In this document: positions 1 to 64,000 of the stretch, in pieces | Layout: each line of letters begins with the position of its first letter | Position numbering within the stretch: the first letter of the stretch is position 1 | Sequence record: MH460460.1 | DNA: 64,000 nucleotides | Direction: 5' to 3' (one strand) | Program-made: the position numbers and the translations under genes | Notes under the pieces: model-generated | What the model saw: only the letters and a program-made list of their open reading frames with translations | Told to the model about the DNA's origin: nothing | The model's database searches: none

Positions 1-1
1 T

Positions 2-1453
2 TCACTGCCCTTAGAAATAAAGGCACTCCGAACAGTAACGAATCCGGATATTAAAAAGGCGCACCGTGTAAGTATGCTCGGACGCCTTTCGCCGGATCTG
101 TTTAGTTCAGAGGTAACAAAGAAAGCGTATAAACGTATTTCGAAGTTGCTCGAATCGCGCTCGATGATTCTTGATTGGGAAGATCTCTTAGAAGACCCTA
201 ACCTGAACGTTGACTATCGTGACGAACTGCGCAGCGCGGAAGAAGCGCCAGCGAAAGGCATGAAAGGATTCGAGCGTATTCTTGATCCACTTTTAAAGTA
301 TCGCAAACGTCGAACCATTATGAATGTGGGGCGCAGCATTGCAAAAGATCTGGAAGGTGATGAGGACGATTTTGATGAGGATGACTATCTTCTCAAACTC
401 GCTGATCATCTTAATCAGGCGAAAGGTGGATCGGTTAACGAACGTGTTCATTCTTTTGGAGGAAAGAAATCGAACGCGTTAAAACTCGCGAAGAAAGTTC
501 TTAACTCGCCGTCTGAGGTTCTGTATAAAACAGGCTACATTGAATATGATAGCCGAAATGCAGGCTTGCCGACGACTGGCGTTTTTATTCTCGGTGCAAG
601 TACATCCGGCGGTAAATCTGTTTTCAGTATGAACCTTGCGGATCGAATGGCGCGTGCAAACGGTATCCACTGTCTCAAGATAACTCTTGAAATGACAGAG
701 GAACAGGAAATGAACCGTATGCTCGCCATGATTAGCGGCGTTGATTTCTGGAAAATCAAACAGAACAAACTGACGAAGAAAGAGAAGAAAGCTGTTCTGA
801 AAGCGGCGAAGATTTACGATGACTCTTTGCGTAAGTCCGGCGCTCGAAATAGTTTTGTTTCTCCAGATCGCGGCATGAGTATTGATGACGTGCTTTATAT
901 GGCGACGGCATACAATGCAGAAGTAACCGTGCTCGATTACGTTGGTCTTCTTGAAGGTGTTGATGATGGCGACCAGTGGAAAAATCTCGGCAGCGTTGTG
1001 CGTCGTGCGAAAGTACATGCGCAGCAAAGCGGGAAACTGATTATCATTCTGGTTCAGATTGATAGTGACACTGGTAAAATTCGTTACTCGCAAGCGATGA
1101 AGGAACACGCCGACGTTGTTTGGACGTGGAACTATTCTGATCCGGAAGTTCGTGAAACTCACGTTCTGCCGATTCAGGTAATCAAAGCGCGTGATGGTGA
1201 GCTATTCGATCTTCCGCTTCGAGAAGCGTTTGAGAAAATGCAGGTACTTGATGGCGAAGGTGCGACCGCTACTTTCTCTTCTTCGGAAGATAACAAATCG
1301 CAATTCCGAAAAGGTGGCGGTAAGAAAAAGCCTGTTGAACTTGCAGACCTGAAACCTAATCGACGTGCTGGAATGTTAGTTAACGCCGCGTATGATGACG
1401 ATGGCGATAGCGGCAAGTCGAAGAAGAAGAAACGGAAATCTGCGCTTGAGTAA
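2..1453 (+). CDS. dnaB: DnaB-like replicative helicase (5'-partial; frame open upstream of ATG 74 to the window edge)
   Basis: Walker A GASTSGGKS, ITLEMTEEQEMNR (H1a), VLDYVGLL (Walker B/H2), IIILVQ (H3), and IKARDG arginine finger. No stop in frame from nt 2 to 74. Confidence 0.9.
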   Translation, partial: SLPLEIKALRTVTNPDIKKAHRVSMLGRLSPDLFSSEVTKKAYKRISKLLESRSMILDWEDLLEDPNLNVDYRDELRSAEEAPAKGMKGFERILDPLLKYRKRRTIMNVGRSIAKDLEGDEDDFDEDDYLLKLADHLNQAKGGSVNERVHSFGGKKSNALKLAKKVLNSPSEVLYKTGYIEYDSRNAGLPTTGVFILGASTSGGKSVFSMNLADRMARANGIHCLKITLEMTEEQEMNRMLAMISGVDFWKIKQNKLTKKEKKAVLKAAKIYDDSLRKSGARNSFVSPDRGMSIDDVLYMATAYNAEVTVLDYVGLLEGVDDGDQWKNLGSVVRRAKVHAQQSGKLIIILVQIDSDTGKIRYSQAMKEHADVVWTWNYSDPEVRETHVLPIQVIKARDGELFDLPLREAFEKMQVLDGEGATATFSSSEDNKSQFRKGGGKKKPVELADLKPNRRAGMLVNAAYDDDGDSGKSKKKKRKSALE

Positions 1454-2225
1454 ATATGAATCCCCCTACGGCGTTTTGGAATCAGACGAACTGGTTCCAC
1501 GCTGGTCATTCCCTTGCGATGGAAGAATAACGCAGGTGGAAGAAAGTTGGATGCTTGGCGATATGAGTAACACCGTATCGCCAGTGCGGTTGACACGCGG
1601 AATTCACAAAATTCACAATCAGGATTTTGATTATGACGGAACTGATGAAATCGATCTCGACGAAACCGCAGATGCAATTCAAAAAACAGAATCGCGTCTC
1701 CTTATCAGACCTGAACTTCGCGGAATCCGCAACCGCTCCAAAAAGAATGGTATTGGTGCGGAAAATGTTATCGAAGTCTCCGACGATCAAGTAAGCGATA
1801 TTATCGATCACGTAGAAGAAAAGGCCGATTCGTTCCGCAGCATGTTGTTGCGCCGAACTGTTCCGTTGCTTCTCGGTTATGATATTGCAGCGGGTGAGTC
1901 CGAAGCAATCGTGCGCGACATTCTTAAAACCGATATTGAAATTGACGATGAGTTAGTTGGATATATCGGGCGCGTCACGCTCGCAGACATGATCAGCGAG
2001 TCGATGAAAACGTGTGATAACCTTCCTGAATCGGTGCGTGCTGACGTGCTGAAAGATTGGTTAATCAAAGCGTTTGACGGAGTGCGTGCTGACCATAGCC
2101 GCGCCAATAAAAGCAATCTTGTGCGTCGTTTGAAAAATGAATACGAAGGCATGATTGCCAATGGCAAGGTTCCGTTGATTGGAACATCAAGAGGATTGTC
2201 GCAGCGTCATGGCAAAGAAACCTAA
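1446..2225 (+). CDS. Hypothetical protein between helicase and terminase (possible small terminase or packaging accessory)
   Basis: About 259-aa ORF with likely TTG start overlapping the helicase stop; role inferred from position only. Confidence 0.55.
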   Translation: MSKYESPYGVLESDELVPRWSFPCDGRITQVEESWMLGDMSNTVSPVRLTRGIHKIHNQDFDYDGTDEIDLDETADAIQKTESRLLIRPELRGIRNRSKKNGIGAENVIEVSDDQVSDIIDHVEEKADSFRSMLLRRTVPLLLGYDIAAGESEAIVRDILKTDIEIDDELVGYIGRVTLADMISESMKTCDNLPESVRADVLKDWLIKAFDGVRADHSRANKSNLVRRLKNEYEGMIANGKVPLIGTSRGLSQRHGKET

Positions 2226-5022
2226 AGTAGCGGCGGTTCAATTAAAACCGAAACGCATTTTAGCCTTTGAAACTTTGCTGAACGATGGCGAAGATGAAGG
2301 TGAGGATCTAACTTTCGTAGAAGAGAAAAAAAGTACAGACGTTTCTTTTCTACAGGAAGGTGAAGTAAATATTGTGGATCTCGTTGACCTAGCGCTGAAA
2401 GATAAATCGCTGGTTCCGCGAGATCTTAAATTCGATGATAGTGCTTGCCCTCAAGCGAAAAACTTTTTGGAATGGGTAACGTCTCCGCATTTCTTAAAGC
2501 AGACGCCTTATCTGGAACAGGCACTAATCGGTTTGCGTTTGTTTGGTGAAATCTGTCCACGTTGTTCTGATCTGGATTGGTTGCCTACCGAAGCGCATGA
2601 ACCGCAAGAAGGTTTGGCTGGTATTCGAAAACACCTTACCTTACTTGAACACGGCGAATGTCCTAAGTGTGGCGCTCGTCGTAGTGAGTTGATGCACTCG
2701 AAAGAATTAAACTTCTACAACGAACTTGCGGTGAACGCAGGACAGCGTTGCGTTGGTGCATCTACTCCGGTTATTACTGAACGAGGTTTGTTGCCGATTA
2801 GCCATATGTTTATCGGTCACGACTCGCCGGGATTCCATTTGCCGCGCATGAATATGTGCGCAAATACCGGAAACAAACTGGATCGCGTCAAACAACTTTA
2901 TGTGAGTACCGAAGGCGCAACTAAACGTGTTGTGCTGCAAAACGGAATGCACATTGACGCGACTCCGGATCATCCTCTTAGAACTGAAACAGGTTTTAAG
3001 CGCGTTAAGAAATTAACCACGGAAGATCATGTTCAAATTTGTTTGGGAACAAACGTGTGGGGCAAGAAAGTTACTTTGCCTATCACGATTGAAGAGGCTG
3101 GCCTTGCAACTCGCGATGCCGCTCTTGAATTTCTCAGACGCAATTCTTTGCCGATAGAAAATGATAAACTCATTTACACGTCCACTGCGCCGAAAGCGCA
3201 AATGGCTTGGTGTATTTTGCTTAACGCTGGTTTTCTCCCTGTTGTCCGAAATGTTGGCAATGAGTATTCTGTTGTATTTGATCTTAATTCTCAACCTATC
3301 TCAAAATCTCTCTTCATAAAGATTGATAGCATTGAGGATACTGATGATCAGATAACTTATGATTTGGTGATGGATGGAATGCCTCAGTTTATTGCTGGCG
3401 GCCTTCTGAATCATAACAGCGGTAAGAGTATCGTTGTTGCGATGTGTTCCACGTATCTTACACATATCATCTTAAAGTCTCAGTCTCCCACTGGTATTCT
3501 TGGAATCAGTAACACGACAATTCTTCACGGAACTTTCGTAGCGCTGACGCAATCACAAGCGAAAGATACTTTGTGGACACCGTACTTCAACATGATATCT
3601 GATAGTCCGTGGTTCCAAAAATATCACGAAGTTATCAGGCGACAAGAAAGAAAATACGGTATCGAAGTAATGAAGATCCGTGACACGTTTGTGTTATACG
3701 GACACCGTAACTTAATTGTTTACCCTGCTGGCCCTGATGGGCGTATTCTGCGTGGGCGTACACGAATTTTTGGCGCACTCGATGAAATCGCATACTTCGA
3801 TAACGATGCGGATAGTAAGAAAGTAAAAGTAAGTGCCGGGATGGTTTACGGCGCACTTGATCGATCTCTCGCTACCGTGCGTGCGGCAGAGGATAAACTT
3901 ATCGCCGCAGGCTATGACCGCGCATTTACTGGATACATGTTTAACGTGAGTAGTCCGGTTCATGCGCGAGATAAAATCAACGAACTGATGCGAAGCAGTG
4001 TTGGCAGTACGAAACTTCTCGGCATTCACGCGCCAACGTGGAAGATGAACCCGACAATGCCGCGCAATAGTCCATTCTTGGAAGAAGCGTTTCGACGCGA
4101 TCCAGTTGGCGCTGCGCGAGATTATGGCGCGGAAGCTCCGTTGTCTGCGAATCCATTTATTACTCAGCCTGTTTTCGTTTCAAAAGCAATTCGAGAAAAA
4201 GGCAGAAACATGTGCGTGTACAGTCATAAGATTGTGCGTCACAAAGATGGTTCGCGCCAACGTTACGGAACTCTGGTAAAAGCTGCGACAACAACTCAGC
4301 CTAGTATTATGGCGCTCGATGCTGGTTACTCAAATAACAGTTTCGCGATGGTAGTTGGTAGTCGAAATGCAGCGGGAATTATTAGCGTAGATTGTATTGC
4401 CGAAATAATTCCATTGCCCGGCATTCCCCTGAACTATACGTTAATCTTCGATGAGTTATTGTTGCCGTTGTGTCAGAAACGAAACGTAAAAGTTTTGCTG
4501 GCTGACCAATGGAACAGTATTAAGCTATTGCAGGACGCCAAACTAAAAGGCGGGATTACGGAAGCAGATAAATACAGTCTCAAGTATCAAGACTTGTGGA
4601 CAGTAAAAACTTTGCTGGAATCCGAAGTTCCTCGTTTAAGTTTGCCGCGAATGCAGCACGCCGAAACAATCGCAGATACGTTGCTTTACGATGGTGAAGA
4701 CTATCCGTATTGTTTTGAAGGTAAACCTACCGAACACCTTATCATGCAAATTCAAACGGTACAGGATACCGGGAGAAGCGTAATTAAAAACATGGGCGCA
4801 ACCGATGATAGTTGGCGTGCTATGGCGTTGATGGTTTGGGGATTCGAAAGCGGAAACTACGAAGAAGCATTGACCATTCGCGAAGAAGTTCACGTCAATC
4901 GTGATCCGTCTCGCCTCGGTGTTTCTAAAGGCCGTAGAAATACGGGAAGCGCATCAAGTACAGCGCTGTCTAGTGGTAATCCGATAGGTTCCGTCAGGAC
5001 GCGAAGAATAGGACAAAAATAA
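2209..5022 (+). CDS. terL: Terminase large subunit with intein
   Basis: Walker A reconstituted after splicing (AGQR|SGKS), Walker B GALDEIAYF, NVSSP coupling motif, RNase H-like nuclease motifs MALDAG and TDDSWRA. N-terminal CPRC/CPKC Zn-like insert. GAGGA SD upstream of ATG 2209. Confidence 0.9.
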   Translation: MAKKPKVAAVQLKPKRILAFETLLNDGEDEGEDLTFVEEKKSTDVSFLQEGEVNIVDLVDLALKDKSLVPRDLKFDDSACPQAKNFLEWVTSPHFLKQTPYLEQALIGLRLFGEICPRCSDLDWLPTEAHEPQEGLAGIRKHLTLLEHGECPKCGARRSELMHSKELNFYNELAVNAGQRCVGASTPVITERGLLPISHMFIGHDSPGFHLPRMNMCANTGNKLDRVKQLYVSTEGATKRVVLQNGMHIDATPDHPLRTETGFKRVKKLTTEDHVQICLGTNVWGKKVTLPITIEEAGLATRDAALEFLRRNSLPIENDKLIYTSTAPKAQMAWCILLNAGFLPVVRNVGNEYSVVFDLNSQPISKSLFIKIDSIEDTDDQITYDLVMDGMPQFIAGGLLNHNSGKSIVVAMCSTYLTHIILKSQSPTGILGISNTTILHGTFVALTQSQAKDTLWTPYFNMISDSPWFQKYHEVIRRQERKYGIEVMKIRDTFVLYGHRNLIVYPAGPDGRILRGRTRIFGALDEIAYFDNDADSKKVKVSAGMVYGALDRSLATVRAAEDKLIAAGYDRAFTGYMFNVSSPVHARDKINELMRSSVGSTKLLGIHAPTWKMNPTMPRNSPFLEEAFRRDPVGAARDYGAEAPLSANPFITQPVFVSKAIREKGRNMCVYSHKIVRHKDGSRQRYGTLVKAATTTQPSIMALDAGYSNNSFAMVVGSRNAAGIISVDCIAEIIPLPGIPLNYTLIFDELLLPLCQKRNVKVLLADQWNSIKLLQDAKLKGGITEADKYSLKYQDLWTVKTLLESEVPRLSLPRMQHAETIADTLLYDGEDYPYCFEGKPTEHLIMQIQTVQDTGRSVIKNMGATDDSWRAMALMVWGFESGNYEEALTIREEVHVNRDPSRLGVSKGRRNTGSASSTALSSGNPIGSVRTRRIGQK
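2749..3417 (+). mobile_element. Intein (223 aa) in TerL Walker A, with degenerate homing-endonuclease remnant
   Basis: Begins CVGASTPVITERG (block A), contains IDATPDHPL (block B TxxH), ends TYDLVM...GLLNHN followed by Ser+1 (blocks F/G). Too short for a full LAGLIDADG endonuclease. Confidence 0.92.
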
Positions 5023-5188
5023 AGTAATTTGGAGTTATACAGCGGGAATAATTATTCCCGCTAGAAATACGGGAAGCGCATCAAGTACAGCGCTGTCTAG
5101 TGGTAATCCGATAGGTTCCGTCAGGACGCGAAGAATAGGACAAAAATAAAGTAATTTGGAGTTATACAGCGGGAATAATTATTCCCGC
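4935..5188. repeat. Exact 127-bp tandem duplication (4935-5061 and 5062-5188), likely assembly overlap artifact
   Basis: Two identical copies starting TAGAAATACGGGAAGCG, with period exactly 127 nt; the first copy includes the terL 3' end. Confidence 0.9.
5041..5062. terminator. Perfect 22-bp palindrome AGCGGGAATAATTATTCCCGCT after terL (second copy 5168-5189)
   Basis: Self-complementary sequence 19 nt after the terL stop; no long U tract, so terminator role is uncertain. Confidence 0.5.
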
Positions 5189-5214
5189 TAGTCCTATTCA
5201 AAAAGGGGAATAAA

Positions 5215-5430
5215 ATGAGTAAGAGATATTTCAATCCGTTGACTGCCAACTCCGCTTCTTCTGAATCTTCTGTAAAGAAAGATCAGGTGGCTTCAACCTC
5301 TGCGTTCAACATTACCGATCCTTCGGTATGTCCGAAATGCAATAGCGCCACTATCGAAACAAAACTTTTATCGAGTGAGCCTGTTCGCTTTTGCACAAAT
5401 TGCAGAGTAGTTATGGCGCTTCCAGAATAA
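5215..5430 (+). CDS. Small Zn-ribbon protein
   Basis: CPKC...CTNC; good SD (AAGGGG). Confidence 0.75.
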   Translation: MSKRYFNPLTANSASSESSVKKDQVASTSAFNITDPSVCPKCNSATIETKLLSSEPVRFCTNCRVVMALPE

Positions 5431-5442
5431 CGGGGAAATCTA

Positions 5443-7386
5443 ATGGGTATCAAACTCGGTCGTGAAGTTCGCGAGCCTCAAATCTCAAAGGGCAGCGAAA
5501 CCGCGAAGAAAGCAAAGACTCGCCCGTTAGGATCGAAATCACAAGAGCGTGCGCAGGCAAACGTTCAATCAATGTCAAAAGTTGCGAAACCTTTCCGTTC
5601 AACTTCGAGCGGTTCCGGAATGAGCGGCGGCAACATGCAAGTCGGCAGTGTTCCGCTTGATATTGATTTGGGGCCAATGTTGGAAGGCATGGATTACGAT
5701 GCCGATGACCGACAACTTTTTAATCTCTACCGTGATATTTATTTCTTCGATCCTATCGGCGGCAGTTACGTCGATTTATTCAGTACCCTTCCGTTCTCAG
5801 ATGTAAGTTTTAGCGGCGCGAAAGATAGTGTGCTTGAAGCATACTATGAAGTGAACGAACGTCTGTCGCTTTCCTCCAGTATGCCAAACATCACAACTGA
5901 TCTTCTGGTTACTGGTGCTTTCTGCGGAAGCATGTTGTACAACAAGGAACGTAAAAAATTCATCGACCTGATGACGCACCGCTACGATAACATCGAAGCA
6001 ACGCCGTTCCCGTTAATGTCGCAAGATCCGATTTTCGAACTGCGTGTACCGCAAGACGTTAAGCGTGCATTCTCGAAAGAGAGTCGCCGTGTTGATGCGC
6101 TGCGTAAAGAACTCGGTGCAGGTTTCGTTGATAAGATGCTCAACGAAAACATGGTTGAACTTGATCCGATTGGTACGATTTATATTCCGCGCAAAACTTT
6201 TACTTTTGGTGAAGGCGTAAGTGCGTTTCGTCGTATGCTTCCAATCTGGCTGATTGAGAAAAACCTTTATCGTGGTACGCTGATTGAATCCGGTCGCCGC
6301 CAGCGTGGTATCCTTCATGCTCAGTTAGGCGATGGCGATCAGTGGGAACCGTCGCAAGAGGAAATGGATTTCATCACTGACTTACTTTTGAATGCGGATA
6401 GTGATCCAATCGGTTCTATTATCACAACGCGTTTGGGCGTAAACATTAGTGAATTCCGTCAGGGCGGTGACTTCTGGAAGATTACCGATATTTGGGATCA
6501 GACTGCATCATTCAAAATGCGCTTGCTTGGAATTTCCGAAGCACTACTTTCCGGTGAAGCGAACTATGATAGTGCAGCAACTGGTCTGACAGTATTTATC
6601 GAATCTCTCCGCGCTTATCGCGATTTCGTAACGCGTAAAGTTTATTACGAAAAAGTTTTCCCGCTTATCAGCATGATGAACGGTTACGCTATCGGCAAGA
6701 ATGGCAAGATCATGAAAAAATCTGGCCTGATGGATGGCAGTCTGAATGAAATCATGTATCGTTTGAATGACGGCAGTAAGCTGTTTATTCCTAACGTGCA
6801 TTGGTCTAAACAACTGCGTCCTGATATTGATAGCGCGATGATGGAAAACTTGCGTGCGATGACTGAACTTGGTGTTCCGGTTCCGTTGCGTAGTATTGCG
6901 GCGGCTGGCGGTTTCAACTTCGATCAGTTGTTGATGGATCAGGATGAAGATCTTGCGCTGCGTCATAAACTTCTGGCTTACAAAAAACGTCAGCAAGAAA
7001 TCGACAAGCAGTATTCTATCGAAGAAGCTGCTGGCGGTGATGGCGATAGTTATTCTTCTGTATCGTCTACTGGTCGTGGTATGCAAAGCGTTCTCGGAAT
7101 CCCTAACGTTCTCGGAAGTCAGTCTGCGGTTCTCGGTGGCGTCCGCCGTCCGGGATTAAAAGGTCGCGATTTCGGCGAGCAGTCCGAAATTTTCGAACTG
7201 TCGAAAACTGGCAAGAAGAAACATGTGTACCGTCAGGCACGCGCCAACCAAAGAGCAAACGACATGATTTACAAAACCATTCAGAACTATGAGCGCAATA
7301 AAACTATGCCTCTGGATTCTGGTCTTGTGACTCATGAGCCTACTGCTTACGAAACGCGTGCTTTGCGTCGTTCAGGATTGTTCTGA
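5443..7386 (+). CDS. Portal protein
   Basis: 647 aa just downstream of terL; N-terminal LYRDIYFFDPIGGSYVD resembles the portal yr.m..Dp.i...vD pattern; helical core. Confidence 0.75.
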   Translation: MGIKLGREVREPQISKGSETAKKAKTRPLGSKSQERAQANVQSMSKVAKPFRSTSSGSGMSGGNMQVGSVPLDIDLGPMLEGMDYDADDRQLFNLYRDIYFFDPIGGSYVDLFSTLPFSDVSFSGAKDSVLEAYYEVNERLSLSSSMPNITTDLLVTGAFCGSMLYNKERKKFIDLMTHRYDNIEATPFPLMSQDPIFELRVPQDVKRAFSKESRRVDALRKELGAGFVDKMLNENMVELDPIGTIYIPRKTFTFGEGVSAFRRMLPIWLIEKNLYRGTLIESGRRQRGILHAQLGDGDQWEPSQEEMDFITDLLLNADSDPIGSIITTRLGVNISEFRQGGDFWKITDIWDQTASFKMRLLGISEALLSGEANYDSAATGLTVFIESLRAYRDFVTRKVYYEKVFPLISMMNGYAIGKNGKIMKKSGLMDGSLNEIMYRLNDGSKLFIPNVHWSKQLRPDIDSAMMENLRAMTELGVPVPLRSIAAAGGFNFDQLLMDQDEDLALRHKLLAYKKRQQEIDKQYSIEEAAGGDGDSYSSVSSTGRGMQSVLGIPNVLGSQSAVLGGVRRPGLKGRDFGEQSEIFELSKTGKKKHVYRQARANQRANDMIYKTIQNYERNKTMPLDSGLVTHEPTAYETRALRRSGLF

Positions 7387-7694
7387 TGAAATTTAATTTC
7401 AATGTTCCGTGCTCAGGTACGGAACGTCGCATATGCTATCAACATCCAGTGTTTCCAAACTACGGTTTGGCTTTATCTGTAAACGAAGACCGTACAGCAT
7501 TAACTTGCTGTATTGTTTTCGGCGACATTAGTGATTACCGGGATTTGGAAATCCTCTCGGATCTCACTGCGCCGATTGATGTTTTCGTTTGGGCTTTTAC
7601 CATAATGCAGAAAATTCAAAATACTGTAAATGGTATGAGTGTAGACGTGGAGAATCTTCTCTCCACAAATAAATACTTCTATCAGGAGAAATAA
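7386..7694 (+). CDS. Hypothetical protein
   Basis: 102-aa ORF translationally coupled to the portal. Confidence 0.6.
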   Translation: MKFNFNVPCSGTERRICYQHPVFPNYGLALSVNEDRTALTCCIVFGDISDYRDLEILSDLTAPIDVFVWAFTIMQKIQNTVNGMSVDVENLLSTNKYFYQEK

Positions 7695-7695
7695 A

Positions 7696-8070
7696 GTGAG
7701 TGAACTGTTTCCGCATCGCGTTCTTCCCGCAAAAACGAAAGGCTTTGTTTTCGTAGTTGTAGCAGAAGACGAAGACGTTCAGGATCTGGTCGATGGCGCT
7801 GCTCAGGCCGAAAAAATCCTCAACACAAAGTTTGAAACGGACGCTAACTCAGGTCTGACTCCGGAAGACGCACGCAATCCGGAAGAAGTCGATATGGTTT
7901 ACGCCGACGCGGTTTCGCTGCTGGAGGACAATAACTTCCCGCTGGCTGAATGCTTTATCGTTACCAGTGTAACGGTTGTTGGCGATCTGGTAGTTGTGGT
8001 TGCATCGCTCGGCGATGTGGACGACGAAGACGAGGACGACGAAGAACTTTCAGAAGAAGATTTTGAATAA
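7696..8070 (+). CDS. Acidic hypothetical protein
   Basis: 124 aa with a D/E-rich C-terminal tail; followed by a terminator. Confidence 0.65.
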   Translation: MSELFPHRVLPAKTKGFVFVVVAEDEDVQDLVDGAAQAEKILNTKFETDANSGLTPEDARNPEEVDMVYADAVSLLEDNNFPLAECFIVTSVTVVGDLVVVVASLGDVDDEDEDDEELSEEDFE

Positions 8071-8077
8071 AAAGTTT

Positions 8078-8103
8078 CGGGAGGCAGCAATGCCTCCCGT
8101 TTT
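8078..8103 (+). terminator. Intrinsic terminator
   Basis: CGGGAGGCA-GCAA-TGCCTCCCG-TTTT (GNRA loop, U tract). Confidence 0.85.
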
Positions 8104-8117
8104 CTTCGGAGGATTTC

Positions 8118-8582
8118 ATGACAGATTCAAATAAAGGAAGGCATCAACTGATTTGCCGCCTGCCCGAAAGTTTGCCGCCTTTCGATAGTGCTTTAATTGA
8201 TCTCGATAAAAAGGGAATGTTAAAGTTGCTTCTGTCTGCCGCTCCGGATGTTTGTCAAATCGTTACTCTGTCCAGTGCGAAAACGCCTCTCGCAAAATAT
8301 TTCCCAATGCTTTTCCGAAAGAAATTTCGCTGTATAAATTTCTCGTTGGAGTTTCCGAACGATCTGCTTTTGTCTGGACGTGTCGTGCATTTGTTTGTGC
8401 GCAATAAACCGTTGTTTACTGCTCTGTCTCCGTTGTTCTATCGTGGTTCAAGTTGTTTGCATGAACTAAGTCAGTGCTCAGGCCGCGTAATTGATTTGTA
8501 TGTTGGCGGTCTTACTCTGCATGAAGCGCTGAAAGAACGTATCGGGATAAAAGAGTCGATTGTTTTTATGGAGGAACAGTGA
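8118..8582 (+). CDS. Hypothetical protein
   Basis: 154 aa, GGAGG SD. Confidence 0.6.
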   Translation: MTDSNKGRHQLICRLPESLPPFDSALIDLDKKGMLKLLLSAAPDVCQIVTLSSAKTPLAKYFPMLFRKKFRCINFSLEFPNDLLLSGRVVHLFVRNKPLFTALSPLFYRGSSCLHELSQCSGRVIDLYVGGLTLHEALKERIGIKESIVFMEEQ

Positions 8583-9616
8583 GTAGATCATTTGGTTCCA
8601 TTTCCGAAGAAAGCGAACCAAAAGCAAAAGTAACGCAACTCACACCGAAAGTTGTCTTCCGCAAGAAGCCCACGCTTCATGTGTTTGATGCAAGCAACTG
8701 GTTGTGTCGTGCTTACTTTGTGTCGCAGAATCAAAATCGGAAATTAACCGCACCGGATGGAACACCTACGGGCGCAGTGTATATCTTTATGACGATGGTT
8801 GACGCAATGCTTTCGCAGATTCGTCGCGATCCTAAAGGCGCTTACGCTGCGTTTTGTTTTGATGGACGTTCTAACAGTACGTGGCGCTATCGTGCTATTC
8901 GTAACTGGAGTGCGGAACAAACGAAAGACACAATCGCAAAAGTCTTTCCGAAAAGCAGTGATTACAAAGGCAATCGTGACAGAACAAAAACTGCCGATTT
9001 GCCGATTCAAATGGATTTGGCACAAGAGATTTTAGAAGCGTATGGAGTGTGGGCGCGGCGTAAAACCCCCTACGAAGCCGATGACATTATCGGCACGCTG
9101 TCTCATCGTTTTAGTCGAAAGTATTTTGTTGATATCTACTCACGCGACAAAGATACGTTGCAACTTGTAGACAATCCGCGCACGCAAGTTATAATGGCGG
9201 CGCAGTCAAACGCTATCGAAAAACGATACACATTAAAAAACGTTCATTCGCATTTCGGCGTTTCTCATGATCTCATCGTAGATTTTCTTGCGATGTGTGG
9301 AGACTCTGCCGATAACGTACCGGGATTACCGGGCGTTGCAGAAGGAACGGCAGTAAAACTCTTAGAGGAATATGGAAGCCTCGAAAATTTAATTAAAGCA
9401 GCGCCAACGATCAAATCAAATGCTCGCTGGCGAAACGCTATTATAGGAAAGTACCCGCTGATGGATCTGGATCTACAGCGTGAATTAGTTACGATTGATC
9501 GCAATGTTCCGATGTTGCCTAAAAACATTTCCGATTTCGAAATCGGAGAGCCTGATTTAAAAGCGATAAAGGACTTAAAGAAGCGACTCAAATTTAAACG
9601 TATATTTGAAATCTAA
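8579..9616 (+). CDS. 5'-3' exonuclease / flap endonuclease (Pol I N-terminal, T5 D15 / T4 RNase H-like)
   Basis: VFDASNWLCRAYF, FCFDG, YKGNR, YEADDIIGTL, SRDKDTLQL, H3TH GDSADNVPGLPGVAEGTAVKLL. Confidence 0.93.
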   Translation: MSRSFGSISEESEPKAKVTQLTPKVVFRKKPTLHVFDASNWLCRAYFVSQNQNRKLTAPDGTPTGAVYIFMTMVDAMLSQIRRDPKGAYAAFCFDGRSNSTWRYRAIRNWSAEQTKDTIAKVFPKSSDYKGNRDRTKTADLPIQMDLAQEILEAYGVWARRKTPYEADDIIGTLSHRFSRKYFVDIYSRDKDTLQLVDNPRTQVIMAAQSNAIEKRYTLKNVHSHFGVSHDLIVDFLAMCGDSADNVPGLPGVAEGTAVKLLEEYGSLENLIKAAPTIKSNARWRNAIIGKYPLMDLDLQRELVTIDRNVPMLPKNISDFEIGEPDLKAIKDLKKRLKFKRIFEI

Positions 9617-9627
9617 GGGTATTATCT

Positions 9628-10077
9628 ATGGACGTTCAAACTCGCTTGGCAAATTTTGTAGAATCTTACCACTCTGCGTTTCAATCTGATGACTGCGAAT
9701 CTGTTGATGTTCGTCTTATCAGTGTCATGCGCAGTGTTCAGGGAAAAGATCCTGAAATTCTTCCGAAAGACTTGTTCAACTCCTTCTTGTTCCAGATTGC
9801 GTACAAACGTTTTTATGAACACGCACAAACCAAACTCGATCTGTCGTTGATTGCTTTGGCGGCCTGCATTAGCAGTCTACCGGGCGAAGTAGTGATGCTC
9901 TGTTCCTATTGCTACCTCAAAGGCATTTCAAACTTCGATGAGTTTGCACTTGATGTTGGGTTCGACTCCTGCCCTTCCGATTTAAGCGCAGCATGGGACG
10001 CGCAAAAAGTTGAAGGCGCTAACGCGCTGGATATGTTATCGGAAGTTGAAGCCTACCGTACAAAACAGTTAGGGTAA
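9628..10077 (+). CDS. Hypothetical protein
   Basis: 149-aa ORF in operon context. Confidence 0.6.
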   Translation: MDVQTRLANFVESYHSAFQSDDCESVDVRLISVMRSVQGKDPEILPKDLFNSFLFQIAYKRFYEHAQTKLDLSLIALAACISSLPGEVVMLCSYCYLKGISNFDEFALDVGFDSCPSDLSAAWDAQKVEGANALDMLSEVEAYRTKQLG

Positions 10078-10082
10078 GTGCT

Positions 10083-10670
10083 ATGGATCTATCTGCAATT
10101 GGTTATGCAAGAAAAGACTTTCGTGTGATTCCGGTACATGAAGGATCTTTTGTGCGCGATTTCCTGCAAGGGGAATTTAAAGTGATGGGGATCGAGTGTG
10201 ACGCTCGCGCATCATATAATAGTCCAATTCAGACTAGACTAAAATCCATCTTCCCAAATCTGGCGCAGCAAATGAAAGCTGTCCAGCCAGATACTAAGTT
10301 GTTGGGTACGACAATTCTTTCTGCTGTTAACACGCATTCCATACAATGCGGCTTGATTGCGAACATGTTTATCTCAACTGGATTTGGTTTAGACCGAACT
10401 GGAAAAAATAAAAGACAGACTCCTGTAGATCGTTTTAGTGAAAAATTTCTGATCGAATCATTTCGAAATCTTGTGACGCAACTCAGGCGACGCAACATTG
10501 AGCCGGATCGTCAAATCGCGGTACAGCGTTTTTACGGTGGCCCAGGTGGTGTTGAGTGGAAGAAAGTTCAGGACGTGCTTGATATGATTTGCGAAGAACA
10601 TCGCATAAACATTATGGCATATCTTCCGAAAGGTCACGACGCGAATTTTGTGTCTGACTCTAACCACTAA
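10083..10670 (+). CDS. Macro-domain (ADP-ribose-binding/processing) protein, divergent
   Basis: C-terminal IAVQRFYGGPGGVEWKKVQDVL matches the Poa1p/OARD1/DarG-like iamPrIGcGlgGl.W..V pattern; IANMF strand present; N-terminal motif degenerate. Confidence 0.65.
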   Translation: MDLSAIGYARKDFRVIPVHEGSFVRDFLQGEFKVMGIECDARASYNSPIQTRLKSIFPNLAQQMKAVQPDTKLLGTTILSAVNTHSIQCGLIANMFISTGFGLDRTGKNKRQTPVDRFSEKFLIESFRNLVTQLRRRNIEPDRQIAVQRFYGGPGGVEWKKVQDVLDMICEEHRINIMAYLPKGHDANFVSDSNH

Positions 10671-10678
10671 GGTGCGTT

Positions 10679-10993
10679 ATGATTCGACAAATTGTACACA
10701 TCGCATTCGGAGACGATACCGATACAGATCAGGAATTGATTGAGTCTATTGATTGGGACAAAGAACTCGGTTCCGTTACGTTGAGTTTTGCACGCGGCGC
10801 AACGGAAGTTATTAAAGCACTCCAAAATAACGAAAGCCTTTATGCGCAATCGTCGGAAGGAATCTATCGTGTTCAGTATTATTGTCCTTTCCGGTTTCTG
10901 GTTCCCGAAGCAGGTGCGGAGATTTCACGCATTACTTTGGGGTTGCGGTTAGTCACTTTCCATCCGGGTCAGTTTCTCGTGATGGTGGAATAA
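10679..10993 (+). CDS. Hypothetical protein
   Basis: 104-aa ORF with SD. Confidence 0.6.
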   Translation: MIRQIVHIAFGDDTDTDQELIESIDWDKELGSVTLSFARGATEVIKALQNNESLYAQSSEGIYRVQYYCPFRFLVPEAGAEISRITLGLRLVTFHPGQFLVMVE

Positions 10994-10998
10994 CAAAC

Positions 10999-11643
10999 AT
11001 GTTCAATAAAAATGAGATTGATAAACTTGTTCTGGAAATGGACTTAGGAAATATTCCTCGTCCTACGGATGAACTTGTTTCAGAGGTTCTCTCTCACGGG
11101 AAAACCCGCGTTCTTTCAAACTCCGGGGAAAATCTTGATCCCTTTAGTAAGCAATTTTTCGCTTTCTGTTGGACGCAAGTTGGGCGTTTTGGTTTCAACA
11201 ATCTCAATGCTGTTGAGATTGGATATCTAACGCACATCCAACCTTTCTATATCGCGTGCGCTATCAGTCGCTACGGTATGGATTGGGGAACTAGGTTCCT
11301 GCACATGAAAAGAATCACGTCAATTCAACGAAGCAAAGCTAGTGTGATTAAATTTCGTGATAACTATTTTTCGGTGCTGGACTTAGAACGTAATCTAAAT
11401 GCAGGCCATTCCCTTAACAACATAACTCGCGAGTATCGCGGTTATATCAAGGCCGATGATGTTTCGGGACTGCGCGAAGCGGTTGCTAATTCCGGTTCCT
11501 CACTCTGCATGGTGTTTGCAGAGAAACCGATTTTCCGACTTCCGACTGACGACGAACGTAAAGCAGACGAAAAGCCCAAGCGCAAACGCACACCGAAAGG
11601 AGATTACAATCCTCGGTATAGCGGCGTCGATGCTGAAATATAA
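10999..11643 (+). CDS. Hypothetical protein
   Basis: Likely start ATG 10999 (MFNKNE), after the previous stop; basic C-terminus. Confidence 0.6.
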   Translation: MFNKNEIDKLVLEMDLGNIPRPTDELVSEVLSHGKTRVLSNSGENLDPFSKQFFAFCWTQVGRFGFNNLNAVEIGYLTHIQPFYIACAISRYGMDWGTRFLHMKRITSIQRSKASVIKFRDNYFSVLDLERNLNAGHSLNNITREYRGYIKADDVSGLREAVANSGSSLCMVFAEKPIFRLPTDDERKADEKPKRKRTPKGDYNPRYSGVDAEI

Positions 11644-11646
11644 TTG

Positions 11647-11672
11647 AATGGGCGGCGATTGCTGCCCATTTT
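11647..11672 (+). terminator. Hairpin / probable terminator
   Basis: AATGGGCGGC-GATT-GCTGCCCATT-TT. Confidence 0.65.
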
Positions 11673-11686
11673 CATAAGGCTCGAAA

Positions 11687-11983
11687 ATGATTAGCGACAT
11701 TACAGAGAATTTTATTTATTGTTCCCCTAGCGGAATTCCGTTCCGCGTAAAAGAAATTGCCGCACACGGACAAGATTGTTCTCTGGCTATGGTTGTCTAT
11801 GAGAATTTGGAACCTACGAAAGATTATCCAGCTTTTAAAACGTGGGTACTTCCTGAATCTTTGTTCGTGAAACAATTTTCTGAATATTCAGAAGGAGAGT
11901 TTTATGAACGAAACAATGCTGTTGCCTCATCTGCTATCGCGTCACTGGAATCCCGAAAAGCATTTCGGATGGCTTTCTCATAA
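11687..11983 (+). CDS. DUF1653-like small SH3-fold protein
   Basis: FRVKEIAAHGQDCSLAMVVYENL...TWVLPESLFVKQF pattern. Confidence 0.6.
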   Translation: MISDITENFIYCSPSGIPFRVKEIAAHGQDCSLAMVVYENLEPTKDYPAFKTWVLPESLFVKQFSEYSEGEFYERNNAVASSAIASLESRKAFRMAFS

Positions 11984-12414
11984 TCAATTAACTGTTCCGC
12001 TGTATAGCTTTGATCGCGCAATGCGCGGGGTTCAGGTATACACTCCGGAAGCGCCGAAGAAAGATCCTAATCCTAAAGCGTGTCGTTATTTCACGCGGGT
12101 ATTCGGTGGCAAACAGTTGGTGTGGGGAACGGAAATTATACCTGAACGGGACGACCGTATTCTTAACTGAATCCGTTTTTAAAGCGTGCGCATTGCATAG
12201 CGTTGGCGCTAATGCGTGGTCTGTTCTCGGAAGCAAAGTAAACCAACAATTGAAACAGCAATTGAGTTTGCTCGGCCTTCGCTTTGTTTGCGTAGGCGAT
12301 AACGATAAAGCGGGTGAAGAGTTTGCAGAAACTTTTCTGCACGGATGCACGTCGAATGATCTTGATGAGTTATCTCAAGATGAATTGCGTGAGTTAGTTA
12401 ATAAATTCAGGTGA
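11904..12414 (+). pseudogene. Small Toprim-domain primase-like gene broken by a +1 frameshift near 12130-12165
   Basis: The N-half (11904-12170) has LTVPLYSFDRAMRGVQVY...RYFT...VWGTE. The C-half, in the next frame to 12414, has VFLTESVFKA and VGDNDKAG (Toprim E and DxD). Strong SD (AAGGAG) before 11904. Confidence 0.75.
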
Positions 12415-12419
12415 AGAAA

Positions 12420-12599
12420 TGACTAAAGAACAAAAAGAATTACTTGCCGCTGTTGAGACTGCTTATGGCGGGAAGCCGAAAGTTATTTGCGACGAAACAA
12501 ATAACACGGTCGAGGATATTGAGAATAATAATCTCAATCTCACTATCATTCTTCCTCTGCCTGCAAAGTTCATTAAGTTTGAAGCAGTAGTTCAATAGG
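12420..12599 (+). CDS. Small hypothetical protein (not in ORF track)
   Basis: 59-aa ORF MTKEQKELLAAVETAYGGKPK... fills the gap exactly. Confidence 0.6.
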
Positions 12600-12606
12600 A
12601 AAACGT

Positions 12607-13449
12607 ATGATTCACGCGAGTCCAATTAAATTTCAAGGGAACAAGCGCCAGCTAATGCCTGTTATTCATAGCTTGCTCCCTACTGGCTGCACACGGATGA
12701 TTGATGCTTTTGGCGGTAGCGGTGTTGTTACTGCCAACATGCAATTCAAATCGCGTCTGTACGTTGAGAAACATCCTCAAGTTTTCGAAATCGTTAAGCA
12801 CATTTCGCAGAATGATCCGAAAGCAACTGTACGCCGTATTAAAAACATGGTGAAGAAATTCGCGCTGACTAACAGCAACGAAAAACAGTTTGAGGATTTC
12901 AAGAAGTACGCGAACAACAAAAACGATCCACTGCTGTTTTATATTCTGCACCGCCATGCGCATAGCAACCTGTTGCGTTTTAATCTTTCTGGCGAATTCA
13001 ATACGCCGTTTGGAGATCGTGGTCTGCTTGGTCGCATGGATGAAGTGGAACAGGAGATTACGAAGTTTTGCGAACTCATGGAAGGCGTTCAATTCTATTG
13101 CGGCAGTTACACTGGCGTAGTGGAAGCACTTCTTCGCCGAAAGCAACTCAACGCGAAAACTTTTTTCTATTTCGATCCTCCTTATCTGGCCTCTGGCGCG
13201 AACACTTACGCCAAATGGACAGAAGAAGATGAGCAGCGTTTGCTGAACAATTTGGTAGGGCTTTCCAATCGTAACGTTCGTTGGATGTTGAGCAACGTTA
13301 CAGAACATCGTCATTTCAAAAACCAATTCCTGATTAAATGGTTGAAGAAAAATGATGTAAAGGTACATAAGATCGACAAGCATTATTGTTTGGCGAACTC
13401 TCATCGCGATTCTCATGGAACAAAAGAGATCATCGTGACCAACTATTAG
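12607..13449 (+). CDS. dam: DNA adenine methyltransferase (Dam family)
   Basis: SPIKFQGNKRQL, IDAFGGSG (motif I), RFNLSGEFNTPFG, YFDPPY (motif IV), WMLSN. Confidence 0.92.
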   Translation: MIHASPIKFQGNKRQLMPVIHSLLPTGCTRMIDAFGGSGVVTANMQFKSRLYVEKHPQVFEIVKHISQNDPKATVRRIKNMVKKFALTNSNEKQFEDFKKYANNKNDPLLFYILHRHAHSNLLRFNLSGEFNTPFGDRGLLGRMDEVEQEITKFCELMEGVQFYCGSYTGVVEALLRRKQLNAKTFFYFDPPYLASGANTYAKWTEEDEQRLLNNLVGLSNRNVRWMLSNVTEHRHFKNQFLIKWLKKNDVKVHKIDKHYCLANSHRDSHGTKEIIVTNY

Positions 13450-13464
13450 CGTGTGGAGTTAATC

Positions 13465-13608
13465 ATGATTAGTTTTATCAAACATTGCGATCAAGACTTC
13501 ATTGAAACGGTTAAACGCAGCATTGCATTACGCGTGATTGTCTATGTAAGTCTGGCGGTCAATGCTTTGCTGCTGACCAATCTCGCTGTAAAACTTTTTA
13601 TTAAGTAA
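13465..13608 (+). CDS. Small single-TM membrane protein (not in ORF track)
   Basis: 47 aa with hydrophobic VIVYVSLAVNALLLTNLAV; GGAG SD. Confidence 0.55.
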   Translation: MISFIKHCDQDFIETVKRSIALRVIVYVSLAVNALLLTNLAVKLFIK

Positions 13609-13616
13609 GGATCGAT

Positions 13617-14339
13617 ATGGAAAACTTCGGTGCTATCTCTGCCAAAAGTTTGGGCAGATTCGAGGCATACGCGAAATGGGAATCAACGTTCGAACACGGT
13701 TCCAATTTTGAAATCTTTCTGAAACAGTCCGAAGCAGTACGCAAGGCGCTCTTTCTCAAAGAAGAAGATCTCGAATTGCTCCGCGACGTTTGGCGCACTT
13801 ATCACGTTGGCATTCCGTCTGCGAATCATCAAGTGAACATTGTTATTGCGGCGTTGAATCTCGATCCTATTCAGGAAGTTTTACGCCGCTACAAAGACAT
13901 TTTGGATCAACAAACGATAGTGGATGCTTACGAACATGGTGTGAACATCTACGAAGAAATTGTTCTCATCCAAACCGCTCGCCGTATGGTTGACAGCAAT
14001 ATCGCTATGTATTGCGCGGAAGTATTGGTAAAGGATTACGAAGACCGAAACGAAAATCGTTGTCTTGCTTTTCCGGGTATGCCAAATCTTCACCCACTTC
14101 TGCAAATTGCTTTCGAATACACGGCAAAATATTTGGTCGAGGAAAACGGTTCGTTTGTTAGTTCCATGATGACTCGCTTTAACGATCAACCAATCATCTA
14201 CCGCTATCCGTTGGATATGTCAGACGACGGGAACGTTGTTATTTTAACGGGCGGCGGTTCGATTTATCTGTTAGGCAAACCGCCGCGTACTGATACTGCG
14301 GCAAACCATTTGAAAATTGTAAGGAACACCGATGAGTAA
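13617..14339 (+). CDS. Hypothetical protein
   Basis: 240-aa ORF with SD. Confidence 0.65.
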   Translation: MENFGAISAKSLGRFEAYAKWESTFEHGSNFEIFLKQSEAVRKALFLKEEDLELLRDVWRTYHVGIPSANHQVNIVIAALNLDPIQEVLRRYKDILDQQTIVDAYEHGVNIYEEIVLIQTARRMVDSNIAMYCAEVLVKDYEDRNENRCLAFPGMPNLHPLLQIAFEYTAKYLVEENGSFVSSMMTRFNDQPIIYRYPLDMSDDGNVVILTGGGSIYLLGKPPRTDTAANHLKIVRNTDE

Positions 14340-14586
14340 CGAGAAGTGCGAAGAAGTTGGTTGTGTTGGGTCAGTCAGGCCAGACGGCGTAGAAGGTGTG
14401 CCGGGAAGCGATGAATGGACTCCAGCGGCAGGCAGTGAAAAAGGCAAACTGGAAGATCCGTTCGACAACGAAAACTTTTTCGATAATCTGGAAGTCGATG
14501 AAAATCGCATTCTGGAAATGCAGAAAGGCGGCGGCGAAGTTGTGGAACCGTCTAACGAATGCGAAAGCGGCGCGTGCATGATCTAA
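14332..14586 (+). CDS. Acidic mini-protein ending in an NrdA-like C-terminal redox tail (CESGACMI)
   Basis: 84 aa; C-terminus NECESGACMI versus E. coli NrdA GCESGACKI; second CxxxxC (CEEVGC) at the N-terminus; AAGGA SD. Confidence 0.7.
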   Translation: MSNEKCEEVGCVGSVRPDGVEGVPGSDEWTPAAGSEKGKLEDPFDNENFFDNLEVDENRILEMQKGGGEVVEPSNECESGACMI

Positions 14587-14594
14587 TATAAAAA

Positions 14595-14627
14595 CTGTAA
14601 ATAAGGGGTAAGGAAACTTACCCTTTT
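14595..14627 (+). promoter_or_regulatory. CTGTAAATA box abutting a GAAA-tetraloop terminator hairpin (site A)
   Basis: CTGTAAAT-AAGGGGTAAG-GAAA-CTTACCCTTT-T, fully intergenic. Confidence 0.6.
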
Positions 14628-14666
14628 CTATTTGTGGTAGCTTTTTAACTTTAATGGGGAAACCAT

Positions 14667-15245
14667 ATGACTTTCGAACCCGAACACTTCCATTTCAGCC
14701 TTGCGCATGAGAAAAACTTTCTCGCATACGCTCGTATGCGTTTGATTGGTGCCTCACTGACGAAAGAAAACTTCTTCGAGAAAGTTTTTCGTCCGGCAGG
14801 TGAAAAGCTGGATAGCGAGATCATGCAGATCTTCACCGATCTTCCCGGCACGCAGGAAATGCACGCTAACATCGGCTTGGATTCCAATCGCGATTACGAA
14901 AAGGTGTTGCACGAAATTCAACTCGGCTATGAGTATCATTACGATCTCTGGCGGCAGAAGCACGAAGCATTAGAAAAAGTTGTTCTGAATGTGCTCTGCG
15001 CAGTGAGTGACAACAACGCTCACATGCGTTCACCTCACTGGAAGATTCCGGATGATGTTGATTCTCGCGTCTGCGTTTACGGCTGCCATTGTGGTTTCCT
15101 TTTACGAATTGCAGACCAATTCTTTGTGCGTCCTCGCCTTCGCAAAGAGTTGCTCTCAAAAGATTATCCTCCAACGATTCGTGTTCAGATTGCTGTAGCT
15201 CCGAATCAGGACTTTACCTTTGCAACTCTACGCCGTGCATTCTAA
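14667..15245 (+). CDS. Hypothetical protein
   Basis: 192 aa; CVYGCHCG motif. Confidence 0.65.
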   Translation: MTFEPEHFHFSLAHEKNFLAYARMRLIGASLTKENFFEKVFRPAGEKLDSEIMQIFTDLPGTQEMHANIGLDSNRDYEKVLHEIQLGYEYHYDLWRQKHEALEKVVLNVLCAVSDNNAHMRSPHWKIPDDVDSRVCVYGCHCGFLLRIADQFFVRPRLRKELLSKDYPPTIRVQIAVAPNQDFTFATLRRAF

Positions 15246-15610
15246 TGAAAGAAATTCTTATCACTCGCGAAAGAAGATCTGAAATGTTCAAACAACTTCT
15301 GGCACTCCAAACGCAATTCTTTCATGCGCGTAAATGGACGTGGCGTGAAGGTTGGTGCGCTGGCGAAGAGTGTGACGAATGGATAGATGAATCCGGTTCT
15401 ATTATGTGGGCGTCTGTTCAGGATTACATTTTCTCGCCAGCAAACATTATGATGTTCATGGAGAGACACGAAATCTCTATCGAGCATAACGGAAAAGAAA
15501 GTTACACGGCAATAACTAATACCGGGATTGTTGGTCATGGTATTTGCCACCGTAGCGCTGTATTGACAGCAATGATTAATCACTACAGGAAAGAAAATGG
15601 AATCAATTAA
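15245..15610 (+). CDS. NinX/DUF2591-like protein
   Basis: Start ATG 15245; MFMERHEISIEH...YTA...GHG...SAVLTAM resembles the NinX C-terminal pattern. Confidence 0.45.
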   Translation: MKEILITRERRSEMFKQLLALQTQFFHARKWTWREGWCAGEECDEWIDESGSIMWASVQDYIFSPANIMMFMERHEISIEHNGKESYTAITNTGIVGHGICHRSAVLTAMINHYRKENGIN

Positions 15611-16091
15611 TCTGCCAATCAAAGATCGCGTACAGCATTACCCATTCCTTGCTGCGGCGTTCAGTCTGGCGAATATTTCTAAGGCGCGGCGTCGTGCGTG
15701 TGGCGCTGTTCTGGTTCGCGAGATTAACGGCATTCCGACTATCGTTGGTAGCGGAGTAAACGGAACGGAACCGAAGGAAGAAAACCTTTGCGAGACTCAC
15801 GATCTCACGCTGTCTTTTCCCGGTACTGTTCACGCAGAGATCAATTGCGTTTCTCCTTTTCGCGAGAGCGCAAAAGACACGGACATTCTTTATATCACCG
15901 ATTCGCCGTGTGAATTCTGTCTGGAGTTTTTGAAAACAACTTCGATTCGCACTGTTGTTTTCGCTCGCTGTTATCGCATCACGGAACATATGGAAAAAGC
16001 AGAAGGCTTCCGCTTTATTCATATTCCGGAACAGGCAGTGATTGACTATATGAACAGTTCAATTTCTCGCATGTCGCAGGTTATTTCGTAA
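15597..16091 (+). CDS. dCMP deaminase
   Basis: RRACGAVLV, GVNG, VHAEINC (HAE), TDSPCEFC (PCxxC Zn ligands). Confidence 0.9.
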   Translation: MESINLPIKDRVQHYPFLAAAFSLANISKARRRACGAVLVREINGIPTIVGSGVNGTEPKEENLCETHDLTLSFPGTVHAEINCVSPFRESAKDTDILYITDSPCEFCLEFLKTTSIRTVVFARCYRITEHMEKAEGFRFIHIPEQAVIDYMNSSISRMSQVIS

Positions 16092-16100
16092 GGCGTCAAA

Positions 16101-16553
16101 ATGGATCAAGTCTATAAATGCCGAAACTGCAAACACATCTATGACGGAATTGTTAGTAGTTGTGATTGCAATAACGAACCGTTCAAATACACAACTTATT
16201 TGGCGATTCCAAAACCAACTCTGCGTAACCCAAAACTGATTGATCAGTCGCTCATTTCTCCGGGCGTATGGGTACGCAAAGGAACCACAATTTTCGCAGT
16301 AACGCCTCAGAAGAAATTTATCGTGGGAACAAGTTCTTCTGAATGTGATGATCCGGCACAAGAAGCAGAAGCTGCTATTGCTAATGCGCGTGTAATGGGC
16401 GCGAGCAAATTGATGCTCGAAACTTTAATGGTTCTCCAATCGCATTTCCGCACACGCATTGCTATTAATCCGACTTCGGATGTGCCGCGCTCAATGCTGG
16501 AGTTAGTCAACAACGCAATTCAGTATGCAACTGTCGATGCAGAACAGGAATAA
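16101..16553 (+). CDS. Hypothetical protein with N-terminal Zn finger
   Basis: YKCRNCKHIY...CDC. Confidence 0.6.
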   Translation: MDQVYKCRNCKHIYDGIVSSCDCNNEPFKYTTYLAIPKPTLRNPKLIDQSLISPGVWVRKGTTIFAVTPQKKFIVGTSSSECDDPAQEAEAAIANARVMGASKLMLETLMVLQSHFRTRIAINPTSDVPRSMLELVNNAIQYATVDAEQE

Positions 16554-16555
16554 AA

Positions 16556-17428
16556 ATGGACTACTACTTTTCTCTTGAAGAACTAAGAGCGTGGGCGCGA
16601 GTTTGTTTAATCGTGATCGTATTTGGTTCTCTCTTTTACTCGATGTACACCAACTATGTGCGCAATAAATATGAAAAGATTGCGCGTCGTATGTACATCA
16701 ATGGCGAGCTTGCTGCGGGTCAAGTGTGGCAGCATTATCGCAATAAGCGTTACTACACGATTCAGGTTGTGTCTAATGCTATCGCGAACGGCAAAGAGTG
16801 GCCTCTCACTGTCGTCTATATGACAGCGAAAGGTTACGCGATTTATAGTCGCTCTGCGTCGGAATTTATTCGCAAGTTTAAAATGGTTGACGATGAATCC
16901 AACGCACGCGAAACACCTACTCAAAATCTTTTGTCACTAATGTCGTATGTGACGGGACGAGTTTCATTACCGGAACAAGGTTCTAAATGGGTGCGTGAGT
17001 ATGGCGTGCCTACTGGAACATTTAACGAACTCGGTCACTGCGAAACGCGATTGGTGAAAGAAAAGATTGTGGTTGATGACGTAACCAATCTCAATCAACC
17101 GTGTCCGTATGTGAACTACACCGATCAAAACGGAACGAAGAAAACAATCACGCTGCATCACTTCCGACAAAATTTTGTGAAAGATGTAGTGATTACGGAT
17201 CGCGTGTCGCACTGCATTCTGAATAACGAGAATGTGGCAGCATTGGACGAAGCGACTCTTCGCGATGGTGATCGCGTAACTGTAAAAGAAGTAGTAGATA
17301 ACGAATTTATCGTTGTCGATTACTGCGGCATTTCTGCGAAACTTGTAATGGCTACAAAAGGTTTTTACGTGGGCGCAGAATACGTTATTAATGATGGCTG
17401 TCTGACGATAGGGAAAGACGATGAGTAA
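16556..17428 (+). CDS. Membrane-anchored multidomain protein with a DUF1653-like domain
   Basis: N-terminal TM (VCLIVIVFGSLFY); GQVWQHYRNKRYYTIQ...VVY...IYSRSASEFIRKF. Confidence 0.6.
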   Translation: MDYYFSLEELRAWARVCLIVIVFGSLFYSMYTNYVRNKYEKIARRMYINGELAAGQVWQHYRNKRYYTIQVVSNAIANGKEWPLTVVYMTAKGYAIYSRSASEFIRKFKMVDDESNARETPTQNLLSLMSYVTGRVSLPEQGSKWVREYGVPTGTFNELGHCETRLVKEKIVVDDVTNLNQPCPYVNYTDQNGTKKTITLHHFRQNFVKDVVITDRVSHCILNNENVAALDEATLRDGDRVTVKEVVDNEFIVVDYCGISAKLVMATKGFYVGAEYVINDGCLTIGKDDE

Positions 17429-18524
17429 TTACCCGCAACTGGATCTCACCAAAGAGCGCGACTTTGAAATGTACGCTTACGACAATTACGATTGTTTGTA
17501 TATGGGGCGCGTCGATGCAATCAGAGCCGAAGGGCGTCCGGTGAGCGATCCGAAACGTACAGAAGATCAGTGGCGCACAATTCCCGGTTGTGTTATCCAA
17601 CTTGCAAATACAGCAATGGCTTTCCCTGCGCCGCTTTCTAAAAAAGCAAATTGGGTTGCGGCTGTTGATGAAAGCTGCTGGTTCATGCGAGGCGAAACAA
17701 ATATCAATTCACTCAATTCTAAAATTTGGGATGAGTGGGCTGATGAATCCGGCGAATGTGGCCCGATCTATGGTGAAATGTGGCGGCGCTGGCCTGACCT
17801 CAAAGCGTTCTATGATTACACGCAACCTTCTGGCGTGTGTCCGGATGCCGATGTGATTCGTGCTCGCAAAGAAATCGAACGTATGCGTGCGGCAGGCTAC
17901 AAAGAAACGATGATGCTGGACGGTCGCATTCTGTTTGAAGGCGAAATTGATCAGTTGCTGGAAGCGTTAATCGCAATCAAAGATCGTTCGCGTTCGCGCC
18001 GCATTCGTGTTCAGGCATTCAATCCTTCTTATCTGCATATGCAGGGATTGCCGCCGTGTCACACTGGTTTCGAATTCAACGTGTTGCCGTCAACGCTTTA
18101 TGAACAAACGATCATGCGTGCTGCACACGGAGAAGCGTTCGAAGAAACTCTGCACATTAGCGTCTTTCTCAGATCAAGTGATACCCTATTGGGTTTGCCC
18201 TTTAATGTGATCGGCTATTGCTCTATCTTCCATCTGTTCGCGAAATATTGCGGTCTGAATATCGGTAGCTTTACGATTGACAGCACCAACACGCACGTTT
18301 ACGAACATCACTGGTCGGCGCTGGATAAACAGCGTGAGCAATTCGAAGAACTGGTTGCGGAAGTTCGCAGCACTGGCAATCCGATGCAGTATCCGATCAT
18401 GCGTATCGATCCGAAAATCTTCTCGCTGGAACCGAAAGAACTTCTGGATTCGATCAGCGTAGAAATGTTTAATCTCGAAGGTTACAATCCGAAAGGTAAG
18501 ATTACCGGGCGCGTGACCAAATAA
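17421..18524 (+). CDS. thyA: Thymidylate synthase
   Basis: ESCWFMRGETN, IWDEWADE.GE.GPIYG..WR, EIDQL, LPPCH (catalytic Cys), RSSDTLLGLPFNV, HVYEHH; about 50-aa insertion. Confidence 0.95.
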   Translation: MSNYPQLDLTKERDFEMYAYDNYDCLYMGRVDAIRAEGRPVSDPKRTEDQWRTIPGCVIQLANTAMAFPAPLSKKANWVAAVDESCWFMRGETNINSLNSKIWDEWADESGECGPIYGEMWRRWPDLKAFYDYTQPSGVCPDADVIRARKEIERMRAAGYKETMMLDGRILFEGEIDQLLEALIAIKDRSRSRRIRVQAFNPSYLHMQGLPPCHTGFEFNVLPSTLYEQTIMRAAHGEAFEETLHISVFLRSSDTLLGLPFNVIGYCSIFHLFAKYCGLNIGSFTIDSTNTHVYEHHWSALDKQREQFEELVAEVRSTGNPMQYPIMRIDPKIFSLEPKELLDSISVEMFNLEGYNPKGKITGRVTK

Positions 18525-18529
18525 ACTAT

Positions 18530-18551
18530 GGCGGCCTTGTGCCGCCTTTTT
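18530..18551 (+). terminator. Intrinsic terminator
   Basis: GGCGGC-CTTGT-GCCGCC-TTTTT. Confidence 0.8.
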
Positions 18552-18565
18552 CATAGGGAATCCGT

Positions 18566-19276
18566 ATGCCTATCATGCGTAATTGGTTTCACTTTGCGGC
18601 AGTACATCGTGACAATATTCGTGATGTGCGTATCCAATTTGAAAGTGAATCTGAAACAGATCACAATGAAATGTATCAACACAAGATCGGTTCTCCGGTT
18701 GTGCTTGGTATAAATCAAGGCGATAAAAATATTTCCCATTTCATTGATGCGACTATTCTTGCCGTGCGTTTCAGTGAAAGAGTCTGCTATGATATCGCGG
18801 TGCCGATTGGCAACTCAGGCGTTATGGCAGTGATGAAAATGATTTCCGGAAGTAACCTGCGTTCACCTGAAACTGCATACGAACCGGAACCAGCGCCCAT
18901 TGAAAATAAAGTAAATCTCTCCATTGTGCCAAAAGAGCTTGTCGAAGTGGAAGATTTAAGTCCGGTTGCGTGTGAACGTTTTCCGGAAACTTATTTCGGC
19001 GAACAGGTTTCCGATATGCCTCCGCGAAAACATTGCGTGAAGGTGAAGAGTTTAAAAATTTCTGGCACGATGCAGTCAGAAGAAAACCATTTTCAAATCG
19101 GAGACGAAGTTATTATTCCTAACTCTCCAAATTCCATGCGTGGATTAATCTACGCTATCAACGTTAGTCAGCATTTCTCGTATGACATTGCAGTGCCTAC
19201 GCGTGACGGCTACTATGCAATCCATCGCGATATTGATGCTGAATATATTGAAGCTAACCCGGCTAAGGAAGAATAA
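18566..19276 (+). CDS. Tandem SH3/KOW-like repeat protein
   Basis: Two repeats: KIGSPV...ILAVRFSERVCYDIAVP and FQIGDEV...IYAINVSQHFSYDIAVP. Confidence 0.6.
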   Translation: MPIMRNWFHFAAVHRDNIRDVRIQFESESETDHNEMYQHKIGSPVVLGINQGDKNISHFIDATILAVRFSERVCYDIAVPIGNSGVMAVMKMISGSNLRSPETAYEPEPAPIENKVNLSIVPKELVEVEDLSPVACERFPETYFGEQVSDMPPRKHCVKVKSLKISGTMQSEENHFQIGDEVIIPNSPNSMRGLIYAINVSQHFSYDIAVPTRDGYYAIHRDIDAEYIEANPAKEE

Positions 19277-19923
19277 TGTTTAAATATCCGTTTAAAATTT
19301 TAGGTGTTGAAGCTATTGGCACTCAAGGACGCGCTGAAATCTACACCGAAAGTTTAGTTCCGGCTATCGGTTCCATTGTTCCACTTGACCTGCATCCTTT
19401 TGCGCAGCACGGCCTTTGGTTCGTTACAGGTTGTGAAAATGGTGCGATTCAAATCGCAACTTATCGTATTCAGATTGACGATCCGTTTGCTCTGGTGAAA
19501 TTTATCAACTCTGGTTTAGTGCAAAACAAAGACGCTGATAATCGCAGAGTAATGATCAGCAAGTTCACACACGAATTCGTAAATGAATTGGCGCGTGCTG
19601 AAAAGAAATTCCCGAATTGGAACAAAGACGCCGTTTATGCAGCAAGCATTATGGGAGAAGAGAGCGGAGAAACTTTGCAGGCTGCGCTGGACTACCAGCA
19701 AGCACCAGCGCATAGCGATGAGCTGAAAGCGAAGATTCTCTTAGAGGCGATTCAAACGGGAGCAATGGCGTTACGCCTTCTGATCAACGGCGATAGTTTT
19801 GAGCATGACAGCAAATCGTTCTCGGTTGCCGAAGTCGATTCAATCCGCAAAATGTTGGAACTGCAACTCGATCCTGCGGAGATTGTTTCGTTCATCAAAG
19901 ATTTGATTCAGGAAAAAGGATGA
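19276..19923 (+). CDS. MazG-like NTP pyrophosphohydrolase domain protein
   Basis: NELARAEKKFP...IMGEESGETLQAAL...LLEAIQTGAMALR (EExxE...E pattern of the all-alpha NTP-PPase fold). Confidence 0.7.
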   Translation: MFKYPFKILGVEAIGTQGRAEIYTESLVPAIGSIVPLDLHPFAQHGLWFVTGCENGAIQIATYRIQIDDPFALVKFINSGLVQNKDADNRRVMISKFTHEFVNELARAEKKFPNWNKDAVYAASIMGEESGETLQAALDYQQAPAHSDELKAKILLEAIQTGAMALRLLINGDSFEHDSKSFSVAEVDSIRKMLELQLDPAEIVSFIKDLIQEKG

Positions 19924-20171
19924 TTCCATATAATGAAACTGCGGCGCAAATTTCTTTTTATGTTATTTTTTATAGCATACTTCTGTCTCTTAGCGCTGCT
20001 TTATCGTGGTGCGTATGTCGAGTATATAAAGTGATGCACGCTCACTTGAAAATATTCGCAGATTGTACAGACAGAGAGGCGCATATCGTTTTGGCAGCAA
20101 CACTGGCAACATCTACGTGGTTGGTCAATCTTCCTATTAAACTTTTGCTTTTTGTACTCACGCTAATTTGA
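19920..20171 (+). CDS. Small membrane protein
   Basis: Two hydrophobic segments. Confidence 0.6.
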   Translation: MIPYNETAAQISFYVIFYSILLSLSAALSWCVCRVYKVMHAHLKIFADCTDREAHIVLAATLATSTWLVNLPIKLLLFVLTLI

Positions 20172-20199
20172 AAGGGAATAATATTAGCGCGAGGTAGAC

Positions 20200-20511
20200 A
20201 TGTTCAAACCATTTAGATTTTTCGGACAGGAGAGAGCGCCGTCTAATGGGTTTTATCACATACGAAATTTCGTGCGAGATATTCCCGTTGACGCTGGACT
20301 CGAAGAGATTGAATTCGATTTCACTCCGGTAGAAATGAAAGCAATGTATCGCCCATCGTTGGCGCTCGAAGTTTATGACGTTGATGATGAGATTGAAATA
20401 ACTTCTATCGGAGTCCTCGGAAGCAAGTTGCTTGTCCGTTTGCAGAGACGCACTGGAAAAATTGCTCACATCAAAGCAGTATGGGAAGAGAGGTATCTTT
20501 ATGACTCTTAA
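20200..20511 (+). CDS. Hypothetical protein
   Basis: 103 aa, GAGG SD. Confidence 0.6.
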   Translation: MFKPFRFFGQERAPSNGFYHIRNFVRDIPVDAGLEEIEFDFTPVEMKAMYRPSLALEVYDVDDEIEITSIGVLGSKLLVRLQRRTGKIAHIKAVWEERYLYDS

Positions 20512-20905
20512 TTCCGGAATGCTGGTTGAGGATTACACTGGAACTTATCTTGTGCTGCGCGGCATTCCTCCGCGTGAAGGTTGTGTTGTAGAAACCGAAG
20601 ACGTGCCTTATATAAAGCTATCGTCTTCTGGTCGTGGTTATATTCTGGAATACATTTATGTTCCGGAAAGAATGAGAGGACATAAACTTTCGTTGTCCTT
20701 GCTGGAAGTTTTGTTTGAATATCAGGAGAAGAATAAAATCGACTTCCTGAAATTCGAATGTATTTGCAAACCCTTCTGGCGAAAAGTTTCGGCGAAGTTT
20801 CCGAAGCGTATTTTCTTCCCTCCAACTGTACTGCAAAAAACTAATGTCGCTGTTGTGCGCCTGCCACACATAAGACCCTCCGCAATCAAGATTGGAAAAC
20901 TGTAA
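20501..20905 (+). CDS. GNAT-family acetyltransferase
   Basis: LEYIYVPERMRGHKLSLSLL (motif A), PFWRK; likely start ATG 20501. Confidence 0.7.
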   Translation: MTLNSGMLVEDYTGTYLVLRGIPPREGCVVETEDVPYIKLSSSGRGYILEYIYVPERMRGHKLSLSLLEVLFEYQEKNKIDFLKFECICKPFWRKVSAKFPKRIFFPPTVLQKTNVAVVRLPHIRPSAIKIGKL

Positions 20906-20931
20906 ATATAAGGGGAAAGGATATCCCCTTA
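20900..20931 (+). promoter_or_regulatory. CTGTAAATA box plus hairpin (site B; CTG TAA is also the end of the upstream gene)
   Basis: CTGTAAATA-TAAGGGGA-AAGGATA-TCCCCTTA. Confidence 0.5.
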
Positions 20932-20950
20932 ACTTACTGAGAGGCCAATC

Positions 20951-21655
20951 ATGAAAACTCTTACTCCCGTCATTTCCTGCCAATGGTTCCATAACGGAGA
21001 TTTCCCCGGCGAAAATCCCGACTTTGAAGGAACGGTTGTGCGCTATTTCCGCCATCCAAATCATCCCGGCGAATCCATCTGTCCACACTGCAATAACAAA
21101 TTTCACGATCATGGTTTTGTAGACCGTTCGGAATCAATGGTTGTTTGTCCGGGCGATGTTCTTTTCAGTTTCTACGCCAACGATGTGATAGAAAATCTCG
21201 GAAAAATCAGCGCTAAGACTTATAAAGAAATCTTCGGCGCAGAAGCATTATTCCGGGCGCAACAACACAATCGCTCGTTTTCTTCCGGCGATACAGCCGA
21301 AGAAATTTTCCGTCGCAAGTTCTCTCTAGAGTACGCGCCGCAAATCCGTTCATACCTGAATGCTAAACTGGCTGAACACTGCAAACAGCATACGCAGTTG
21401 AAACTTGCACCTCCGTATCCTCCACGCAATTTGAATACACTGGAGTGGCACGTTAACCGCCTGAACGAAGCTATCGTGGAATACTGGACGCTGATTGCTT
21501 CTGAGTATCGCACAAACAATTCGCTTTCTTCTCGTGTTATGTGCGTCTGGAATTCTCCACTGATCAGAGAATTGCAGAATGACCTCAAGCCTCTTGATCT
21601 CAAACTTTTCGCAGAGGAAGAATTTAATGAACGATTCCCCAATTGGAAAAATTGA
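20951..21655 (+). CDS. Hypothetical protein with a Cys/His Zn-binding N-terminal domain
   Basis: VVRYFRHPNHPGESICPHCNNKFHDHGFVD...VVCPGD. Confidence 0.65.
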   Translation: MKTLTPVISCQWFHNGDFPGENPDFEGTVVRYFRHPNHPGESICPHCNNKFHDHGFVDRSESMVVCPGDVLFSFYANDVIENLGKISAKTYKEIFGAEALFRAQQHNRSFSSGDTAEEIFRRKFSLEYAPQIRSYLNAKLAEHCKQHTQLKLAPPYPPRNLNTLEWHVNRLNEAIVEYWTLIASEYRTNNSLSSRVMCVWNSPLIRELQNDLKPLDLKLFAEEEFNERFPNWKN

Positions 21656-22097
21656 TTTTGAAGCTAATCCTTCTATCACGCAGGTAGAAGCGTTCTTAGA
21701 ACACTACAACTGGATTAGCTACAACGGTATTATGCGCGTTAAGAACAACGGCAAACTGTTAGTCTGGTCGGTTGATATCCGCAACCTGTACAACATTTTC
21801 CCGCGCTATGTCGAAGCATATAACAGCGAAGGCGAGCGCGTAAAGGCATTGCGCCTTGTTCTGCATTTTGAATACCGCGAAATGCAAACGGCTATCTATC
21901 CTGCTGATGATATTCTTTGGAAGGATATTCTATGCGCATTTATTTTCCTGCGCGATTACTATCAGAAAATCGAAAGCAGTGTTGAATATTCTCCTTCGAT
22001 TTTCTATGTCCAACCGAAAGCAACCTACGACGATAGTGTTTTCAAAAACATCGACGTTAACTCACCGCACAAGTGGAGCGTAATTGAAAATGAGTGA
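21627..22097 (+). CDS. Hypothetical protein
   Basis: Likely start ATG 21627 with GAGG SD. Confidence 0.6.
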   Translation: MNDSPIGKIDFEANPSITQVEAFLEHYNWISYNGIMRVKNNGKLLVWSVDIRNLYNIFPRYVEAYNSEGERVKALRLVLHFEYREMQTAIYPADDILWKDILCAFIFLRDYYQKIESSVEYSPSIFYVQPKATYDDSVFKNIDVNSPHKWSVIENE

Positions 22098-23049
22098 TAA
22101 CTCTCGCGACATGATTGATCTTCCGGAAATCTATTTCTCCCCTGAATGGCGTGAAGCCAATCCGGATACCGATCCTATGCAAGCTATTCCTAAGCAGTAT
22201 CGCGATGTGCTGTTAGAAAAACAGGATCGCCACGTTACGATCATTCGCCCTATCGACGAAGACACCGAAAGCAATAACATGTTTACGTGCGCAATGGATC
22301 TTCCGATCCCGCCTAATGTTTTGCGCAGCGTTATCGAAGGGCATATGTCGCTGGAAGTTTTCTGCACTAAAAAACAACTGGTGTTGGTAGGCAACAAACA
22401 TTTCGACACGGTTGATTTGTTTCGTTTCTACGGCTGGCGCGATAAAGCCAAAGAGATTCTTGCGCCGCTGTATGTCGATCTTTGGCAACAACTCAAAAAG
22501 ATTCCTGACATGGAATTCTACGTCGATCATGCTGAGGGAATTTTGGTTCGCAAAGGCGGCGTTGATCTGAGTGGTTTCTACACTCCGTTTGAATTGGTTT
22601 CTCGCGCTATCGCTGCGCACGCCATTCACGAAAAAGTAGTGATGCAAATTTCCAAAGTGAACAGCGCCGAAGGTGAAACGGAAATTGTTGTTCCGGAAAT
22701 CACCGGGAACGTCACTTACGAAGATATGGCTGCGGAATTCAACAAACGTTTGAAACCGTTGCAGCCTCTCTACGAACAGAACGGAATTTTCACTGCGTTC
22801 TTTGCGCGTAGCAGTACGCACGATGGAATTGACATTGTTTCGGTTCTGCCTAATGGCATGGGCGGTTATGTCAATCTGTCACTTACCCTGAGTCTGTATC
22901 TGTACGGTAACAATCTGATGCAGCCTAAGTTTAAACAAGAAGGCGATATGTTTATGGTTAGCTGCGAAGATACCGACGCTTTCGTTGCTGCCGATGTTGC
23001 CGCGTGGATCAATTTTGAGGAAATGGAAAGTGAATATAATCTCTGCTGA
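22090..23049 (+). CDS. Hypothetical protein
   Basis: 319 aa; C-terminal domain weakly similar to that of the next ORF. Confidence 0.65.
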   Translation: MSDNSRDMIDLPEIYFSPEWREANPDTDPMQAIPKQYRDVLLEKQDRHVTIIRPIDEDTESNNMFTCAMDLPIPPNVLRSVIEGHMSLEVFCTKKQLVLVGNKHFDTVDLFRFYGWRDKAKEILAPLYVDLWQQLKKIPDMEFYVDHAEGILVRKGGVDLSGFYTPFELVSRAIAAHAIHEKVVMQISKVNSAEGETEIVVPEITGNVTYEDMAAEFNKRLKPLQPLYEQNGIFTAFFARSSTHDGIDIVSVLPNGMGGYVNLSLTLSLYLYGNNLMQPKFKQEGDMFMVSCEDTDAFVAADVAAWINFEEMESEYNLC

Positions 23050-23893
23050 TAGCAACGCCAAACTTGGTCTTTGGATCGTTGTTGAGCCGGAAGAAAACGA
23101 AGTGATTGAGGAAGGAACTTTCGAATATACCTATGTCGGAAAAATTCTTCTGGAAAATACAACGGCGAAAAAAGTCGGCGAGCAATATCATATCACGTAT
23201 GAAGACGCCAGCCTGCCGGGTAGTCCGGAAGTGTACGATCATTTGGCGATGTTCCATGCGCACGCGCTTACGCCTTACTTCGAAAACATCAACGCAATTG
23301 AACATGGTTGCCTGCCGTCTGAATTCCCTGCGCCTATGATCAAGAAGATGCAAGAAGCGATCAAAGATAAAGGACAGACGCTGACTGCTAACGAACTGTT
23401 CGGAAAACTTACGATCAACATTTTCGAAAAAGAAGATCTGATTGCTACGTTTGAAGCGTCAACGGCTGAGGCGTATCTGGATTATCTCGTTAGCGGATTG
23501 CCTCGCGCAAAGAATTTCTACGATCACCGTGCGAAAACGTTCGGGCATTACGGCAACGATAAAACAGAGGCGTATGTAGAACAGCTTAACGATAAACTGA
23601 GCGCTGCGGCAAATGCTGTCGGTGTTCCGGTTTCGTATGCGTTCTTTGATGCCAACGCATTGCATTTCGTTGTCGGTTTCCGTAACGGACGCTCTACGGT
23701 ACAAAGCTATCCGGGCTGCATTCTGAACTTTCTCGAAGAGAATCAGATTGAAGTTCCTTTCGAAGTGACTACCGAAGAAAATTCATTTGCATTTGGTAGC
23801 GGCATTGAAAAAGTTCTTCCGGCGCATATTCTGCATACCATGCGCAATCTGAACAAATGGCCTATTTTGCAATTGATCGGTAAAGTGCGGTAA
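23030..23893 (+). CDS. Hypothetical protein
   Basis: Likely GTG start at 23030. Confidence 0.65.
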   Translation: MNIISADSNAKLGLWIVVEPEENEVIEEGTFEYTYVGKILLENTTAKKVGEQYHITYEDASLPGSPEVYDHLAMFHAHALTPYFENINAIEHGCLPSEFPAPMIKKMQEAIKDKGQTLTANELFGKLTINIFEKEDLIATFEASTAEAYLDYLVSGLPRAKNFYDHRAKTFGHYGNDKTEAYVEQLNDKLSAAANAVGVPVSYAFFDANALHFVVGFRNGRSTVQSYPGCILNFLEENQIEVPFEVTTEENSFAFGSGIEKVLPAHILHTMRNLNKWPILQLIGKVR

Positions 23894-23894
23894 T

Positions 23895-23932
23895 CTGTAA
23901 ATAAGGGATGTGAAGTGCATCCCTTTTGTTTT
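23895..23932 (+). promoter_or_regulatory. CTGTAAATA box plus terminator hairpin (site C)
   Basis: CTGTAAAT-AAGGGATG-TGAAGTG-CATCCCTT-TTGTTTT, intergenic. Confidence 0.6.
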
Positions 23933-23942
23933 GGAGGAAAGA

Positions 23943-24278
23943 ATGTTAGTGATTGATAAGCGCACGCCTGCAAATATCGAATACCGGGAGCTTTCAATAA
24001 GTGGGCTTGTCGGTACGCGGCTTGTTTCTTTGCTTGGGACAAGTATTTTTGCGGAACTGGCGCACGAAAACATTCAAGCAGAACTGGAATTCTATTTGAA
24101 TGCTTGGGACATTCCTAATCAGGCAGAACTGCATCAATTTACTGGCGAAACTTCTGACGCTGCGTTGGAGCTAACGAAGTTCTGCGAAGGTAAAAAGCGT
24201 GTTGCTGTTTGCCGTGATTGGATGAATCTTACTATTCATATGGCGGATATCTCTAATGTTGAACAAACGTCTAACTGA
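23943..24278 (+). CDS. Hypothetical protein
   Basis: ATG 23943 with GGAGGA SD. Confidence 0.6.
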   Translation: MLVIDKRTPANIEYRELSISGLVGTRLVSLLGTSIFAELAHENIQAELEFYLNAWDIPNQAELHQFTGETSDAALELTKFCEGKKRVAVCRDWMNLTIHMADISNVEQTSN

Positions 24279-24543
24279 ATTAGAAGCAATTCTTAAAACT
24301 ATTAAAACAGACGACGCGGCAGTTAATGGCGCATTGGATAAAATCAAACAGATTCGTGAAGAAGAAAATGAAGTGCCAAAAGTATTCACGGTGAAACATT
24401 ACGTGTCTGATGAACATCCATCACTGCGGGGAATAGGAGTAGATATTTTTGTTGCGGAGGATCGCGATGAAGTTGAAGAATTTGCTGCTGACCTTAACCG
24501 CTTACTGGCGAGAATTCCTCCTCACAAAAATTCGCAAGGTTGA
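24256..24543 (+). CDS. Hypothetical protein (N-terminal coiled coil)
   Basis: 95-aa ORF. Confidence 0.55.
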   Translation: MLNKRLTELEAILKTIKTDDAAVNGALDKIKQIREEENEVPKVFTVKHYVSDEHPSLRGIGVDIFVAEDRDEVEEFAADLNRLLARIPPHKNSQG

Positions 24544-24895
24544 GTTTCGCCGTGCGAAGTTTCGCGAAGTCGCTGACGCCTTCCTGCTGTATGAGTCGTT
24601 AAGAAATTTCGATGATCTGTATAGCGTGTGGGATTACGGCACGGTGTATGCTGCATTCCACAAAAATATTCTGATTGGCTATATGTCCATTTCTGACGAT
24701 GAGCTGATCAGTTTTTATGTTTGCCCTGAGTGGCGAAATAAAGGCTTGGGAAATGCCTTGCTGGAGAGATACTCTCCGCTTGTATCACATGTTATGGTGT
24801 GGCGTGATAATAAAAAAGCATTCCACCTATACAATAAATATGGTTTTCGAAAAGAAATCTACTCCACTGAAACAGTTGTTGTGCTAGGAAAATAA
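24467..24895 (+). CDS. GNAT-family acetyltransferase
   Basis: LISFYVCPEWRNKGLGNALL, NKKAFHLYNKYGF; GGAGGA SD before ATG 24467. Confidence 0.8.
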   Translation: MKLKNLLLTLTAYWREFLLTKIRKVEFRRAKFREVADAFLLYESLRNFDDLYSVWDYGTVYAAFHKNILIGYMSISDDELISFYVCPEWRNKGLGNALLERYSPLVSHVMVWRDNKKAFHLYNKYGFRKEIYSTETVVVLGK

Positions 24896-24897
24896 TA

Positions 24898-25053
24898 ATG
24901 GATATGTTAACCGCGTTCGTTTTCTTTATCATGATTATCCTTATGCTGATAGTCGGCGCAGTTACAGTGTTGTTGTTCACAATCAAAAATTTCCCAATTA
25001 TTTCGGCTATCGTTGTTGCAGCGGTAGTCGTCTATTTCATCAAACGCAAATGA
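24898..25053 (+). CDS. Small two-TM membrane protein (not in ORF track)
   Basis: 51 aa, MDMLTAFVFFIMIILMLIVGAVTVLLF...IISAIVVAAVVVYFIKRK. Confidence 0.65.
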   Translation: MDMLTAFVFFIMIILMLIVGAVTVLLFTIKNFPIISAIVVAAVVVYFIKRK

Positions 25054-25060
25054 GGAAAGA

Positions 25061-25474
25061 ATGACTACAATTTATTACGGCGAACGAATTCAGCAAGCGG
25101 TAGATGGCAATAAAACGGATGTGCCGTTTGTTACTGTCTCTCTTGATACTGAAACTCCTAATCCGGAAGAAGTTGCGATCACTCATCGCCTTCTTATTCT
25201 CGGTGCCATTGGCGCAATTCTCGTTACGGAAACTTTGGAAGAACTTTATATTCCCATCCAACTGGACGAGATCAATAACGTGTTTCTGGAAGAACAGTGG
25301 CATTCTCTGCGCAGAAGTCATCCGGTTAAAACGGTTAAGTTCCGCGATGAGAACGACAACACGGGCTACGGCAAGCTGGCGCAGGAACTTCAAAAATATC
25401 GCCGCGCTGGTTTGATGATCATGAAAACCGATGTAGGCGCGACTGCTGAAATTGTGGAGATTGAATTATTATGA
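25061..25474 (+). CDS. Hypothetical protein
   Basis: 137 aa, GAGG SD. Confidence 0.6.
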   Translation: MTTIYYGERIQQAVDGNKTDVPFVTVSLDTETPNPEEVAITHRLLILGAIGAILVTETLEELYIPIQLDEINNVFLEEQWHSLRRSHPVKTVKFRDENDNTGYGKLAQELQKYRRAGLMIMKTDVGATAEIVEIELL

Positions 25475-26190
25475 CAAGTGAGCAAATCAATGCGGCTGTT
25501 GCTAAAACATTGGATATGTTTCGCAGCCTAAGCGAACATGCTAAAGAACAAAATCTGTTTCTCGATTTTGAACAAAGCGGCGCAATTGTGCATTACCCAA
25601 AACGGATCATCAATTCTCGCCAGACGTATTCTTTGTACGATCTGGTAAGCATGGCGATGATCGCTGTCGTCGCTGATAAAAAGTTTTCAGTGTGCATTAA
25701 CGCAACGGCTGGTGAAAATTTTCTACAGCCTTTCGTAGAATTCGAAGGCACTGAGCCGAAGCTGGATGATGTTTTTGTGGCATTGAATGACTCGCTGGAT
25801 AAATTCATCGCTGACAATCCTATCGATGGGCTGAAATGCGGCTGGCGCTATGCACCTGAGCCGGGCATTAACGATGATCGTTCCAGTGCGCCGTTCGCGC
25901 TTCTTAGCAATATTTATGCTAATGGTGCGTTTACGGATATCCGATTCACTCGCGATTTTCTTTTCTTCTTTGTTCTGTCGGATGCTATTCGCTATTCCGA
26001 AAAACATCGTGTGCGCGAAGGCAGTACCGAAAGCTATTCGTACATCGGATTGCCTGATGAATTACATTCCGGATATCACGAAGCAATGAAAGAGATTCTT
26101 GAGAAAGTGCAGAAAGCTATTCTCGAAGATGCTTTCAAAAAACAGTATTCGGTTCAGCCTAAAACAGAGGTGCGCTCCGATGTTCAGTGA
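25471..26190 (+). CDS. Hypothetical protein
   Basis: 239 aa. Confidence 0.65.
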   Translation: MTSEQINAAVAKTLDMFRSLSEHAKEQNLFLDFEQSGAIVHYPKRIINSRQTYSLYDLVSMAMIAVVADKKFSVCINATAGENFLQPFVEFEGTEPKLDDVFVALNDSLDKFIADNPIDGLKCGWRYAPEPGINDDRSSAPFALLSNIYANGAFTDIRFTRDFLFFFVLSDAIRYSEKHRVREGSTESYSYIGLPDELHSGYHEAMKEILEKVQKAILEDAFKKQYSVQPKTEVRSDVQ

Positions 26191-26491
26191 AAATAAAGAA
26201 CTCGAAAGAATCATGGTTCGCATGGCTGAACGTTTTGATTCTTTTTATCACCGCCTGTACTGTCTGAAACTCGAAAAAGGAATGGAAGCAGAATTGCGTG
26301 GGCCAACTGCCTGCTGTCCAAAATCCGGATCGGATGCGGATATGCTGGAAGAGATTCTGCGTTTTCAAAATAAAATCATCACGACGATTGCGGAAATTCG
26401 CGCACTGCAATCTAATGACTCTGCAAAGAGTTACAGCCTTACCGCCAGTGATATTTATTTGGCGGTTCCACAACTGGAATGGATTGAATGA
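26180..26491 (+). CDS. Hypothetical protein
   Basis: Likely start ATG 26180 (GAGG SD). Confidence 0.55.
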   Translation: MFSENKELERIMVRMAERFDSFYHRLYCLKLEKGMEAELRGPTACCPKSGSDADMLEEILRFQNKIITTIAEIRALQSNDSAKSYSLTASDIYLAVPQLEWIE

Positions 26492-26844
26492 AATCTTTAA
26501 AACTACTCTGCCTTTTGTTTGTTTCCTGTTTCAGCTTCGGAAGCACTATCGTAACTTCTGTTGGAAACAGTACATTTGTTTCGGATAGTAACGGAACAAC
26601 GGTATACAACAAGGTGGGAAATCAGATTTACGGAAGCGATGGAACATCTGTAAATAGGTATGGTAACACCACTATTCTGAATGACGGGCAAGGCAATTCC
26701 ACCATCTATAATAAAGTTGGTAGCAGCACGTTAGGCAGCGACGGCACGCTGATTCAGAATGTAGGCGGCAGCACTTTTATTACTGACGGCAACGGTAAAA
26801 CAACTGTTTGCTCTCATGTAGGAAACTCAACCTTCTGCAATTAG
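26488..26844 (+). CDS. Secreted beta-hairpin repeat protein
   Basis: Signal peptide MKSLKLLCLLFVSCFSFG; repeats of xVGNxT/SDG; C-terminal CSHVGNSTFC Cys pair. Confidence 0.75.
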   Translation: MKSLKLLCLLFVSCFSFGSTIVTSVGNSTFVSDSNGTTVYNKVGNQIYGSDGTSVNRYGNTTILNDGQGNSTIYNKVGSSTLGSDGTLIQNVGGSTFITDGNGKTTVCSHVGNSTFCN

Positions 26845-26852
26845 GAAAACCT

Positions 26853-27605
26853 ATGCGCCCGTTATTTGAATTGCGTCAAATGGAATCTTTGTTTTGGTAT
26901 GCTGAAAATATTTTGCGAATCGCGCAGAAACTTCCGCTAATTCCTATGCCAAACTATCAGACGGAACAAAATTCTATTCTGAATGAAGAAGAGATTATTT
27001 CTCGAATTGAACAGATTAAAGGTTCGCTGTCGCGTCTTACGAAACATACAGCGTTCTATACTCGGATTCAAAACGAGTGTTCGTTTCTTGAAATCGAACA
27101 GATAGATCTTAACTTCCAAAAAATTGACGCTATCGTTGCTGTGGTAGATCGTGCGATTGCAGAGCGGGGAAGAATCCTATCGATAAGTTCATCCACGTAT
27201 CTTCTCAATCAAGAAGAAGTTATGCCACCACTAACGATAACTGAATTCACAAGCAGTTATTCAATACAGGCGCATCGCAATATTTACCATCACGCGTTGC
27301 AAGCAGAAGCATTCGAGTGGATGTGTTGCTTGGACGCGTGCCTATCGCATGGAAACTTAGGCGAGCTTTTACCAGAACCTCCACAACCTGTCGGAGCGCC
27401 TAGCGGCAATCTCTACGATTACAACGATCAAATTTGTGCTTCAATTTCGCAAAGAACCATGCGTGCATTGCACGAACGAACTACTTACATGGTTTCGACT
27501 TACGGATTAGAAGTCCTCTTCCCTTGCCTTGTTGATAACATTCGGATGCTTGATGAAGACGTTCAAGAGCGAATGGAGGAACGACGCAGAAATAAAGGAG
27601 ACTGA
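26853..27605 (+). CDS. Hypothetical protein
   Basis: Likely start ATG 26853. Confidence 0.6.
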   Translation: MRPLFELRQMESLFWYAENILRIAQKLPLIPMPNYQTEQNSILNEEEIISRIEQIKGSLSRLTKHTAFYTRIQNECSFLEIEQIDLNFQKIDAIVAVVDRAIAERGRILSISSSTYLLNQEEVMPPLTITEFTSSYSIQAHRNIYHHALQAEAFEWMCCLDACLSHGNLGELLPEPPQPVGAPSGNLYDYNDQICASISQRTMRALHERTTYMVSTYGLEVLFPCLVDNIRMLDEDVQERMEERRRNKGD

Positions 27606-27606
27606 A

Positions 27607-27867
27607 ATGTTTTCGGGGAAAACTGTTTTTGAATTGAAGGCCACGCACGGATTACCTCTCGATGTATCGGTTGATCGAATCATTGTTCAAAACAATATGG
27701 CAATCGACTGGCCTGAATTTATTCGCACCGCACGTAAAAATCTTCGTTGGGATTTTCAGACAATTTCAGATATTGAAAATGCTTTGATGGATGCCGACGT
27801 GGATCGTAACGTAGCAGCGGAAATTGTAACGCGCTGCAAACTATGGGTGATGCAAAACCCAATTTAA
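27607..27867 (+). CDS. Stand-alone alanyl-tRNA synthetase-like fragment
   Basis: FSGKTVFELKATHGLPLDVS...MAIDWPEF resembles AlaRS lsG..aFkLyDTyGfPldlt...l.vD..gF; AAGGAG SD. Confidence 0.6.
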   Translation: MFSGKTVFELKATHGLPLDVSVDRIIVQNNMAIDWPEFIRTARKNLRWDFQTISDIENALMDADVDRNVAAEIVTRCKLWVMQNPI

Positions 27868-27929
27868 TAAAGCCAATAGTGCTATAGTTCAAAAGTTCTA
27901 TAGCCTACTTCCTAAAAAGGAACGAAGTC

Positions 27930-28571
27930 ATGAAAAAAGAAACTCTGATCAAAGCAACTAACGCTGTCGCTAATGCAACTCCGGAAGCAATCAAGTCTCT
28001 GGATTTGAAACCGGTGCGTAAATACAAAGAGCATACGAGCTATTCGAGTGCTTTTGCAATCGGCGAACATGCGGAGTTGTGTTTTGATATGTCAGAGCAA
28101 ATTCCTTTCGGTCGTATCGAAGGGATTGAGTTTGGCGTAAACGGAATCAATTACACTGTCGCTATGGCAGTTAATACAGGCACGCAGGAAAAGCCTGATT
28201 ATGAATTCCATAGCGGTCGTCCTATTGTTGGTGTGGATGAGCGCCTGTTGGATTCGTTTGTTTCCACGCTGCCGAATGATATCGCAGGCAAATATCCTAC
28301 GCTGGAAGGTTGTAAATTCCAGATCGGCGATACAGTGCGTTTCAAACTCGAAGATCACGTTGCGAAAGTCGGTGCGGCAATCCCTGTTTTGATTTGGGGC
28401 GTTAGCTACACCAAAGGAAAAGTAATGTATGACGTGAGCATTGACGCAGATGAATATCAAAATACTTCTGCGTACAATGATATCTACGAGCGTTATTTGA
28501 AACACTCAATGGATCGCGTCGATTCTGTTTTCATTCAACCAATCGGCGGGTGGAAACTTGAAACAAATTGA
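27930..28571 (+). CDS. Tandem SH3/KOW-like repeat protein (paralog of 18566-19276)
   Basis: FAIGEHAEL...IEGIEFGVNGINYTVAM and FQIGDTVRF...IWGVSYTKGKVMYDVSI. Confidence 0.6.
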   Translation: MKKETLIKATNAVANATPEAIKSLDLKPVRKYKEHTSYSSAFAIGEHAELCFDMSEQIPFGRIEGIEFGVNGINYTVAMAVNTGTQEKPDYEFHSGRPIVGVDERLLDSFVSTLPNDIAGKYPTLEGCKFQIGDTVRFKLEDHVAKVGAAIPVLIWGVSYTKGKVMYDVSIDADEYQNTSAYNDIYERYLKHSMDRVDSVFIQPIGGWKLETN

Positions 28572-28716
28572 ATTGCTTCCGCATCAAAAAGAAGCTATGA
28601 AACTTATGCGTAGTTCCTCAACGCTGTATATTGAACTGAACAGAGGAACTACATGTACGAGCCTTTCTATTCGTAATAAGGAACAGAAAAATGTCAATGC
28701 GAAAGATCGTAATTGA
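28558..28716 (+). CDS. Small ORF resembling the N-terminus of an SF2 helicase (Q-motif) (not in ORF track)
   Basis: TTG start; KQIELLPHQKEAMKLM; 52 aa. Confidence 0.4.
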   Translation: MKQIELLPHQKEAMKLMRSSSTLYIELNRGTTCTSLSIRNKEQKNVNAKDRN

Positions 28717-29056
28717 AAGCGGCCTCGATTTTGGGGATGCGTGGTCGAAGTTGCTGACTAACATTCACAACGATTCGAAAACCTTACTGGTTATTGATCG
28801 TGAAGGCTGGAACGGTGCTGATCAGTACGTGCGTATTATTTCTCCGCAGGCACCACATCCGGACGATTCGCCCGACGCGTTCCCGCAGAATCCGTATTTC
28901 ACTATGCGCGATAACAACGCTAAGGCTGACGGAACTTTTTCGCCGTTCGCTGTACTGAAAACCACGCAGAACAAAGTTTTTCCGTGGACTCCTTCGCAGG
29001 GCGATCTGTTCGGCAAAGACTGGCGCATTTCTTCGGTGAAAGTAGATGCAGAATAA
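28691..29056 (+). CDS. DUF2829 / Tad2-like (Thoeris anti-defence 2) signal-sponge homolog
   Basis: LDFGDAWSKL...DREGWNGADQYV...FPWTPSQGDLFGKDWRI matches the DUF2829 FgeA...R.gWng...pW.pSq.D.la.DW pattern. Confidence 0.8.
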   Translation: MSMRKIVIESGLDFGDAWSKLLTNIHNDSKTLLVIDREGWNGADQYVRIISPQAPHPDDSPDAFPQNPYFTMRDNNAKADGTFSPFAVLKTTQNKVFPWTPSQGDLFGKDWRISSVKVDAE

Positions 29057-29405
29057 AAATCCTGTAATGCTCGCCGTTAAGATGCAGTTTATTGAGCAAC
29101 TCGCTAACGGCTTCGAAAACACTGCAATCTTTCGTCTCGCCTGCACAATCAATCAGGATAAGAAATTCAATCCGGATGAGGTGTTTGAGAAGGCGAAGAA
29201 TCGCATGTTCCCGGAAGGCATAGAAAAAGCGATTGTATCTGGCTACGATTATATGGTGCTGAAAGCGTATGTGGACGGCAACGAAATTCTGATCAAGCCG
29301 GGTACGATTATTTTTGTTCGTGAGGATTCGCATGTTGGCGTAATCACTACGAGCGACGGCGTTCCGGATGTTTCGATCCGCGATGGAGAATTGATTGTCA
29401 ACTAA
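29046..29405 (+). CDS. Hypothetical protein
   Basis: 119 aa. Confidence 0.6.
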   Translation: MQNKNPVMLAVKMQFIEQLANGFENTAIFRLACTINQDKKFNPDEVFEKAKNRMFPEGIEKAIVSGYDYMVLKAYVDGNEILIKPGTIIFVREDSHVGVITTSDGVPDVSIRDGELIVN

Positions 29406-29883
29406 GGGGAAGTTCGTGACAGCGATACGTGGGTTCGTAACGCGACTTCTCTGCACGCACGATTGGAAACGTTTTCGAACTATTCACGGAGACGAAGCTA
29501 ATTATGCGCGTAGCGAATGGCGTTGCACGAAATGTAACAAACATCGCTACAGTATTTTCATCAACGAAATGGAACAAGATGTTCCCAAAGAGCCGTTGCT
29601 AAAACGCATTGCGCATTCGATCCGCTACACCATCGGAAGCATTGCGTTTCATTGCCTCAACAAAGAAGACCGTGATGCAATTTATCGCGATTATCGAATG
29701 GGGCATGAGTTGCGCACGGTTGAAACGTGGATGTGCGAATTTCCGCAGGCGGTAGAAACAGCACGTTATCTACGTGTCCATAGTTACGGATACAAAGATG
29801 ATTTGCCTTTCGACCATCCGGATCGCCATGCTGCGCGGGATATCTCCTGTTGGCGAGAAGACTTTAGGCGTCGATTTAAATAA
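29395..29883 (+). CDS. Hypothetical protein with an N-terminal C-x-H...CxxC (DUF1660-like) module
   Basis: LLCTHDWK...WRCTKCNK. Confidence 0.55.
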   Translation: MSTKGKFVTAIRGFVTRLLCTHDWKRFRTIHGDEANYARSEWRCTKCNKHRYSIFINEMEQDVPKEPLLKRIAHSIRYTIGSIAFHCLNKEDRDAIYRDYRMGHELRTVETWMCEFPQAVETARYLRVHSYGYKDDLPFDHPDRHAARDISCWREDFRRRFK

Positions 29884-29884
29884 A

Positions 29885-29925
29885 CTGTAAATAAAGGCTA
29901 TCAGCATATTGTTGGTAGCCTTTTT
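29885..29925 (+). promoter_or_regulatory. CTGTAAATA box plus terminator hairpin (site D)
   Basis: CTGTAAAT-AAAGGCTATCAGCA-TAT-TGTTGGTAGCCTTT-TT, intergenic. Confidence 0.6.
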
Positions 29926-29943
29926 CATTTTCTGGAGCGTAAC

Positions 29944-30537
29944 ATGGAACTTAATGAGATTGATCGTTGGCAAGAATGTCTGCATGAGTTTGGCGGCATT
30001 CCGGTAGGCACAAGTGTTGATAGTATCCCTATTGATGTTCTGAATAATATCCGTCACTATCTGGAGCCGAAAGGTTCTCGCGTTTTTCTTTTGCCTTACT
30101 ACGGTCTGGAAGTTGCGGTAGATGTGCAAAACAATATTGATTTGAACATGGAGACGATCCCAAATCGTTTCATTACCGAAAGCGCACGCGAAAAATTAAG
30201 TGCTGATCCGGATGAGCACGGCACGCCAGATATTCACTATATAGGTGCGAAAGAAGTTATTCAGGAAATGCTTCTGCAAATTCGTGCGCATTACGATGCT
30301 GTTCAGATGCACCGCTTTGATGATTTCCTTATTTACTCTGAAACTGAATTTGGTATGTGGGAATTGTGGTTCCACAAAAGCGGCGATTGCAGCGTAGCAC
30401 ATGCGCCTAAATATATGGACTTCAACGCGTGGGTAGAAGAACGTTCGCAAACGTATATCGGCGTTAGCTGTCTGAATGTTCCAAACACCCTCTATGAAAT
30501 CGAAGGGCAGGATCTTCTGCGTAAATTTGTGTGGTAA
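29944..30537 (+). CDS. Hypothetical protein
   Basis: 197 aa, GGAG SD. Confidence 0.65.
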   Translation: MELNEIDRWQECLHEFGGIPVGTSVDSIPIDVLNNIRHYLEPKGSRVFLLPYYGLEVAVDVQNNIDLNMETIPNRFITESAREKLSADPDEHGTPDIHYIGAKEVIQEMLLQIRAHYDAVQMHRFDDFLIYSETEFGMWELWFHKSGDCSVAHAPKYMDFNAWVEERSQTYIGVSCLNVPNTLYEIEGQDLLRKFVW

Positions 30538-30539
30538 TC

Positions 30540-30752
30540 ATGATTCGTTTTATTATCTTTCTGATCTATTGTGTGCCAGCCTATTTCTTTTCCTTTGGTC
30601 TGGGCCAGATTGTAATGGACATTACCTCTAACGTGTTCAAAGCAACTGGTGCGCTGGCAATTTGTTTCGCTTTTCTGATGATTGTGTTTTGGGCTATCGC
30701 TTGCCATTTACGCCGCAGAAAAGTTTATTATCTGAATACGGTGCGCGAATGA
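30540..30752 (+). CDS. Small two-TM membrane protein
   Basis: Two hydrophobic helices and a basic C-terminus. Confidence 0.65.
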   Translation: MIRFIIFLIYCVPAYFFSFGLGQIVMDITSNVFKATGALAICFAFLMIVFWAIACHLRRRKVYYLNTVRE

Positions 30753-31018
30753 AAAAACTTCTGCTGTTAGTTCTTCTGTTGGCTGGCTGCAACGATCCAA
30801 AGGATACTAATTACACCAGTGAAATGTTAGTTGAACATAATTGCGAGCCTACAGGTTCTTATTTCTACCGTGAAGAAACAACGCAATTCAACGGGCAAAT
30901 CACAAGTAAGAAAAAAGTTAAGTATTATATCTACACCTGCGAAGGTGGAAAGAAAATATCTGAGACTTTGATTATCGATCCTAACAAACAGATGCCTGAA
31001 ATTGGAGAGGCACCATAG
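30749..31018 (+). CDS. Small lipoprotein
   Basis: MKKLLLLVLLLAG-C lipobox; two further Cys. Confidence 0.8.
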   Translation: MKKLLLLVLLLAGCNDPKDTNYTSEMLVEHNCEPTGSYFYREETTQFNGQITSKKKVKYYIYTCEGGKKISETLIIDPNKQMPEIGEAP

Positions 31019-31026
31019 GAATTTTT

Positions 31027-31488
31027 ATGAACGAAATTCGTATTGATCGTCCGATAGTTCTCGATTTAAATCCACCTCGCAGAATCACTGTGCGCAATTG
31101 CTATCAGGCTTTGCAGCAACTCACTATCATCTATAATGCCGAAGTTGGCTATGATGATCCGGTTGATATTGCGAATGATCGTGCTTACGCATATCACACG
31201 GCTTTGGTTCCGGATAAAGATATGCGCGAATGGTGTGCGTTAATGCGTCAGTGGAGCGTTATCGATCCAGACACAAAGCAACGTGTATGGGTAATGTATT
31301 TCGATATACCTACCAACGTTACTTTTCAAACGTGCGCAGATCTTTGGAATCAGTATGTCAAACGCGCAACTGAATCCATCCCTTCCGTGCGCATGGAAGA
31401 AATGTGTAAAGTCTTTCTTGAAGAGACAGATTTCATGGAAAGCTATAAGGGGGAGAAACTCGATGTTGAAGAAAATAAAATTTGCTGA
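31027..31488 (+). CDS. Hypothetical protein
   Basis: 153 aa. Confidence 0.6.
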   Translation: MNEIRIDRPIVLDLNPPRRITVRNCYQALQQLTIIYNAEVGYDDPVDIANDRAYAYHTALVPDKDMREWCALMRQWSVIDPDTKQRVWVMYFDIPTNVTFQTCADLWNQYVKRATESIPSVRMEEMCKVFLEETDFMESYKGEKLDVEENKIC

Positions 31489-32302
31489 ATCTCTGCGCTA
31501 CTTTAAAGAAGAACGAGAAGAACAGCGTGCGGAAAAATTGGTTGGCCGTGAATTCAATTTTGAAAGCGGTCGCATTAACGTTCTGGTTGGCGAGAACGGT
31601 AGCGGTAAAAGTTCTTTACTGGAGTCTCTGGCTAAGAAAATTTTGGCGTACAATTACGGGCATACGCGCCTCGATGATCGCCTCATTCGTTTTAATGATG
31701 AATACTGGTCGAAAGAAAATCCGGATCGTTGGTACAGCGACGAACTCTATATGCCAGATGTTTCTCTTGAAACTGATTCTCCAATTTACGGCATGTACAT
31801 GTCGCCTGATTGGAAGCCGTGCGATGCTCTTAATTGGGCGCACGCTCTTTGCTACGGTTTAGGCAAAGAGGCAACGGATCATTTCAAACGCACGGAGAAT
31901 TTTTCTTCCGGTCAGGGTATGAGTAACGTGATTACGCATATCGCAATGGCGTTAAAAGAACGCAGCCCGGAAGTAAGTCTGGAGGAAGTGAAATATCACA
32001 TTCGCCCACAAGATGATAACCATCTTGCGAAGCGTGCGAAGTTTTTACAAAAGCTATTACCTCCTGCTGGAAGTAATATTGTTGCTATGTTTGATGAACC
32101 TGAACGCACTTTAGATTTAGGTTCGCAGCTTGTTTTCTGGCAACTGATGAATGACATTTCGAAGCGTGAGCACGTACAAATCATCGTTGCGTCTCATAGC
32201 TGCATTCCGTTAATGTCTCCGGATAAATTCAATTTCATTGAAATGACGGACGGCTACAAAAACAAACTGCTGAATATTACGGCAGACCTATCTTTCAAAT
32301 AG
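31463..32302 (+). CDS. ABC-superfamily (AAA_21-type) ATPase
   Basis: VLVGENGSGKS (Walker A), SSGQG (signature), MFDEPE (Walker B/D-loop), IIVASHS (H-loop); start ATG 31463. Confidence 0.85.
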   Translation: MLKKIKFAESLRYFKEEREEQRAEKLVGREFNFESGRINVLVGENGSGKSSLLESLAKKILAYNYGHTRLDDRLIRFNDEYWSKENPDRWYSDELYMPDVSLETDSPIYGMYMSPDWKPCDALNWAHALCYGLGKEATDHFKRTENFSSGQGMSNVITHIAMALKERSPEVSLEEVKYHIRPQDDNHLAKRAKFLQKLLPPAGSNIVAMFDEPERTLDLGSQLVFWQLMNDISKREHVQIIVASHSCIPLMSPDKFNFIEMTDGYKNKLLNITADLSFK

Positions 32303-32310
32303 GGATTCTT

Positions 32311-32565
32311 ATGAGCAAGGTAGAATACGCTCCGGAAATAAATAACGGTGTTGCTGAAATCGTTAAGTACCGCGTGCGGCGAATCAATGATTGGGTATCG
32401 CATAGAATACCTGTATCCCGCCGCAAAGTTATTCGCGGAAACACTTATCAGAATATTCGCCGCTGGAGTTTCGAAGACTCTGGAGAAAACATTCCGGTTG
32501 AACTTGCAGTAAAACTTAACGCGCTCGATATCAAAGAGCGCTTTAAACAGGCAGGAATGAAATGA
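32311..32565 (+). CDS. Hypothetical protein
   Basis: 84 aa. Confidence 0.55.
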   Translation: MSKVEYAPEINNGVAEIVKYRVRRINDWVSHRIPVSRRKVIRGNTYQNIRRWSFEDSGENIPVELAVKLNALDIKERFKQAGMK

Positions 32566-32963
32566 AAGCGCTGAGTGTTAAACAACCGTGGGCGTGGCTA
32601 CTGGCAAATGGATTCAAAGATATTGAAAACCGTAGCTGGCACACAAAGATACGCGGTAATGTTTTGATCCACGCATCGAAGGGAATGACTCGCAAAGAGT
32701 ATGCAGAGGCAAAAGAACTCTGCGATAAACTCGGCGTAAGGCTTCCGCAATTCGAGGATCTTGATCGCGGCTGTATCGTAGGCATGATGGAAATTTTCGA
32801 TTCAGTTGATGCCAGCGATTCACCGTGGTATTTCGGGCAAGTAGGTTTCTGCGTGCGTAAAGCGCGACCATGTAATCCAATTCCGATGAAAGGTAAGTTG
32901 AGTTTCTTCGAGACTGGTATTGAAGCGGAGGATCTGAAATGGATACGCAGGAAAACGAAATAA
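32562..32963 (+). CDS. ASCH-domain protein
   Basis: MKALSVKQPWAWLLANGFKDIENRSW...RGNVLIHAS...GCIVG...PMKGKLSFF. Confidence 0.9.
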   Translation: MKALSVKQPWAWLLANGFKDIENRSWHTKIRGNVLIHASKGMTRKEYAEAKELCDKLGVRLPQFEDLDRGCIVGMMEIFDSVDASDSPWYFGQVGFCVRKARPCNPIPMKGKLSFFETGIEAEDLKWIRRKTK

Positions 32964-32965
32964 AA

Positions 32966-33697
32966 ATGTCGGAAGGAATGATTACAGGAATCGAATTAAA
33001 AGCAAGTCGTTGTCCTCCCGGATTATGGGAAGCGGTTGTGCGCGAACAGCAACGCCTTTCTCGGTTGCTGGATATGCTCTCGCCGTACCGTACTGTATAT
33101 CGCACGCTTCCCGGAAGCTGGCATTTTCCTAGTACGGAACAGTCGTTAGGTCGATTAAATCGCGGCATGTCTCCGTTTGTTCCTCTTCCGGACTATGAAC
33201 CTTTCTTTGAACTTGAACGATTCGAAGAAACCATTCAACGCAATCTGATTCAATCAATGGGAATCAATCCTGATATTCTGAAAGAACATTGCGTGCATCG
33301 TTCAAAGATCAAAGTAGGAGACGATAATCGCATGTACTCCATTGCACGCCGTCCGGGGAAAGCAACTATGATGCACCGTTCTGATCCGCGCACCATTACC
33401 GCAAGCCTCCTTTATTCAGGACTCGATCCGGATAAGATTTTGATAATCGATCCAAAGTTCGCACCTGTTCCGAATTGGGAAAAGGAACTTGAAGATTTTC
33501 CGCGTACATGGGAAGGAACTTTCACGGTAGAAAACAAAGACGATTTGAAAAACTTTATGGAAGGTTTAGCGCCAAAGCCTATTCCACACTATGCGCCAAA
33601 GCCGGAAGTGAATCTTTCGCCGCGTGCAAAACGCAAATCGTTAATTCAGGCAACACGTAAGAGATTCAAAAAGGCTAGAAAAAATGGACGCAAATAA
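32966..33697 (+). CDS. Hypothetical protein with basic C-terminal tail
   Basis: Start ATG 32966. Confidence 0.6.
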   Translation: MSEGMITGIELKASRCPPGLWEAVVREQQRLSRLLDMLSPYRTVYRTLPGSWHFPSTEQSLGRLNRGMSPFVPLPDYEPFFELERFEETIQRNLIQSMGINPDILKEHCVHRSKIKVGDDNRMYSIARRPGKATMMHRSDPRTITASLLYSGLDPDKILIIDPKFAPVPNWEKELEDFPRTWEGTFTVENKDDLKNFMEGLAPKPIPHYAPKPEVNLSPRAKRKSLIQATRKRFKKARKNGRK

Positions 33698-34214
33698 TCT
33701 GATTGCTTTTCTTGTGTTGTGGATTACGTTTGGCGCGATTTTCGCTTTTATGGATTTCGTGGAAGCGCTCTATAAAAAGCTGCGTAAGAGAAGTCAATTG
33801 AGTTGGGTACAAACGTTTGTGTATCCTGCTCTGATTCTTATTCTCTGGCCTGTAGTGATAGTTACGTTAATTTTACAGGTGTGTTTTCCCAAAACGTTTT
33901 CGCGCTTGCGCCGCTGGCTGGATTTTAAAACGCGCTTCTATCCGGTTCCTCTGTATAAAAGCGCAGAGTTTGATCCTCGCCTATTGAAATCTAAGTTGTG
34001 CGAAGTATCAGTTATCGAATGGCAGAAGCCGGGATATCTATACGAAACAACTCTGGATCTTTACGTGTATGAAAACGTAAACACTGGATTGCTTCGAATT
34101 GCGATTAACTACTCTGAGTCAAGCGGCAAATATAAGTACGTGTCGCACTGGCAGACGTGGGTAGGGAAACACAATCTCTTTAACTCTCGACAAATTGAGG
34201 AACAAAATGCGTAA
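33684..34214 (+). CDS. Membrane protein (two N-terminal TMs)
   Basis: LIAFLVLWITFGAIFAFM and YPALILILWPVVIVTLIL. Confidence 0.65.
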   Translation: MDANNLIAFLVLWITFGAIFAFMDFVEALYKKLRKRSQLSWVQTFVYPALILILWPVVIVTLILQVCFPKTFSRLRRWLDFKTRFYPVPLYKSAEFDPRLLKSKLCEVSVIEWQKPGYLYETTLDLYVYENVNTGLLRIAINYSESSGKYKYVSHWQTWVGKHNLFNSRQIEEQNA

Positions 34215-34524
34215 ACTCTCGCTGGAAGAACTGCTCGACATTCGCAAAAAGCTGATCAAACTCGTTGATGATCGCCGCACAAAATTGTACGAGAAGGGGA
34301 AAGAAGATCCTAACCAAATGAATTGGTCGATCCGCAAAGTTCCTACTGCTATCAGCGATGCCTATGAAGATATTGGATTCCTGCGCGATCATATTTCGCG
34401 TCTGGATTACTTTATTGATATGCGCGAAGCCGACGAAGCAAAAGAACTTTCGGAAGAACGTTCGAAAGAGTTGCTGGACTCGCTGCCTGCGGAACTTCGC
34501 GAGGAAGCCGATGATACCGAGTAA
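34207..34524 (+). CDS. Hypothetical coiled-coil protein
   Basis: GAGG SD before ATG 34207. Confidence 0.6.
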   Translation: MRKLSLEELLDIRKKLIKLVDDRRTKLYEKGKEDPNQMNWSIRKVPTAISDAYEDIGFLRDHISRLDYFIDMREADEAKELSEERSKELLDSLPAELREEADDTE

Positions 34525-34834
34525 AGGAATTGATCGTGCGCCGTTGCCTGCAAAAATCGAAGAACTGATTTATGGTGACGTGGATAATGCGCTTCGCCGT
34601 TTATCCAGTTTACTTGTGCGCGTTGCTGAGAAAGAAAAGCTGCCTAGCATGACAGGATTTATCTATTCTCGCGATACGCTGAAAGGTACGCCTGCACATT
34701 TGATCACGTCTAATTTCTCTGGCGATAATCGTCAAGTTTTGTTGGACAAAGATGCAGGCATGTCGAAACTTCATTTCACGATTACTGCGAACGTTGACGG
34801 AACTATTTCATCGCATGTTGATCACTGGATTTAG
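34511..34834 (+). CDS. Hypothetical protein
   Basis: GAGG SD before ATG 34511. Confidence 0.55.
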   Translation: MIPSKGIDRAPLPAKIEELIYGDVDNALRRLSSLLVRVAEKEKLPSMTGFIYSRDTLKGTPAHLITSNFSGDNRQVLLDKDAGMSKLHFTITANVDGTISSHVDHWI

Positions 34835-35210
34835 ACGAACCGAAGTTGTGAGCATGAGGAACGGCAATAACAACTTCGATATTCGAATAGATCGCCAAAG
34901 TAAGTGGGGGAATCGTCACTACATGAACGATGATTCTCCTACTGAAAGGGATCGAGTTTGCGACGAACATGAAAAGGAATTGTGGAAAAAGATTCACGCC
35001 GGGGATATTTCTCTGAGTGAATTAGAAGAACTCTACGGAAAAAGATTAGGCTGTTGGTGTAAACCTAAACGCTGTCACGGTGATGCGTTAGCTGAGGCTG
35101 CGGAATGGGCGCACCGATTAATGGTTATCCTGAGACGACTTAGAAGGAAAAAACGTGAAAGAAGAAAACAAACTCGCAAACGCTCTGCCAGAAATCAGCG
35201 AAGAAACTGA
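34815..35210 (+). CDS. DUF4326-family protein
   Basis: DIRIDRQSKWGN...ELYGKRLGCWCKPKRCHGDALAE. Confidence 0.85.
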   Translation: MLITGFRRTEVVSMRNGNNNFDIRIDRQSKWGNRHYMNDDSPTERDRVCDEHEKELWKKIHAGDISLSELEELYGKRLGCWCKPKRCHGDALAEAAEWAHRLMVILRRLRRKKRERRKQTRKRSARNQRRN

Positions 35211-36198
35211 TTACCCGCAAGCTATGTATTCGCATGTCATGCAGCCATTTTCGGATCGTGCGTTGCTTGGTGGCAAACAGTCCTTGAAAGATATTGCGAA
35301 GAAAGAATTCGAAAACTATCTGATCAAGAAAGGCGGCAAAGTTCCTCGCTCTGGCGTACCGTTCAAAGAATTTTTATCGTGGCTGCCTGTCCGTAAAGAC
35401 AACGAAGATTTCTTTACTATCGTTCACACGATGTTCTTCTGGAGTTTCAACCGACTCAAGCTGAACATCCCAGATGAAATCACGAAGCATGTGCTGGAAT
35501 CCGAAGCGCCAGAATTAATCCCTGCGATCATTTTGCGCCGTCTGCCTCAATGGAGTCAGTGGATTGGTTTCAATCTGAGTTTCAAAGATGATCTTGGAGT
35601 TGAAAACGCAACGGAAGTTTCTCACGGCGCATTCGTTTCATTCCAGAAAAATGAAGGCCGCGAATATCTGCATGTAGCTCTGCAAATCTCTGATACGGAT
35701 GAAGCGAAGATCACTAAAGAGAATTACATGTGGATTGATTTTAAAATCGATCTGATGCAAGACCGTCCTATTGATGCAACGGAGTTTGTTCAAACCAAAT
35801 CAAATATCCTCTCTCACCTTCCTAATGCCAGTGAAGTAATCCACCGCGCCAAAACTCACCTGATTAAAACTATTCTGTTCGTTGCTTCTATGGAACCTGC
35901 GGAACATTTGCAATCAGAGAACGCGGCTCCTGCGCCGGAACGCAAAGGCAAAACTTATAAGTTTAGGCCGCGTTTCTTCCCACGCGAAGTCACGGTTGGC
36001 GAAGAGTATCTTTCTACTATTCGTGAGTTTGACGAAACTGTAAAAAGAAATGGAGGCGAAAGAAAGGCGCATATTCGTTGTGCGCATTGGCATCGCTACT
36101 GGACAGGCAAGAAGGACAATCCGAAACTTATTCTGAAATGGGTTGCGCCTTGTATTGTTTCAGGAACTTCGAAAGAATCTACAGGAAGCAAAGAATGA
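35155..36198 (+). CDS. AcrVA2-like protein
   Basis: Collinear motifs with AcrVA2 as I recall it: IPDEI...LRRLPQWSQWI (AcrVA2 LDEEI...LNLPDWCVYV), ILFVASMEP (LLWLCVAEP), VTVGEEY (YQIGERL), KAHIRCAHWHRYWTG...LKWVAPCIV (RPHIRRGHWHGYWQG...VRWQPAVFV). Confidence 0.7.
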   Translation: MKEENKLANALPEISEETDYPQAMYSHVMQPFSDRALLGGKQSLKDIAKKEFENYLIKKGGKVPRSGVPFKEFLSWLPVRKDNEDFFTIVHTMFFWSFNRLKLNIPDEITKHVLESEAPELIPAIILRRLPQWSQWIGFNLSFKDDLGVENATEVSHGAFVSFQKNEGREYLHVALQISDTDEAKITKENYMWIDFKIDLMQDRPIDATEFVQTKSNILSHLPNASEVIHRAKTHLIKTILFVASMEPAEHLQSENAAPAPERKGKTYKFRPRFFPREVTVGEEYLSTIREFDETVKRNGGERKAHIRCAHWHRYWTGKKDNPKLILKWVAPCIVSGTSKESTGSKE

Positions 36199-36779
36199 AT
36201 CTGAATCCGGAAGAAAGTCGTCTGTATAGTGAAGCTGTTATTTTAGCGTGTCGCGCACATCACGGACAGTTTCGCAAATATACTGGCGAACCGTATGTGC
36301 TGCATCCAATCGAAGTAGCAGAAATTCTTCGCCGCCATGACAGAGGCATTAAAGTTATTTGCGGCGGTGTGTTGCATGATGTTGTTGAAGACACCGAAAT
36401 CACAAGCGCTGTTATTCAAACAATGTTCGGTGAAGAAATCGCAAACATTGTTGAAGGCGTTACCAATGTTTCGGAAGATAAAAGTCTTCCTCGTTATGTT
36501 CGCTTCTGGCGTAACGTCAAACATCTTGCGCACGCGAGCGAGCAAAGTCAGGATGTTAAATGCGCCGACATTATCAGCAACTGCCGCAACTTTCGTTTAG
36601 GTAATGAGAGTTTCACCGCGCAGTATATGGCAGAGAAAAGTATTGTTATCGAACATCTTTACGAAGCCGATTCCTGTCTGATTATGGAAGCAAAGGATGC
36701 AATTGAAAAGAATCTGTTTGGCATTCAGACAGAATTTCAATCGTGTGTTTCTAAACTCTGGAAAAATAAAACGGAGTAG
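36195..36779 (+). CDS. HD-domain (p)ppGpp hydrolase-like protein (small alarmone hydrolase, SpoT/Mesh1 type)
   Basis: AHHGQFRKYTGEPYVLHPIEVA, LHDVVEDT, FGEEIANIVEGVT, VKCADIISN; ATG 36195 overlaps the previous TGA. Confidence 0.85.
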   Translation: MNLNPEESRLYSEAVILACRAHHGQFRKYTGEPYVLHPIEVAEILRRHDRGIKVICGGVLHDVVEDTEITSAVIQTMFGEEIANIVEGVTNVSEDKSLPRYVRFWRNVKHLAHASEQSQDVKCADIISNCRNFRLGNESFTAQYMAEKSIVIEHLYEADSCLIMEAKDAIEKNLFGIQTEFQSCVSKLWKNKTE

Positions 36780-36782
36780 CGT

Positions 36783-37178
36783 ATGTTTCAGCGCTTCGGT
36801 ATCGATCAGCACACAACGCTGCAAAGAATGAAAAAGCGTGCAAGGCGTAACGCTCTCTTTGTTCTGTCTCAAGGCAAAAAGGAATGCGCTCTTTCTGCTT
36901 ACATCTATTCCCACGAAATCGAAGCGAATGTATTTGCGCTCGCTTTTGAGGAAATCAAGCCTCAAACACTCAACGCAATTCTGCTGGTTGAAGCAGAAGT
37001 CCTTAATTTTGTGCGTAAGAACAATAAAGTGTTCGAAATCGTGGATGGCGTTGAAATTCAAATGGGAAAATTCAATCCTAAAGTTTCGCGCTTCTTGGGA
37101 TGTAAAGACTTACCGCCAAATAACGTGGTATCTCTGGAGAAAACTAATGGAAGGAAAATTGAAGCAGATATTGGATGA
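36783..37178 (+). CDS. Hypothetical protein
   Basis: 131 aa. Confidence 0.55.
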   Translation: MFQRFGIDQHTTLQRMKKRARRNALFVLSQGKKECALSAYIYSHEIEANVFALAFEEIKPQTLNAILLVEAEVLNFVRKNNKVFEIVDGVEIQMGKFNPKVSRFLGCKDLPPNNVVSLEKTNGRKIEADIG

Positions 37179-37377
37179 GGTTCGAAAGACTCACAATGTA
37201 GTTGAGGTTGATTGCTTTACCGAAGTGCGTGTTCCTCCTGCCTGCAAAATCTTTTTCATGTGCGGCGGCATTGGACAAAAACATTTCTATGGGAAGGCGT
37301 TTCGAAAACAGATCGCCAAATATAAAAATCTCGTCGTACATGTGAATGGCGACAACTGTTCATATATAGCGTACTGA
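37147..37377 (+). CDS. Hypothetical protein
   Basis: GGAG SD before ATG 37147. Confidence 0.5.
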   Translation: MEGKLKQILDEVRKTHNVVEVDCFTEVRVPPACKIFFMCGGIGQKHFYGKAFRKQIAKYKNLVVHVNGDNCSYIAY

Positions 37378-37385
37378 GGTTTATC

Positions 37386-37847
37386 ATGGAAGCAAGACTC
37401 GTTTATAATAAGGTTCGTTCTGGATCTGAGTATGACGGTGCAAATCTCGTTGTTCGCGCATACATGCAGCAAAGTTCGTTTGGCAATCAAGCGTTGCTTT
37501 ATGCTGATGTTATCTACACCGAAAATTGTCGCCGGGTAGTAAAACAATTCTCTAATACCAATCCCACGCGGCTTGCGGAAGAGGTTGCAGATTTTGCAAA
37601 TGACCGTATGCTGGCAAGCGACGTTGTTTATTGCAGTAATGATTTACCCGACCACACACGCAGTCAGGCAGACATTGCTAATCGTTTTAAAACAGCATTC
37701 TGCGCAGAGATCGAAGCAATTACGGATGAAGCCCGACGCATTCGCGAAGCACGCGAGAAAGATAATGAGCGTCAGGATAAAATCTATGCTCCGTATCGTG
37801 ACCGTAAAATTGAAGAGGCGAAGCAGAAAATCTTCGGAAACAAATGA
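37386..37847 (+). CDS. Hypothetical protein
   Basis: 153 aa, GAGG SD. Confidence 0.6.
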   Translation: MEARLVYNKVRSGSEYDGANLVVRAYMQQSSFGNQALLYADVIYTENCRRVVKQFSNTNPTRLAEEVADFANDRMLASDVVYCSNDLPDHTRSQADIANRFKTAFCAEIEAITDEARRIREAREKDNERQDKIYAPYRDRKIEEAKQKIFGNK

Positions 37848-38047
37848 CAGACAAAATTGTTGTTATAGGTTTAGCCGGAATCCCTGTAGGGAAAAAACTT
37901 CTCGATAGCTTATCGACAAGTGTTGCAGTTATCCCTGTAGAATCGCCGCCTCCTTATTTCGATAACCGCCGAAACATTCTCGATCCTAAGCGGAACTTTA
38001 AATCTGTAAACAAAGTACCACAAAGGATAAAACGGGGTAGACGATGA
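37844..38047 (+). CDS. Small basic protein
   Basis: 67 aa, coupled ATGA overlap. Confidence 0.55.
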   Translation: MTDKIVVIGLAGIPVGKKLLDSLSTSVAVIPVESPPPYFDNRRNILDPKRNFKSVNKVPQRIKRGRR

Positions 38048-38643
38048 TCGGACTTTCACTAGAACAGCGCGTCAAGGATGGCGTGCTTTCTCAAGAAGAA
38101 TACTATGTTGCTGGCGTAATGTTGGGATTAGGATTTTTACGCTACGACGAAAATAAAAAGTTTCGTGTGCTGGATATGCTGACCGATCCTATTACGGATG
38201 AAGAGAAAGCAATGCAGCAACGCTATCACGAAAAGGCTTTCGGTGCTGATTGGAAACCTACCGATATCTTTTGGATTGAGGAAGAGAATTCTCCATTAGG
38301 TGCGCAGCAAGTTCGTCATTTGATTTATGTCGTCCAGTGCGAAATCGCTAAAAAGAATTGGATTGAAGAACCGATTGCGAATAATGAAATTTTTCAGCGT
38401 GTGGTAAAAATTGAAATCGAGTTCTATTCGATTGAATCTGCACGCGAGGAAATTCGAAAGCTGGCGAAACAAATGGAACAAGGCTACGCGGAATCTGCGC
38501 TTTCTTACTTCCATGAGCCGGAAGCATTCCGACCGACCAAAGGCAATTTTGCTTCGATGGATCGCAAACGCATCTACAGGCAAAACCACAATCCGAAACA
38601 TACGCGCATGGCGCAGTATAAAAACTATCGGAGAAAAATGTGA
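38044..38643 (+). CDS. Hypothetical protein
   Basis: 199 aa. Confidence 0.6.
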   Translation: MIGLSLEQRVKDGVLSQEEYYVAGVMLGLGFLRYDENKKFRVLDMLTDPITDEEKAMQQRYHEKAFGADWKPTDIFWIEEENSPLGAQQVRHLIYVVQCEIAKKNWIEEPIANNEIFQRVVKIEIEFYSIESAREEIRKLAKQMEQGYAESALSYFHEPEAFRPTKGNFASMDRKRIYRQNHNPKHTRMAQYKNYRRKM

Positions 38644-39005
38644 GTATCAAACGTTTCATCCAACGGCATTTTGCTACATGGTTTTGCGTTGACTACATGA
38701 TCGTGTTGTCGCCTAATAATGTACAGGCTGAAATAACACGCCACGTCCGAATCGGGCGTAAGATTTTCAGTTTCTCCGATAAGAACATTATCGGTCGAAT
38801 TACGTGCCCACAAGAAACTGTAAATTGGATGAGTAAGGGTTCGTTTATCTCCGGCAACTCAATGAAGGCGAAAGCGCTGATCAAAGAGTATCGCGAATTC
38901 TCCCGCTCTGCGCATAAGAGTTTCAAATCTTATCGCAGTGCAAAGTTAGCCTCAATGTTGCTGGACACACTCAAAATTTCAAAACCAATTATGGAGTCAA
39001 AATGA
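38640..39005 (+). CDS. Hypothetical protein
   Basis: 121 aa, GTGA overlap. Confidence 0.55.
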   Translation: MSIKRFIQRHFATWFCVDYMIVLSPNNVQAEITRHVRIGRKIFSFSDKNIIGRITCPQETVNWMSKGSFISGNSMKAKALIKEYREFSRSAHKSFKSYRSAKLASMLLDTLKISKPIMESK

Positions 39006-39709
39006 GTCTGGCAAGTAAAATCGGCAGCGATGAAATGGAAGTTGAACATAAAAATAATGTTACTCGTCTCGCAAAGGAAATGGCGAACGGGCGTATGATG
39101 ATGCCGCGCTCCAAAATCGACTACAAAGATCTCATTAAGGTTGAGCTTGATTCGTCGAAAAATATTATTACTGAGCATCTGCTTACAGCGCGTGCCTCCA
39201 TTCCGCTCGGTAATGGTTTGATGTATGTCTCTTCGCATAACTGTTCGGCTAAAATGCTGGAAGGTTTTTGCACTTATGGCGAAGGGGTAGCGCACGTAAT
39301 TGAAGAGGCCGTAGATTCTGCGGAAGTTTTGATTAACAACGCTATCGGCGAGGCGCGGGAAATCTTGCGCTCAACGCTTTACGTTCCTCCGCTGTTCCTG
39401 CTGGCGACTGATAAGAAATCTGTAAAGAGTCTGTATAGTTGGCTGACAGAGAACACGCAGATTGATGAAGGAATCATTGCCGGAATTATTTCGATTACTG
39501 AAATGAATCCGGACGCCACAAGTTACCTGCGTATTTCAAACGGCAAGGTTGAGTCGATGGATTCAACCGAATTCGCTTTATCGTTAAGCACTCACTTTAA
39601 CTTCACGGCAATTCTGAATTTTGTTTCCTCTTATGATACAAAAAACATTCCGTGCATGGATGAAGTGATCAAATATCATAAACACGTTTCAATTGCTAAA
39701 AGGTACTGA
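39002..39709 (+). CDS. Hypothetical protein
   Basis: 235 aa. Confidence 0.6.
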   Translation: MSLASKIGSDEMEVEHKNNVTRLAKEMANGRMMMPRSKIDYKDLIKVELDSSKNIITEHLLTARASIPLGNGLMYVSSHNCSAKMLEGFCTYGEGVAHVIEEAVDSAEVLINNAIGEAREILRSTLYVPPLFLLATDKKSVKSLYSWLTENTQIDEGIIAGIISITEMNPDATSYLRISNGKVESMDSTEFALSLSTHFNFTAILNFVSSYDTKNIPCMDEVIKYHKHVSIAKRY

Positions 39710-39710
39710 A

Positions 39711-40433
39711 ATGAAAGACAGTAAAAAATCCGTTCCGGCTCGCGGTACTGCTAAGTCTACTCCGACTGCTCCGGCTGCTCCGATTCCGGCTACTGCTTCA
39801 ATCGGTTCGCGCACAACTGCTCCGGCGCGTATCGCAACTAAGAACGAGAGTTCGCCGATTTGCGTTCTGTCCAATCTGACTGAATCGCTGATTACTTCCT
39901 GCAACGTGTTCCACGAAGCGATGGCGAAAGTTGGTATGTATTCTCTCGGCGCGGAAGGCATTGCAGATCGCGTGGCTGATCTTCTTTCAGCACAACAAAG
40001 CGAATCGCAGAGTTATCAGAAAGAAGATAACTCCGCTGCGGCAACTATCGTTTATGCTGGTCGCGTGTTGTGTCTGTCCTCCACGATTCTCGAAGCCATT
40101 ATTGATGGCGTTGAAAATGATCGCAAAATTCGTGACAGCGAAGGCGATGAGGATGATCGTGAAGCGCTGGCAACCGATAATACGTTTGCAGGCCGCCGTC
40201 TGTCCAACGCGTACACTGAGGCGTGCTATGTAGCCAACAAAACTCGCGATCAACTGGACTGCATTTCGATTGCGATCTTCGGCAACGAAGTTGAATTAGA
40301 GCGTGCTGCTTCTGCCTGCTCTGATAGCAAATCTGTAGGCATTGCATTCATGCTCGAAGCGATGGTTCGCCGCATGGACAATATTCTGAATGCTGTCAAT
40401 ACGCTGACGTATCGCGTAAACGAAAGCATGTAA
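39711..40433 (+). CDS. Helical-repeat protein with Pro/Ala/Thr-rich N-terminus
   Basis: Amphipathic helices separated by acidic linkers. Confidence 0.65.
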   Translation: MKDSKKSVPARGTAKSTPTAPAAPIPATASIGSRTTAPARIATKNESSPICVLSNLTESLITSCNVFHEAMAKVGMYSLGAEGIADRVADLLSAQQSESQSYQKEDNSAAATIVYAGRVLCLSSTILEAIIDGVENDRKIRDSEGDEDDREALATDNTFAGRRLSNAYTEACYVANKTRDQLDCISIAIFGNEVELERAASACSDSKSVGIAFMLEAMVRRMDNILNAVNTLTYRVNESM

Positions 40434-40469
40434 TTCTTCTCTTCAACTTTTAAACAGGAAATATCTACA

Positions 40470-41261
40470 ATGTTAGAACGTGATAAAAATACTGGGCGTT
40501 TCCGCAAAAATTCTGTGACGAAAGATCGCGGTGTTGAAAAAGAAAAGCCGACCGCAAAACAGGATCTGACCGATGCCGAAGATCTGACTGACGCAAAAGA
40601 TAGCTGTGAAGCGCGTCCTACCGAAAGTCTGCCGGAATCCATTTCCATGCAGTCTAACGCCATTAGTTTGCTGGCGCAGGATCTCGAATTGCGTTTCAGC
40701 AATCTCGGCCTGATCACTAAAACTCCGGTCTACGAACACTTCAACTGCGAAGATGATTGCGACGAAGACGAAGGGCAAGAAATTTCTGTAGACGATAGCA
40801 ACTATCGCGCTGCATTCTCGAATATTGCAAATCGTCTGTCTGCGTCTAATCGCACGTCCGGCACAAGCCACCGTGCGTTTAACGTTGTTCGCTTCCCGGC
40901 AATTAATAGTCTGCTTACGTTGAACTATGTTCTGGATAGCGCGATGCGTGCGTTCGATAACAACAATGGTGAAGCGATCTACAGTTACAGTGAGCGCACT
41001 GGTGACGGTTTCGTTGGTTTCAGTGAAAACGAAAACCTGTTCAATGAACTGGCTATGAATGCGCGTCGCCTCATGAACGAACTGAGTACATTGCTGCTCG
41101 GTCGTGAAACGGTTCACATCGAAGGCGAAGAGTCGATCAACTATGAGCGCGTGCAAGCGCAGAACCTTCTGGATCATCTGTCTGGCGTAAGTGGTGTTAT
41201 GTCTACCATTCTGGCGCACGGCAAATCGTTCGAAAAACAGTTAAGCGAACTGCTGGCGTAA
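40470..41261 (+). CDS. Helical-repeat protein with N-terminal RDxxGRF motif
   Basis: MLERDKNTGRFRKN; architecture similar to the preceding ORF. Confidence 0.65.
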   Translation: MLERDKNTGRFRKNSVTKDRGVEKEKPTAKQDLTDAEDLTDAKDSCEARPTESLPESISMQSNAISLLAQDLELRFSNLGLITKTPVYEHFNCEDDCDEDEGQEISVDDSNYRAAFSNIANRLSASNRTSGTSHRAFNVVRFPAINSLLTLNYVLDSAMRAFDNNNGEAIYSYSERTGDGFVGFSENENLFNELAMNARRLMNELSTLLLGRETVHIEGEESINYERVQAQNLLDHLSGVSGVMSTILAHGKSFEKQLSELLA

Positions 41262-41266
41262 AATAA

Positions 41267-41294
41267 AAAGGGGAAGCCGTTTGGCCTCCCCTTT
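41267..41294. terminator. Bidirectional terminator at the convergence of the + and - blocks
   Basis: AAAGGGGAAGCC-GTTT-GGCCTCCCCTTT with A-rich and T-rich flanks, between convergent stops. Confidence 0.85.
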
Positions 41295-41299
41295 GTTGT

Positions 41300-41767
41300 T
41301 TATATCGCGAAACCAATTGCAATCAATGCAATCAATCTCGTAATTGTCAGTTGTAGATCCGCTGCTTTTTGTTCCCTTATTCGCGCCTCACGTTCAGCGC
41401 TCAAATCTTTCGCAAGAGCGTTCGATCTCAATTCCTCCGACTTTGCCAAATCTAACAGCTTATTTCGTTCGTCGATGGTTTTATTCAGAACAACAACCAA
41501 AGAGTTTACCTCTTCTGTCCTGTTCTTAGCGCCGGAATACAGCTTAATCAAATCAGCCATACCTTTGTTATCCAGCGTTGCCAGTTTTTTATCTTCGAAC
41601 TTTTTAACTGTTATTTCCGGCTTAGGTGGAACCTCAACCTTCTCCCACGTTAGATTTTCTACGCGGGGAATTTGTTGGATGGATGTTTTTTCTTGCTCTG
41701 GAATCTTATTAAGATTGACTCCACACCCAACCAACAAAAAAGCAACGAGAAGTATTAGCTTCTTCAT
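41300..41767 (-). CDS. Spanin-like lipoprotein with C-terminal hydrophobic helix (o-spanin or u-spanin candidate)
   Basis: MKKLILLVAFLLVG-C lipobox, coiled-coil middle, C-terminal LTITRLIALIAIGFAI. Confidence 0.65.
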   Translation of the reverse strand: MKKLILLVAFLLVGCGVNLNKIPEQEKTSIQQIPRVENLTWEKVEVPPKPEITVKKFEDKKLATLDNKGMADLIKLYSGAKNRTEEVNSLVVVLNKTIDERNKLLDLAKSEELRSNALAKDLSAEREARIREQKAADLQLTITRLIALIAIGFAI

Positions 41768-42045
41768 AGCTTTTTATATTCCTCCGCAAGATCATCCATA
41801 TCTTTGTTCTGATCAGCTTGTGCGTCAGGCTTCCTTTCTTCATTCAGCTTCTTAACATCGGTCGCAACTTCTTCGGCATCTTGCTTTTGCTGCTCGATAG
41901 CCTTCTCACGAATTTTGTCTTCCGCTTTCTGGAGTTCCGAAATACCGTTGGAAGTTTTACTGCGATTGGGACGAACCAAAAAGATTCCTACCACAATCGC
42001 AAGAAATCCAACGAACGCCAGCCAATATTTTTTCAGCTTTTGCAT
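41764..42045 (-). CDS. i-spanin-like protein
   Basis: N-terminal TM (YWLAFVGFLAIVVGIFLV) plus periplasmic coiled coil; overlaps the lipoprotein start. Confidence 0.6.
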   Translation of the reverse strand: MQKLKKYWLAFVGFLAIVVGIFLVRPNRSKTSNGISELQKAEDKIREKAIEQQKQDAEEVATDVKKLNEERKPDAQADQNKDMDDLAEEYKKL

Positions 42046-42052
42046 ACATCAC

Positions 42053-42382
42053 TCACTGATTGTCAGATTTTGCGTTTGAGTCGTTCGCGTTGTTACGGTT
42101 CGATCCGTTGTTGATAAGGTTTTCAGCCATAAACGCAACAGAGAAGAACGTAATGTGATTAGTTTCGCCAGAACCGATCAGGTTGATGAAAAGGCCAATA
42201 CTGACGAACACACTCGCTACAGTAGAGAACGGGTTATTCGTCCAGTATTGACGCCAATCTAAACCTTCACGTTTTGTCTTTTGAACATAATTGACAAGAA
42301 CGCCACCTACCCAAGTGCAAACATAGCCGAACAACTGAAACAGATCATAGTGTTTAATTGCTTCTTGCACATCAGGTAACAT
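42053..42382 (-). CDS. Holin candidate
   Basis: 109 aa, 2-3 TM segments, hydrophilic C-terminus, directly upstream of the spanin-like genes. Confidence 0.55.
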   Translation of the reverse strand: MLPDVQEAIKHYDLFQLFGYVCTWVGGVLVNYVQKTKREGLDWRQYWTNNPFSTVASVFVSIGLFINLIGSGETNHITFFSVAFMAENLINNGSNRNNANDSNAKSDNQ

Positions 42383-42392
42383 GCTTTACCTC

Positions 42393-42632
42393 TTAAAGTT
42401 TACTATCGTCGATTTTGCCTTCTTTGAACAATTGCAGTTTGCGAGCTTTCCATTTGGCACTTACGTCCGTGAAAAATTCGCTTAACTGATCATCATCCAG
42501 TTGAGAAGGACTACTCACTTCGCGAGCCTCAAGTTCTGTACGAAACAGATTCTGATATTCTTCCTGCAACAGAGAAAGATCAGCGCTCAATGAAGTAAAT
42601 TCTTTTGCCGCCAGTGCTACTACAGTTTTCAT
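42393..42632 (-). CDS. Small virion-associated protein candidate
   Basis: EEYQNLFR...VSSPSQLDDDQLSEFFTDVSAKW resembles a small eYq.ff...V.SP.eL...FF...W module recurrent in large myoviruses (recall, unverified). Confidence 0.45.
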   Translation of the reverse strand: MKTVVALAAKEFTSLSADLSLLQEEYQNLFRTELEAREVSSPSQLDDDQLSEFFTDVSAKWKARKLQLFKEGKIDDSKL

Positions 42633-42649
42633 AAGTGAATTCCTTTGGT

Positions 42650-43282
42650 TTACCGGAGTCGTAACCGTAAATTAGCAATAATAGGACTTTTGCTAAGATC
42701 GACCGGAGTTGTTTGAGTGAGCGCCAGATTACCGCCCACCAGTTTAAGATCCGCTGTACTGTCTTCATCACCTACAGTACCCAACGCAGCGATATAGATT
42801 TGGTTTCCGTTATTCAAAACGGGAATCGTGTCACTGTTACATGCGAGATATCCAGAGCCGGAAGTTACCGCAAGCGCAAACCACGTAGGTTTTCCTGCAC
42901 GATGGATTCGCGCTTGTCGCGTAGCAATAGGATCAGATTCATAACCATTAGGCGTAGGAGAAGTCATTCCCGTATCGCCCTGATAGTTGAGATTCAAATC
43001 TATTTCATTAATGTCCGGTGCCAGCGCAGAAATGATACCATAACGCCAGCCAACAAAACCCATATACTGAGATTGATGCGGAGAAATAACGTTGTAGAGA
43101 TTCGCTTGCCGTGGTGCGCTTGTCATACCTGCGGCGAAGCGTTGGCGAATAGTTGCAGCATCCGGCATTGTGCCATCAAAGAACATTAACGCGGCAGGCA
43201 ACGCATTCATTGAAGAACTGCCTGATTGTTTCTGCGCCCACCGATAAAAAAGAGCGCGGGAAGTTCCCGGAACAAAACGCAT
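42650..43282 (-). CDS. Structural fibre/hair-family paralog 1
   Basis: LMFFDGTMP...KPTWFAL...GTVGDEDSTADLKL. Confidence 0.65.
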   Translation of the reverse strand: MRFVPGTSRALFYRWAQKQSGSSSMNALPAALMFFDGTMPDAATIRQRFAAGMTSAPRQANLYNVISPHQSQYMGFVGWRYGIISALAPDINEIDLNLNYQGDTGMTSPTPNGYESDPIATRQARIHRAGKPTWFALAVTSGSGYLACNSDTIPVLNNGNQIYIAALGTVGDEDSTADLKLVGGNLALTQTTPVDLSKSPIIANLRLRLR

Positions 43283-44190
43283 CAGCTTGCCTCCACTACG
43301 CTTGACGGTAAAGCAATTCGCGCAGCATGAATATTAGGAGAAATGCCATCGCGTGCAACCGTGTCGGAAATTGTGATATCTGTTCCTACATCCAACACTA
43401 AACCGATATAGTTATTTGTATAACCGCCCACCATATCAGAAGAGTAGGCCAGATCACCATTCGGACGAATCAAAACAATTTTGTCGATTGTTTCATTCAC
43501 GAAAGCATTATCTTTCGGCAACACTTCCCACAAATAAACAAAACCTTTCGCAGCACTGCTCAATCCAGTGTAGCGAATATAACGCGCTTTGAAATTGACA
43601 TATCCGGTACGCGTAGTAACAGGAATGTTAGTCCACGTAACGCCATCCAAACTGTAATCAAGTTGGATCGCAGTATAGTTGGTTGAGTTGTACGCCATCA
43701 TTGTAAACTTGCGGAAATCAAATTCTGTTCCGTAGTCTGCAATCATCGCGCCCGGTGTTCCTCCAGTGTAACCGCCCGAAGGAATAAATTCATATTCGCG
43801 AGTGTTCTGCGGGAAATATCCTGAGTAGTTACGCAGCAATCCTAAAACGTTTGTTCCGTCGTAGTTTGCTTGCGCATCTTGCGGATAAATTCGAACAGGA
43901 AATGCCTGAACATAAAGCAGATCATTCTGCGAACCATCTTGATAAAACTTCGCTCCATATCCCGGATAGCGGGAATTAGAAGTTCTATGTGATAGCGTCA
44001 TTGTGCTATTAAAATTTCCGGAAGCGACAAACGAAACATCTAAGAAGCAACTCGCACGAACGTGTTTTAAATCTTCTCGGATATCGCCAGTGGGTTCCTT
44101 CCCACTGACCATAAACAGCGCTCCGCAAATATTGCTTTGCGCGAGAAAATCCATAATACGGTCGCGAACAGGTTTCAATTCGACGAGCAT
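43282..44190 (-). CDS. Structural paralog 2 with discoidin/F5-8-like insert
   Basis: FMVSGKEP; DYGTEFDF...YSLDGVTWT...KARYIRY. Confidence 0.65.
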   Translation of the reverse strand: MLVELKPVRDRIMDFLAQSNICGALFMVSGKEPTGDIREDLKHVRASCFLDVSFVASGNFNSTMTLSHRTSNSRYPGYGAKFYQDGSQNDLLYVQAFPVRIYPQDAQANYDGTNVLGLLRNYSGYFPQNTREYEFIPSGGYTGGTPGAMIADYGTEFDFRKFTMMAYNSTNYTAIQLDYSLDGVTWTNIPVTTRTGYVNFKARYIRYTGLSSAAKGFVYLWEVLPKDNAFVNETIDKIVLIRPNGDLAYSSDMVGGYTNNYIGLVLDVGTDITISDTVARDGISPNIHAARIALPSSVVEAS

Positions 44191-44200
44191 ATTATTTTCC

Positions 44201-44755
44201 TTAGTATTGGATATTAAGATCCGTCATGCGGTAGCCTTGACCTAACACGATATTGCTGCCAACAATTTTCAATTCGGCATCGCTATCTTCGTTTCCGCAA
44301 GTACCGATAATGATATCGTCAACACTCGTGCCGCCAATGAATGTCGCCCACGTACTCGCATCAGTTACTGAGGCACTGGAACGCATCGCAACAAAGAACG
44401 TAGGAGTTCCGTTTGCCGCGCCGATAAGATCGGTTGTGACTGCGGTAAAGTTCACGTTGATTTTTCGGTTACGCGAACCATCTGCATTTTTCCCAATCGT
44501 TACGACAGGGCGACGACCAACCGTAGTCGAATAGTGCTGGCAACCTAAAAATTGCGCTTGAGTTATCCCCAAAGCTGTAAGAAAAGTTCCGGGTGCAATA
44601 GTCATGTTCTGCGCAATCGTCGCAGGCAAAACCAGATCCGGCATTGTGCCGCTAAACAGACCAACACGGCACTGAACACTTGAAGACGTGGGAGTAAAAA
44701 TTTCCATCAAAGCTGTGAGAGCTTTCGACGCAACCATATCCTTATTAGAAATCAT
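44201..44755 (-). CDS. Structural paralog 3
   Basis: VGLFSGTMP...TPTFFVA...GTCGNEDSDAELKIVG. Confidence 0.65.
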   Translation of the reverse strand: MISNKDMVASKALTALMEIFTPTSSSVQCRVGLFSGTMPDLVLPATIAQNMTIAPGTFLTALGITQAQFLGCQHYSTTVGRRPVVTIGKNADGSRNRKINVNFTAVTTDLIGAANGTPTFFVAMRSSASVTDASTWATFIGGTSVDDIIIGTCGNEDSDAELKIVGSNIVLGQGYRMTDLNIQY

Positions 44756-45834
44756 AATGCCCCCAATTCGGTAACAGGAAGAAGCGTGGTGAAGAACGGA
44801 GGATATAAATTCGATCCTTGTTCAAACGTCAAACCAGTTGGAATGAAAAGATCGTTTGAAGAAATTTGTTTAGGGTTATCTGTCACCGTATACGCAGACA
44901 ACGCAACGTTTCGATCATCCATCAACGTTTTTTCAGAAGCCAGCATAATATTGCAACTGGCAGATAATCCAAATACGTTTGAGTCAAATGTTGCTTGCGC
45001 CAAATTGAAGGGCATTAAAATAACATGACCGATTTTTCCAAACGTGCGCGGAGTACCGTTCACATACTTCCCGAAGAAACGCAGGCCGCTCGGATACAGC
45101 CATTGCTGTGCGCGAGTAATGCGTGTGCGGAAATAACGAGCGGTTACTTTTCCGTTTAAGATCGGAGTCATTGTCGCATCACTACTAGAAGGCTGGACGC
45201 CCATCAATGCAGTAACATCAGTCCACACGCCGTTAATCTGCGCTTGAAGAACAGAGTTAAACATTGAGTTTGTGGCTTCATTGGTCTGTCCGGAAATTTT
45301 CATTACGCCAGTGATTTCAACGTCTGCGCCAAAATCATATTCAGCGACAATCGCTTTGGTAGGATCTGCCGGATCAAGTTGCGCCCAATATCCACCCTGC
45401 GCTGTGGCAAGAACATTTATCGAAGCAGCAGAACCGACAAGGCGCGGCATCTGATCCATAGCAAACATATTAATGATTTGCTGACTTGGCGTGTTCGAAA
45501 AATTTAAGTTAGTGGCGTCATTAAGATCACGGTAGCGGTTGATTTTTGTTTTTGGCAAAACCTGTTTGCCGTAAATGGTATCAACTTCTTGCCATGCACT
45601 ATGCAGCGCCCAAAGGCGTTGTTGTTCTGCGCGGTTCAACGGCTGCATAATCATTTTGCCGCCAGTTGAATACTGACCATTCATGTACGGAACGGCGACC
45701 AAACAATCGTTAATGATTTTTTGAATATCCGGTGCATCAAGTTGCGCCTGCGTCGGAATAGCACCTTCCATAAAGAACGCCATGTATAACGAAGAAGCCA
45801 CCACGCGTTTTTCTTGGAGATCTAAAAGTTTCAT
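44752..45834 (-). CDS. Structural paralog 4 with discoidin-like insert
   Basis: AFFMEGAIP; EYDFGADVEITG...GVWTDV...TARYFRTRI; KIGHVIL. Confidence 0.65.
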   Translation of the reverse strand: MKLLDLQEKRVVASSLYMAFFMEGAIPTQAQLDAPDIQKIINDCLVAVPYMNGQYSTGGKMIMQPLNRAEQQRLWALHSAWQEVDTIYGKQVLPKTKINRYRDLNDATNLNFSNTPSQQIINMFAMDQMPRLVGSAASINVLATAQGGYWAQLDPADPTKAIVAEYDFGADVEITGVMKISGQTNEATNSMFNSVLQAQINGVWTDVTALMGVQPSSSDATMTPILNGKVTARYFRTRITRAQQWLYPSGLRFFGKYVNGTPRTFGKIGHVILMPFNLAQATFDSNVFGLSASCNIMLASEKTLMDDRNVALSAYTVTDNPKQISSNDLFIPTGLTFEQGSNLYPPFFTTLLPVTELGAL

Positions 45835-46427
45835 ACATCCTCGCTGATTTTCATTCGCAGACGTTCAACTGCGAAATTGATTTTGTAAGTTCCATCGCCG
45901 TTATTTACCAGCGGCACGCCCATGTTCAGGAAGTCAGTGAAACTTAGTTCAAAGAAATTATAACAAGGCTGCGATGCGTTGACGGTACTGGAAGAAGTAT
46001 TCTGCATACATGCAATCAATGTTGTGAAATTACTTGATGCAAGCGGAGTACCTAACGTGAAATCCATCGCCATGTAGCGACCGTCATTCATCAGTTCAAT
46101 ACGACAACATCCGGCAACGCTCGTATGCAAGACAGTAACGAGATCTGTCCTATTCGCAGTTAACCATGCACGAATTTGCGTTACCGTTGGTGCATCACCA
46201 TAAGTTGCCAAAATATTATGCCAGTCGCTATCGCTAATAGATCCGCCAGTTACCGCGATAAAGTTTGTATCTGAATTTATTGTACTGTCATTATCCAAAC
46301 GCTCATCGCGTGCTTCAAAAGCGCCACTACCATAGAACCAAATTCCTACGGCAGTGTTTGAGCTTGTCGCAGCAGTCCAATCAATTTTCTGGCGAATGTT
46401 TCGAAGTGCTTTAGAAACAATCATCAA
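45831..46427 (-). CDS. Structural paralog 5 (divergent)
   Basis: VGIWFYGSG; within the array; similar composition. Confidence 0.5.
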   Translation of the reverse strand: MMIVSKALRNIRQKIDWTAATSSNTAVGIWFYGSGAFEARDERLDNDSTINSDTNFIAVTGGSISDSDWHNILATYGDAPTVTQIRAWLTANRTDLVTVLHTSVAGCCRIELMNDGRYMAMDFTLGTPLASSNFTTLIACMQNTSSSTVNASQPCYNFFELSFTDFLNMGVPLVNNGDGTYKINFAVERLRMKISEDV

Positions 46428-47347
46428 AGACTCCTGTTATTGAAACGAATCTTCGGACAGTAGAGAATATTCTCGCCGTCGCTTACAAGAGTTCGAAGCG
46501 TGAACGGTTTCGGAGTTCCATCGCCGTGTCCAACTTCTTCCGCGAAATATGGAATCAATGGACTCTTTTGATAGTCTCCGCAAACTCGCGTATTCGTATG
46601 CGCTACAACAACCCAACCGGGAAGCGTTGTTGGCGGCGTTGTGTACGGTTGCGAATCACTGAGAAGAGTAATTGCGCCCATAGTAGTAAACGTGCCAGTT
46701 GCATAAACACGAAAACGTTTTGCAGTTTGCGGATTAGATGCGGCGTACATTGTTGTGTCACCTGTCATCGGCGACCACGTTCCCAAACTCGTTTCGGTGC
46801 CATCATCAGCAACAGCATTCACACTGAAAATAAGTGCTGTTCCTTCTCGCACAAGATGCGTAAGTTTTACAGGAGAATCAAACTCAACAATAAGATTTCC
46901 ATCACCTACAGTTTCCGGACGATAATCAGCACCGACCAAAGGAGAAGCGCCAGCAAACAAATGGGAAATAGTTCTTTTTGATGCGGCTGTTTCCAAAATG
47001 CGATCAGGAATCAGAGCGCGAAAGTTAATGCCCCAAAGGTTTTTGTAGAAGCTGACGCCTTTATAAAAATAACGTGCCTGTGGAATCAAATGCACAATGT
47101 TTGTTTTACTGATAAAAGAAACTATTCCTTTAGAAACACCTGCGGATTTATTGTAGAGATCTGCAAGTGAATCCTGTTTGAATATTTGTGCAACTGCGGC
47201 TTCATCTGCGGGAAGATTACCGGGCATTAAAAACGCTGTCCATGCAGCGCCAGTGAACATATGGCGCGTGACAGTATTTTCAGCAGTGTTCCCCAATCGC
47301 GCACCAAACAAACTATGTGCGCGAACGTGCGTATCAATTATTTTCAT
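46424..47347 (-). CDS. Structural paralog 6 with discoidin-like insert
   Basis: AFLMPGNLP; VEFDSPVKLT...TAKRFRVY; LPGWVVV; EEVGHG. Confidence 0.65.
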   Translation of the reverse strand: MKIIDTHVRAHSLFGARLGNTAENTVTRHMFTGAAWTAFLMPGNLPADEAAVAQIFKQDSLADLYNKSAGVSKGIVSFISKTNIVHLIPQARYFYKGVSFYKNLWGINFRALIPDRILETAASKRTISHLFAGASPLVGADYRPETVGDGNLIVEFDSPVKLTHLVREGTALIFSVNAVADDGTETSLGTWSPMTGDTTMYAASNPQTAKRFRVYATGTFTTMGAITLLSDSQPYTTPPTTLPGWVVVAHTNTRVCGDYQKSPLIPYFAEEVGHGDGTPKPFTLRTLVSDGENILYCPKIRFNNRSL

Positions 47348-47814
47348 TATCCTACATGGCCTCCGACCGGAATAAATACATAGTCAGGTTCCTTCACGCT
47401 GATTGCACTTACAAGGAAATCAACAATCGGGTTATCCTGAGCAACGTATTCAATTCCATTTGCTTTGGGAGTAAACGGCGCAGAACTTACATAAGTGTTA
47501 TCCAGATCTTTTGCTTCTGTGTTTTGCGTGTTCATCTGCGGAAACACAAAAGTTTTTTGCCACTGCGTTTTGAAATACTGCGAACTGTCCGGATAGACGA
47601 GCGATCCTCGCATCATCCACGGACGCATAAGGATATAGCCAGAAAATTGTTCGGCAGTAAAAATCAAAGCGTTTTTAGTAATGGCACTGAAACCGATAAC
47701 GTAGCTTGTATCAAATACAGTTTGAACCGATTTCAATTGACCGCGAAACGATCCCCAAACCAAACCGTTCTGAATAAAATAGTTCTTATCATATGCAGGA
47801 ACGTTAACAATCAT
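47347..47814 (-). CDS. Hypothetical structural protein
   Basis: 155 aa within the array. Confidence 0.55.
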   Translation of the reverse strand: MIVNVPAYDKNYFIQNGLVWGSFRGQLKSVQTVFDTSYVIGFSAITKNALIFTAEQFSGYILMRPWMMRGSLVYPDSSQYFKTQWQKTFVFPQMNTQNTEAKDLDNTYVSSAPFTPKANGIEYVAQDNPIVDFLVSAISVKEPDYVFIPVGGHVG

Positions 47815-47827
47815 TTCTTTCTCCTGC

Positions 47828-48847
47828 TTACAGTTTGTTTATTGTTGATTGAGCCAATCCATAACCTGCGCCATTAGGCGAAGATAAATAAAATTGACCG
47901 ATGCGGAAAATACTCAACTTGGACAAATCGAATGCCAAAGAATAATCAACCGGAGTTGAAAAACTTGTGTCGCTTTGTTTGTAGAGTTTCAATTGCACGC
48001 CGTTCACATACAGACGAACTACCCCTCCAACGCGACGCAAAGTTAGAGTAGCACCATACTGAACGTTTTCAGAAACATAAACCTCATCAGATTTGGTATA
48101 CGTGCGCGTAAGGATATAGCGAACCAGTTGCGGTGAGTTCGACATGTATTGGAAATACAAAGAAAGACCATCAACCGGATTATTGTTTGAACCTATCGCA
48201 CTTGTAAAAGAGAACATAGGATAAACATTAAAGCCGCCGTTGAAATAGTTGATCGCTGTCTGAAATTCGAAATCACCTGTTCCAATCTGACGCATCATTC
48301 CTGTTTGAATATCATCAAACTGATAATATGGCGGATCTGCATATCCAGTACGGAACCAAATTGAAGGTATCGTTGCACTGGAAATTGGAATCGTGTCGAT
48401 ATCATCCAAACGCAATCCGAAAGCGTTGACAGTAACTACACTACCTTCGCCCGTTGAGTCTACAGAAGATCCAGAATCGACGTGGAGCAATTTGACATCT
48501 TTTCCAATCTCAAAAGAGAATGGAACGATACCGCCTAAAACAAGATGCGTAGGTTTTCCGATTGCGCTGCATGTGATATTGCATTTCGAAAAGTTAAGCT
48601 GATTTCCTACCAGCGTGCGCGTACAATCATTTCCTGTTCCGAGCAGTACGCCTATATCACTTGTCAGTTTTGTAACGTCAAAATAATAGCCTGCGCCATT
48701 TGGCCTGAAATTCAAGCAAGTCAAAAGATCCTTTTCTGTCTTGCCTGTATTCAGTGAAATAACGTAAGCGGCTTTATCGTCTGAGGCAGACGCAAATAAA
48801 CGCGTTAGCTGCGGAATCAGACTCAAATCAAACACTTTGTATTCCAC
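47828..48847 (-). CDS. Structural paralog with C-terminal LamG/ConA-like domain
   Basis: KPTHLVL; GDFEFQTAI...LTLRRVGGVVRLYVNGVQ. Confidence 0.6.
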   Translation of the reverse strand: MEYKVFDLSLIPQLTRLFASASDDKAAYVISLNTGKTEKDLLTCLNFRPNGAGYYFDVTKLTSDIGVLLGTGNDCTRTLVGNQLNFSKCNITCSAIGKPTHLVLGGIVPFSFEIGKDVKLLHVDSGSSVDSTGEGSVVTVNAFGLRLDDIDTIPISSATIPSIWFRTGYADPPYYQFDDIQTGMMRQIGTGDFEFQTAINYFNGGFNVYPMFSFTSAIGSNNNPVDGLSLYFQYMSNSPQLVRYILTRTYTKSDEVYVSENVQYGATLTLRRVGGVVRLYVNGVQLKLYKQSDTSFSTPVDYSLAFDLSKLSIFRIGQFYLSSPNGAGYGLAQSTINKL

Positions 48848-48873
48848 GATTTCACCTTATAAATTCAATCAAG

Positions 48874-50448
48874 TTAAATTTTCTTTCCCTGAACTATTTG
48901 GAAGTTCTTAATGTAGGCCGTCGGCAAACTCGCCGCACCGTAGACACCCAACATTTGAATAGGTTGCAGTGTGTACGGAAGGATTGTGTATTGGAACGAA
49001 TCAACTACGGTGCCACCCACGCTGAATTTATGTGTTCCTGTGTCTGAATCGTACTGATACACAACACGAACAAAATCAGTTGTGAGCAATGCTGTATAGT
49101 TAGCAAATGAACGAGCAACTTTAGTTCCTTGTTGGTTGTTCCAGATACATAATCCAGTTTCGTTGCTTCTATCTAAAGATAAGATAAAACGATCCGTGTA
49201 TGAAGTTTGCACCACAATTAAATCTATCTCTGCGTTCGAGGCAGTTGTATCTTGCCGATAATCAAACGAGAGATAGAAAGATTTAGTAAAATCAATATCA
49301 ACGGTGGCGGGAAACGACAATCGCGATCCAGATGTGCCTCTAATGCTACCGTCGCTTTGTTTAGGCCATCCGGTAAACGTCAAATCGTTTCCTAGATAGT
49401 CTTTTGACGGACTGCTATTAAAATTCTCTGCCGAGATTGCGATACGTGCATTAGGTTCAATCCACGAAGGCAAAGTATTTGCAGCGCTTAAAGTTTTCGC
49501 CGTGCGTACTTGCAACACTTCCGGGAATTCACCTGTAGAAATTGCGAGTGATTCGAGTTCGATAAGTTCACCACTTCCTTTTGCGCCAACCTTAACAGCA
49601 ATCATGCGAATGTCTGCGGTTCCTGCGGCAAGCGCACCGTTATTGCTATCAGCGATCAACAGAATTGCGTAACCGATATTTTTTGTTACTTTCGTAGTTG
49701 ATTTGTCGCCAATGCTAACAGGAAGACAACGACGCACCGAAGAGTTTCCTACAGCGCGTAAAATATCAGTTGTTATTGCGCTAGGTGCAGCGTTGGTTGC
49801 TACGTTTACAGGAACAGATAAGTTAACCGATGTTCCGGAAGCAGTAGCGCCAGCAGTTGTTGATGCCGCGATGATCTGCAAACTGGCCGCCGCGTTTTTG
49901 TTTGGCGAATCAGACAGAGCGGCGTCAAAGGTTATCAAACTATCAAACACCATATCCGCAACGGTTGCTGTTTGCGCTGCCATATTTCCAACGTAATCTG
50001 TAAGCTGCATCGGAGCAGAAACAGGGAAGCCGGGAAACAGCCCAATGGACGGATGCAATTTCATTTTCTTATTGCCTGTCAGCAAATCAGTCGCATACGC
50101 CGTGTCAATATCAAACGTGGATGCGCTCGCTGTAGTGCGACGAGGAATAATATTTTTTGGATAGTGAATCGTTACGCCGAGTTTTGGATCGTACACACTG
50201 CCGGGAACTGCTTTAATTCCGTGTGTGTACGGCTGCGACATTAGCAACCCTTCCGATGTAGGTTGCAAAACGATTCGACTCGCACCAACACAATCAGCAA
50301 TAAGTTTACGATGATCTAAAAAGTATTGCGAAAGATCCGAAGGAATTGTTCCTTCGAAAAAATACGCTTCTACTTCAATTCCGGTACTCCACGTTCCGGG
50401 AAGTTGCGCCACGGAAAACGGAAGTAAGTTAGAACCTAAAAGCCTCAT
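48874..50448 (-). CDS. Structural paralog with C-terminal LamG/ConA-like domain
   Basis: AYFFEGTIP; NIGYAIL; KVGAKGSG; DFTKSFYLSFDY...VRVVYQYDSDTGTHKFSVGG. Confidence 0.65.
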   Translation of the reverse strand: MRLLGSNLLPFSVAQLPGTWSTGIEVEAYFFEGTIPSDLSQYFLDHRKLIADCVGASRIVLQPTSEGLLMSQPYTHGIKAVPGSVYDPKLGVTIHYPKNIIPRRTTASASTFDIDTAYATDLLTGNKKMKLHPSIGLFPGFPVSAPMQLTDYVGNMAAQTATVADMVFDSLITFDAALSDSPNKNAAASLQIIAASTTAGATASGTSVNLSVPVNVATNAAPSAITTDILRAVGNSSVRRCLPVSIGDKSTTKVTKNIGYAILLIADSNNGALAAGTADIRMIAVKVGAKGSGELIELESLAISTGEFPEVLQVRTAKTLSAANTLPSWIEPNARIAISAENFNSSPSKDYLGNDLTFTGWPKQSDGSIRGTSGSRLSFPATVDIDFTKSFYLSFDYRQDTTASNAEIDLIVVQTSYTDRFILSLDRSNETGLCIWNNQQGTKVARSFANYTALLTTDFVRVVYQYDSDTGTHKFSVGGTVVDSFQYTILPYTLQPIQMLGVYGAASLPTAYIKNFQIVQGKKI

Positions 50449-50946
50449 TTAGAATTCCCCTGATACGCGATTGACACTAGCATAGAATTTCCCGTTAAGA
50501 AAATTCGCGTCCGACAAAATTAAATCCGCACCGCTTCCTTCTTTGCCAATCGTGAGCACTAAGAAACCACCGTAAGGAGTTGATCCGATGTTAGTGTTAA
50601 TCACGATGCAGTTATACAGACTGAGAAACGAATCAACGGTTCCAATAAAACTTGCAGACAAAAGAGCCTTCACGCGAAACTTTAATTTATTCGTTCCCGT
50701 ATTCAACCACGAAATAGGATAGCAGTTGTTGAAAGTTGTCAGATTGAATTGCGCAGTAGCACCGATTGCAGTCAGCGTTGTTCCTTCACTTACAACGATG
50801 TTTTGAGGATCGGGAATATTCGCAGCGGCAACCGTGTGAACGATATTTTCAAGACCGTACTTAACAGGCGGTTCGTCGGATGGACGCTTACCTTCTGCCG
50901 GAATAGGCACGTTAGACGTGTAAATGGGAAGACGAATTATTTCCAC
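50449..50946 (-). CDS. Structural paralog (C-terminal module)
   Basis: LTIGKEGSGADLILSDANF. Confidence 0.6.
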   Translation of the reverse strand: MEIIRLPIYTSNVPIPAEGKRPSDEPPVKYGLENIVHTVAAANIPDPQNIVVSEGTTLTAIGATAQFNLTTFNNCYPISWLNTGTNKLKFRVKALLSASFIGTVDSFLSLYNCIVINTNIGSTPYGGFLVLTIGKEGSGADLILSDANFLNGKFYASVNRVSGEF

Positions 50947-51028
50947 GATTTTCTCCTTTGTTTAATTCAAATTAGATGAATCGGATACTTACAGATTAAT
51001 AATAGGAGAGTAATCAGTAAGAATGAAT

Positions 51029-52081
51029 TTAAAGATCAAGAACCGCCTCGAATTCAAAATTTTCAACTTCTTTGACGGTAACAGTTGGCACTGTATTTGG
51101 AAGATCCGAACCAGATTGCAGTAAGTCTGAAATGAAATCTCTCACAACTAAACGTATTTCATCTTTCCTGCGCGTCGCACTTATGCCAAAACCTAATGAG
51201 ACATTCTCATCAGGTTCACTCGATGCCACGAATGGAAGTGCAGTCAGATTCTTAGCGACGGCGTTTGTCGAAGTATATTCAGGCAAGCGATACGAATAAG
51301 AAGATCCGTAGGCCGTATAATAGTATTCCTGATAGCTGGAGCGTACCAAATAAATACCGGGCGCGGATTCTGTAGTGCGACTAAAATTTGTTGTCCCTAC
51401 AACGCTAGGGGAAATAGCTGTGGCTGTAGCTTTGCAGTTTCCATCCATTGAAACTTTCAATTGATTCAAATATGAAGTGTATACTCGCGTATATTCCCAA
51501 CGACCATAATAGCTATATGATGAATAGGAGTACGTGTAGTTTTGAGCAACACTTAAATCTACAGGCTGAGTCGCTTTCAAATTGTTTTGAGTTAAACGTG
51601 TTGGCATTAAAATCATTTGAGTTGCCAACACACTGCCATCGCCAACATAATAACGATACGGAGTGTTTTTAATTCCTCCGTATCCAATATCTCCTTTCTT
51701 CAAAATACCTTGAGTGCTTGTGGAAAAATTGCTTCCGGATTCCCACAAACTAGGTGCGAGACAAAACAACTTAAACAGATCAAGAGTTGTTCGAGAAAAA
51801 GTTGTTGGGAATGTTAAAGTTGATTGTGTCTCAAGAGGCAAATCTTTTATGTTCATGTATGTGAGATAAAGCCGCGCACCATACACGCCAGCAAGAGGTG
51901 AACAATTGAGATTTTTATCGGAATCAATATCGAAAGTAATCGATCTGGCATTTGGAAGTATGTTTATAACACTGGCAATGTCAGAAGGCTTCGGTGTGTC
52001 TGCATCGAAAAGATATTGTATAGCCTCCGATTCTTTTAGTTCTCTTTGGGTGATAACTGTTCCTACACTGCAAAATTTCAT
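51029..52081 (-). CDS. Structural protein with Tyr/Ser-rich insert
   Basis: 350 aa; YTYSYSSYSYYG and YYYTAYGSSYSY tracts; first gene of the array. Confidence 0.55.
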   Translation of the reverse strand: MKFCSVGTVITQRELKESEAIQYLFDADTPKPSDIASVINILPNARSITFDIDSDKNLNCSPLAGVYGARLYLTYMNIKDLPLETQSTLTFPTTFSRTTLDLFKLFCLAPSLWESGSNFSTSTQGILKKGDIGYGGIKNTPYRYYVGDGSVLATQMILMPTRLTQNNLKATQPVDLSVAQNYTYSYSSYSYYGRWEYTRVYTSYLNQLKVSMDGNCKATATAISPSVVGTTNFSRTTESAPGIYLVRSSYQEYYYTAYGSSYSYRLPEYTSTNAVAKNLTALPFVASSEPDENVSLGFGISATRRKDEIRLVVRDFISDLLQSGSDLPNTVPTVTVKEVENFEFEAVLDL

Positions 52082-52202
52082 CTGATACTTTCCTATAGAT
52101 CAAGAATCAATTTTAGAAAAAGGCCGCACTGTGAAAGCTGAATACCATTCGCGAGGGATACAGGGCGCAAACCTGATCCGAGAGAATTTTTCACCAGAAA
52201 AT

Positions 52203-52229
52203 AAAAAAGGGAAGGCCGAAGCCCTCCCC
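52203..52229 (-). terminator. Intrinsic terminator with UUCG tetraloop
   Basis: Minus strand GGGGAGGGC-TTCG-GCCTTCCC-TTTTTT. Confidence 0.9.
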
Positions 52230-52243
52230 ATTAAATTACTGAA

Positions 52244-53620
52244 TTACGGAGTAACAACAAACTGGTTAGCGCCTGCAACAAACACGATGTAAACTTTCAT
52301 CGCTTGTGCAAGAGTTACAGTCAGGCTGTTAGCATCAACCAGAGTGATTTCGTCCGGAATGATTTGTTTGCCCGTTGAATCCAGAACAACAACAGTACCG
52401 AAACGCTGACCAGCATTGTGCGTAAAGGTGTAAGAGGTTGAACCCTCACCAGTGCCGCCAGTGTTATCCTGAACGTAAGTTTTAGCGCGAGTTGCAACGC
52501 TATCAACAACAAACTTACGAGTGGCTGCCGCGCCGTCAACTTCCTGCATTTCACCGGAGAAGATCAAATGATCAATAGTGCCGCCGTCTGCATCAATGAA
52601 GCCAGCAGATTTAACAGCGGTAATATCCAGATCGATAGTTGACGTTTCGGTATTGCGCGTTAAACCGGAACCAACAATGTTGTTTGCCAGTTGTGCAAAA
52701 CCTACGCCGCCATTAGCAACGCGAACACCGTTAGCGCCTTTAGAAAGGCTTCCACCATCCAGCTTAACGTTCAGGCCATCGCTATCAACAGCGACACCGC
52801 CAGCAGCGTTAACTTTTACAGACAGTTCATTGCCATTCAGATTCAAACCGAGGCCAGCAGTTACGCTTGCCATGCCGCCAAAGTTCGCCCACGCGTTACC
52901 ATCAAAACGAACATACTGATTCGTGTCAGAGTTCCACGCGATAGCGCCTTCCGCGCGATCCTGAGTAGGAGTGAAAACAATTTCAAAAGCATTGTCGCGA
53001 TATTCAACAATCACGTCATCAACAACGCCGTCGATAGTTCCGAAATCTGCGTGCAGGTTCGCAACAGCAGTCAGAACATAACGCTTACCTTCAACTTTTT
53101 GCGGTTGAAGAACAGCGTCAACTTGCATACCGTCTACATCTTGCTGCCAGTTCAAACCAGCAAGAGCATTTTCGATATCAATCTTACGAGCAGCATCGGT
53201 GCCGTTAACAGGCGCAGCAAGATCGCTGATACCGAAACCGCCAGCAGAAAGATTTGCTGCAAGAGTACCTTCTGCGCTAACAGAAAGTTTTCGAGCGAGT
53301 AAACCGCCAACGTAACCTTTACTTACAGCCGCAACATCATTCGCAGCGGATTGATCGGCAGAACTTAATTCAAGTACGCCTGTCATCGCTGTGGTGCCGT
53401 CTGCTTTCACGTAGCCAGACAGATCCGGAGAACTACCTTCGCCAAACGTTTTGATCGCAGTGCCATCAAAATATTTGTATACCTTGTCGGTAGTGTTGTA
53501 CCAGATCCATGCTTCCTGATTTGCAACCAGCGAACCGAGCGTTGGGTCGGATGCAAGTTTTTCACCACGAAGGTTTAAAATCTGCGCACCAGCCATCAAC
53601 GTCATATTGCCTAGTTTCAT
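52244..53620 (-). CDS. Virion fibre/whisker protein (probably abundant)
   Basis: WIWYNTTDKVYKYFDG, DAARKIDIE knuckle, V..DG repeats, C-terminal FTHNAG...VVLDSTGKQIIPDEITL domain; followed by a strong terminator. Confidence 0.7.
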   Translation of the reverse strand: MKLGNMTLMAGAQILNLRGEKLASDPTLGSLVANQEAWIWYNTTDKVYKYFDGTAIKTFGEGSSPDLSGYVKADGTTAMTGVLELSSADQSAANDVAAVSKGYVGGLLARKLSVSAEGTLAANLSAGGFGISDLAAPVNGTDAARKIDIENALAGLNWQQDVDGMQVDAVLQPQKVEGKRYVLTAVANLHADFGTIDGVVDDVIVEYRDNAFEIVFTPTQDRAEGAIAWNSDTNQYVRFDGNAWANFGGMASVTAGLGLNLNGNELSVKVNAAGGVAVDSDGLNVKLDGGSLSKGANGVRVANGGVGFAQLANNIVGSGLTRNTETSTIDLDITAVKSAGFIDADGGTIDHLIFSGEMQEVDGAAATRKFVVDSVATRAKTYVQDNTGGTGEGSTSYTFTHNAGQRFGTVVVLDSTGKQIIPDEITLVDANSLTVTLAQAMKVYIVFVAGANQFVVTP

Positions 53621-53638
53621 GGATAATCTCCAGTTGCC

Positions 53639-54388
53639 TTAGTAAAAATTCTCATCACATTGATCTAAAGAACAACGTAACTTTTCATACGCGTTTTTTC
53701 TCATGTCGTATGAGGACACGTATTTGTCATCGAGCATATATTTCGCTCGCGCAGTTACCGTTGGAAGATACGAAAGCAAACCGTGACCACGATAAGTTTC
53801 CCAACGAGTAACCGGATAAGAGACTTGATCAATCTCCATAGCCGTGAGATCGATCTTATCCACATACACGAATGGACGTTCACGCTCCACAATAAGATAA
53901 TCTATTTCATGCAGATTAAACATTGTGTGTTGCATATATCCAATGACGTAATCGGTGATAAGACGGAAAGTTTCTTCTTTATCGAGACTGAGGCGAAGCG
54001 AAAACGCATTCACTACACCCGGCAAACATTTCTGCCGCATTTCAATCCAAGCATCACTGAATCGAACATCGAAATCATCAGGATTATCACGCATCAACTC
54101 ATGCACGTAAGTTTCCATTCCGATAAAAGATTCGATGATCTGCTTTCCGTTTTCATCAGTAGGAGTAGCGCCTACTCCAGAACGAATAAAGCGCTTCTCC
54201 ACTTCTTGTAACCAATCAGTTGCTGAGGCGAAATACTGCAAAAGTGTTTCTCGCGCCTGTGCAGTAAATTGGTGACGATTGGTTTCAAGAATTTCCGAAA
54301 GCATGAACGCCTTAGCTTTATAAAAATCTGCATATCGTTCCGCAGTATATCTCCGAAACTCAATGTTGTTTTTCAAAAAGCCTTTCAT
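53639..54388 (-). CDS. Hypothetical protein
   Basis: 249 aa. Confidence 0.6.
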   Translation of the reverse strand: MKGFLKNNIEFRRYTAERYADFYKAKAFMLSEILETNRHQFTAQARETLLQYFASATDWLQEVEKRFIRSGVGATPTDENGKQIIESFIGMETYVHELMRDNPDDFDVRFSDAWIEMRQKCLPGVVNAFSLRLSLDKEETFRLITDYVIGYMQHTMFNLHEIDYLIVERERPFVYVDKIDLTAMEIDQVSYPVTRWETYRGHGLLSYLPTVTARAKYMLDDKYVSSYDMRKNAYEKLRCSLDQCDENFY

Positions 54389-54876
54389 CGCAAACTCCTG
54401 AGATCGCCTAGACGGTCATCGTCGTGCGCTCCTGTGGTTGTTGAGTAAATAGCGCCTGAGATACTATGCAATTTCTGCCGTACCAAAGACACTTCCGTAT
54501 GCAGGTCGTTCATCGATTGCATCAAATCGCGAACAACACCGTTTGTAAATTGAGTATCGCGACCAAGTGCGTTTAAAGACCGCTCCAATTCATGCGTTGC
54601 TCGCAGAACATCGGATAGCATCTTTACCGAACCTGCATCTTGATTCTCTTCTTTCAGTTTAGAAATTAAAGTTTTGATTGCTTCCAAACCTTCGGAAACT
54701 TCCGAAGTGTCAAGACTTCCTTCGGCCTCTTTCCTTTTATATTCTTTCAGTTCTTCCAATGAAGGAATCACCTTAAAATAATAAAATGCGCCAGCCACAA
54801 TCAAGCCAGCGCACGCAAGGATAGTAGGCGTATTAGATCCCAGAAGCTGACCAATTAAGTCTAACAATGCGCCCAT
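54385..54876 (-). CDS. Membrane-anchored coiled-coil protein
   Basis: TM ILACAGLIVAGAFYYF plus long amphipathic helices. Confidence 0.6.
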   Translation of the reverse strand: MGALLDLIGQLLGSNTPTILACAGLIVAGAFYYFKVIPSLEELKEYKRKEAEGSLDTSEVSEGLEAIKTLISKLKEENQDAGSVKMLSDVLRATHELERSLNALGRDTQFTNGVVRDLMQSMNDLHTEVSLVRQKLHSISGAIYSTTTGAHDDDRLGDLRSLR

Positions 54877-54877
54877 T

Positions 54878-55162
54878 TTATTTTCCTTTGCAAGTATTAT
54901 TCAGACTCACAATCAATCGAACCGCCCCGGAATTCACATCAGTTGTCTGAACAACCCGCGCCACTCTAGGAGGAAACTCGATGCAGTTTCCCAAAGTGCT
55001 ATCCGAAACACATACAGCAGTAACGCAACTCACAATTTCGTCGCCAATAACATTGGAAGGCGTATAAGATGTTCTGCTAGATGCAAAAGCAAGAACCAGA
55101 ACGAGTCCTACAAACAAAACAATGAGTAGCTTTGCCTTTTTTGCACCAGTCATTAAAGCCAC
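54878..55162 (-). CDS. Single-TM protein with Cys-rich periplasmic part
   Basis: LLIVLFVGLVLVLAFA; four Cys. Confidence 0.6.
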   Translation of the reverse strand: MALMTGAKKAKLLIVLFVGLVLVLAFASSRTSYTPSNVIGDEIVSCVTAVCVSDSTLGNCIEFPPRVARVVQTTDVNSGAVRLIVSLNNTCKGK

Positions 55163-55188
55163 TCCTTCCGAAACTTTCTGGAAATAAA

Positions 55189-55935
55189 TTATCGAGAAAG
55201 TGTTCCGTCAAGGGTCGGTAAAATGTTTTTCATCAAGATTTGTTCGTCTTCTGATTTGAGATTTTCGGGACGCACGAATAGCTCAACATAGAGTTTCGAA
55301 TCTTGATAGACCGGACGCAAAGCGATATCGAGATTGATGTAAGAAAATTTCCCAATCGTGGTATGTTCACGATTGATCATGTTGATGTAATGGTTGACTT
55401 GACCGCGATCTATTACGGTATTGAATTCTTCATCCACCACATAGTTGAGGCCGCTGATAATGAAGCCTTTACCCTTCGCCTGCAATTCAACCAAAGTCTT
55501 TTTCAATTGCTGCAAAGTTTGGATATAGAAAACTTCATGATCAGATTTTATGCAAGACGAAACAACATCATCGCTGTCTCGCGAAATTGATTGTGTTCCA
55601 AGAAGAATATATAAAGGAACATTTTTTCTATCAGCAGATTCAACAAGGAAATTTATTTTTTCGCACATAGGTTGAAACGTCTGAATGAAAAGATACGCGT
55701 TTTTATACTTCTCTTGAATATCAGTGGGAAGGTAGCTTAGAAAGTCTTTGTCTATGCTGACTAATCGCTTCGGATGATAAAATTCAATTTTTTGCGATAC
55801 TGCATCCATGTACTCATCGAATTCAGGACGAGACAAATTTTTAACGATGGGAATATAAAGCACAACGGTAGGTTGTTGCAGCATCCTTGCCGCAACGGTT
55901 GTACCGTAGAAAGATCCTGCATAGCTTTGAATCAT
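55189..55935 (-). CDS. Hypothetical protein (possible periplasmic-binding-protein-like alpha/beta fold)
   Basis: Likely start ATG 55935 just after the upstream TAG; MIQSY...YHPKRLVSID pattern. Confidence 0.5.
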   Translation of the reverse strand: MIQSYAGSFYGTTVAARMLQQPTVVLYIPIVKNLSRPEFDEYMDAVSQKIEFYHPKRLVSIDKDFLSYLPTDIQEKYKNAYLFIQTFQPMCEKINFLVESADRKNVPLYILLGTQSISRDSDDVVSSCIKSDHEVFYIQTLQQLKKTLVELQAKGKGFIISGLNYVVDEEFNTVIDRGQVNHYINMINREHTTIGKFSYINLDIALRPVYQDSKLYVELFVRPENLKSEDEQILMKNILPTLDGTLSR

Positions 55936-55937
55936 TA

Positions 55938-56735
55938 CTACGGAGTCGATATCGGCACGTAAACCATTAGACCAAAACCAGAGACAGGCTCCAAGAACTC
56001 CACTAATAATGTTTCTGGCGCTGAGGGATCTGTATAGACTTTTTCCGGCCACACAATTTCTCCACTCAAATCTGTACAGAAACAAAAACCTTTTCCTTCT
56101 CCAAATTCGTGCGTGAACGCCCAAAGCGGAGAAGGATCTTCCTGAATCGTAACCATGCCGCGAACAGCGCTGGAGTTAATCGCCTCATCAACTTTCGCAC
56201 TCAACAAACGAACAGTTTCATTCAAAGTGTTGACGCGCCCGGTGTTCGCAGTAGTGCGTGCGTTAAGGTTACTAAGCATCACACTGAAACCGGAAGACAG
56301 TTGAGATTTGATTGCGTCTGCATACGAGCGAGGAATAGCTTCGTTAGCAATAAATGCACTTACGATTCGTGGCAACAAAGGCGCTTCGAGTTGACCGCCT
56401 TTTGCGGAAAGAATAACAGGTTCCGGTAAATCGCTTTGATCCCATTGCTGAATAGCAACGAAATCATCGTACTCTAAAATCAGTTCCCACGTAAATTGTT
56501 TGCCGTTGGAAGGAACTTTATTTACGCGCTTGTAAACTGTTTTGTAATCCTGCGCATCAATATCTGTTACTACCCAAACGCCGTCGAGAGGGAAAACATG
56601 ATCCGTAGGTTCATTGTCTGAAAGAATCACGACAACTTCTGGCGCGAGTCGATAAACAATATCGTTAGTCGAACTCAATCCTTGTTGTCGTGCCAAATCA
56701 ACAAGAGTGTCCACGTAGTTGCTTAACTTACTCAT
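55938..56735 (-). CDS. Virion structural protein sharing its C-terminal domain with 52244-53620
   Basis: LWAFTHEFG...TDLSGEIVWPEKV...LLVEFLEPVSG; start ATG 56735. Confidence 0.6.
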   Translation of the reverse strand: MSKLSNYVDTLVDLARQQGLSSTNDIVYRLAPEVVVILSDNEPTDHVFPLDGVWVVTDIDAQDYKTVYKRVNKVPSNGKQFTWELILEYDDFVAIQQWDQSDLPEPVILSAKGGQLEAPLLPRIVSAFIANEAIPRSYADAIKSQLSSGFSVMLSNLNARTTANTGRVNTLNETVRLLSAKVDEAINSSAVRGMVTIQEDPSPLWAFTHEFGEGKGFCFCTDLSGEIVWPEKVYTDPSAPETLLVEFLEPVSGFGLMVYVPISTP

Positions 56736-57186
56736 CAGGCGTCTCCAGAATATCAGCAAAATGTTTCGAATACGCTTCGGCAAAATACGGCAGATTTGAA
56801 AGATCAATTTCAATCGCACTGTAAGCGCCATTATCGTAGACTAAAACTTTTTGCGGCTTATATGGGGCGAGCGCCAGCGCAACAATAAACGCACGACCAA
56901 ACGCGCCGGAGATATTCACATGCACATCAAGTTCAGGCACATAAACTTCTTCTTGCAGACGCGTTTGATAGTTTTCCAAAACATCGGTAGGGAGAGACAG
57001 AAGTTTCGGCGCTTCATAGTCAGGACGTACATCAATGGTACGACGATCCGGATAATAAATAAAAGCAGAAGGATCGCCAAGATATCGCCCAAACAATTCA
57101 GCATCAACTTCAATGGAGGTAGGCGTTTCTTCGCGCACGCGCCCGTAAATTTCTCCTGTCTCCGCATTCACGCTTAGATAAATCAT
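56728..57186 (-). CDS. Tail fibre assembly/chaperone-like protein
   Basis: MIYLSVNAETGEIYG..., immediately downstream of the collagen fibre gene. Confidence 0.5.
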   Translation of the reverse strand: MIYLSVNAETGEIYGRVREETPTSIEVDAELFGRYLGDPSAFIYYPDRRTIDVRPDYEAPKLLSLPTDVLENYQTRLQEEVYVPELDVHVNISGAFGRAFIVALALAPYKPQKVLVYDNGAYSAIEIDLSNLPYFAEAYSKHFADILETPDE

Positions 57187-57187
57187 T

Positions 57188-58021
57188 TTAATCCCCTATT
57201 GCGGAATAGTAGAAATCCCAACCTACAGTATTCGCACCAGTGGACTTGAGCATGAAGCCACCAAGCAGAACGTTCTCTTTAACTGCCGTGCCATCAGTGT
57301 TGTAGATGGAATAAGTTTTTGCCTGATTCGTTGCAGCATTCAAGAACGTAATTGTTAGTGATGCACAACGGTTCAAGAAAGGTTTGTTGAATGCAACGTT
57401 GATAGCGCTTTGAGACGCAGGAGCAATAGCACGACCGAAGTTTGTTGTGCGTCCAGTGTTAGGATCAAAATCACTTCCAACAAACGCACCAACAATTTCA
57501 TTTCCGGTTAACGGATCTAAAACTGGAGAAACTTCGTATTGATTTATAATTGCATCACGACCAGCAGGACCAGTTGGGCCAATTGCACCAGTCGGACCAA
57601 CCGGACCAGTTTCGCCAGTTGGGCCAATCGGGCCAGTGTTTCCAGTTGGCCCTTGTCGTCCTCTCGTTCCGCGAATTCCCGGACAACCCGGTTCACCATC
57701 GCGACCATCTTTGCCGTCTTTGCCGTTATTTCCCTGAATGCCTTGCTTACCTTGTTTCCCTTCCTTTCCTGCTTTCATCTGATCAGCAGTAGGTAAACCA
57801 GAAACAGATTTCTGCGTGCCGTCCTGAAAAATAATCGTTAACGTTCCCGTTTGACTATCAAAAGAAACGTTCGACAAATCTGCGCTAGGATCGTCTTTGT
57901 TTTCATCGCGAAAGCCAACCTGAGTTTCCGAAACTTTCGCAAGAACCTGATTGACTGTACCGCCCTTCGGATCAATTAGAGCGGGATCTACTTGTACCAA
58001 TCCCATATTTAAATTCCTCAA
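57188..58021 (-). CDS. Collagen-like tail fibre protein
   Basis: About 24 consecutive G-X-Y triplets (GKEGKQ...GPTGPAG) including GEPGCPG. Confidence 0.85.
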   Translation of the reverse strand: MRNLNMGLVQVDPALIDPKGGTVNQVLAKVSETQVGFRDENKDDPSADLSNVSFDSQTGTLTIIFQDGTQKSVSGLPTADQMKAGKEGKQGKQGIQGNNGKDGKDGRDGEPGCPGIRGTRGRQGPTGNTGPIGPTGETGPVGPTGAIGPTGPAGRDAIINQYEVSPVLDPLTGNEIVGAFVGSDFDPNTGRTTNFGRAIAPASQSAINVAFNKPFLNRCASLTITFLNAATNQAKTYSIYNTDGTAVKENVLLGGFMLKSTGANTVGWDFYYSAIGD

Positions 58022-58218
58022 ACAAGGCTGATAAATTCAGGCTCGTTAGGTTGACCATAGTTCGGATTTTTCAGTTTCGTATTATTTGGAGTCATTCGCA
58101 CCCAAACAGTTACGCCGTCTGGACGAGTCCAGCGAACCTTCATCCCACCTTTGGTTAAATTAGAGATCCATGCGCCAGTAGACGGATTTTTTATTGCCAA
58201 TCTTCCAATTGCAGGCAT
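58018..58218 (-). CDS. Small protein similar to the N-terminal module of 61805-63826
   Basis: RLAIKNPSTGAW...MKVRW...WVRMTPNN versus RFRVRNLENNGW...MFIRT...WQPLTVDT. Confidence 0.6.
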   Translation of the reverse strand: MPAIGRLAIKNPSTGAWISNLTKGGMKVRWTRPDGVTVWVRMTPNNTKLKNPNYGQPNEPEFISLV

Positions 58219-58230
58219 GTTTCTTTCTCC

Positions 58231-58259
58231 AAAAGAATTGGCGGCATTACACCGCCAAT
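58231..58259 (-). terminator. Hairpin/terminator preceded on the minus strand by CTGTAA
   Basis: Minus strand CTGTAATTC-ATTGGCGG-TGTAATG-CCGCCAAT-TCTTTT. Confidence 0.65.
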
Positions 58260-58262
58260 GAA

Positions 58263-61200
58263 TTACAGATCAACAACCGAAATGGTGTACGTGCAATTTG
58301 AACCAGTGAAGAAGACTTCAATATATTTGAAATCTCGCGTTGTGTCGTGTTCCATAAAATATGTTCCACGCGCAGTAGCTCGAATCGCGGTTACACCAAC
58401 ACGGCGCAAGTGCATTTCACCATTACCACCCGTCCAATCAACTCGAATACGGAATGCGCCTCTGCGTGCTTGTGATTCAACGTTGTGGATGAAAACACGA
58501 CTGACATATTTTCCAGAGTTATAACTTCCGGACATTCCTTTCACACTATCATCACGCGTGTTGTAATCCCATGCTGTACCGTCACCAGTACCTTGCATTC
58601 GCACATCGTAATAAGGCGTGTAATCCAATTCCGCATAGTGGGCAATATAAATTTCATGTTGACCGCCGGAGTTAGGAAGGTTTCGATAAATCGGGCCAGA
58701 CGGATAATCGTAAGGCGCTTGTCCACCTTTCGGACTTGAATCAAGCCACAAACCATCACGGAAAATATCTACGCGGTCAGGAACAGTGTAGTGTTCCGAC
58801 CACAAAATAAATACGCCCGTATTGTTTCGATAGAGTTGGCGACGCCATTCAACGCCTTGACCGCCAGAAGATGCAGCGCTACCAAACGGAGTACCATCAT
58901 CATCAAGTATCGTACATACGCCAACGTTGCGCGTGAATTCAGAACGCGAAAGATCAGAAAGAACGAGATAAAAATACTCATCACCTTCTGTCAATTTATC
59001 CTGATACACTTGCACCGAAACTTGAACCGTTTTCGCACCAACAGGGAATAAAAGTTGGCGAGGTTCAATTGGAATGTAGTCTTGCGGATCACCAACGTTT
59101 CCGTTTGTGCGAACATCGGAATAACCGCCGAGGCCGCCCCACAACCCGCTCATGCCGTTAATCAGTTGATGACTTCCAATCTGATTGCGCACGCCATCCA
59201 TATCTAAATTTTCTCCAGCGTATGCGCCAGAGTAGTTCACGTAAAAACGATTCGCCAACATGTTCGCGCTATGGAATACGTTTGATTGTCCAGTAAGAAC
59301 CATCATACCTGTACCACGACGAACAGAGTTTTCTAACGCTTTCGTAAACGCGATTCCGATTTTTGCAGCAGGATTTGGATTCGCAGAAACAAAGATAACG
59401 ATAACGTATTGGTCAAAGATAAGAGCAGAAGGCGCACCACCATAAAGTTGAGTCCATCCAGCAACATCAACCGTGAATTGCATACTTCTTAAATGGTTTA
59501 CTAACGTCGAACCTAAATCATTCGCGCCGCCTTCGTTGATGCGATACGCGCCCGTAGGATAAGGACTGCCAGTAAATGAATCACCAACAATTAAAATCTT
59601 ATCGTTTCGGTGTCCGTGTCCTAACCAATCAATTGCATTAGTTAAGAATTGGCGAGACTGCGCATTGTTTGCCAGATTATTGTTTGTGAAAGCGTCAAGA
59701 CTGCCGCCCCATACAACACGCGTATTCTGATATTCAATGAACGAGAAAGGAGAAACGCCGCCCGGTGTAACCATACGACGCGCAGTAGTTTCATTACTTA
59801 CGCAGCGTGCAGTACCGTCGCGAGTTTGCACCGTCATTGTAATCGCACGCCCCATAACTTCTTCACTCGCAGTAACAGTAAATGTCACCGTTGAGTAACC
59901 GAGATTGCTTCCTTCAACAACTGAAACATCGTTGACGGAGAATGTCGGATAGTTACCGAGATCGATACACGGATGTTCAACGCTCACCACAAAATCTTTT
60001 GCTTCATACATCGGCAGTTTATGGAAACGAACATCACGCAATTCTGCGTTATGTTTTACGCCGTAGTATTTACTTCCATCCGGATCATCCAACACTTTAT
60101 AGTAGTTGGAATGCTGGCTTGCCTGATCGTTAAAAAGACCTTTGTTTGTTACCGCAGGCTTTGAAAAGAGTTCAGTACCAGTGACATAAGGCCAGCCGTT
60201 CGGATCAAAGGAGTAGCCAACGTCGAAAGTAGAATTCGGATCGCTGGACATTGATCCTTTGTACATTTCATTTATTGCGTTTCCTTCACCAACGCCGGGA
60301 CTACCAAAACAATTATATGCCCCGCGATACTGGAAGTTTGTATCTTCCCAAACACGGCGACTTGCACCTATGCGATACAATGCAGCAGGCAAACCACCAG
60401 TGAGACGGTTGTAAGAGCACTCATCAAACATCGTAACGAGTACCCAATAGTTTCCGTCAATGCTATTTAAATATGCCGCCATTGCCGCAGCATTCGCGAT
60501 ACCATCAGCACTACCTTCACCGCCTGCGCCGTGGATATCAAAATTTCTGCGTTCGACAAGTTGGCGAGTTGCTTTACTGATTTTATAGACATTCAGTGAT
60601 CGACCGTCGTTGTAGCGTGTGCCGTTAATAATAGTGAAACCGGGATTTGATCCGGAAGCATTAGGCACACCATAACCAACAACGTGACAGAAAAATTGAG
60701 AACGTGCGGCAAGAGATTGCGCACTATCATTCTGCCAAGTTATTTTGTGATATCCTGCTTGAATACCGTTACGCCAATCATCCGGCTTATACGGATAAAC
60801 ACTGATATCATAATCGACACTGAAACCATCTTGCGGATCAGCACAACAATAATCTTTGTAGAAGAACGGAGAATTCAAACGCACATCGTCGTTGATATCA
60901 ACGTCAGCGCACATGAATGGAATCCACGTTCCCGGTTGACCGCTCATTGCAGATTGTCGCGCTTCTCCAGTGTCAGAAAACCAATAACCCTGAGACGCAA
61001 GGTATCCAAGTTTATAGTGAAGCTGTTCAACACCGTTCCATGCGACGTGAGTATTGTACGCATTAATATTCGCATCGTGTGCGCGTTTGGTGCAAACAAT
61101 ATTCGTGTTGCGATTGGCATAAATACCAATTGGACTAAAAATTGCGTTGAAGTTTGCAGTGCCTTCGCCTGGCCCTTTCTGCAACACAACAAAAGAAATT

Positions 61201-61796
61201 CCTTCTTTGATTGCATTGCGGATCGCTGCCGCCATTGTATCGTTAATGGTTCGGCCCGTACTTGAAAGGAGAAAAACAGTTAATGCAAACTGTTTGAAAT
61301 AGTGCGGTTGACCATCGTAGCCGTAAGCACCAGCCGCAATTTCATTAACGTGATGCGGAAGAATATCATAGCGTTTCTTCTGCAAGAAATAACAAAACTG
61401 ACCCCATTGCCCAAAGTTAACGCGATCAGTTACCGACGCGGAATCACTCATGATCAGAATACTTTTTCCGTGAGTGAAGTTCGCGCCCATATCCATCATA
61501 ATGCGAAGTTGGCGAAGCATTCCTGTAATGCTGTTTACGTTTTCTTTAGAGTAATCGCCGACCCAACCACCGCTAGGATTAACGTCAAAGGAATACGGAG
61601 TAACAAACGCGCCATTCATAAACGCGGCACCGTAACCGCAAATAAATCCGGAAGCATGACCATCAATTGCAATTCCGGTCATCGTTCCGCGATCTTCTGC
61701 CATGCTTGCGTCAGCCCAACTTTGGGTATTGGGGCCACCACCGCCCGAATACCCGAAAGTAAGACCTCGCAGATATAAACAACTCCGCTTGATCAT
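58263..61796 (-). CDS. Large multidomain adhesin/tail protein (two alpha/beta domains, ILEI/GG lectin-like domain, split Calx-beta domain, jelly-roll C-terminus)
   Basis: GRSLNVYKI...FDIH...YLNSI...VLVTMFDE...YRGAY (ILEI, about 60270-60605). PTFSVNDVSVVEG...QTRDGTA and DY...LLFPVGAKT...DKLTEGDEYF...TILDDD (Calx-beta halves). Confidence 0.75.
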   Translation of the reverse strand: MIKRSCLYLRGLTFGYSGGGGPNTQSWADASMAEDRGTMTGIAIDGHASGFICGYGAAFMNGAFVTPYSFDVNPSGGWVGDYSKENVNSITGMLRQLRIMMDMGANFTHGKSILIMSDSASVTDRVNFGQWGQFCYFLQKKRYDILPHHVNEIAAGAYGYDGQPHYFKQFALTVFLLSSTGRTINDTMAAAIRNAIKEGISFVVLQKGPGEGTANFNAIFSPIGIYANRNTNIVCTKRAHDANINAYNTHVAWNGVEQLHYKLGYLASQGYWFSDTGEARQSAMSGQPGTWIPFMCADVDINDDVRLNSPFFYKDYCCADPQDGFSVDYDISVYPYKPDDWRNGIQAGYHKITWQNDSAQSLAARSQFFCHVVGYGVPNASGSNPGFTIINGTRYNDGRSLNVYKISKATRQLVERRNFDIHGAGGEGSADGIANAAAMAAYLNSIDGNYWVLVTMFDECSYNRLTGGLPAALYRIGASRRVWEDTNFQYRGAYNCFGSPGVGEGNAINEMYKGSMSSDPNSTFDVGYSFDPNGWPYVTGTELFSKPAVTNKGLFNDQASQHSNYYKVLDDPDGSKYYGVKHNAELRDVRFHKLPMYEAKDFVVSVEHPCIDLGNYPTFSVNDVSVVEGSNLGYSTVTFTVTASEEVMGRAITMTVQTRDGTARCVSNETTARRMVTPGGVSPFSFIEYQNTRVVWGGSLDAFTNNNLANNAQSRQFLTNAIDWLGHGHRNDKILIVGDSFTGSPYPTGAYRINEGGANDLGSTLVNHLRSMQFTVDVAGWTQLYGGAPSALIFDQYVIVIFVSANPNPAAKIGIAFTKALENSVRRGTGMMVLTGQSNVFHSANMLANRFYVNYSGAYAGENLDMDGVRNQIGSHQLINGMSGLWGGLGGYSDVRTNGNVGDPQDYIPIEPRQLLFPVGAKTVQVSVQVYQDKLTEGDEYFYLVLSDLSRSEFTRNVGVCTILDDDGTPFGSAASSGGQGVEWRRQLYRNNTGVFILWSEHYTVPDRVDIFRDGLWLDSSPKGGQAPYDYPSGPIYRNLPNSGGQHEIYIAHYAELDYTPYYDVRMQGTGDGTAWDYNTRDDSVKGMSGSYNSGKYVSRVFIHNVESQARRGAFRIRVDWTGGNGEMHLRRVGVTAIRATARGTYFMEHDTTRDFKYIEVFFTGSNCTYTISVVDL

Positions 61797-61804
61797 TTTT
61801 ATTT

Positions 61805-63826
61805 TTACCCGTAAGTGACTGTTACGTTAACTCGCAAATCAACGTATTGCTCATCTGCTTCTGGAGTATAAACAGTAACAACGCCGACCCAACCGTTCGC
61901 TGCGCTAGGCAACTGCGCAAGACTTGCAGTGTAGATCGTACCAGTCCACGTAAAACTTGTTGAAACCGCAACGATACTTCTGTTACCGATTGTCAGAGGC
62001 CACGGCTCGTATTCCAAGTTGCCCCACAAGTCACCGTGTTTTGTTTCGTTTGTTTTCTGGAAATAACCACCAGTTGACGCAACAGCAGGTGTTAATGCAC
62101 TTCCTCTTCCTGAACCTGTCCAACGGTTTCCATCAACAGTTGCGATTCTGAAATTCAGATTCACTGTATGGTCAACGTTACCCCAATAACGCAGAACGCC
62201 TTTGCTCATCGTCCAGATAGCATTATTTGGATTGTTTGGATCATCAACAGACAAACAGTTGTACGGAACAGAAAAATCTTGCACATTTAATTTTGGAGGT
62301 TGAATTGGACACCAGACGAAATAACTCCAATCACATCCAATACCACTCGTTACGCGTACCGTGATATTGCTACGGAGAACGTGTTCCGGATACTTCCAGA
62401 ATTCGAGTGTTCCCGATTGTCCAGCCAGAAGATTTTCAGTATCGAGCAGATTCATTTCCTGATCGAAAACTTCAAACTTCGTATCGAAACTTCCGGCACG
62501 CACATCAACTAAGCCTGCGCGAATATCCGTTTGTGTTCCCAATGCGAAGTTATCTTCTGTAGTCGGATGGCCTGCGCTCACTACCCAATCATACTGACAA
62601 GGGAAACGATATTCGCGTGCGCCTCGTTCGTTCGGACAATACAGAGAATAGTAGAAGCTATTAATAGAATTATTTTTCCCGAAATCTTTCGCCACAACTC
62701 TGACCATAAGATCGAAGTTTTGTGTGCCAGTCGGATCATAATAAAAATAAAGATAGCCACGACCAGTTTGTGCTTCTTGCGTTGACGCAATTCGTCGGCC
62801 TGCATGATAAACTTCGATGTAATCTAAGTTATCCCATGACGTATAGTTGAGATAAGTCCAACCAACGTTATTGCCGATGTAGTGATAATATTCAAAAGCA
62901 TTACTATCGACGATACGATCAACAATAGGCCAAACAGTTGCGTGACACGGCGCAGGAAAAATAGGAGTGCCGATATATTCAGGAACAATAACATCCGGAT
63001 AAGTTAAAACATCATATGCCGCTTGACTATCCAGCGCTAAGTTTGCGCGGTCAGTAGTTGCATTGAGTTTTGGCGGTATAACCTGCAAACTCCAGTTCGC
63101 ACCTTGAGAAGTACGAACACGAATCATGATACGCATATCTTCCGCATCAGGATCGTTAAGGAATTTAATTCGACCGCGACCGCCAACTTTTCCACACGTA
63201 GACGCAACGCGAATTCCTTCGGCGTAAACATCCACACTTAAACCATCTGCATGATAACTTGCGAAAGTTATTTCAACATAACCTTCTTGTCGTGGAATTG
63301 CGAAAATTGTTTCAGTGATTTGTGCGCCGCGAGAATGCACGGAAGCCCACGGCACGTTAGGGTTCGTCCACGTTCCTAAACCTGCTTGCGAGGCAAGACC
63401 AGTTGGATCGTAACTTTCAATTGTTCTTATTCCCGGTCGAGTAATATAACGCGACGTAGGAGGAACGTTGCCAATCCCCACACCGAAACCAGTTCGCGCA
63501 GCATCCGGTAAATCATATCCAGCAGGATAACCTTTTAACGGATCATATTTAGGGCCACGCGAACCGTCGCCAGTACCGGAACCTTTTGTGGTGGATGTTG
63601 GAGCACCACCACAATTCCCGATTTCCTGATTGATACAAGGATCATCAAAGTTAGGATCAAACTCTGCATCAATATCGTACCAGCGTTTTCCATGCAGACC
63701 GCGAACAGAAAAAGTATCGACTGTTAATGGTTGCCACGTATTTTCTTTTGTTCTAATGAACATCGGAGTATCCGCGCAATCATACCAGCCGTTGTTTTCT
63801 AAATTTCTTACGCGAAAACGAGGCAT
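61805..63826 (-). CDS. Tail/baseplate protein with three tandem beta-sandwich repeats
   Basis: Repeats of G.v...y.s....D.ievy..G.rias...G.g.l.F...P....i.vRV at three positions. Confidence 0.7.
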   Translation of the reverse strand: MPRFRVRNLENNGWYDCADTPMFIRTKENTWQPLTVDTFSVRGLHGKRWYDIDAEFDPNFDDPCINQEIGNCGGAPTSTTKGSGTGDGSRGPKYDPLKGYPAGYDLPDAARTGFGVGIGNVPPTSRYITRPGIRTIESYDPTGLASQAGLGTWTNPNVPWASVHSRGAQITETIFAIPRQEGYVEITFASYHADGLSVDVYAEGIRVASTCGKVGGRGRIKFLNDPDAEDMRIMIRVRTSQGANWSLQVIPPKLNATTDRANLALDSQAAYDVLTYPDVIVPEYIGTPIFPAPCHATVWPIVDRIVDSNAFEYYHYIGNNVGWTYLNYTSWDNLDYIEVYHAGRRIASTQEAQTGRGYLYFYYDPTGTQNFDLMVRVVAKDFGKNNSINSFYYSLYCPNERGAREYRFPCQYDWVVSAGHPTTEDNFALGTQTDIRAGLVDVRAGSFDTKFEVFDQEMNLLDTENLLAGQSGTLEFWKYPEHVLRSNITVRVTSGIGCDWSYFVWCPIQPPKLNVQDFSVPYNCLSVDDPNNPNNAIWTMSKGVLRYWGNVDHTVNLNFRIATVDGNRWTGSGRGSALTPAVASTGGYFQKTNETKHGDLWGNLEYEPWPLTIGNRSIVAVSTSFTWTGTIYTASLAQLPSAANGWVGVVTVYTPEADEQYVDLRVNVTVTYG

Positions 63827-63838
63827 AGAAAAATTCCT

Positions 63839-64000
63839 TTATGAAGATGTTCTTACCCAAATAGAACCGGGTTCGATCTCGCGCTCAAGTGATGGATCGA
63901 CTGCTTGAATAAATACAGCAACAACACCATCTTTTCCACTTGGGCCAGTTGCACCAGTTGCACCAGTCGGGCCAATATTTCCGCGAGATCCGCGAACACC
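63839..64000 (-). CDS. C-terminal end of a second collagen-like fibre protein (partial)
   Basis: Translates GVRGSRGNIGPTGATGATGPSGKDG...IEPGSIWVRTSS-stop. Confidence 0.8.
   Translation of the reverse strand, partial: GVRGSRGNIGPTGATGATGPSGKDGVVAVFIQAVDPSLEREIEPGSIWVRTSS

Follow-up and report, generated by a model that had tools for sequence, protein, structure and literature searches.

To our knowledge, ribonucleotide reductase (RNR) is the sole means of making DNA precursors de novo, and we know of no part of its cycle that is less conserved or less understood than the re-reduction of the enzyme. In yeast, the small disordered regulators Sml1, Hug1, Dif1 and Spd1 act on the large subunit of RNR. 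Sml1 reportedly prevents the C-terminal tail of R1 from regenerating the active site properly, and thus offers a precedent for a decoy or inhibitor at this step. Sml1-type proteins bind R1 and are not known to copy its cysteine-pair tail; they are inhibitors of cellular, rather than viral, origin and answer to checkpoint control.

The alpha subunit of RNR possesses a C-terminal tail that shuttles electrons from thioredoxin (Trx) or glutaredoxin (Grx) to the active-site disulfide (PMC9669993, PMC11903788, PMC4078304). Cryo-EM has revealed a single pocket for which this tail competes with nucleotides (PMC11903788). The NrdB of Facklamia ignava is fused to a glutaredoxin domain (PMC6187632), which indicates that the parts supplying electrons to RNR can move between polypeptides. 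That case places the reductant on the enzyme, whereas at the locus described here the enzyme's own arm has become a separate protein of a virus that has no such enzyme.

The window, that is, the whole stretch of 64,000 nucleotides that was analysed, is 100% identical to the genome of vB_DsoM_JA13, a jumbo phage that infects Dickeya and belongs to the genus Salmondvirus (MH460460.1, 254,061 bp), and its coordinates are those of the JA13 genome. The gene of interest, JA13_020, is labelled as a hypothetical protein in GenBank. The gene, its signals and the parts of its product are as follows:

13617..14339, plus strand: JA13_019, 240 aa, function unassigned, directly upstream of JA13_020; no Pfam match and no tblastn match to NrdA
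14321..14325, plus strand: Shine-Dalgarno-like AAGGA, 6 nt 5' of the JA13_020 ATG, read from the sequence
14332..14586 (stop included), plus strand: JA13_020, 84 aa, ATG/TAA, supported by the ORF list, the GenBank CDS, homologs and purifying selection
14332..14451, plus strand: variable Gly/Pro/Glu-rich N-terminal extension, residues 1-40, missing in most family members (alignments A2 and A3), pLDDT < 55
14347..14364, plus strand: N-terminal C6-x4-C11, lineage-specific (alignment A1)
14452..14583, plus strand: conserved core, residues 41-84, in which an acidic-hydrophobic stretch leads into a short helix and GGGE, and a linker then connects to the cysteine-pair tail; hardly varies among orthologs of the Salmondvirus type
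14500..14523, plus strand: predicted amphipathic helix, residues 57-64 (ENRILEMQ), with the top pLDDT of the AlphaFold2 model (about 70-76)
14527..14538, plus strand: GGGE motif, residues 66-69, a family signature absent from RNR alpha tails (alignment A3)
14560..14583, plus strand: RNR-alpha-type redox tail CESGACMI (C77, C82 and C-terminal I84), a motif match to RNR alphas, unique in the genome
14603..14636, plus strand: terminator-like hairpin (14603-14626) and T run 3' of the JA13_020 stop, from a terminator scan

JA13_020 is a real, conserved gene. Its C-terminal 44 codons evolve under purifying selection, with a dN/dS of 0.10-0.23. The start codon overlaps the stop of JA13_019; the two genes are probably transcribed together, and their translation may be coupled. 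The hairpin behind the gene folds with -16.9 kcal/mol (z = -2.84). The initial annotation, made from the sequence alone, had described an acidic, probably disordered ORF with its own ribosome-binding site, preceded by an ORF that is not NrdA, and each of these points held. The pI of the product is 4.05 (D+E = 21 vs K+R = 6), and its AlphaFold2 model, built on a 21-sequence alignment, has a pLDDT of 59 and shows a mostly disordered chain whose only helices, both short, span residues 49-52 and 57-64. No Pfam family matches JA13_020 at E <= 1, including the RNR domains and PF13876. The protein is likewise no thioredoxin or glutaredoxin by Pfam, and its model contains no beta-alpha-beta fold.

The end of the protein is where it meets RNR. 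JA13_020 terminates in NECESGACMI and E. coli NrdA, which serves here as comparator in place of Dickeya NrdA, in DDGCESGACKI. The last eight residues are identical at seven positions and lie at equal distance from the stop, which bears out the near identity remarked on in the initial annotation, and 23 of the last 27 nucleotides of the two genes agree. The comparator sequence (L020) is an IMG/VR contig retrieved with a pattern scan for the back-translated motif, and its long ORF is 100% identical to annotated E. coli chromosomal nrdA. The same scan of IMG/VR returned 216 motif matches, 187 of them in ORFs whose homology to RNR alpha extends beyond the tail; in 174 of these 187, exactly two codons separate the motif from the stop. 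Eleven of the 216 matches are not C-terminal and represent the chance background. A further 13 complete short ORFs, none with homology to RNR, have the motif at just this distance from the stop, where about 0.5 would be expected, as estimated from that background (11 x 3/64).

Within the window, a degenerate tail pattern followed by a stop occurs once, and it occurred in none of 100 shuffles. A position-specific scoring matrix (PSSM) built from 68 distinct RNR alpha tails assigned the JA13_020 C-terminus 22.4 bits (z = 8.4), compared with -3.2 bits for the runner-up among 2950 open frames of the whole JA13 genome; no second RNR-alpha-like tail was found among the open frames of these 254 kb. 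The tail comparison confirms that JA13_020 is a free-standing protein carrying an RNR alpha redox tail, and at the level of sequence this is best read as viral molecular mimicry applied to that tail.

The resemblance ends there. Like class Ia RNR alpha, JA13_020 has a cysteine pair in a disordered acidic tail, with C-E-S-G-A-C-x-I at the carboxyl end. Unlike it, the protein lacks the ten-stranded alpha/beta-barrel catalytic core, being 84 aa long with no predicted fold and no match to Ribonuc_red_lgC or any other Pfam family, and it carries a GGGE-helix segment that is missing in RNR tails. Searches by phmmer with tail-less RNR queries found nothing similar upstream of the JA13_020 tail, and a blastn search with the gene against E. 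coli genomes gave no match. Among 1.84 billion representative proteins, the family profile, a core of 54 positions, did not reach into RNR alphas beyond the tail; because it stops there, the likeness between JA13_020 and RNR alpha covers about 8-18 residues. Searches of PDB chains, whether started from full-length JA13_020, from the final 25 residues or from the profile of alignment A1, gave chance matches only and no RNR, since a likeness of this length is too short for HMMER.

The tail is also the part that has been maintained by evolution. In the close homologs P0001, P0002 and JA29_019, the ortholog in phage JA29, the C-terminal 44 residues are almost unchanged and the N-terminal 40 are variable. 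A second CxxxxC, near the N-terminus, had drawn attention in the initial annotation; it is present in JA13 (C6, C11) but not conserved, its cysteine columns being occupied by G or H in P0001, P0002 and JA29 (alignment A1). Versions of 54 aa occur in Erwinia jumbo phages (Alexandra and the pEa_SNUABM series) and in Dickeya phage AD1. Searched with a profile, a set of 5.8 billion proteins yielded 20 clusters, and an HMMER scan of the 1.84 billion representatives yielded 39 clusters at E <= 0.001, none of which is an RNR, so that the stand-alone homologs sought at the outset do exist. Across 21 aligned homologs (alignment A3), G66, G67, E69, C77, C82 and the C-terminal I84 are invariant, and G68, E78 and G80 are conserved in at least 90%; the conservation of the terminal cysteine pair is thus established. 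The family is characterized by a short helix, GGGE, an acidic linker and C-x(2-4)-C-x-I at the C-terminus, all of which JA13_020 displays. The spacing of the cysteines is mostly CxxxxC, and CxxxC and CxxC also occur.

Twelve of the 39 clusters are longer proteins (115-296 aa) in which the module is C-terminal behind a low-complexity linker. Three mutually unrelated N-domains (types A, B and C) precede it; Pfam recognized nothing in them, and PHROGs matched only the C-terminal module, through phrog_10239, a profile of 47 positions that has no functional annotation. This profile is matched over the module by the relatives P0032 (7e-9), P0047 (1.5e-10), P0027 and P0025, whereas JA13_020 itself has no match to it at E <= 0.1. 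All copies seen are annotated as hypothetical proteins. A full-text literature search retrieved no paper with the motif CESGAC, and no phage protein of this kind described as acting on RNR or Trx; we found no description of RNR-redox-tail mimicry by phage mini-proteins, and the family is uncharacterised.

Dickeya, the host of JA13, is a plant bacterium. The phage itself has no NrdA, NrdB, NrdJ or NrdD: no RNR is annotated among its 323 genes, and tblastn over the full genome with seven class I/II alphas, four NrdBs and one NrdD as queries found no homolog. Any RNR partner of JA13_020 must therefore be that of the host. The earlier proposal that the mini-protein complements a tail-less phage NrdA is abandoned, as there is no NrdA in the complete JA13 genome whose cysteine pair could be missing. 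No redoxin motif of the CGPC or CPYC type was found in a small JA13 ORF either. A related situation is found in Serratia phage PCH45, which encodes a 49-aa family member (positions 111024-111173) and an NrdB that is 80.6% identical to that of E. coli, with a host-like C-terminus; no NrdA, NrdJ or NrdD was found in it. This NrdB can work only with host NrdA, which indicates that PCH45 manipulates the host alpha subunit and also carries a free alpha tail.

Two genes downstream of JA13_020 belong to deoxynucleotide metabolism, at the distances of about 1-3 kb first given for them:

15597..16091, plus strand: dCMP deaminase (PF00383, E = 3e-11), 1.0 kb downstream of JA13_020
17421..18524, plus strand: thymidylate-synthase (ThyA) homolog, 367 aa (PF00303, E = 4e-53), 2.8 kb downstream of JA13_020

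In the Erwinia jumbo phages, the tail gene lies between the dCMP deaminase gene and that of ThyA, whose product is 54-59% identical to that of JA13, followed by homologs of JA13_024 and JA13_025. The dNMP-metabolism cluster containing the tail gene is thus syntenic between phages of two genera. Elsewhere, the tail gene follows the DNA polymerase gene in 105-kb contigs, near NrdD, NrdG and ThyX, or accompanies the lysis genes in lambdoid-type contigs (L076, L080), where it sits like a moron; its context is not conserved between lineages.

A detached, conserved and seemingly abundant copy of the tail in a phage without RNR would most simply act on the relay of the host. On balance, we consider it somewhat more likely than not, from sequence and gene content, that JA13_020 is a free-standing copy of the redox tail of class I/II RNR alpha that acts in trans on the passage of electrons from host Trx or Grx to NrdA. 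Host thioredoxin or glutaredoxin would reduce the disulfide of the JA13_020 tail as it does that of NrdA, and the dithiol tail could then reach into the pocket of host NrdA in which the enzyme's own tail undergoes exchange with the active-site disulfide of the C225/C462 type. The protein would in this manner act on the half of the catalytic cycle in which the class Ia RNR of the host is re-reduced, and the helix and GGGE-acidic segment of the family would probably provide additional binding or positioning. As to the consequence, we lean slightly towards support of dNTP supply, with JA13_020 as extra reducing-arm capacity for host NrdA, because of the dNMP-metabolism neighbourhood and of PCH45, where a family member accompanies a host-like NrdB and no NrdA.

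The variation of the tail bears on this proposal in both directions. If the module copies RNR tails, its variants should have counterparts in the enzyme, and RNR alphas with such tails do exist (three for CEGG[GA]CKI and five for DCEGCKI); the same scans also gave many short ORFs beside RNR alphas. Phages of Erwinia amylovora, on the other hand, display four variants, CESGACKI, CEGGGCKI, CEGGACKI and CEGCKI. Four variants in phages of one host mean that the tails do not strictly track that of the host, and the idea of a strict co-variation of phage tail with host tail was discarded on this ground. They also suggest a tolerant partner, such as Trx or Grx, rather than the NrdA pocket, which counts against the proposed action on NrdA.

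Were the tail to act on host RNR or its reductants, it would represent a previously unrecognised route to the control of host dNTP supply or of thioredoxin and glutaredoxin. A viral protein that amounts to little more than an RNR arm would also lend itself to studying how such an arm locates its redoxins and the active site, whether it can work in trans, and by what means phages lacking RNR secure or redirect dNTP synthesis. A broader generalization is plausible, albeit with less than even chances: Gram-negative phages may widely deploy detachable RNR alpha redox tails, as mini-proteins or on other domains including immune sponges, in order to control host deoxynucleotide supply or Trx/Grx from outside the enzyme, with phages like PCH45 supplying both a beta subunit and a reducing tail to host NrdA. 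For the annotation of such proteins we offer a simple signature, C-x(2-4)-C-x-Ile directly before the stop codon with an acidic linker in front of it.

Competitive blocking is a serious alternative to a supporting role, although we regard a pure decoy or inhibitor as unlikely. The mini-protein would then soak up reduced Trx or Grx, or plug the NrdA pocket that is shared with nucleotides, and lower the turnover of host RNR. JA13_020 is small, acidic and disordered, as such a protein might be, and the regulators of the Sml1 type are equally short and disordered, with no sequence relation between JA13_020 and Sml1, Hug1, Dif1 or Spd1 in the searches run. The sharing of one pocket by RNR tail and substrate (PMC11903788) speaks for this reading, and the tolerance of CxxxxC, CxxxC and CxxC spacings fits redoxins of broad specificity. 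The nucleotide genes of JA13 all operate at the dNMP level, so that salvage from host DNA could partly replace reduction. However, JA13 encodes no RNR that could take over from the host enzyme, and the host-compatible NrdB that PCH45 encodes beside its mimic sits badly with a shutdown of host NrdA.

The tail is also found on proteins with a role in counter-defence. Acb4 is a cyclic-nucleotide sponge directed against CBASS (bioRxiv 10.1101/2024.12.30.630793), and Acb4-family (PF13876) proteins of N4-like phages end in an acidic linker and CEGGGCKI, CEGGACKI or CEGCKI, as do 27 rows of Table S3 of that study, which mentions 'additional extensions' and does not describe the cysteine-pair tail. 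JA13_020 has the same kind of tail but no Acb4 domain. The recurrence of the tail on unrelated short ORFs, on domains of no known family and on Acb4 sponges suggests a modular tool that annotation has missed. Its presence on the sponges and on three such domains is also what one would expect of a redox arm or hook that is portable and directed at other targets, an observation that counts against RNR as the common target.

This distribution raises a reading that the initial annotation did not contain, namely that the portable tail serves counter-defence by recruiting or trapping a thiol-dependent host factor or by sensing redox state, its likeness to RNR reflecting a shared partner, Trx or Grx. 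Fusions of sponge domains with further anti-defence domains are common (bioRxiv 10.1101/2025.07.12.664507), and the moron-like position beside the lysis genes and the changing context between lineages also speak for this reading. We nonetheless rate it as quite improbable, given that no defence system dependent on thioredoxin or on the RNR tail was found in the literature and that the nucleotide-metabolism genes around the tail gene, in JA13 as in its relatives, together with the NrdB of PCH45, point to RNR.

The fused forms invite the thought that JA13_020 might be a reducing arm for a partner encoded by the phage, for example the product of JA13_019. The overlap of the two genes has a parallel in the Erwinia phages, where a 160-aa ORF overlaps the tail gene in a similar manner, and the 12 clusters with a C-terminal module would be the fused counterparts of such a pair. 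Nevertheless, the genes immediately upstream of the tail gene are unrelated between JA13 and the Erwinia phages, and neither is related to the fused N-domains. JA13_019 was accordingly rejected as a conserved partner: it has no homolog beside the Erwinia tail gene, and hhalign finds no relation to the N-domains. Its AlphaFold2 model (pLDDT 52) is too poor to use. PCH45-type contigs, moreover, carry the 49-aa form and a 259-aa fused form at the same locus, which indicates that the N-domain is dispensable, and a phage-encoded partner is in our view very improbable.

An origin as a non-functional 3' remnant of a lost nrdA, or as a chance ORF, is close to refuted. The nucleotide identity at the end of the gene would agree with a remnant, and some phages do have a split nrdA (L011, L030, L051, L101), but JA13_020 is under purifying selection, bears no similarity to NrdA once the tail is removed, keeps the family-specific GGGE across distant phages and has its own Shine-Dalgarno sequence and terminator. 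The precursor of a secreted or modified peptide, with a double-glycine-type leader and a disulfide-looped core, could be imagined from the GGG run before the 16-residue cysteine-pair segment and from a radical-SAM gene 1.5 kb downstream of the tail gene in Yersinia phage fHe-Yen9-02, but we dismiss it, since the hydrophobic positions before GG, as read from alignment A3, misfit the -4/-7 spacing of such leaders, no peptidase-transporter or maturase adjoins JA13_020 in the JA13 annotation, and the supposed core is the RNR tail.

The acidic-hydrophobic N-terminal part of the conserved core was considered separately as a mimic of the NrdB tail, whose last 10 residues dock on NrdA and to which it bears a likeness that is striking by eye. 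Against 2000 shuffles, a PSSM of 77 NrdB tails gave JA13_020 a z of -0.05, which is no order-specific match, and the mean z over 37 family members was 0.59; composition explains the likeness, and the candidate was set aside. In fHe-Yen9-02, the tail gene adjoins a gene for an RNA 2'-phosphotransferase; over the first 50 kb compared, this phage is syntenic with JA13 and thus not an independent lineage.

The Serratia jumbo phage PCH45 encodes a 49-aa member of the JA13_020 family, here referred to as a free alpha-tail protein, together with an NrdB that shares 80.6% identity with E. coli NrdB. Searching the PCH45 genome (MN334766.1) by tblastn, we found no NrdA, NrdJ or NrdD.

MN334766.1 (loci L388-L392) 111024-111173, free alpha-tail protein
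MN334766.1 (loci L388-L392) 124783-125889, NrdB

The endings CESGACxI or CEGGACKI also close further short phage ORFs (42-134 aa) that lack GGGE, the signature motif of the JA13_020 family, and lie on podovirus-like, lambdoid-type and jumbo contigs. One of these, the L076 protein, is 48% identical to the PCH45 family member.

L044:4685-4822, L076:2122-2262, L080:3397-3537, L115:3234-3416, L079:2288-2659, short GGGE-less tail ORFs
L241, L246, L251, L253 and others, further loci with such ORFs

A recurrent ORF of 134 aa, either a putative gene or an alternative frame, non-acidic and ending in ...FTYLDCEGCKI, was observed in many prophage-like contigs (L283, L284, L286 and 54 more loci).

An acidic linker followed by an RNR-like Cys-pair tail is also borne by proteins of the Acb4 family (PF13876), an anti-CBASS sponge. 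Table S3 of bioRxiv 10.1101/2024.12.30.630793 contains 27 Acb4 sequences with such a tail, derived from N4-like phages whose hosts are Erwinia, Escherichia, Pectobacterium and Klebsiella.

L272:1781-2200, L267:1088-1456, L325:1913-2266, tail-bearing Acb4 proteins
L360:441-758, L376:11321-11665, L021:341-769, further tail-bearing Acb4 proteins

At four loci (L011, L030, L051 and L101), phage nrdA is present in pieces separated by endonuclease- or intein-like ORFs, and in the final piece, of 138-345 aa, the Cys-pair tail is still present, as is the YY region.

Further observations concern other genes of JA13.

11904-12414, +, primase-like reading frame (JA13_014 and JA13_015)
12607-13449, +, first D12-class adenine methylase
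16101-16553, +, JA13_024, with a zinc-ribbon-like CxxC...CxC segment at its start
17421-18524, +, thymidylate-synthase homolog
L004:48369-49592 (MH460460.1 198369-199592, outside the window), +, second D12-class adenine methylase

The JA13_024 homolog is the first gene downstream of the tail gene in the Erwinia phages. At 367 aa, the thymidylate-synthase homolog exceeds its 266-position Pfam model and so carries insertions; its Erwinia jumbo phage counterparts are 54-59% identical. It may be a plain TS or an enzyme of the hydroxymethylase type. The primase-like frame is divided into two segments that are read in different frames, with a single frame change, and the Erwinia relatives conserve both segments. 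Two D12-class adenine methylase genes are present in the JA13 genome, the first sharing 48-51% identity with its Erwinia phage homologs.

Follow-up and report, generated by a model that had tools for sequence, protein, structure and literature searches.

Predicted promoter boxes adjoining terminator hairpins in the Dickeya jumbo phage vB_DsoM_JA13

Boxes and hairpins in the first 64 kilobases

The stretch of DNA analysed here, 64,000 nucleotides in length and hereafter called the window, corresponds to bases 1-64000 of the Dickeya jumbo phage vB_DsoM_JA13 (MH460460.1). Individual sites were judged against the GenBank annotation, gene calls made in the course of the analysis being only approximate. 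A sequence-only reading of the window had drawn attention to a nonamer, CTGTAAATA, placed at four plus-strand positions (14595, 20900, 23895 and 29885) and joined each time to a hairpin. All four copies are present on the plus strand (Table 1). Three of them are wholly intergenic, as described, and at 20900 the TAA within the box provides the stop codon of JA13_030. A fifth exact copy, absent from the original list, lies at 26648 within JA13_042, some 200 nt ahead of JA13_043, and probably represents an internal promoter. The five copies found in the window compare with an expectation of 0.45, and none of 100 shuffled sequences reached five.

Variants of the box occur on both strands. On the minus strand, CTGTAATTC is found with its hairpin at 58268-58260, just as had been reported; the second reported variant, CTGTAAGTA, exists as well, although its coordinates, 50994-50986, are displaced by about 6 nt relative to those originally given. 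The sequence CTAATTTG is found 11 nt beyond this latter box.

The hairpins at the four exact junction copies have their 5′ base -1 to 0 nt from the end of the box. As the earlier reading had it, three of the four are followed by U tracts. A G+C-rich stem-loop leading directly into a U tract, the arrangement of an intrinsic terminator, is found at 14603, 23903 and 29893 and not at 20909; the lack of a U tract after this last hairpin makes its status as a terminator doubtful. The window also contains the two ordinary terminators (8078 and 18530) that had been singled out as lacking the box, and no box accompanies either of them.

Table 1. Predicted promoter boxes, hairpins and terminators in the window.
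Feature	Position	Strand	Remarks
Box variant AATA-CTGTAAATG	7620..7632	+	20.2 bits; in 3′ end of JA13_006, 63 nt upstream of JA13_007
Plain intrinsic terminator	8078..8108	+	No box; RBS and start of JA13_008 directly after
Predicted promoter box 1, AAAA-CTGTAAATA	14595..14603	+	21.9 bits; 8 nt past JA13_020 stop; predicted start 14610
Terminator hairpin 1	14603..14636	+	Stem-loop 14603-14626, 10 bp, GAAA loop, -13.1 kcal/mol, then T-rich tract; first base is last A of box 1; JA13_021 starts 14667
Plain intrinsic terminator	18530..18553	+	No box; upstream of JA13_027
Predicted promoter box 2	20900..20908	+	24.3 bits; stop codon of JA13_030 at 20903-20905; predicted start 20915
Hairpin 2	20909..20931	+	8 bp, -10.4 kcal/mol; no U tract; JA13_031 starts 20951
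Predicted promoter box 3	23895..23903	+	19.3 bits; 1 nt past JA13_034 stop; predicted start 23910
Terminator hairpin 3	23903..23933	+	Stem-loop 23903-23925, -11.8 kcal/mol; U tract, then RBS GGAGG; JA13_035 starts 23943
Fifth exact box	26648..26656	+	19.6 bits; inside JA13_042; no hairpin
Predicted promoter box 4	29885..29893	+	17.1 bits; 1 nt past JA13_048 stop; predicted start 29900
Terminator hairpin 4	29893..29934	+	Stem-loop 29893-29923, 14 bp, -17.8 kcal/mol; U tract; JA13_049 starts 29944
Three more high-scoring boxes (36038, 38818, 39420)	36034..39428	+	Within coding sequence; no terminators
Box variant AAAT-CTGTAAACA	38000..38012	+	Intergenic; 31 nt upstream of JA13_064; no hairpin
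One-mismatch box TAAT-CTGTAAGTA	50986..50998	-	Upstream of JA13_082; no hairpin
One-mismatch box CTGTAATTC (58268-58260) fused to hairpin (58259-58237) with U tract	58237..58268	-	Upstream of JA13_092

A strand-specific motif shared with other jumbo phages

Across the whole genome, the nonamer proved to form the centre of a more extended motif, aAAWCTGTAAAta. Scoring at 12 bits or above are 42 hits, every one of them oriented like the genes (42/42, none antisense), and the heptamer CTGTAAA occurs 67 times in the co-oriented and 10 times in the antisense direction. Boxes are separated from annotated start codons by 27-63 nt, a distance that narrows to 27-38 nt at sites free of hairpins. Inspection of the segment from -45 to +30 around the box in five genomes revealed no -35-like partner or other conserved block, the -45 to -5 portion being devoid of information content; a T4-middle (MotA-box) architecture was rejected on these grounds, no -35 or activator box being present in the interval. 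Nor can the box itself play a -35-like role, since in phage Y3 two copies end merely 18 and 14 nt upstream of annotated starts. Positions -15 to -13 of the motif invariably carry C, T and G. Further downstream, conservation takes the form of a T-rich position +6 and a purine at +7 past the box (84-96% of sites in the five phages). Furthermore, hairpins without U tracts in Y3, AD1 and Yen9-02 start exactly at +7 or +8 from the box, as 5′-terminal stem-loops would.

Strand specificity, the 27-38 nt spacing to start codons and the lack of a -35 partner all agree with the initial proposal that the box is a lone -10-type promoter element. We envisage a promoter formed by a single block, aAAW-CTGTAAA-ta, at about -18 to -7, which would need no -35 element; with the box at -15 to -7, we infer from the sequence that transcription would initiate at the purine about 7 nt past it.

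Late promoters of the T4 type (TATAAATA) are recognised by gp55 acting together with gp33 and the gp45 clamp. They, too, lack a -35 element and consist of just one -10-type block, and the TGTAAATA portion of the JA13 box agrees with their consensus at 7 of 8 positions. However, the remaining position (position 2) has G for A at 42 of 42 JA13 sites, which places the box outside the T4 consensus, and the JA13 motif includes an extra invariant C(T) and AAW upstream. The two also differ in the genes they serve. The box precedes genes for DNA polymerase, ligase, SSBs, primase, a dCMP deaminase/thymidylate synthase block, the sigma factor discussed below and hypothetical proteins, and is missing from capsid, sheath and portal genes. 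Rather than a T4-like late structural class, box targets are replication, nucleotide-metabolism and accessory genes, and the box would drive these along with recombination functions. About ten mostly structural genes are preceded, 25-36 nt upstream, by a different sequence, CTAATTT (17 of 20 copies co-oriented); CTAATTTW is a candidate second promoter motif.

The box motif is enriched also in phages Y3, AD1, fHe-Yen9-02 and Lu11. Copies of AWCTGTAAA number 45 in JA13, 31 in Y3, 33 in AD1, 27 in Yen9-02 and 32 in Lu11, against 1-5 for reversed-pattern controls, and upstream of the sigma and SSB genes the box has been retained at orthologous positions amid diverged flanks. The promoter motif itself is no discovery, as 16-mers of this kind are already annotated as "putative middle/late promoter" in the Lu11 GenBank record (JQ768459.1), an annotation that is itself a prediction. 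The Lu11 elements lie upstream of genes, begin with CTGTAAAT, end with GTA and have AAAA before them, sharing core and length with the JA13 box; conversely, the boxes of the window match the Lu11 type, with CTGTAAAT(A/G), an AAAA or AAAT prefix and a purine at +7. The likeness extends to the gene neighbourhood (sigma, SSB, RecA). In contrast to the JA13 junctions, none of the Lu11 sites examined has a U-tract terminator fused to it. A full-text literature search for the nonamer returned nothing relevant, the JA phage paper making no mention of promoters, and no experimental transcription studies of the Lu11/PaBG/Y3/JA jumbo-phage clade were found in the literature searched. On balance, we favour the view that CTGTAAATA is the core of a phage-specific promoter of this clade, this judgment covering jointly the factor and the junction model presented below.

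The strand specificity and mostly intergenic location of the box would also suit a signal acting in RNA, such as a site cleaved by a host or phage endoribonuclease 5′ of stem-loops. Yet most copies have no stem-loop, and the lone minus-strand primase gene, JA13_208, carries a box (181143, minus strand) where there is no co-directional gene or transcription unit upstream. The fixed spacing to the purine at +7, the +7 or +8 hairpin starts in the relatives and the match to the T4 late -10 consensus likewise point away from a processing site, making this alternative highly improbable.

JA13_221 as candidate specificity factor

The most likely reader of the box is the host RNA polymerase associated with a phage-encoded specificity factor, a feature that JA13 would likely have in common with T4 late transcription. 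The best candidate for this role is JA13_221, the sole sigma-like gene found. This sigma70-family gene is common to the box-bearing phages Y3, AD1, fHe-Yen9-02 and Lu11. Its product matches phrog_17569, RNA polymerase sigma factor (E = 6e-139), and the profile of the family matches region 2 of SigA; the score against Pfam Sigma70_r2, 17.8 bits, is under the cut-off. In a structural comparison (VIA-align), residues 4-234 of the model align with sigma70 residues 111-446 with Z values of 12-16. These data identify in JA13_221 the sigma70 region 2, the domain for -10 recognition and melting. No match to Sigma70_r4 (region 4, -35 recognition) was detected in the protein; its C-terminal helices (288-341) are modelled and aligned in few rows only. 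With its 345 aa and a domain resembling sigma70 from region 1.2 to region 2, the candidate factor differs in type from the gp55-like mini-sigmas. A second sigma candidate, JA13_322 (homolog of PaBG gene 112), was discarded as it gave no sigma family signal.

The idea that a phage sigma-like factor gates the boxes holds in so far as a protein of the sigma70 family exists in JA13 and related phages. But the sigma gene itself carries a box, 32 nt upstream in JA13, its position being the same in Y3, AD1 and Yen9-02, and a second motif precedes structural genes; for these reasons JA13_221 may read CTAATTTW instead. If so, the sigma factor would be a member of the box regulon that directs a late promoter such as CTAATTTW, while the box would be read by the host sigma70 holoenzyme altered by an early phage protein. 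T4 offers a parallel, its gene 55 being a pre-late gene. Besides the location of the two motifs, this scenario has in its favour that the TAAATA of the box partially matches a sigma70 -10 hexamer (T at -12, A at -11). It accords poorly with the invariant CTG spanning -15 to -13, a trait not shared by host promoters, and with the failure to find a -35 or activator box accompanying the motif in five genomes. Box enrichment coincides with the presence of a sigma 33-100% identical and not with one at 22-25%, a pattern that shared ancestry explains equally well. All considered, we view a reader other than JA13_221 as unlikely, if worth keeping in mind.

Junctions between boxes and terminators

Boxes were scored as fused when a hairpin of -10 kcal/mol or better started within 2 nt of the box end. 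By this definition, 6 of the 42 boxes in the genome are fused, including the four junctions of the window. The corresponding frequencies are 4.3% at random intergenic positions (P = 0.009) and 0.9% at random genomic positions (P = 3e-6). Hairpin adjacency is therefore above chance, but the excess over the intergenic background is only moderate. Fusion does not qualify as a general property of the box: besides being limited to 6 copies, it was not found in Y3, AD1 or Yen9-02 and was seen in JA-type phages only. The six hairpin sequences are independent, and all have their stems begin at an offset of -1 to +2 nt relative to the end of the box.

The conservation of boxes and stems indicates purifying selection. 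In two relatives, 7.5% and 11.7% diverged, changes affect 0 of 72 box positions and 0 of 164 stem positions against 4 of 38 loop positions. JA29 and a relative from a soil metagenome have hairpin 1 in identical form, and differences in hairpin 3 are confined to loop bases. Compensatory pairs, which would attest pairing, were not observed in these two relatives, which are too similar for such pairs, the stems being invariant. A search of IMG/VR for wider relatives of the junctions yielded JA29 only, and the genes flanking these junctions lack homologs in Y3, AD1, Yen9-02 and Lu11.

How such an arrangement might work is suggested by its geometry. At the four window junctions (six genome-wide), the upstream unit would have an intrinsic terminator that begins with the final base of the box. 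Transcripts arriving from upstream would fold the complete hairpin and stop; RNA initiated at the junction would begin within the 5′ arm and, having no stem base beside the U tract, read into the next gene. In this manner, each accessory cassette would be insulated from its neighbour and dependent on its own promoter. In silico, a start about 7 nt past the box removes the 5′ arm in all fused hairpins, as originally proposed, and RNAs modelled from +5, +7 or +9 have no stem adjoining the U tract. The switch is plausible, its start sites and the termination efficiency at the junctions being predicted properties. The public sequencing runs identified are metagenomic contigs, probably of DNA, and those laid out over 18101-24100 revealed neither transcript starts nor ends. 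Box-initiated RNA would not always be spared termination, because complete terminators lie further 3′ of some boxes (+6 at 222421, +11 at 77900 and about +50 at 190605).

The absence of fusions from Y3, AD1 and Yen9-02 raises the point that abutment may be simple compaction: the box would be a promoter and the hairpin the terminator of the upstream unit, pressed together for lack of room at the stop codon. Box-initiated RNA may then be partly attenuated as well, or the main role of the hairpin may be to stabilise 3′ ends. Crowding is evident at 20900, 186281, 190605, 194804 and 249792, where the TAA of the box is a stop codon, and many terminators directly precede the next RBS with no promoter between them, suggesting that leaky termination is normal here. 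The modest enrichment over intergenic background points the same way. Compaction does not readily account for the same -1 to +2 offset recurring in six independent hairpins; moreover, any -10-like geometry puts the start 3-9 nt into the 5′ arm, so that the functional outcome follows from the anatomy. We find an explanation by compaction with no switch distinctly unlikely.

Parallels to the proposed switch exist in other phages. The T4 late promoters of genes e, soc and 49 initiate inside hairpins that block translation of early transcripts. There, as at the JA13 junctions, the start site decides whether a hairpin can form and hence the fate of the RNA; in T4 the choice concerns translation, whereas in JA13 the hairpin lies ahead of the RBS as an intrinsic terminator and the choice would be between termination and read-through. 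Phage morons are genes with their own promoter and terminator. JA13 resembles them in that accessory genes are bracketed by promoter and terminator, those at fused junctions lacking homologs in other genera; unlike in morons, the terminator of one cassette shares bases with the next promoter, which is phage-specific rather than host-type. In phiKZ, ONT-cappable-seq revealed promoter-proximal terminators whose entire hairpin lies in the 5′ UTR, where more than 90% of transcripts end prematurely as a short RNA (PMC10914365). Such a terminator, shortly 3′ of a phage promoter, resembles the spaced class of JA13 sites (190605, 77900, 222421); the fused sites differ in having the predicted start inside the stem.

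The analysis provides a promoter model, a candidate sigma factor and a regulon comprising replication, nucleotide-metabolism and accessory genes, possibly also non-coding RNA genes. We put forward tentatively, as a possibility falling a little short of probable, that the fused junctions act as one-way insulators of about 40 nt, which would block polymerase coming from upstream and, when the phage factor is present, launch transcripts immune to the terminator; accessory blocks of the JA phages would be independently gated and could be swapped between genomes together with their junction. If true, nature would have provided in the fused junction a very compact insulator, which could find use in the design of synthetic operons and would help explain the transcriptional independence of accessory cassettes.

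Box distribution and predicted transcription start

Annotated genes in the record of Dickeya phage vB_DsoM_JA13 (JA13; MH460460.1; 254,061 bp, genus Salmondvirus), whose bases 1-64000 are identical to the window, fall into two blocks. The plus-strand block starts at 175.3 kb, passes through the record start and ends at 41.3 kb; the minus-strand block extends from 175.1 kb back to 41.3 kb. The one exception to this layout is the primase gene JA13_208, a lone minus-strand gene. Scripts were run over the whole annotated genome, beyond the window, and identified 17 exact copies of the 9-mer CTGTAAATA (the "box"), all in the same direction as the genes. Five lie in the window, all on the plus strand, against 0.45 expected. 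The conserved core, aAAW-CTGTAAA-ta, extends further left and is looser on the right. Scoring the genome with a position weight matrix (cut-off 12 bits or more) yielded 42 sites, all along transcription and none antisense; CTGTAAA alone occurs 67 times co-oriented versus 10 antisense. Hairpin-free boxes end 27-38 nt upstream of annotated start codons, and a search between -45 and +30 around the box found no second conserved block.

The genes served by the box include those for DNA polymerase, ligase, primase, a Pol III subunit and exo- and endonucleases, two SSB genes, the dCMP deaminase/thymidylate synthase block, the sigma gene (JA13_221) and many hypothetical genes; the capsid, sheath and portal genes of JA13 are not among them. 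This gene class does not match the "T4 late" label suggested by the comparison in the sequence-only reading. A box occupies the 65-nt gap upstream of the primase gene, where no same-direction transcription arrives from further upstream. This favours a promoter over an RNA processing site.

The motif AWCTGTAAA was also counted in relatives, the reversed pattern in the same genomes serving as control. Counts were 45 (control 5) in JA13, 31 (4) in Erwinia phage Y3, 33 (1) in Dickeya phage AD1, 27 (2) in Yersinia phage fHe-Yen9-02, 32 (2) in Pseudomonas phage Lu11 and 10 (2) in Pseudomonas phage PaBG. Upstream of the sigma and SSB genes, the box is kept at the orthologous place, with diverged flanking bases. 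The Lu11 GenBank record annotates 16-mers starting CTGTAAAT and ending GTA as "putative middle/late promoter". Thus, the promoter reading, while well supported, is an existing prediction of which the JA13 box is a new instance.

The transcription start should lie about 7 nt past the box, a position reached along three independent lines. On this numbering, the box should span -15 to -7 and carry T at position -12 and A at position -11, a feature of sigma70-type -10 elements. In all five genomes, 84-96% of sites have a purine as the seventh base past the box, preceded by a T-rich sixth position; a pyrimidine/purine pair is usual at -1/+1. Two Y3 boxes end just 18 nt (gp029) and 14 nt (gp018) ahead of the annotated gene starts, so the transcription start must be no more than a few bases away from them. 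Several U-tract-free hairpins in Y3, AD1 and fHe-Yen9-02 start exactly at +7 or +8, as would 5'-terminal stem-loops.

Four and three boxes form tandem arrays at 243837-243970 and 249792-249868 (plus strand), the first three spaced exactly 27 nt. These arrays are located upstream of JA13_314 and JA13_319, adjoining topoisomerase genes; box pairs resembling them occur in Y3 and AD1. Four minus-strand boxes (76692, 77589, 77795 and 77900) are found in or around a gene-poor gap. A 545-codon open frame (171366-173003) begins 34 nt downstream of another minus-strand box, at 173046, and shares its end with JA13_200, annotated as 284 aa. The annotated JA13_200 may be missing its 5' portion, and the gap at 172221-173463 could contain coding sequence.

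A candidate factor and a second motif

JA13_221 (186322-187359) matches phrog_17569, "RNA polymerase sigma factor" (E = 6e-139). A profile built from 38 homologs matches region 2 of primary sigma factors, and residues 4-234 of the AlphaFold model (pLDDT 81.6) align to residues 111-446 of E. coli sigma70 with Z of 12-16. RefSeq and the PaBG paper (PMC7412058) likewise name the protein a sigma factor, and its family was found in 81 phage records. JA13_221 is a plausible candidate for the phage sigma-like factor that the sequence-only reading had proposed as gating each cassette. Box enrichment was not seen in phages whose sigma homolog is only 22-25% identical. The co-distribution of box and sigma gene would fit JA13_221 reading the box; shared ancestry would explain it equally well. 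Counting against JA13_221 as the box reader, its own gene lies behind a box. Another counter-argument is a second motif, CTAATTTW, which is usually located past a terminator and 25-36 nt upstream of about ten genes, most of them structural. JA13_221 may thus be a middle gene product that reads this candidate late motif.

CTAATTT(T/A), co-oriented at 17 of 20 sites and 25-36 nt before start codons, is a candidate late promoter. JA13_322 (252546-253679, plus strand) shares 28% identity with its PaBG homolog, gene 112, tentatively called a second sigma factor in the PaBG paper (PMC7412058); the PHROGs entry of JA13_322 is "unknown" and it has no sigma match in Pfam.

Boxes fused to terminator hairpins

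The sequence-only reading had described four boxes at gene junctions of the window, each immediately followed by a hairpin, three with U tracts. This observation was right: at all four, the hairpin starts on the final base of the box or directly after it, and U tracts follow all except one. Predicted energies range from -10 to -18 kcal/mol. The plain terminators without a box (8078 and 18530) and both minus-strand box variants are also present as described.

Coordinates of boxes, hairpins and related motifs in JA13
Feature	Position	Strand	Remark
Hairpin after box 14595	14603-14626	+	U tract follows
Hairpin after box 20900	20909-20931	+	without U tract
Hairpin after box 23895	23903-23925	+	U tract follows
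Hairpin after box 29885	29893-29923	+	U tract follows
Fifth box copy	26648	+	within JA13_042
CTAATTT(T/A), window	42675, 50975, 58163	-	
CTAATTT(T/A), elsewhere	68318, 76200, 82187, 95262, 111914, 146130, 159252, 165173		
GGGTGGC/GCTGCCC terminators	76200-76240, 124990-125013, 151840-151861, 159270-159291, 163150-163167, 165190-165211	-	

Throughout the genome, a strong hairpin begins from -1 to +2 nt of the box end at 6 of 42-45 boxes, namely the four window junctions and those at 194804 and 242412. This rate is higher than the 4.3% intergenic background (P = 0.009) and far higher than the genomic one (P = 3e-6). The six stems share their offset and differ in sequence. When folded in silico from +5, +7 or +9, the RNA has no stem next to the U tract; the complete hairpin forms in read-through RNA. 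Conservation of the four window junctions was assessed in two relatives: JA29, 11.7% diverged over the region, and a contig from a soil metagenome, 7.5% diverged. Over both relatives, changes affect 0/72 box positions, 0/164 stem positions and 4/38 loop positions, indicating that boxes and stems are both under selection.

The switch claim is limited by the existence of other arrangements. The terminator precedes the box at 136007, 151786, 163132 and 166479, and a complete terminator follows it after 6 nt at 222421, 11 nt at 77900 and about 50 nt at 190605. Further limits are that the fused form was not found in Y3, AD1 or fHe-Yen9-02 and that the genes at fused junctions are accessory, without homologs in these three phages.

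At the 190605-190690 locus (plus strand), the box overlaps the JA13_224 stop, and the strong terminator past it is followed by a T run; possible outcomes are attenuation of JA13_225 or a small RNA about 75 nt long. The hairpin after the 77900 box (minus strand) is terminator-like, as is one at 228848-228876 (plus strand), upstream of JA13_296, which holds the box variant CTGTAAACT inside its loop.

Near-identical terminators (GGGTGGC, a 4-7 nt loop, GCTGCCC, T run) recur at many junctions, and the family is also present in Y3 and AD1. One hairpin sequence occurs twice (194815-194840 and 204617-204644, plus strand), after an intact box in one case and after a decayed look-alike, CTAAAATAA, in the other, which suggests that box and hairpin can be duplicated together. 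In a wastewater contig (run X1), the match to the window is limited to 38 bases (23895-23932), covering the box and the third hairpin and flanked on either side by unrelated sequence, another hint that the junction may move between contexts.

The promoter-inside-terminator switch put forward by the sequence-only reading is sound as a predicted consequence of the anatomy at the six fused sites. Hairpin control that depends on the start site is already known, and the switch predicted at the JA13 junctions is a variant of it.

Follow-up and report, generated by a model that had tools for sequence, protein, structure and literature searches.

JA13_046 of the jumbo phage vB_DsoM_JA13 is a genuine member of the Tad2 family (DUF2829) and belongs to a discrete, phage-only branch of that family with its own conserved loop. 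Judging from its pocket residues and by analogy with characterised homologues, we consider it fairly likely that the protein forms a tetramer and takes up TIR-made ADP-ribose signals as a sponge. In the mechanism that we envisage, (i) JA13_046 would assemble into a homotetramer like the solved family members; (ii) the GWNG loop and the W.PS..D helix would line two pockets between subunits; (iii) these pockets would sequester a TIR-made alarm molecule derived from ADP-ribose, of the 3'cADPR and/or His-ADPR type; and (iv) a host effector of the Thoeris type would thereby stay off. Our literature search found no defence-system inventory for Dickeya solani.

Family membership, fold and distribution of JA13_046

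The 254-kb genome of vB_DsoM_JA13 (MH460460.1), a myovirus of the genus Salmondvirus isolated on D. solani MK10, was analysed in a window of 64,000 nucleotides that matches its bases 1-64000 exactly, and in which JA13_046 occupies positions 28691-29056 (+) within a long series of small plus-strand genes of unknown function. The open reading frame begins with ATG, encodes an acidic protein of 121 aa (pI 5.3) and carries a Shine-Dalgarno-like AAGGA (28678-28682, +) 8 nt 5' of the start codon, as read from the sequence. GenBank names the product (AXG66449.1) only 'hypothetical protein', and in PHROGs it falls in two families, both of unknown function. The original prediction had described a Tad2/DUF2829 homologue with the full family signature, and all three elements are found in this frame: DFGDAW at residues 13-18, REGWNG at 37-42 and PWTPSQGDLFGKDW at 98-111. 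These motifs are not a product of chance, since the HMM of PF11195 (Tad2-like, previously DUF2829) matches with 54.1 bits at E 2.3e-14, above the curated gathering score of 25. The long central insertion that had also been claimed is real, as residues 35-113 (79 aa) span just 57 Pfam positions (16-72 of 73). The only meaningful PDB sequence matches obtained with phmmer are Tad2 (8v3e), ModTad2 (9eib) and SPO1 Gp34.65 (8sme/8wje), with E values from 2.5e-6 to 2.8e-5. Tsi1 immunity proteins also appeared, with weak matches (E 0.012, 36 residues) that were absent from the fold searches, and were set aside as noise.

A first AF2 model, for which 15 close sequences were used, was of middling quality (pLDDT 72); the model based on a 69-sequence family alignment reached a pLDDT of 84.8 and a pTM of 0.78, with all five models in agreement. 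Its secondary structure (H14-23, E31-37, E46-50, E86-90, E96-98, H103-107, E111-117) reproduces the Tad2 fold, namely an N-terminal helix, an antiparallel five-stranded sheet and a short helix before the last strand. VIA-align superimposes the model on ModTad2 and SPO1 Tad2 with Z scores of 9.1-9.3 and an rmsd of 1.7-2.5 Å over 73-85 residues, and on HgmTad2 and SptTad2 with Z scores of 8.5-9.1, and places no chain outside the Tad2 family above Z 2.1. Foldseek gives 18 PDB matches at E <= 0.001, all of them Tad2-family chains. The homology proposed at the outset is thus backed by the Pfam score, the PDB sequence matches, the predicted fold and the two ligand-loop motifs treated below. The model further contains a β-strand at residues 5-12 (28703..28726, +) ahead of helix α1, which is specific to the branch and absent from SPO1 Tad2; it is poorly conserved inside the branch, and alignments of the solved Tad2 chains begin at model residue 9-11. 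All solved Tad2-family members are tetramers, that is, homotetramers built as a dimer of V-shaped dimers with inter-subunit pockets, and by analogy with these relatives JA13_046 most likely forms a homotetramer as well.

The assignment to this family has a precedent in UniProt, where the orthologue from phage JA11 (A0A386K5Y5, 99% identical) is named 'Thoeris anti-defense 2-like domain-containing protein', as are proteins from other large phages, for example PaBG, Simmy50 and Parlo. No member of the branch is found among the 84 sponges of Hadary et al.; their Table S2 contains neither APHP nor PSQGD, and the only NPYF in it belongs to an Acb2 sequence. Given both points, we regard JA13_046 as a new member within a known family, with a putative function read from its sequence.

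The branch comprises 17 clusters, 14 retrieved at 57-95% identity by a word-indexed protein search and three longer fusions retrieved with a branch profile, beyond which the profile score falls from 136 to 64 bits. All 17 show the same insertion and a spacing of 58-59 residues between the tryptophans of the two ligand loops. The branch is found on phage-sized contigs only, the longer ones measuring 59-257 kb, and its jumbo-sized carriers in IMG/VR besides JA29 are L002 (257 kb) and L003 (191 kb). No relative was returned when the patterns FPWTPSQG and GWNGA[DN]QY were searched against 185,579 species genomes of bacteria and archaea. In three proteins (P0015-P0017), the insert-bearing Tad2 domain follows an N-terminal region of about 140-165 aa with a CHKVVRAG...GGYLVVYEDGY motif; they lie on an unrelated 86-kb contig (P0017, L034:5001-5780) among HTH regulators, adjoining a YadA_anchor protein.

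The predicted ligand pocket and the central insertion

In SPO1 Tad2, W25 and W73 make van der Waals contacts with 1''-3' gcADPR, N26 and D79 touch its phosphates and hydroxyls, T78, I63 and T65 contact the adenine, and D67, H71 and S76 contribute water-mediated contacts (Yirmiya et al.), T78 being the sole side chain that hydrogen-bonds the adenine. The GWNG loop (W25/N26 in SPO1 Tad2; W21/N22/G23 in HgmTad2) covers the phosphates, while the W.PS..D helix motif supplies W73, S76, T78 and D79 in SPO1 Tad2 and the equivalent W87, S90, T92 and D93 in HgmTad2, where W21/N22 and S90/T92/D93 are required for gcADPR binding (Li et al.). Both elements are recognisable in JA13_046 alignments, as the GWNG loop G39-G42 (28805..28816, +) and the W-T-P-S-Q-G-D motif W99-D105 (28985..29005, +). 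Seven of the ten SPO1 pocket residues mapped with the HMMER alignment are kept: W25, N26, I63, T65, W73, S76 and D79 correspond to W40, N41, L89, T91, W99, S102 and D105. W40, N41, W99, S102 and D105 are invariant in all 18 branch sequences, L89 and T91 are conserved, the whole GWNG loop is invariant in the branch, and within the segment 99-107 six of nine positions are invariant.

The three differing positions are H71, replaced by F97, D67, replaced by Q93, and T78, replaced by G104; the last of these counts against reading JA13_046 as an ADP-ribose sponge. A visual comparison with the homologues in Table S2 (Hadary et al. 2025) reveals the same pattern in Tad2_68, which likewise has glycine at the SPO1 T78 position, glutamine at W-6, a hydrophobic residue at W-2 and a WTPS.GD motif, so that positions W-6, W-2 and W+5 read Q, F, G in JA13_046 and Q, V, G in Tad2_68. 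[quoted passage not shown] By our own count in that table, six of the eight full-length homologues with both motifs intact inhibit at least one Thoeris type, yet roughly one in two of the diverse Tad2 homologues tested had no effect on any of seven systems (Hadary et al.), and it is for these two reasons that our confidence in a TIR-signal sponge is moderate. Members of the family also bind His-ADPR, N7-cADPR, cGG/cGAMP and cUMP/cCMP, and one binds tracrRNA; because the ligands are so varied, family membership does not fix the ligand.

The proline-rich insertion extends over 35 aa (residues 51-85; 28841..28945, +; consensus APHP..D..A.P.NPYF..DNNA.A.GT) between strand β2 (46-50) and the next core strand (86-90), at a position where the loop of SPO1 Tad2 measures 24 aa and that of HgmTad2 41 aa. 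Expressed as the spacing between the Trp of GWNG and that of W.PS..D, this amounts to 59 residues in JA13_046, 48 in SPO1 Tad2 and 34-35 in the shortest family members. Spacings among the 69 family members range from 34 to 60, and since values of 58-60 also occur in unrelated members, the length alone is not unusual. The sequence of the insertion is unlike that of all other long insertions in this set. It is invariant at 14 of 35 positions, including H56, Y69, F70, D74, G81 and T82, and its mean entropy in the 18 branch sequences is 0.74 bits, compared with 0.27-0.45 bits for the two ligand loops and 1.15-1.7 bits for α1, β1 and β5, so it is better conserved than these three core elements.

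At this very site, other family members form a second pocket at the V-dimer interface, which holds cGG and cGAMP in HgmTad2 and SptTad2 and cUMP in ModTad2, and which is shut in SPO1 Tad2 by stacking of F44. The background on which the original prediction drew is correct: gcADPR is sequestered by SPO1 Tad2, and a large insertion at the same site enables HgmTad2 and SptTad2 to bind cyclic dinucleotides. The further suggestion that the insertion may change the ligand range fits this published precedent. We therefore weigh, as a possible but not a probable reading, a sponge whose main or additional ligand is something other than the type I Thoeris signal, the insertion, possibly together with the N-terminal strand, building a second pocket at the V-dimer interface. 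Such a pocket would hold a CBASS-type cyclic dinucleotide, a Pycsar-type cyclic pyrimidine mononucleotide, N7-cADPR or a signal for which no sponge has yet been described. Besides the location of the insertion and the binding of cUMP by ModTad2 at the same interface, this reading draws on its length, which lies within the 35-41 residues of insertions in cyclic-dinucleotide binders (Li et al.), on the additional or different specificities of the long-insert homologues Tad2_70 and Tad2_76 (Hadary et al.), on the strong constraint described above, and on the retention of the same insertion in a fusion with a different N-terminal domain on the unrelated 86-kb contig. However, the insertion is unrelated in sequence to the other long ones and contains seven prolines among its 35 residues, and the model, an AF2 monomer that would not reveal a pocket at an interface, shows it as coil apart from a short helix at 72-75 (block pLDDT 72-88), whereas HgmTad2 has two helices and a β-hairpin. 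In addition, the branch profile matches HgmTad2 and SptTad2 weakly (E 0.036 and 1.2; SPO1 Tad2, 3.5e-7), and conservation of the insertion could equally reflect an oligomer interface. SPO1 Tad2 uses helix α2 of the loop at this site in its V-dimer interface, and because the insertion replaces the region that forms this helix and interface, the oligomer geometry may differ. By analogy, the insertion probably forms either a second pocket or an altered dimer interface. The anti-CBASS role suggested in the original prediction is weaker than the anti-Thoeris role: the length would fit, but the proline-rich coil, the dissimilar sequence and the poorer profile match to HgmTad2 and SptTad2 do not favour it.

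Genomic context and selection

JA13_046 is under purifying selection (dN/dS 0.12 against JA29), and the closest genome record (G001, 255,356 bp) contains one PF11195 match. Homologues lie between those of JA13_045 and JA13_047 in L002, L003, JA29, L030 and L032, and gene order between the JA13_043 homologue and the ABC-type ATPase JA13_053 is kept in the same five. The Tad2-like protein is 66-70% identical in these comparisons, against 21-60% for five of the seven mapped neighbours, and the JA13_044 homologue in L002 is more conserved than the Tad2-like protein. Such fixed, core-like conservation is unusual and atypical of an accessory counter-defence gene, and it feeds the idea of a role outside defence, in which JA13_046 would, for example, bind a nucleotide metabolite of the host or the phage, or be a subunit with a structural or regulatory task. 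The single copy, the absence of recognisable defence-related domains among ten neighbours scanned against Pfam and PHROG, and the inactivity of many tested Tad2 homologues against seven defence systems point in the same direction. We nevertheless consider a non-defence role rather unlikely, as every characterised family member counters a host defence system and the most conserved residues of the branch are those of the known ligand loops. A TIR-signal sponge remains the reading that we prefer.

JA13_044 (27607-27867, +; 86 aa), a small protein without an assigned function, is under unusual constraint: it is 89.5% identical between JA13 and L002 (257 kb), whereas its flanking genes are 27-56% identical, and it yields only sub-threshold Pfam matches, to a tRNA-synt_2c segment and to SRP54_N. 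JA13_053 (31463-32302, +), a few genes 3' of JA13_046, encodes an ATPase of the ABC/AAA_15/AAA_21 type that is also present in L030 and L032. ATPases of the AAA_15 and AAA_21 types are frequent in defence and anti-defence contexts.

Directly upstream, an unannotated open reading frame of 52 aa (KQIELLPHQKE...; 28558..28716, +) overlaps the end of JA13_045 and, in another frame, the first 26 nt of JA13_046. When JA13, JA29, L030, L031, L002 and L003 were compared in three frames, L030 (P0012, 160 aa) and L031 (P0003, 165 aa) proved to have the homologue fused, in frame, to the Tad2 domain, and L002 and L003 to lack it. We argue that it is coding because the ELLPHQ codons carry synonymous third-position changes across four lineages, JA13 and JA29 differ by a 3-nt indel, and dN/dS is 0.23. 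The frame offset is not a sequencing error, since it is the same in JA13, JA29 and a 51-kb wastewater contig; no indel occurs in this region of the wastewater contigs. The peptide has no Pfam or PHROG match and no paralogue in the genome, and for these reasons the notion that it is a remnant of an SF2-helicase N-terminus, suggested by LLPHQ.EA followed by a G.T-like stretch, was dropped. A bolder reading for the jumbo-phage branch, to which we assign a low probability, is that the insertion builds a new pocket for a signal without a known sponge, while the ELLPHQ peptide (45-52 aa) would be a detachable regulatory head like that of AcrIIA7.

A CTGTAAATA box that immediately adjoins a 14-bp hairpin (29893-29923) and a T-run (29885..29933 as a whole, +), recognised by consensus match only, lies 3' of JA13_048, and the hairpin is likely to mark the 3' end of a transcription unit that includes JA13_046. 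Exact or one-off copies of the box occur seven times on the plus strand, against 1.5 expected; the copy at 26648 stands within a coding region and has no hairpin. A similar sequence, CTGTATATT, at 28624, 67 nt 5' of the ATG, was rejected as a conserved promoter, being absent from JA29 and mutated in a wastewater variant.

Near-identical copies of the region 28400-29500, with 0-5 differences per 1.1 kb, are present in wastewater metagenome runs from several studies, among them the 51-kb contig, which suggests that Salmondvirus-like phages are common in wastewater. Within JA13_046, these copies show point differences only, namely one silent change and two substitutions at variable positions, I25V and K78N (codons read by eye). 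A metatranscriptome contig of 231 nt also falls inside the gene, although contigs cannot show transcription.

Significance and comparison with known Tad2 systems

According to a 2026 review, no anti-defence protein of jumbo phages other than Tad1 of phiKZ has been described to date, and JA13_046 would, as a well-supported candidate, add a second sponge family in this group. JA13-type phages are considered for biocontrol of the potato pathogen D. solani, and defence and counter-defence shape phage efficacy. The branch can further be viewed as a natural experiment in the diversification of the Tad2 scaffold, in which the canonical pocket is kept, a distinct conserved insertion occupies the second-pocket site, and N-terminal modules are fused, split or absent.

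AcrIIA7 (9kzr), a tracrRNA-binding DUF2829 tetramer, belongs to the same family as JA13_046 and carries an inhibitory N-terminal head of 48 aa, in the presence of which its activity is off. Its optional head finds a parallel in the N-terminal module of the JA13 group, a 45-aa peptide fused in sister phages and a separate open reading frame in JA13, but no sequence similarity between the two modules was found and the parallel is an analogy only. An anti-CRISPR role in which tracrRNA would be bound in a positively charged tetramer groove is highly improbable for JA13_046: the family match (9kzr at E 0.004 with the branch profile and 1.9e-20 with the family profile), the long insertion and the optional head of AcrIIA7 would speak for it, but the protein is acidic (16 Asp+Glu versus 13 Lys+Arg) and, of the positive groove of pdAcrIIA7 (K58, K66, K71, K93, R101), the RNA-contacting K66 and K71 align with E38 and A43. 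TracrRNA is confined to type II CRISPR systems. To our knowledge, type II is not among the CRISPR types reported for Dickeya.

ModTad2 from a Myroides odoratus prophage (8v3e, 9eib) is the best PDB match in both sequence (E 2.5e-6) and structure (Z 9.3, rmsd 1.7 Å, 33% identity over 73 residues) and shares the WTPS start of the helix motif with JA13_046, but comprises only 88-89 aa with a short, unrelated insertion. It is a sponge for His-ADPR and cUMP with specificity for type II Thoeris and Pycsar, not type I, and such similarity does not predict the ligand because its specificity differs in this way. SPO1 Tad2 (Gp34.65; 8sme/8smf/8smg, 8wje) falls in the Pfam family of JA13_046 and shares its fold (Z 9.2, rmsd 2.4-2.5 Å, 31-32% identity over 77-85 residues). 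Compared with its 89 aa, the 121 aa of JA13_046 add the N-terminal strand and a longer α1-β1 loop, and the 24-aa loop with helix α2 and the pocket-occluding F44 is replaced by the 35-aa proline-rich insertion. The dual gcADPR and cyclic-dinucleotide sponges HgmTad2 and SptTad2 (8kbi-8kbm, 8wjd) show 22-24% identity, share the fold and carry a large insertion at the same site, which has 41 aa and consists of two helices and a β-hairpin, in contrast to the 35-aa proline-rich coil modelled for JA13_046.

Follow-up and report, generated by a model that had tools for sequence, protein, structure and literature searches.

JA13_060 belongs to a series of small genes on the same strand of Dickeya phage vB_DsoM_JA13. 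Positions 1-64000 of this phage match, with 100% identity, the whole 64,000-nucleotide stretch of DNA that was analysed (hereafter the window). The phage record is circular, 254,061 bp long, assigned to the species Salmondvirus JA11, and gives D. solani MK10 as the isolation host, which agrees with the jumbo-phage source proposed in the first-pass annotation of this DNA. The 347-aa open reading frame noted there was also recovered at exactly 35155-36198 on the plus strand. The features of the locus, in window coordinates, are as follows.

34854..35210, plus strand: DUF4326 gene, unannotated, 118 aa (Pfam DUF4326, E=4.3e-21; phrog_464, E=2e-28)
35144..35148, plus strand: Shine-Dalgarno-like AAGGA, 6 nt 5' of the GTG start of JA13_060 and coinciding with the left junction of the swap
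35153..36182, no strand assigned: swapped segment, 1030 bp in JA13 and 481 bp in JA33 (blastn breakpoints 35152 and 36183)
35155..36198, plus strand: AcrVA2-like gene JA13_060, 347 codons plus stop, GTG start, labelled 'hypothetical protein' in GenBank
35155..35439, plus strand: N-terminal helical region of JA13_060 (residues 1-95, all-helical in the AlphaFold2 model), peculiar to the jumbo-phage subfamily and belonging to the variable 'head'
35440..35994, plus strand: beta-rich middle region beginning with W96 (residues 96-280), which completes the 'head'
35995..36165, plus strand: C-terminal 'tail', residues 281-337, the most conserved block in the subfamily and across the family
36070..36108, plus strand: core motif HIRCAHWHRYWTG, residues 306-318, as read from the window translation
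36195..36779, plus strand: JA13_061, HD_4 (SpoT/RelA-hydrolase-type) phosphohydrolase (Pfam HD_4, E=2.4e-17; phrog_990)

JA13_060 is tightly packed between its neighbours. The 3' end of the DUF4326 gene overlaps its start by 56 nt, and the start of JA13_061 overlaps its stop by 4 nt. The GTG start is credible because AAGGA is located 6 nt upstream, because both the GTG and the ribosome-binding stretch recur in the homolog at the metagenomic locus L008, and because relatives keep the residues encoded 5' of the first internal ATG (35224), as well as the N-terminal extension of the protein. In an alignment of JA13, JA33, JA29, and L008, the purine-rich ribosome-binding stretch is common to all four up to the AAGGA, after which the sequences diverge. 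Searches for promoters and terminators around the gene gave as many matches as in shuffled sequence, and its GC content (0.43-0.45), inspected for a compositional sign of recent import, equals that of the flanks. Comparison of JA13_060 with the L008 homolog, which is about 85-87% identical, gave a dN/dS of 0.11, and the gene is under purifying selection. The intact reading frame together with this dN/dS value rules out a remnant or pseudogene.

Membership of JA13_060 in the AcrVA2-like family is extremely likely. In a phmmer search of PDB sequences, AcrVA2 (7ci1_A) was the sole match (E=4e-4), with the C-terminal motif aligned. A profile made from an alignment of JA13_060 and eight database relatives (9 sequences) matched AcrVA2 with E=1.4e-22, profile positions 76-326 corresponding to chain residues 71-317 (about 250 residues), and the runner-up had an E-value of 0.32. 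The collinear similarity between the two proteins, which the first-pass annotation had pointed out, is thus real and well beyond chance. PHROG 6160, whose function is unknown, matched JA13_060 over its full length (E=1.6e-46). Precomputed matches to PF26125, the Pfam family named 'AcrVA2-like', are recorded for seven relatives that are 42-96% identical to JA13_060 (P0001-P0007), including the 96% identical P0001, and for the distant P0008. A Pfam-A scan of JA13_060 and P0001 returned no family, but the copy used does not contain the PF26125 model, so this result does not mean absence of homology. No match was obtained with JA13_060 in NCBIfam or PADLOC, and in BFVD the matches were uncharacterised phage proteins, with the exception of one doubtful name, 'putative mycothiosynthase'.

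The Foldseek comparison with AcrVA2 that had been suggested alongside the original observation gave the same answer. An AlphaFold2 model of JA13_060 built on the 9-sequence alignment reached a mean pLDDT of 78.9 and a pTM of 0.77, and four of the five models had a mean pLDDT of 63-70. Against the PDB, the model matched the AcrVA2 chains 7ci2_A, 7ci1_A, and 7ci1_B with E-values of 1.6e-10 to 4e-9 and a probability of 1.0; the superposition is globally moderate, with a TM score of 0.48-0.52 and an rmsd of about 8 Å. Apart from AcrVA2, no credible fold was found in the PDB, the next match having E=0.07. A nuclease or other enzyme fold for JA13_060 was considered and rejected on this basis, AcrVA2 alone accounting for the credible matches. 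The order of domains in the model, a helical N-terminus, a beta-rich middle, and a beta-strand C-terminus, is the same as that in published descriptions of AcrVA2 (7CI1).

The residues known to matter in AcrVA2 are also present. Alanine substitution of H286, R288, or H291 abolishes the activity of AcrVA2 (Marino et al., 10.1101/2022.11.29.518452), and in HMMER alignments these residues correspond to H306, R308, and H311 of JA13_060. The His-rich C-terminal motif that had been singled out at the beginning is HIRCAHWHRYWTG at 36070-36108, with H306/R308/H311 as the equivalents of H286/R288/H291. Each of the three residues is kept in 99% of 149 distant family representatives, and the other motif positions are nearly as constant in that set (W312 90%, H313 96%, W316 96%, G318 99%). 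Outside the motif, W329 and W96 are each conserved in 99% of these representatives, and P123, P131, and G158 are conserved as well. W96 aligns with AcrVA2 W79, whereas AcrVA2 D89 aligns with a proline in the profile alignment, an aspartate being found one residue further on; W79 and D89 are conserved N-terminal positions of AcrVA2, mutations of which have a moderate effect. Sequence, profile, fold, and conserved functional residues all support the homology of JA13_060 with AcrVA2 in full.

AcrVA2 of Moraxella bovoculi (7CI1/7CI2) is similar in length to JA13_060 (a 323-residue chain compared with 347 aa), is collinear with it from about residue 95 to the C-terminus, shares the equivalents of W79, H286, R288, and H291, and is likewise found on a mobile element. 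However, the identity between the two proteins is only about 16% in the structural alignment, and their carriers differ: JA13_060 belongs to a virulent-type 254-kb Dickeya phage, and AcrVA2 to a Moraxella element. Unlike AcrVA2, JA13_060 is not accompanied by acrVA1, and its hosts have no known Cas12a. The mechanism considered below for JA13_060 is carried over from AcrVA2, a protein that is approximately 16-23% identical to it.

The family to which both proteins belong is large. A profile search of 1.84 billion representatives retrieved 3561 clusters with E<=1e-3, 1964 with E<=1e-10, and 41 with E<=1e-30. Among deposited phages, tblastn matches were found in 84 records, mostly jumbo phages of Erwinia with genomes of about 260 kb, and among the matches listed the copies outside JA13 have <31% identity to JA13_060. 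Close relatives (47-96% identity) were found in metagenomes only, and IMG/VR copies are located both on jumbo contigs and on contigs of 14-80 kb. Members of PHROG 6160/PF26125 include the Erwinia jumbo phages Y3, Yoloswag, Alexandra, and RisingSun, together with Dickeya phage AD1. In the Alexandravirus slot the AcrVA2-like gene is situated three genes downstream of a RecA-like gene, whereas in the JA13 slot it is accompanied by DUF4326 and HD_4 genes. A few plasmids, some of them conjugative, encode weak homologs (22-31% identity, tblastn). None of these plasmid matches is named FinQ, all being labelled 'hypothetical protein' save for one unannotated record, and no sequence search of any kind gave a match with that name.

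Several aspects of this distribution have been described before. Marino et al. (10.1101/2022.11.29.518452) reported about 1,800 AcrVA2 homologs on a range of mobile elements ('including plasmids and megaphages') and noted that Cas12a is typically absent, identified FinQ as an AcrVA2 homolog with a conserved C-terminus and a divergent N-terminus, and proposed that the family has other targets. Proteins of huge phages that cluster with AcrVA2 had been noted earlier (Al-Shayeb et al., 10.1101/572362), and an AcrVA2-like gene is annotated in a paper on a Shewanella phage. The suggestion made in the first-pass annotation that the family represents a general co-translational knock-down system is consequently not new, having been published before (Marino et al., 10.1101/2022.11.29.518452). 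Both the existence of AcrVA2 relatives in large phages and the idea of silencing something other than Cas12a are published, and JA13_060 adds one member to this group. The additions made by the present analysis are of modest size, namely the exact swap of a cassette between sister isolates and the occurrence of mosaic variable heads on a conserved tail.

The cassette swap is evident from a comparison of JA13 with its closest isolates. Over 25 kb around the locus, JA13 is 96.7% identical to JA11/JA33 with 96% coverage. According to blastn, collinearity between JA13 and JA33 breaks off after position 35152 and is restored at 36183, and both junctions are located in the ribosome-binding stretches of the flanking genes. 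JA11 and JA29, like JA33, do not contain the AcrVA2-like gene but have two small genes instead, and tblastn with the JA13_060 protein gave no match in JA11, JA33, or JA29. The first gene of the replacement cassette encodes a 71-aa Phage_zn_bind protein (Pfam, E=6e-24), and the second encodes a protein of 81 aa with weak, below-cut-off matches to RelB and ribbon-helix-helix families. JA13_060 is therefore an exactly bounded accessory cassette and, because sister phages replace it, a dispensable one. The host ranges reported for JA11, JA13, and JA33 are the same (PMC8472413); as JA11 and JA33 do without the gene and yet are not reported to differ in this respect, JA13_060 has no phenotype attached to it.

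The genes on either side show a different pattern of retention. The DUF4326 gene is also kept in JA33, JA29, and the loci L005-L009, and the HD_4 gene is retained in JA11, JA33, and JA29 despite the missing AcrVA2-like gene. The order DUF4326, AcrVA2-like, HD_4 recurs in L005/L006, which carry 47% identical copies of JA13_060, and in L008 (about 85-87%), while in L007 (a 64% identical copy) the HD_4 gene adjoins the AcrVA2-like gene and a DUF4326-like sequence is detectable upstream. The adjacency of the AcrVA2-like and HD_4 genes is thus kept in JA13 and three metagenomic relatives. However, when DUF4326 and HD_4 were sought at more than 30 other loci of the AcrVA2-like family, neither was present. 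Since HD_4 is missing at these loci and persists without the AcrVA2-like gene, its adjacency reflects lineage synteny rather than a family-wide association; as a family-wide partner HD_4 was ruled out, being confined to the Salmondvirus-like lineage.

Within the protein itself, the parts differ strongly in conservation. AcrVA2 and most of the 3561 family representatives align with the profile only from position ~76-81 onward, and nothing equivalent to the first ~75 residues of JA13_060 exists in AcrVA2 or most other family members. In the blocks of the N-terminal region, the residue present in the window is common to only 5-14% of distant representatives. The middle region contains a conserved block (P123, L130-P131, W133, and G158) and is otherwise variable, whereas the tail has a conservation of 0.82 within the subfamily. 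Three allele groups of the head (residues 24-280) can be distinguished among the eight members of the subfamily, with 34-47% identity between groups, and the middle region taken separately has 34-41%; between the same groups the tail (residues 281-337) has 63-93% identity. The members P0004 and P0005 illustrate this mosaic pattern, with 93% identity in the tail and 39% in the middle region. The pattern is visible in the DNA as well: the backbones of L008 and L005 have 77-88% nucleotide identity, but detectable nucleotide homology between them ends at the start of the AcrVA2-like gene and returns in its last ~170 nt. A conserved tail with divergent, mosaic heads fits a fixed effector module joined to a swappable recognition module. 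The head could, however, have diverged because constraint on it was relaxed, and not because its specificity diversified.

AcrVA2 suggests how such modules might work. According to a 2026 review, the C-terminal part of AcrVA2 mediates its association with ribosomes and polysomes, and AcrVA2 does not itself cleave the mRNA but recruits a cellular enzyme that brings about the decay. Papers on AcrVA2 show that the C-terminal part is needed for mRNA down-regulation. AcrVA2 reads a short conserved N-terminal peptide and tolerates highly divergent Cas12a orthologs (Marino et al., 10.1101/2022.11.29.518452). By homology, JA13_060 is predicted to be a functional member of PF26125, carried as an accessory cassette of a Dickeya jumbo phage. 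Its tail would dock the protein on translating ribosomes, its head would bind a specific nascent N-terminal peptide, and a host RNase would then be recruited and destroy that one mRNA. Candidate targets, by analogy with FinQ, are a different protein of host defence or one encoded by a rival mobile element. FinQ lowers the mRNA of a target other than Cas12a and thereby provides a precedent for retargeting within the family (Marino et al., 10.1101/2022.11.29.518452); it is plasmid-borne and directed against F-plasmid transfer genes, whereas JA13_060 is phage-borne, and the relationship between the two rests on the work of Marino et al. (10.1101/2022.11.29.518452).

In surveyed strains of Dickeya zeae, the CRISPR systems are of types I-E, I-F, and III-A only (PMC8864124). 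Because type V-A is not found in the surveyed Dickeya and because the head of JA13_060 differs from that of AcrVA2, the target is most likely not Cas12a, and action on something else is a reasonable reading. Taken as a combined statement, that the mechanism is conserved and that the target is not Cas12a is, in our judgement, more probable than not. A more specific version can be offered tentatively, as a possibility with the balance of probability still against it: Salmondvirus-like jumbo phages may carry a swappable silencer with a constant ribosome-docking tail and at least three unrelated-looking heads, each of which would read the nascent N-terminus of a different defence or rival-element protein.

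These proposals have to be weighed against other explanations, one of which is closely related to them. JA13_060 may be an inter-element weapon similar to FinQ, lowering transcripts of a co-resident plasmid, a prophage, or a superinfecting phage and not transcripts of host immunity. The presence of family members on conjugative plasmids and on both small and large phage contigs would be in keeping with such a role, as would the dispensability of JA13_060 on the isolation host, but the window gives no indication of any particular competitor, and we regard this explanation as unlikely. It overlaps with the preferred one, in that the mechanism is the same and the class of target alone differs. 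Considerably less likely still, and in our view very improbable, is that JA13_060 is a genuine anti-Cas12a protein, orthologous to AcrVA2 and kept for rare host strains with type V-A systems. The family and the important C-terminal residues are indeed those of AcrVA2, and a protein that reads a short conserved N-terminal peptide, as AcrVA2 does, can cope with highly divergent Cas12a. However, the ~75 N-terminal residues of JA13_060 are unrelated to AcrVA2 and the head as a whole is only weakly similar, the CRISPR types recorded in D. zeae do not include the relevant one, and most AcrVA2 homologs are found in taxa without Cas12a (Marino et al., 10.1101/2022.11.29.518452). Moreover, three head alleles in closely related phages are hard to reconcile with a single target peptide.

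A further explanation departs from AcrVA2 in mechanism instead of target. The fold of the family may do another job that does not involve mRNA decay triggered by a nascent chain, perhaps jointly with the HD_4 hydrolase; the His/Arg/His/Trp cluster might, for example, bind a metal, or serve as an active site with RNA, ribosomes, or a small molecule as its substrate. The degradation machinery of AcrVA2 is described as 'unknown' in a 2026 review, and the biochemical role of the conserved cluster is not established for AcrVA2 either, both of which leave room for such a function, and the 4-nt overlap between the AcrVA2-like and HD_4 genes, with their adjacency kept in JA13 and three metagenomic relatives, would suit a joint one. 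On the other hand, HD_4 is still found in JA11, JA33, and JA29, which have lost or never had the AcrVA2-like gene, and is missing at the more than 30 other family loci, Foldseek found no enzyme-like fold, and AcrVA2 is not itself an mRNA-cleaving protein (2026 review). We therefore consider this explanation quite doubtful, although less so than a dedicated anti-Cas12a role.

Returning to the reading in which JA13_060 keeps the mechanism of AcrVA2 and acts on a different target, the removal of an mRNA through its nascent peptide is a mode characterised for one protein so far. If the mechanism carries over, JA13_060 would be another phage protein that removes a single mRNA of a host or competitor in this manner. 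If the heads are in fact exchanged on a constant tail, the AcrVA2-like family would constitute a naturally reprogrammable, peptide-addressed mRNA knock-down system. The annotation of JA13_060 can be upgraded from 'hypothetical protein', and the part that would recognise the target has been delimited, residues 1-280 forming the variable mosaic head and residues 281-337 the conserved tail. Sister isolates that differ naturally at the cassette have also been identified; under the swappable-silencer reading, JA13 and JA11/JA33 would offer a natural contrast with and without the gene, and a comparison of expression between them could reveal a target other than Cas12a.

As judged from sequence comparison, the alleles of the AcrVA2-like gene (JA13_060 in this phage) are mosaic. 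In two database relatives of its protein, P0004 and P0005, the C-terminal tails (residues 281-337 of JA13_060) are 93% identical, whereas the middle regions share only 39% identity. Likewise, between two metagenomic loci with related backbones, L005 and L008, the loss of nucleotide homology is limited to the head of the AcrVA2-like gene (residues 1-280 in JA13_060). In the sister phages JA33 and JA29, two small genes occupy the slot of this gene. They are listed here with several neighbouring genes of JA13:

JA33 locus (L002), 4159-4612: slot with a Phage_zn_bind gene and an 81-aa gene
JA29 locus (L003), 4193-4646: slot with a Phage_zn_bind gene and an 81-aa gene
34854-35210, + strand: unannotated DUF4326 gene, 118 aa (Pfam E=4.3e-21; phrog_464 E=2e-28)
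36195-36779, + strand: JA13_061, 194 aa, hydrolase-type gene matched by the HD_4 and HD models (E=2.4e-17)
31463-32302, + strand: JA13_053, 279-aa ABC/AAA_15/AAA_21-type ATPase
34207-34524, + strand: JA13_058, weak match to the H-NS N-terminal domain

The DUF4326 gene occupies the GenBank gap between JA13_059 and JA13_060. The end of the gene, which encodes a basic C-terminal tail, shares 56 nt with the beginning of the AcrVA2-like gene. Because the breakpoint of the swap between JA13 and JA33 lies within this basic tail, the tail is not alike in the sister phages.

The slot's Phage_zn_bind protein (71 aa, E=6e-24) carries no annotation in JA33, and the 81-aa protein has weak matches, both under the cut-off, to RelB (E=0.004) and ribbon-helix-helix (E=0.06) domains. 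It is apparently this 81-aa protein, not the HD gene, that bears the name ‘(p)ppGpp synthetase’ in the JA29 annotation. JA13_061 itself is annotated as a ‘bifunctional (p)ppGpp synthetase/hydrolase’, a label that is too strong for a protein of only 194 aa with matches to HD_4 and HD hydrolase domains only; by its sequence, it looks like a small stand-alone protein of the alarmone-hydrolase type.

Farther upstream, JA13_053 matches the defence ATPases AriA, PtuA, and GajA in PADLOC, with most of these matches restricted to the P-loop region, and its position 5' of the ASCH gene is kept in metagenomic relatives. JA13_058, whose H-NS match (E=5e-4, 20.2 bits) does not reach the curated cut-off of 24.5, may be a small coiled-coil protein.
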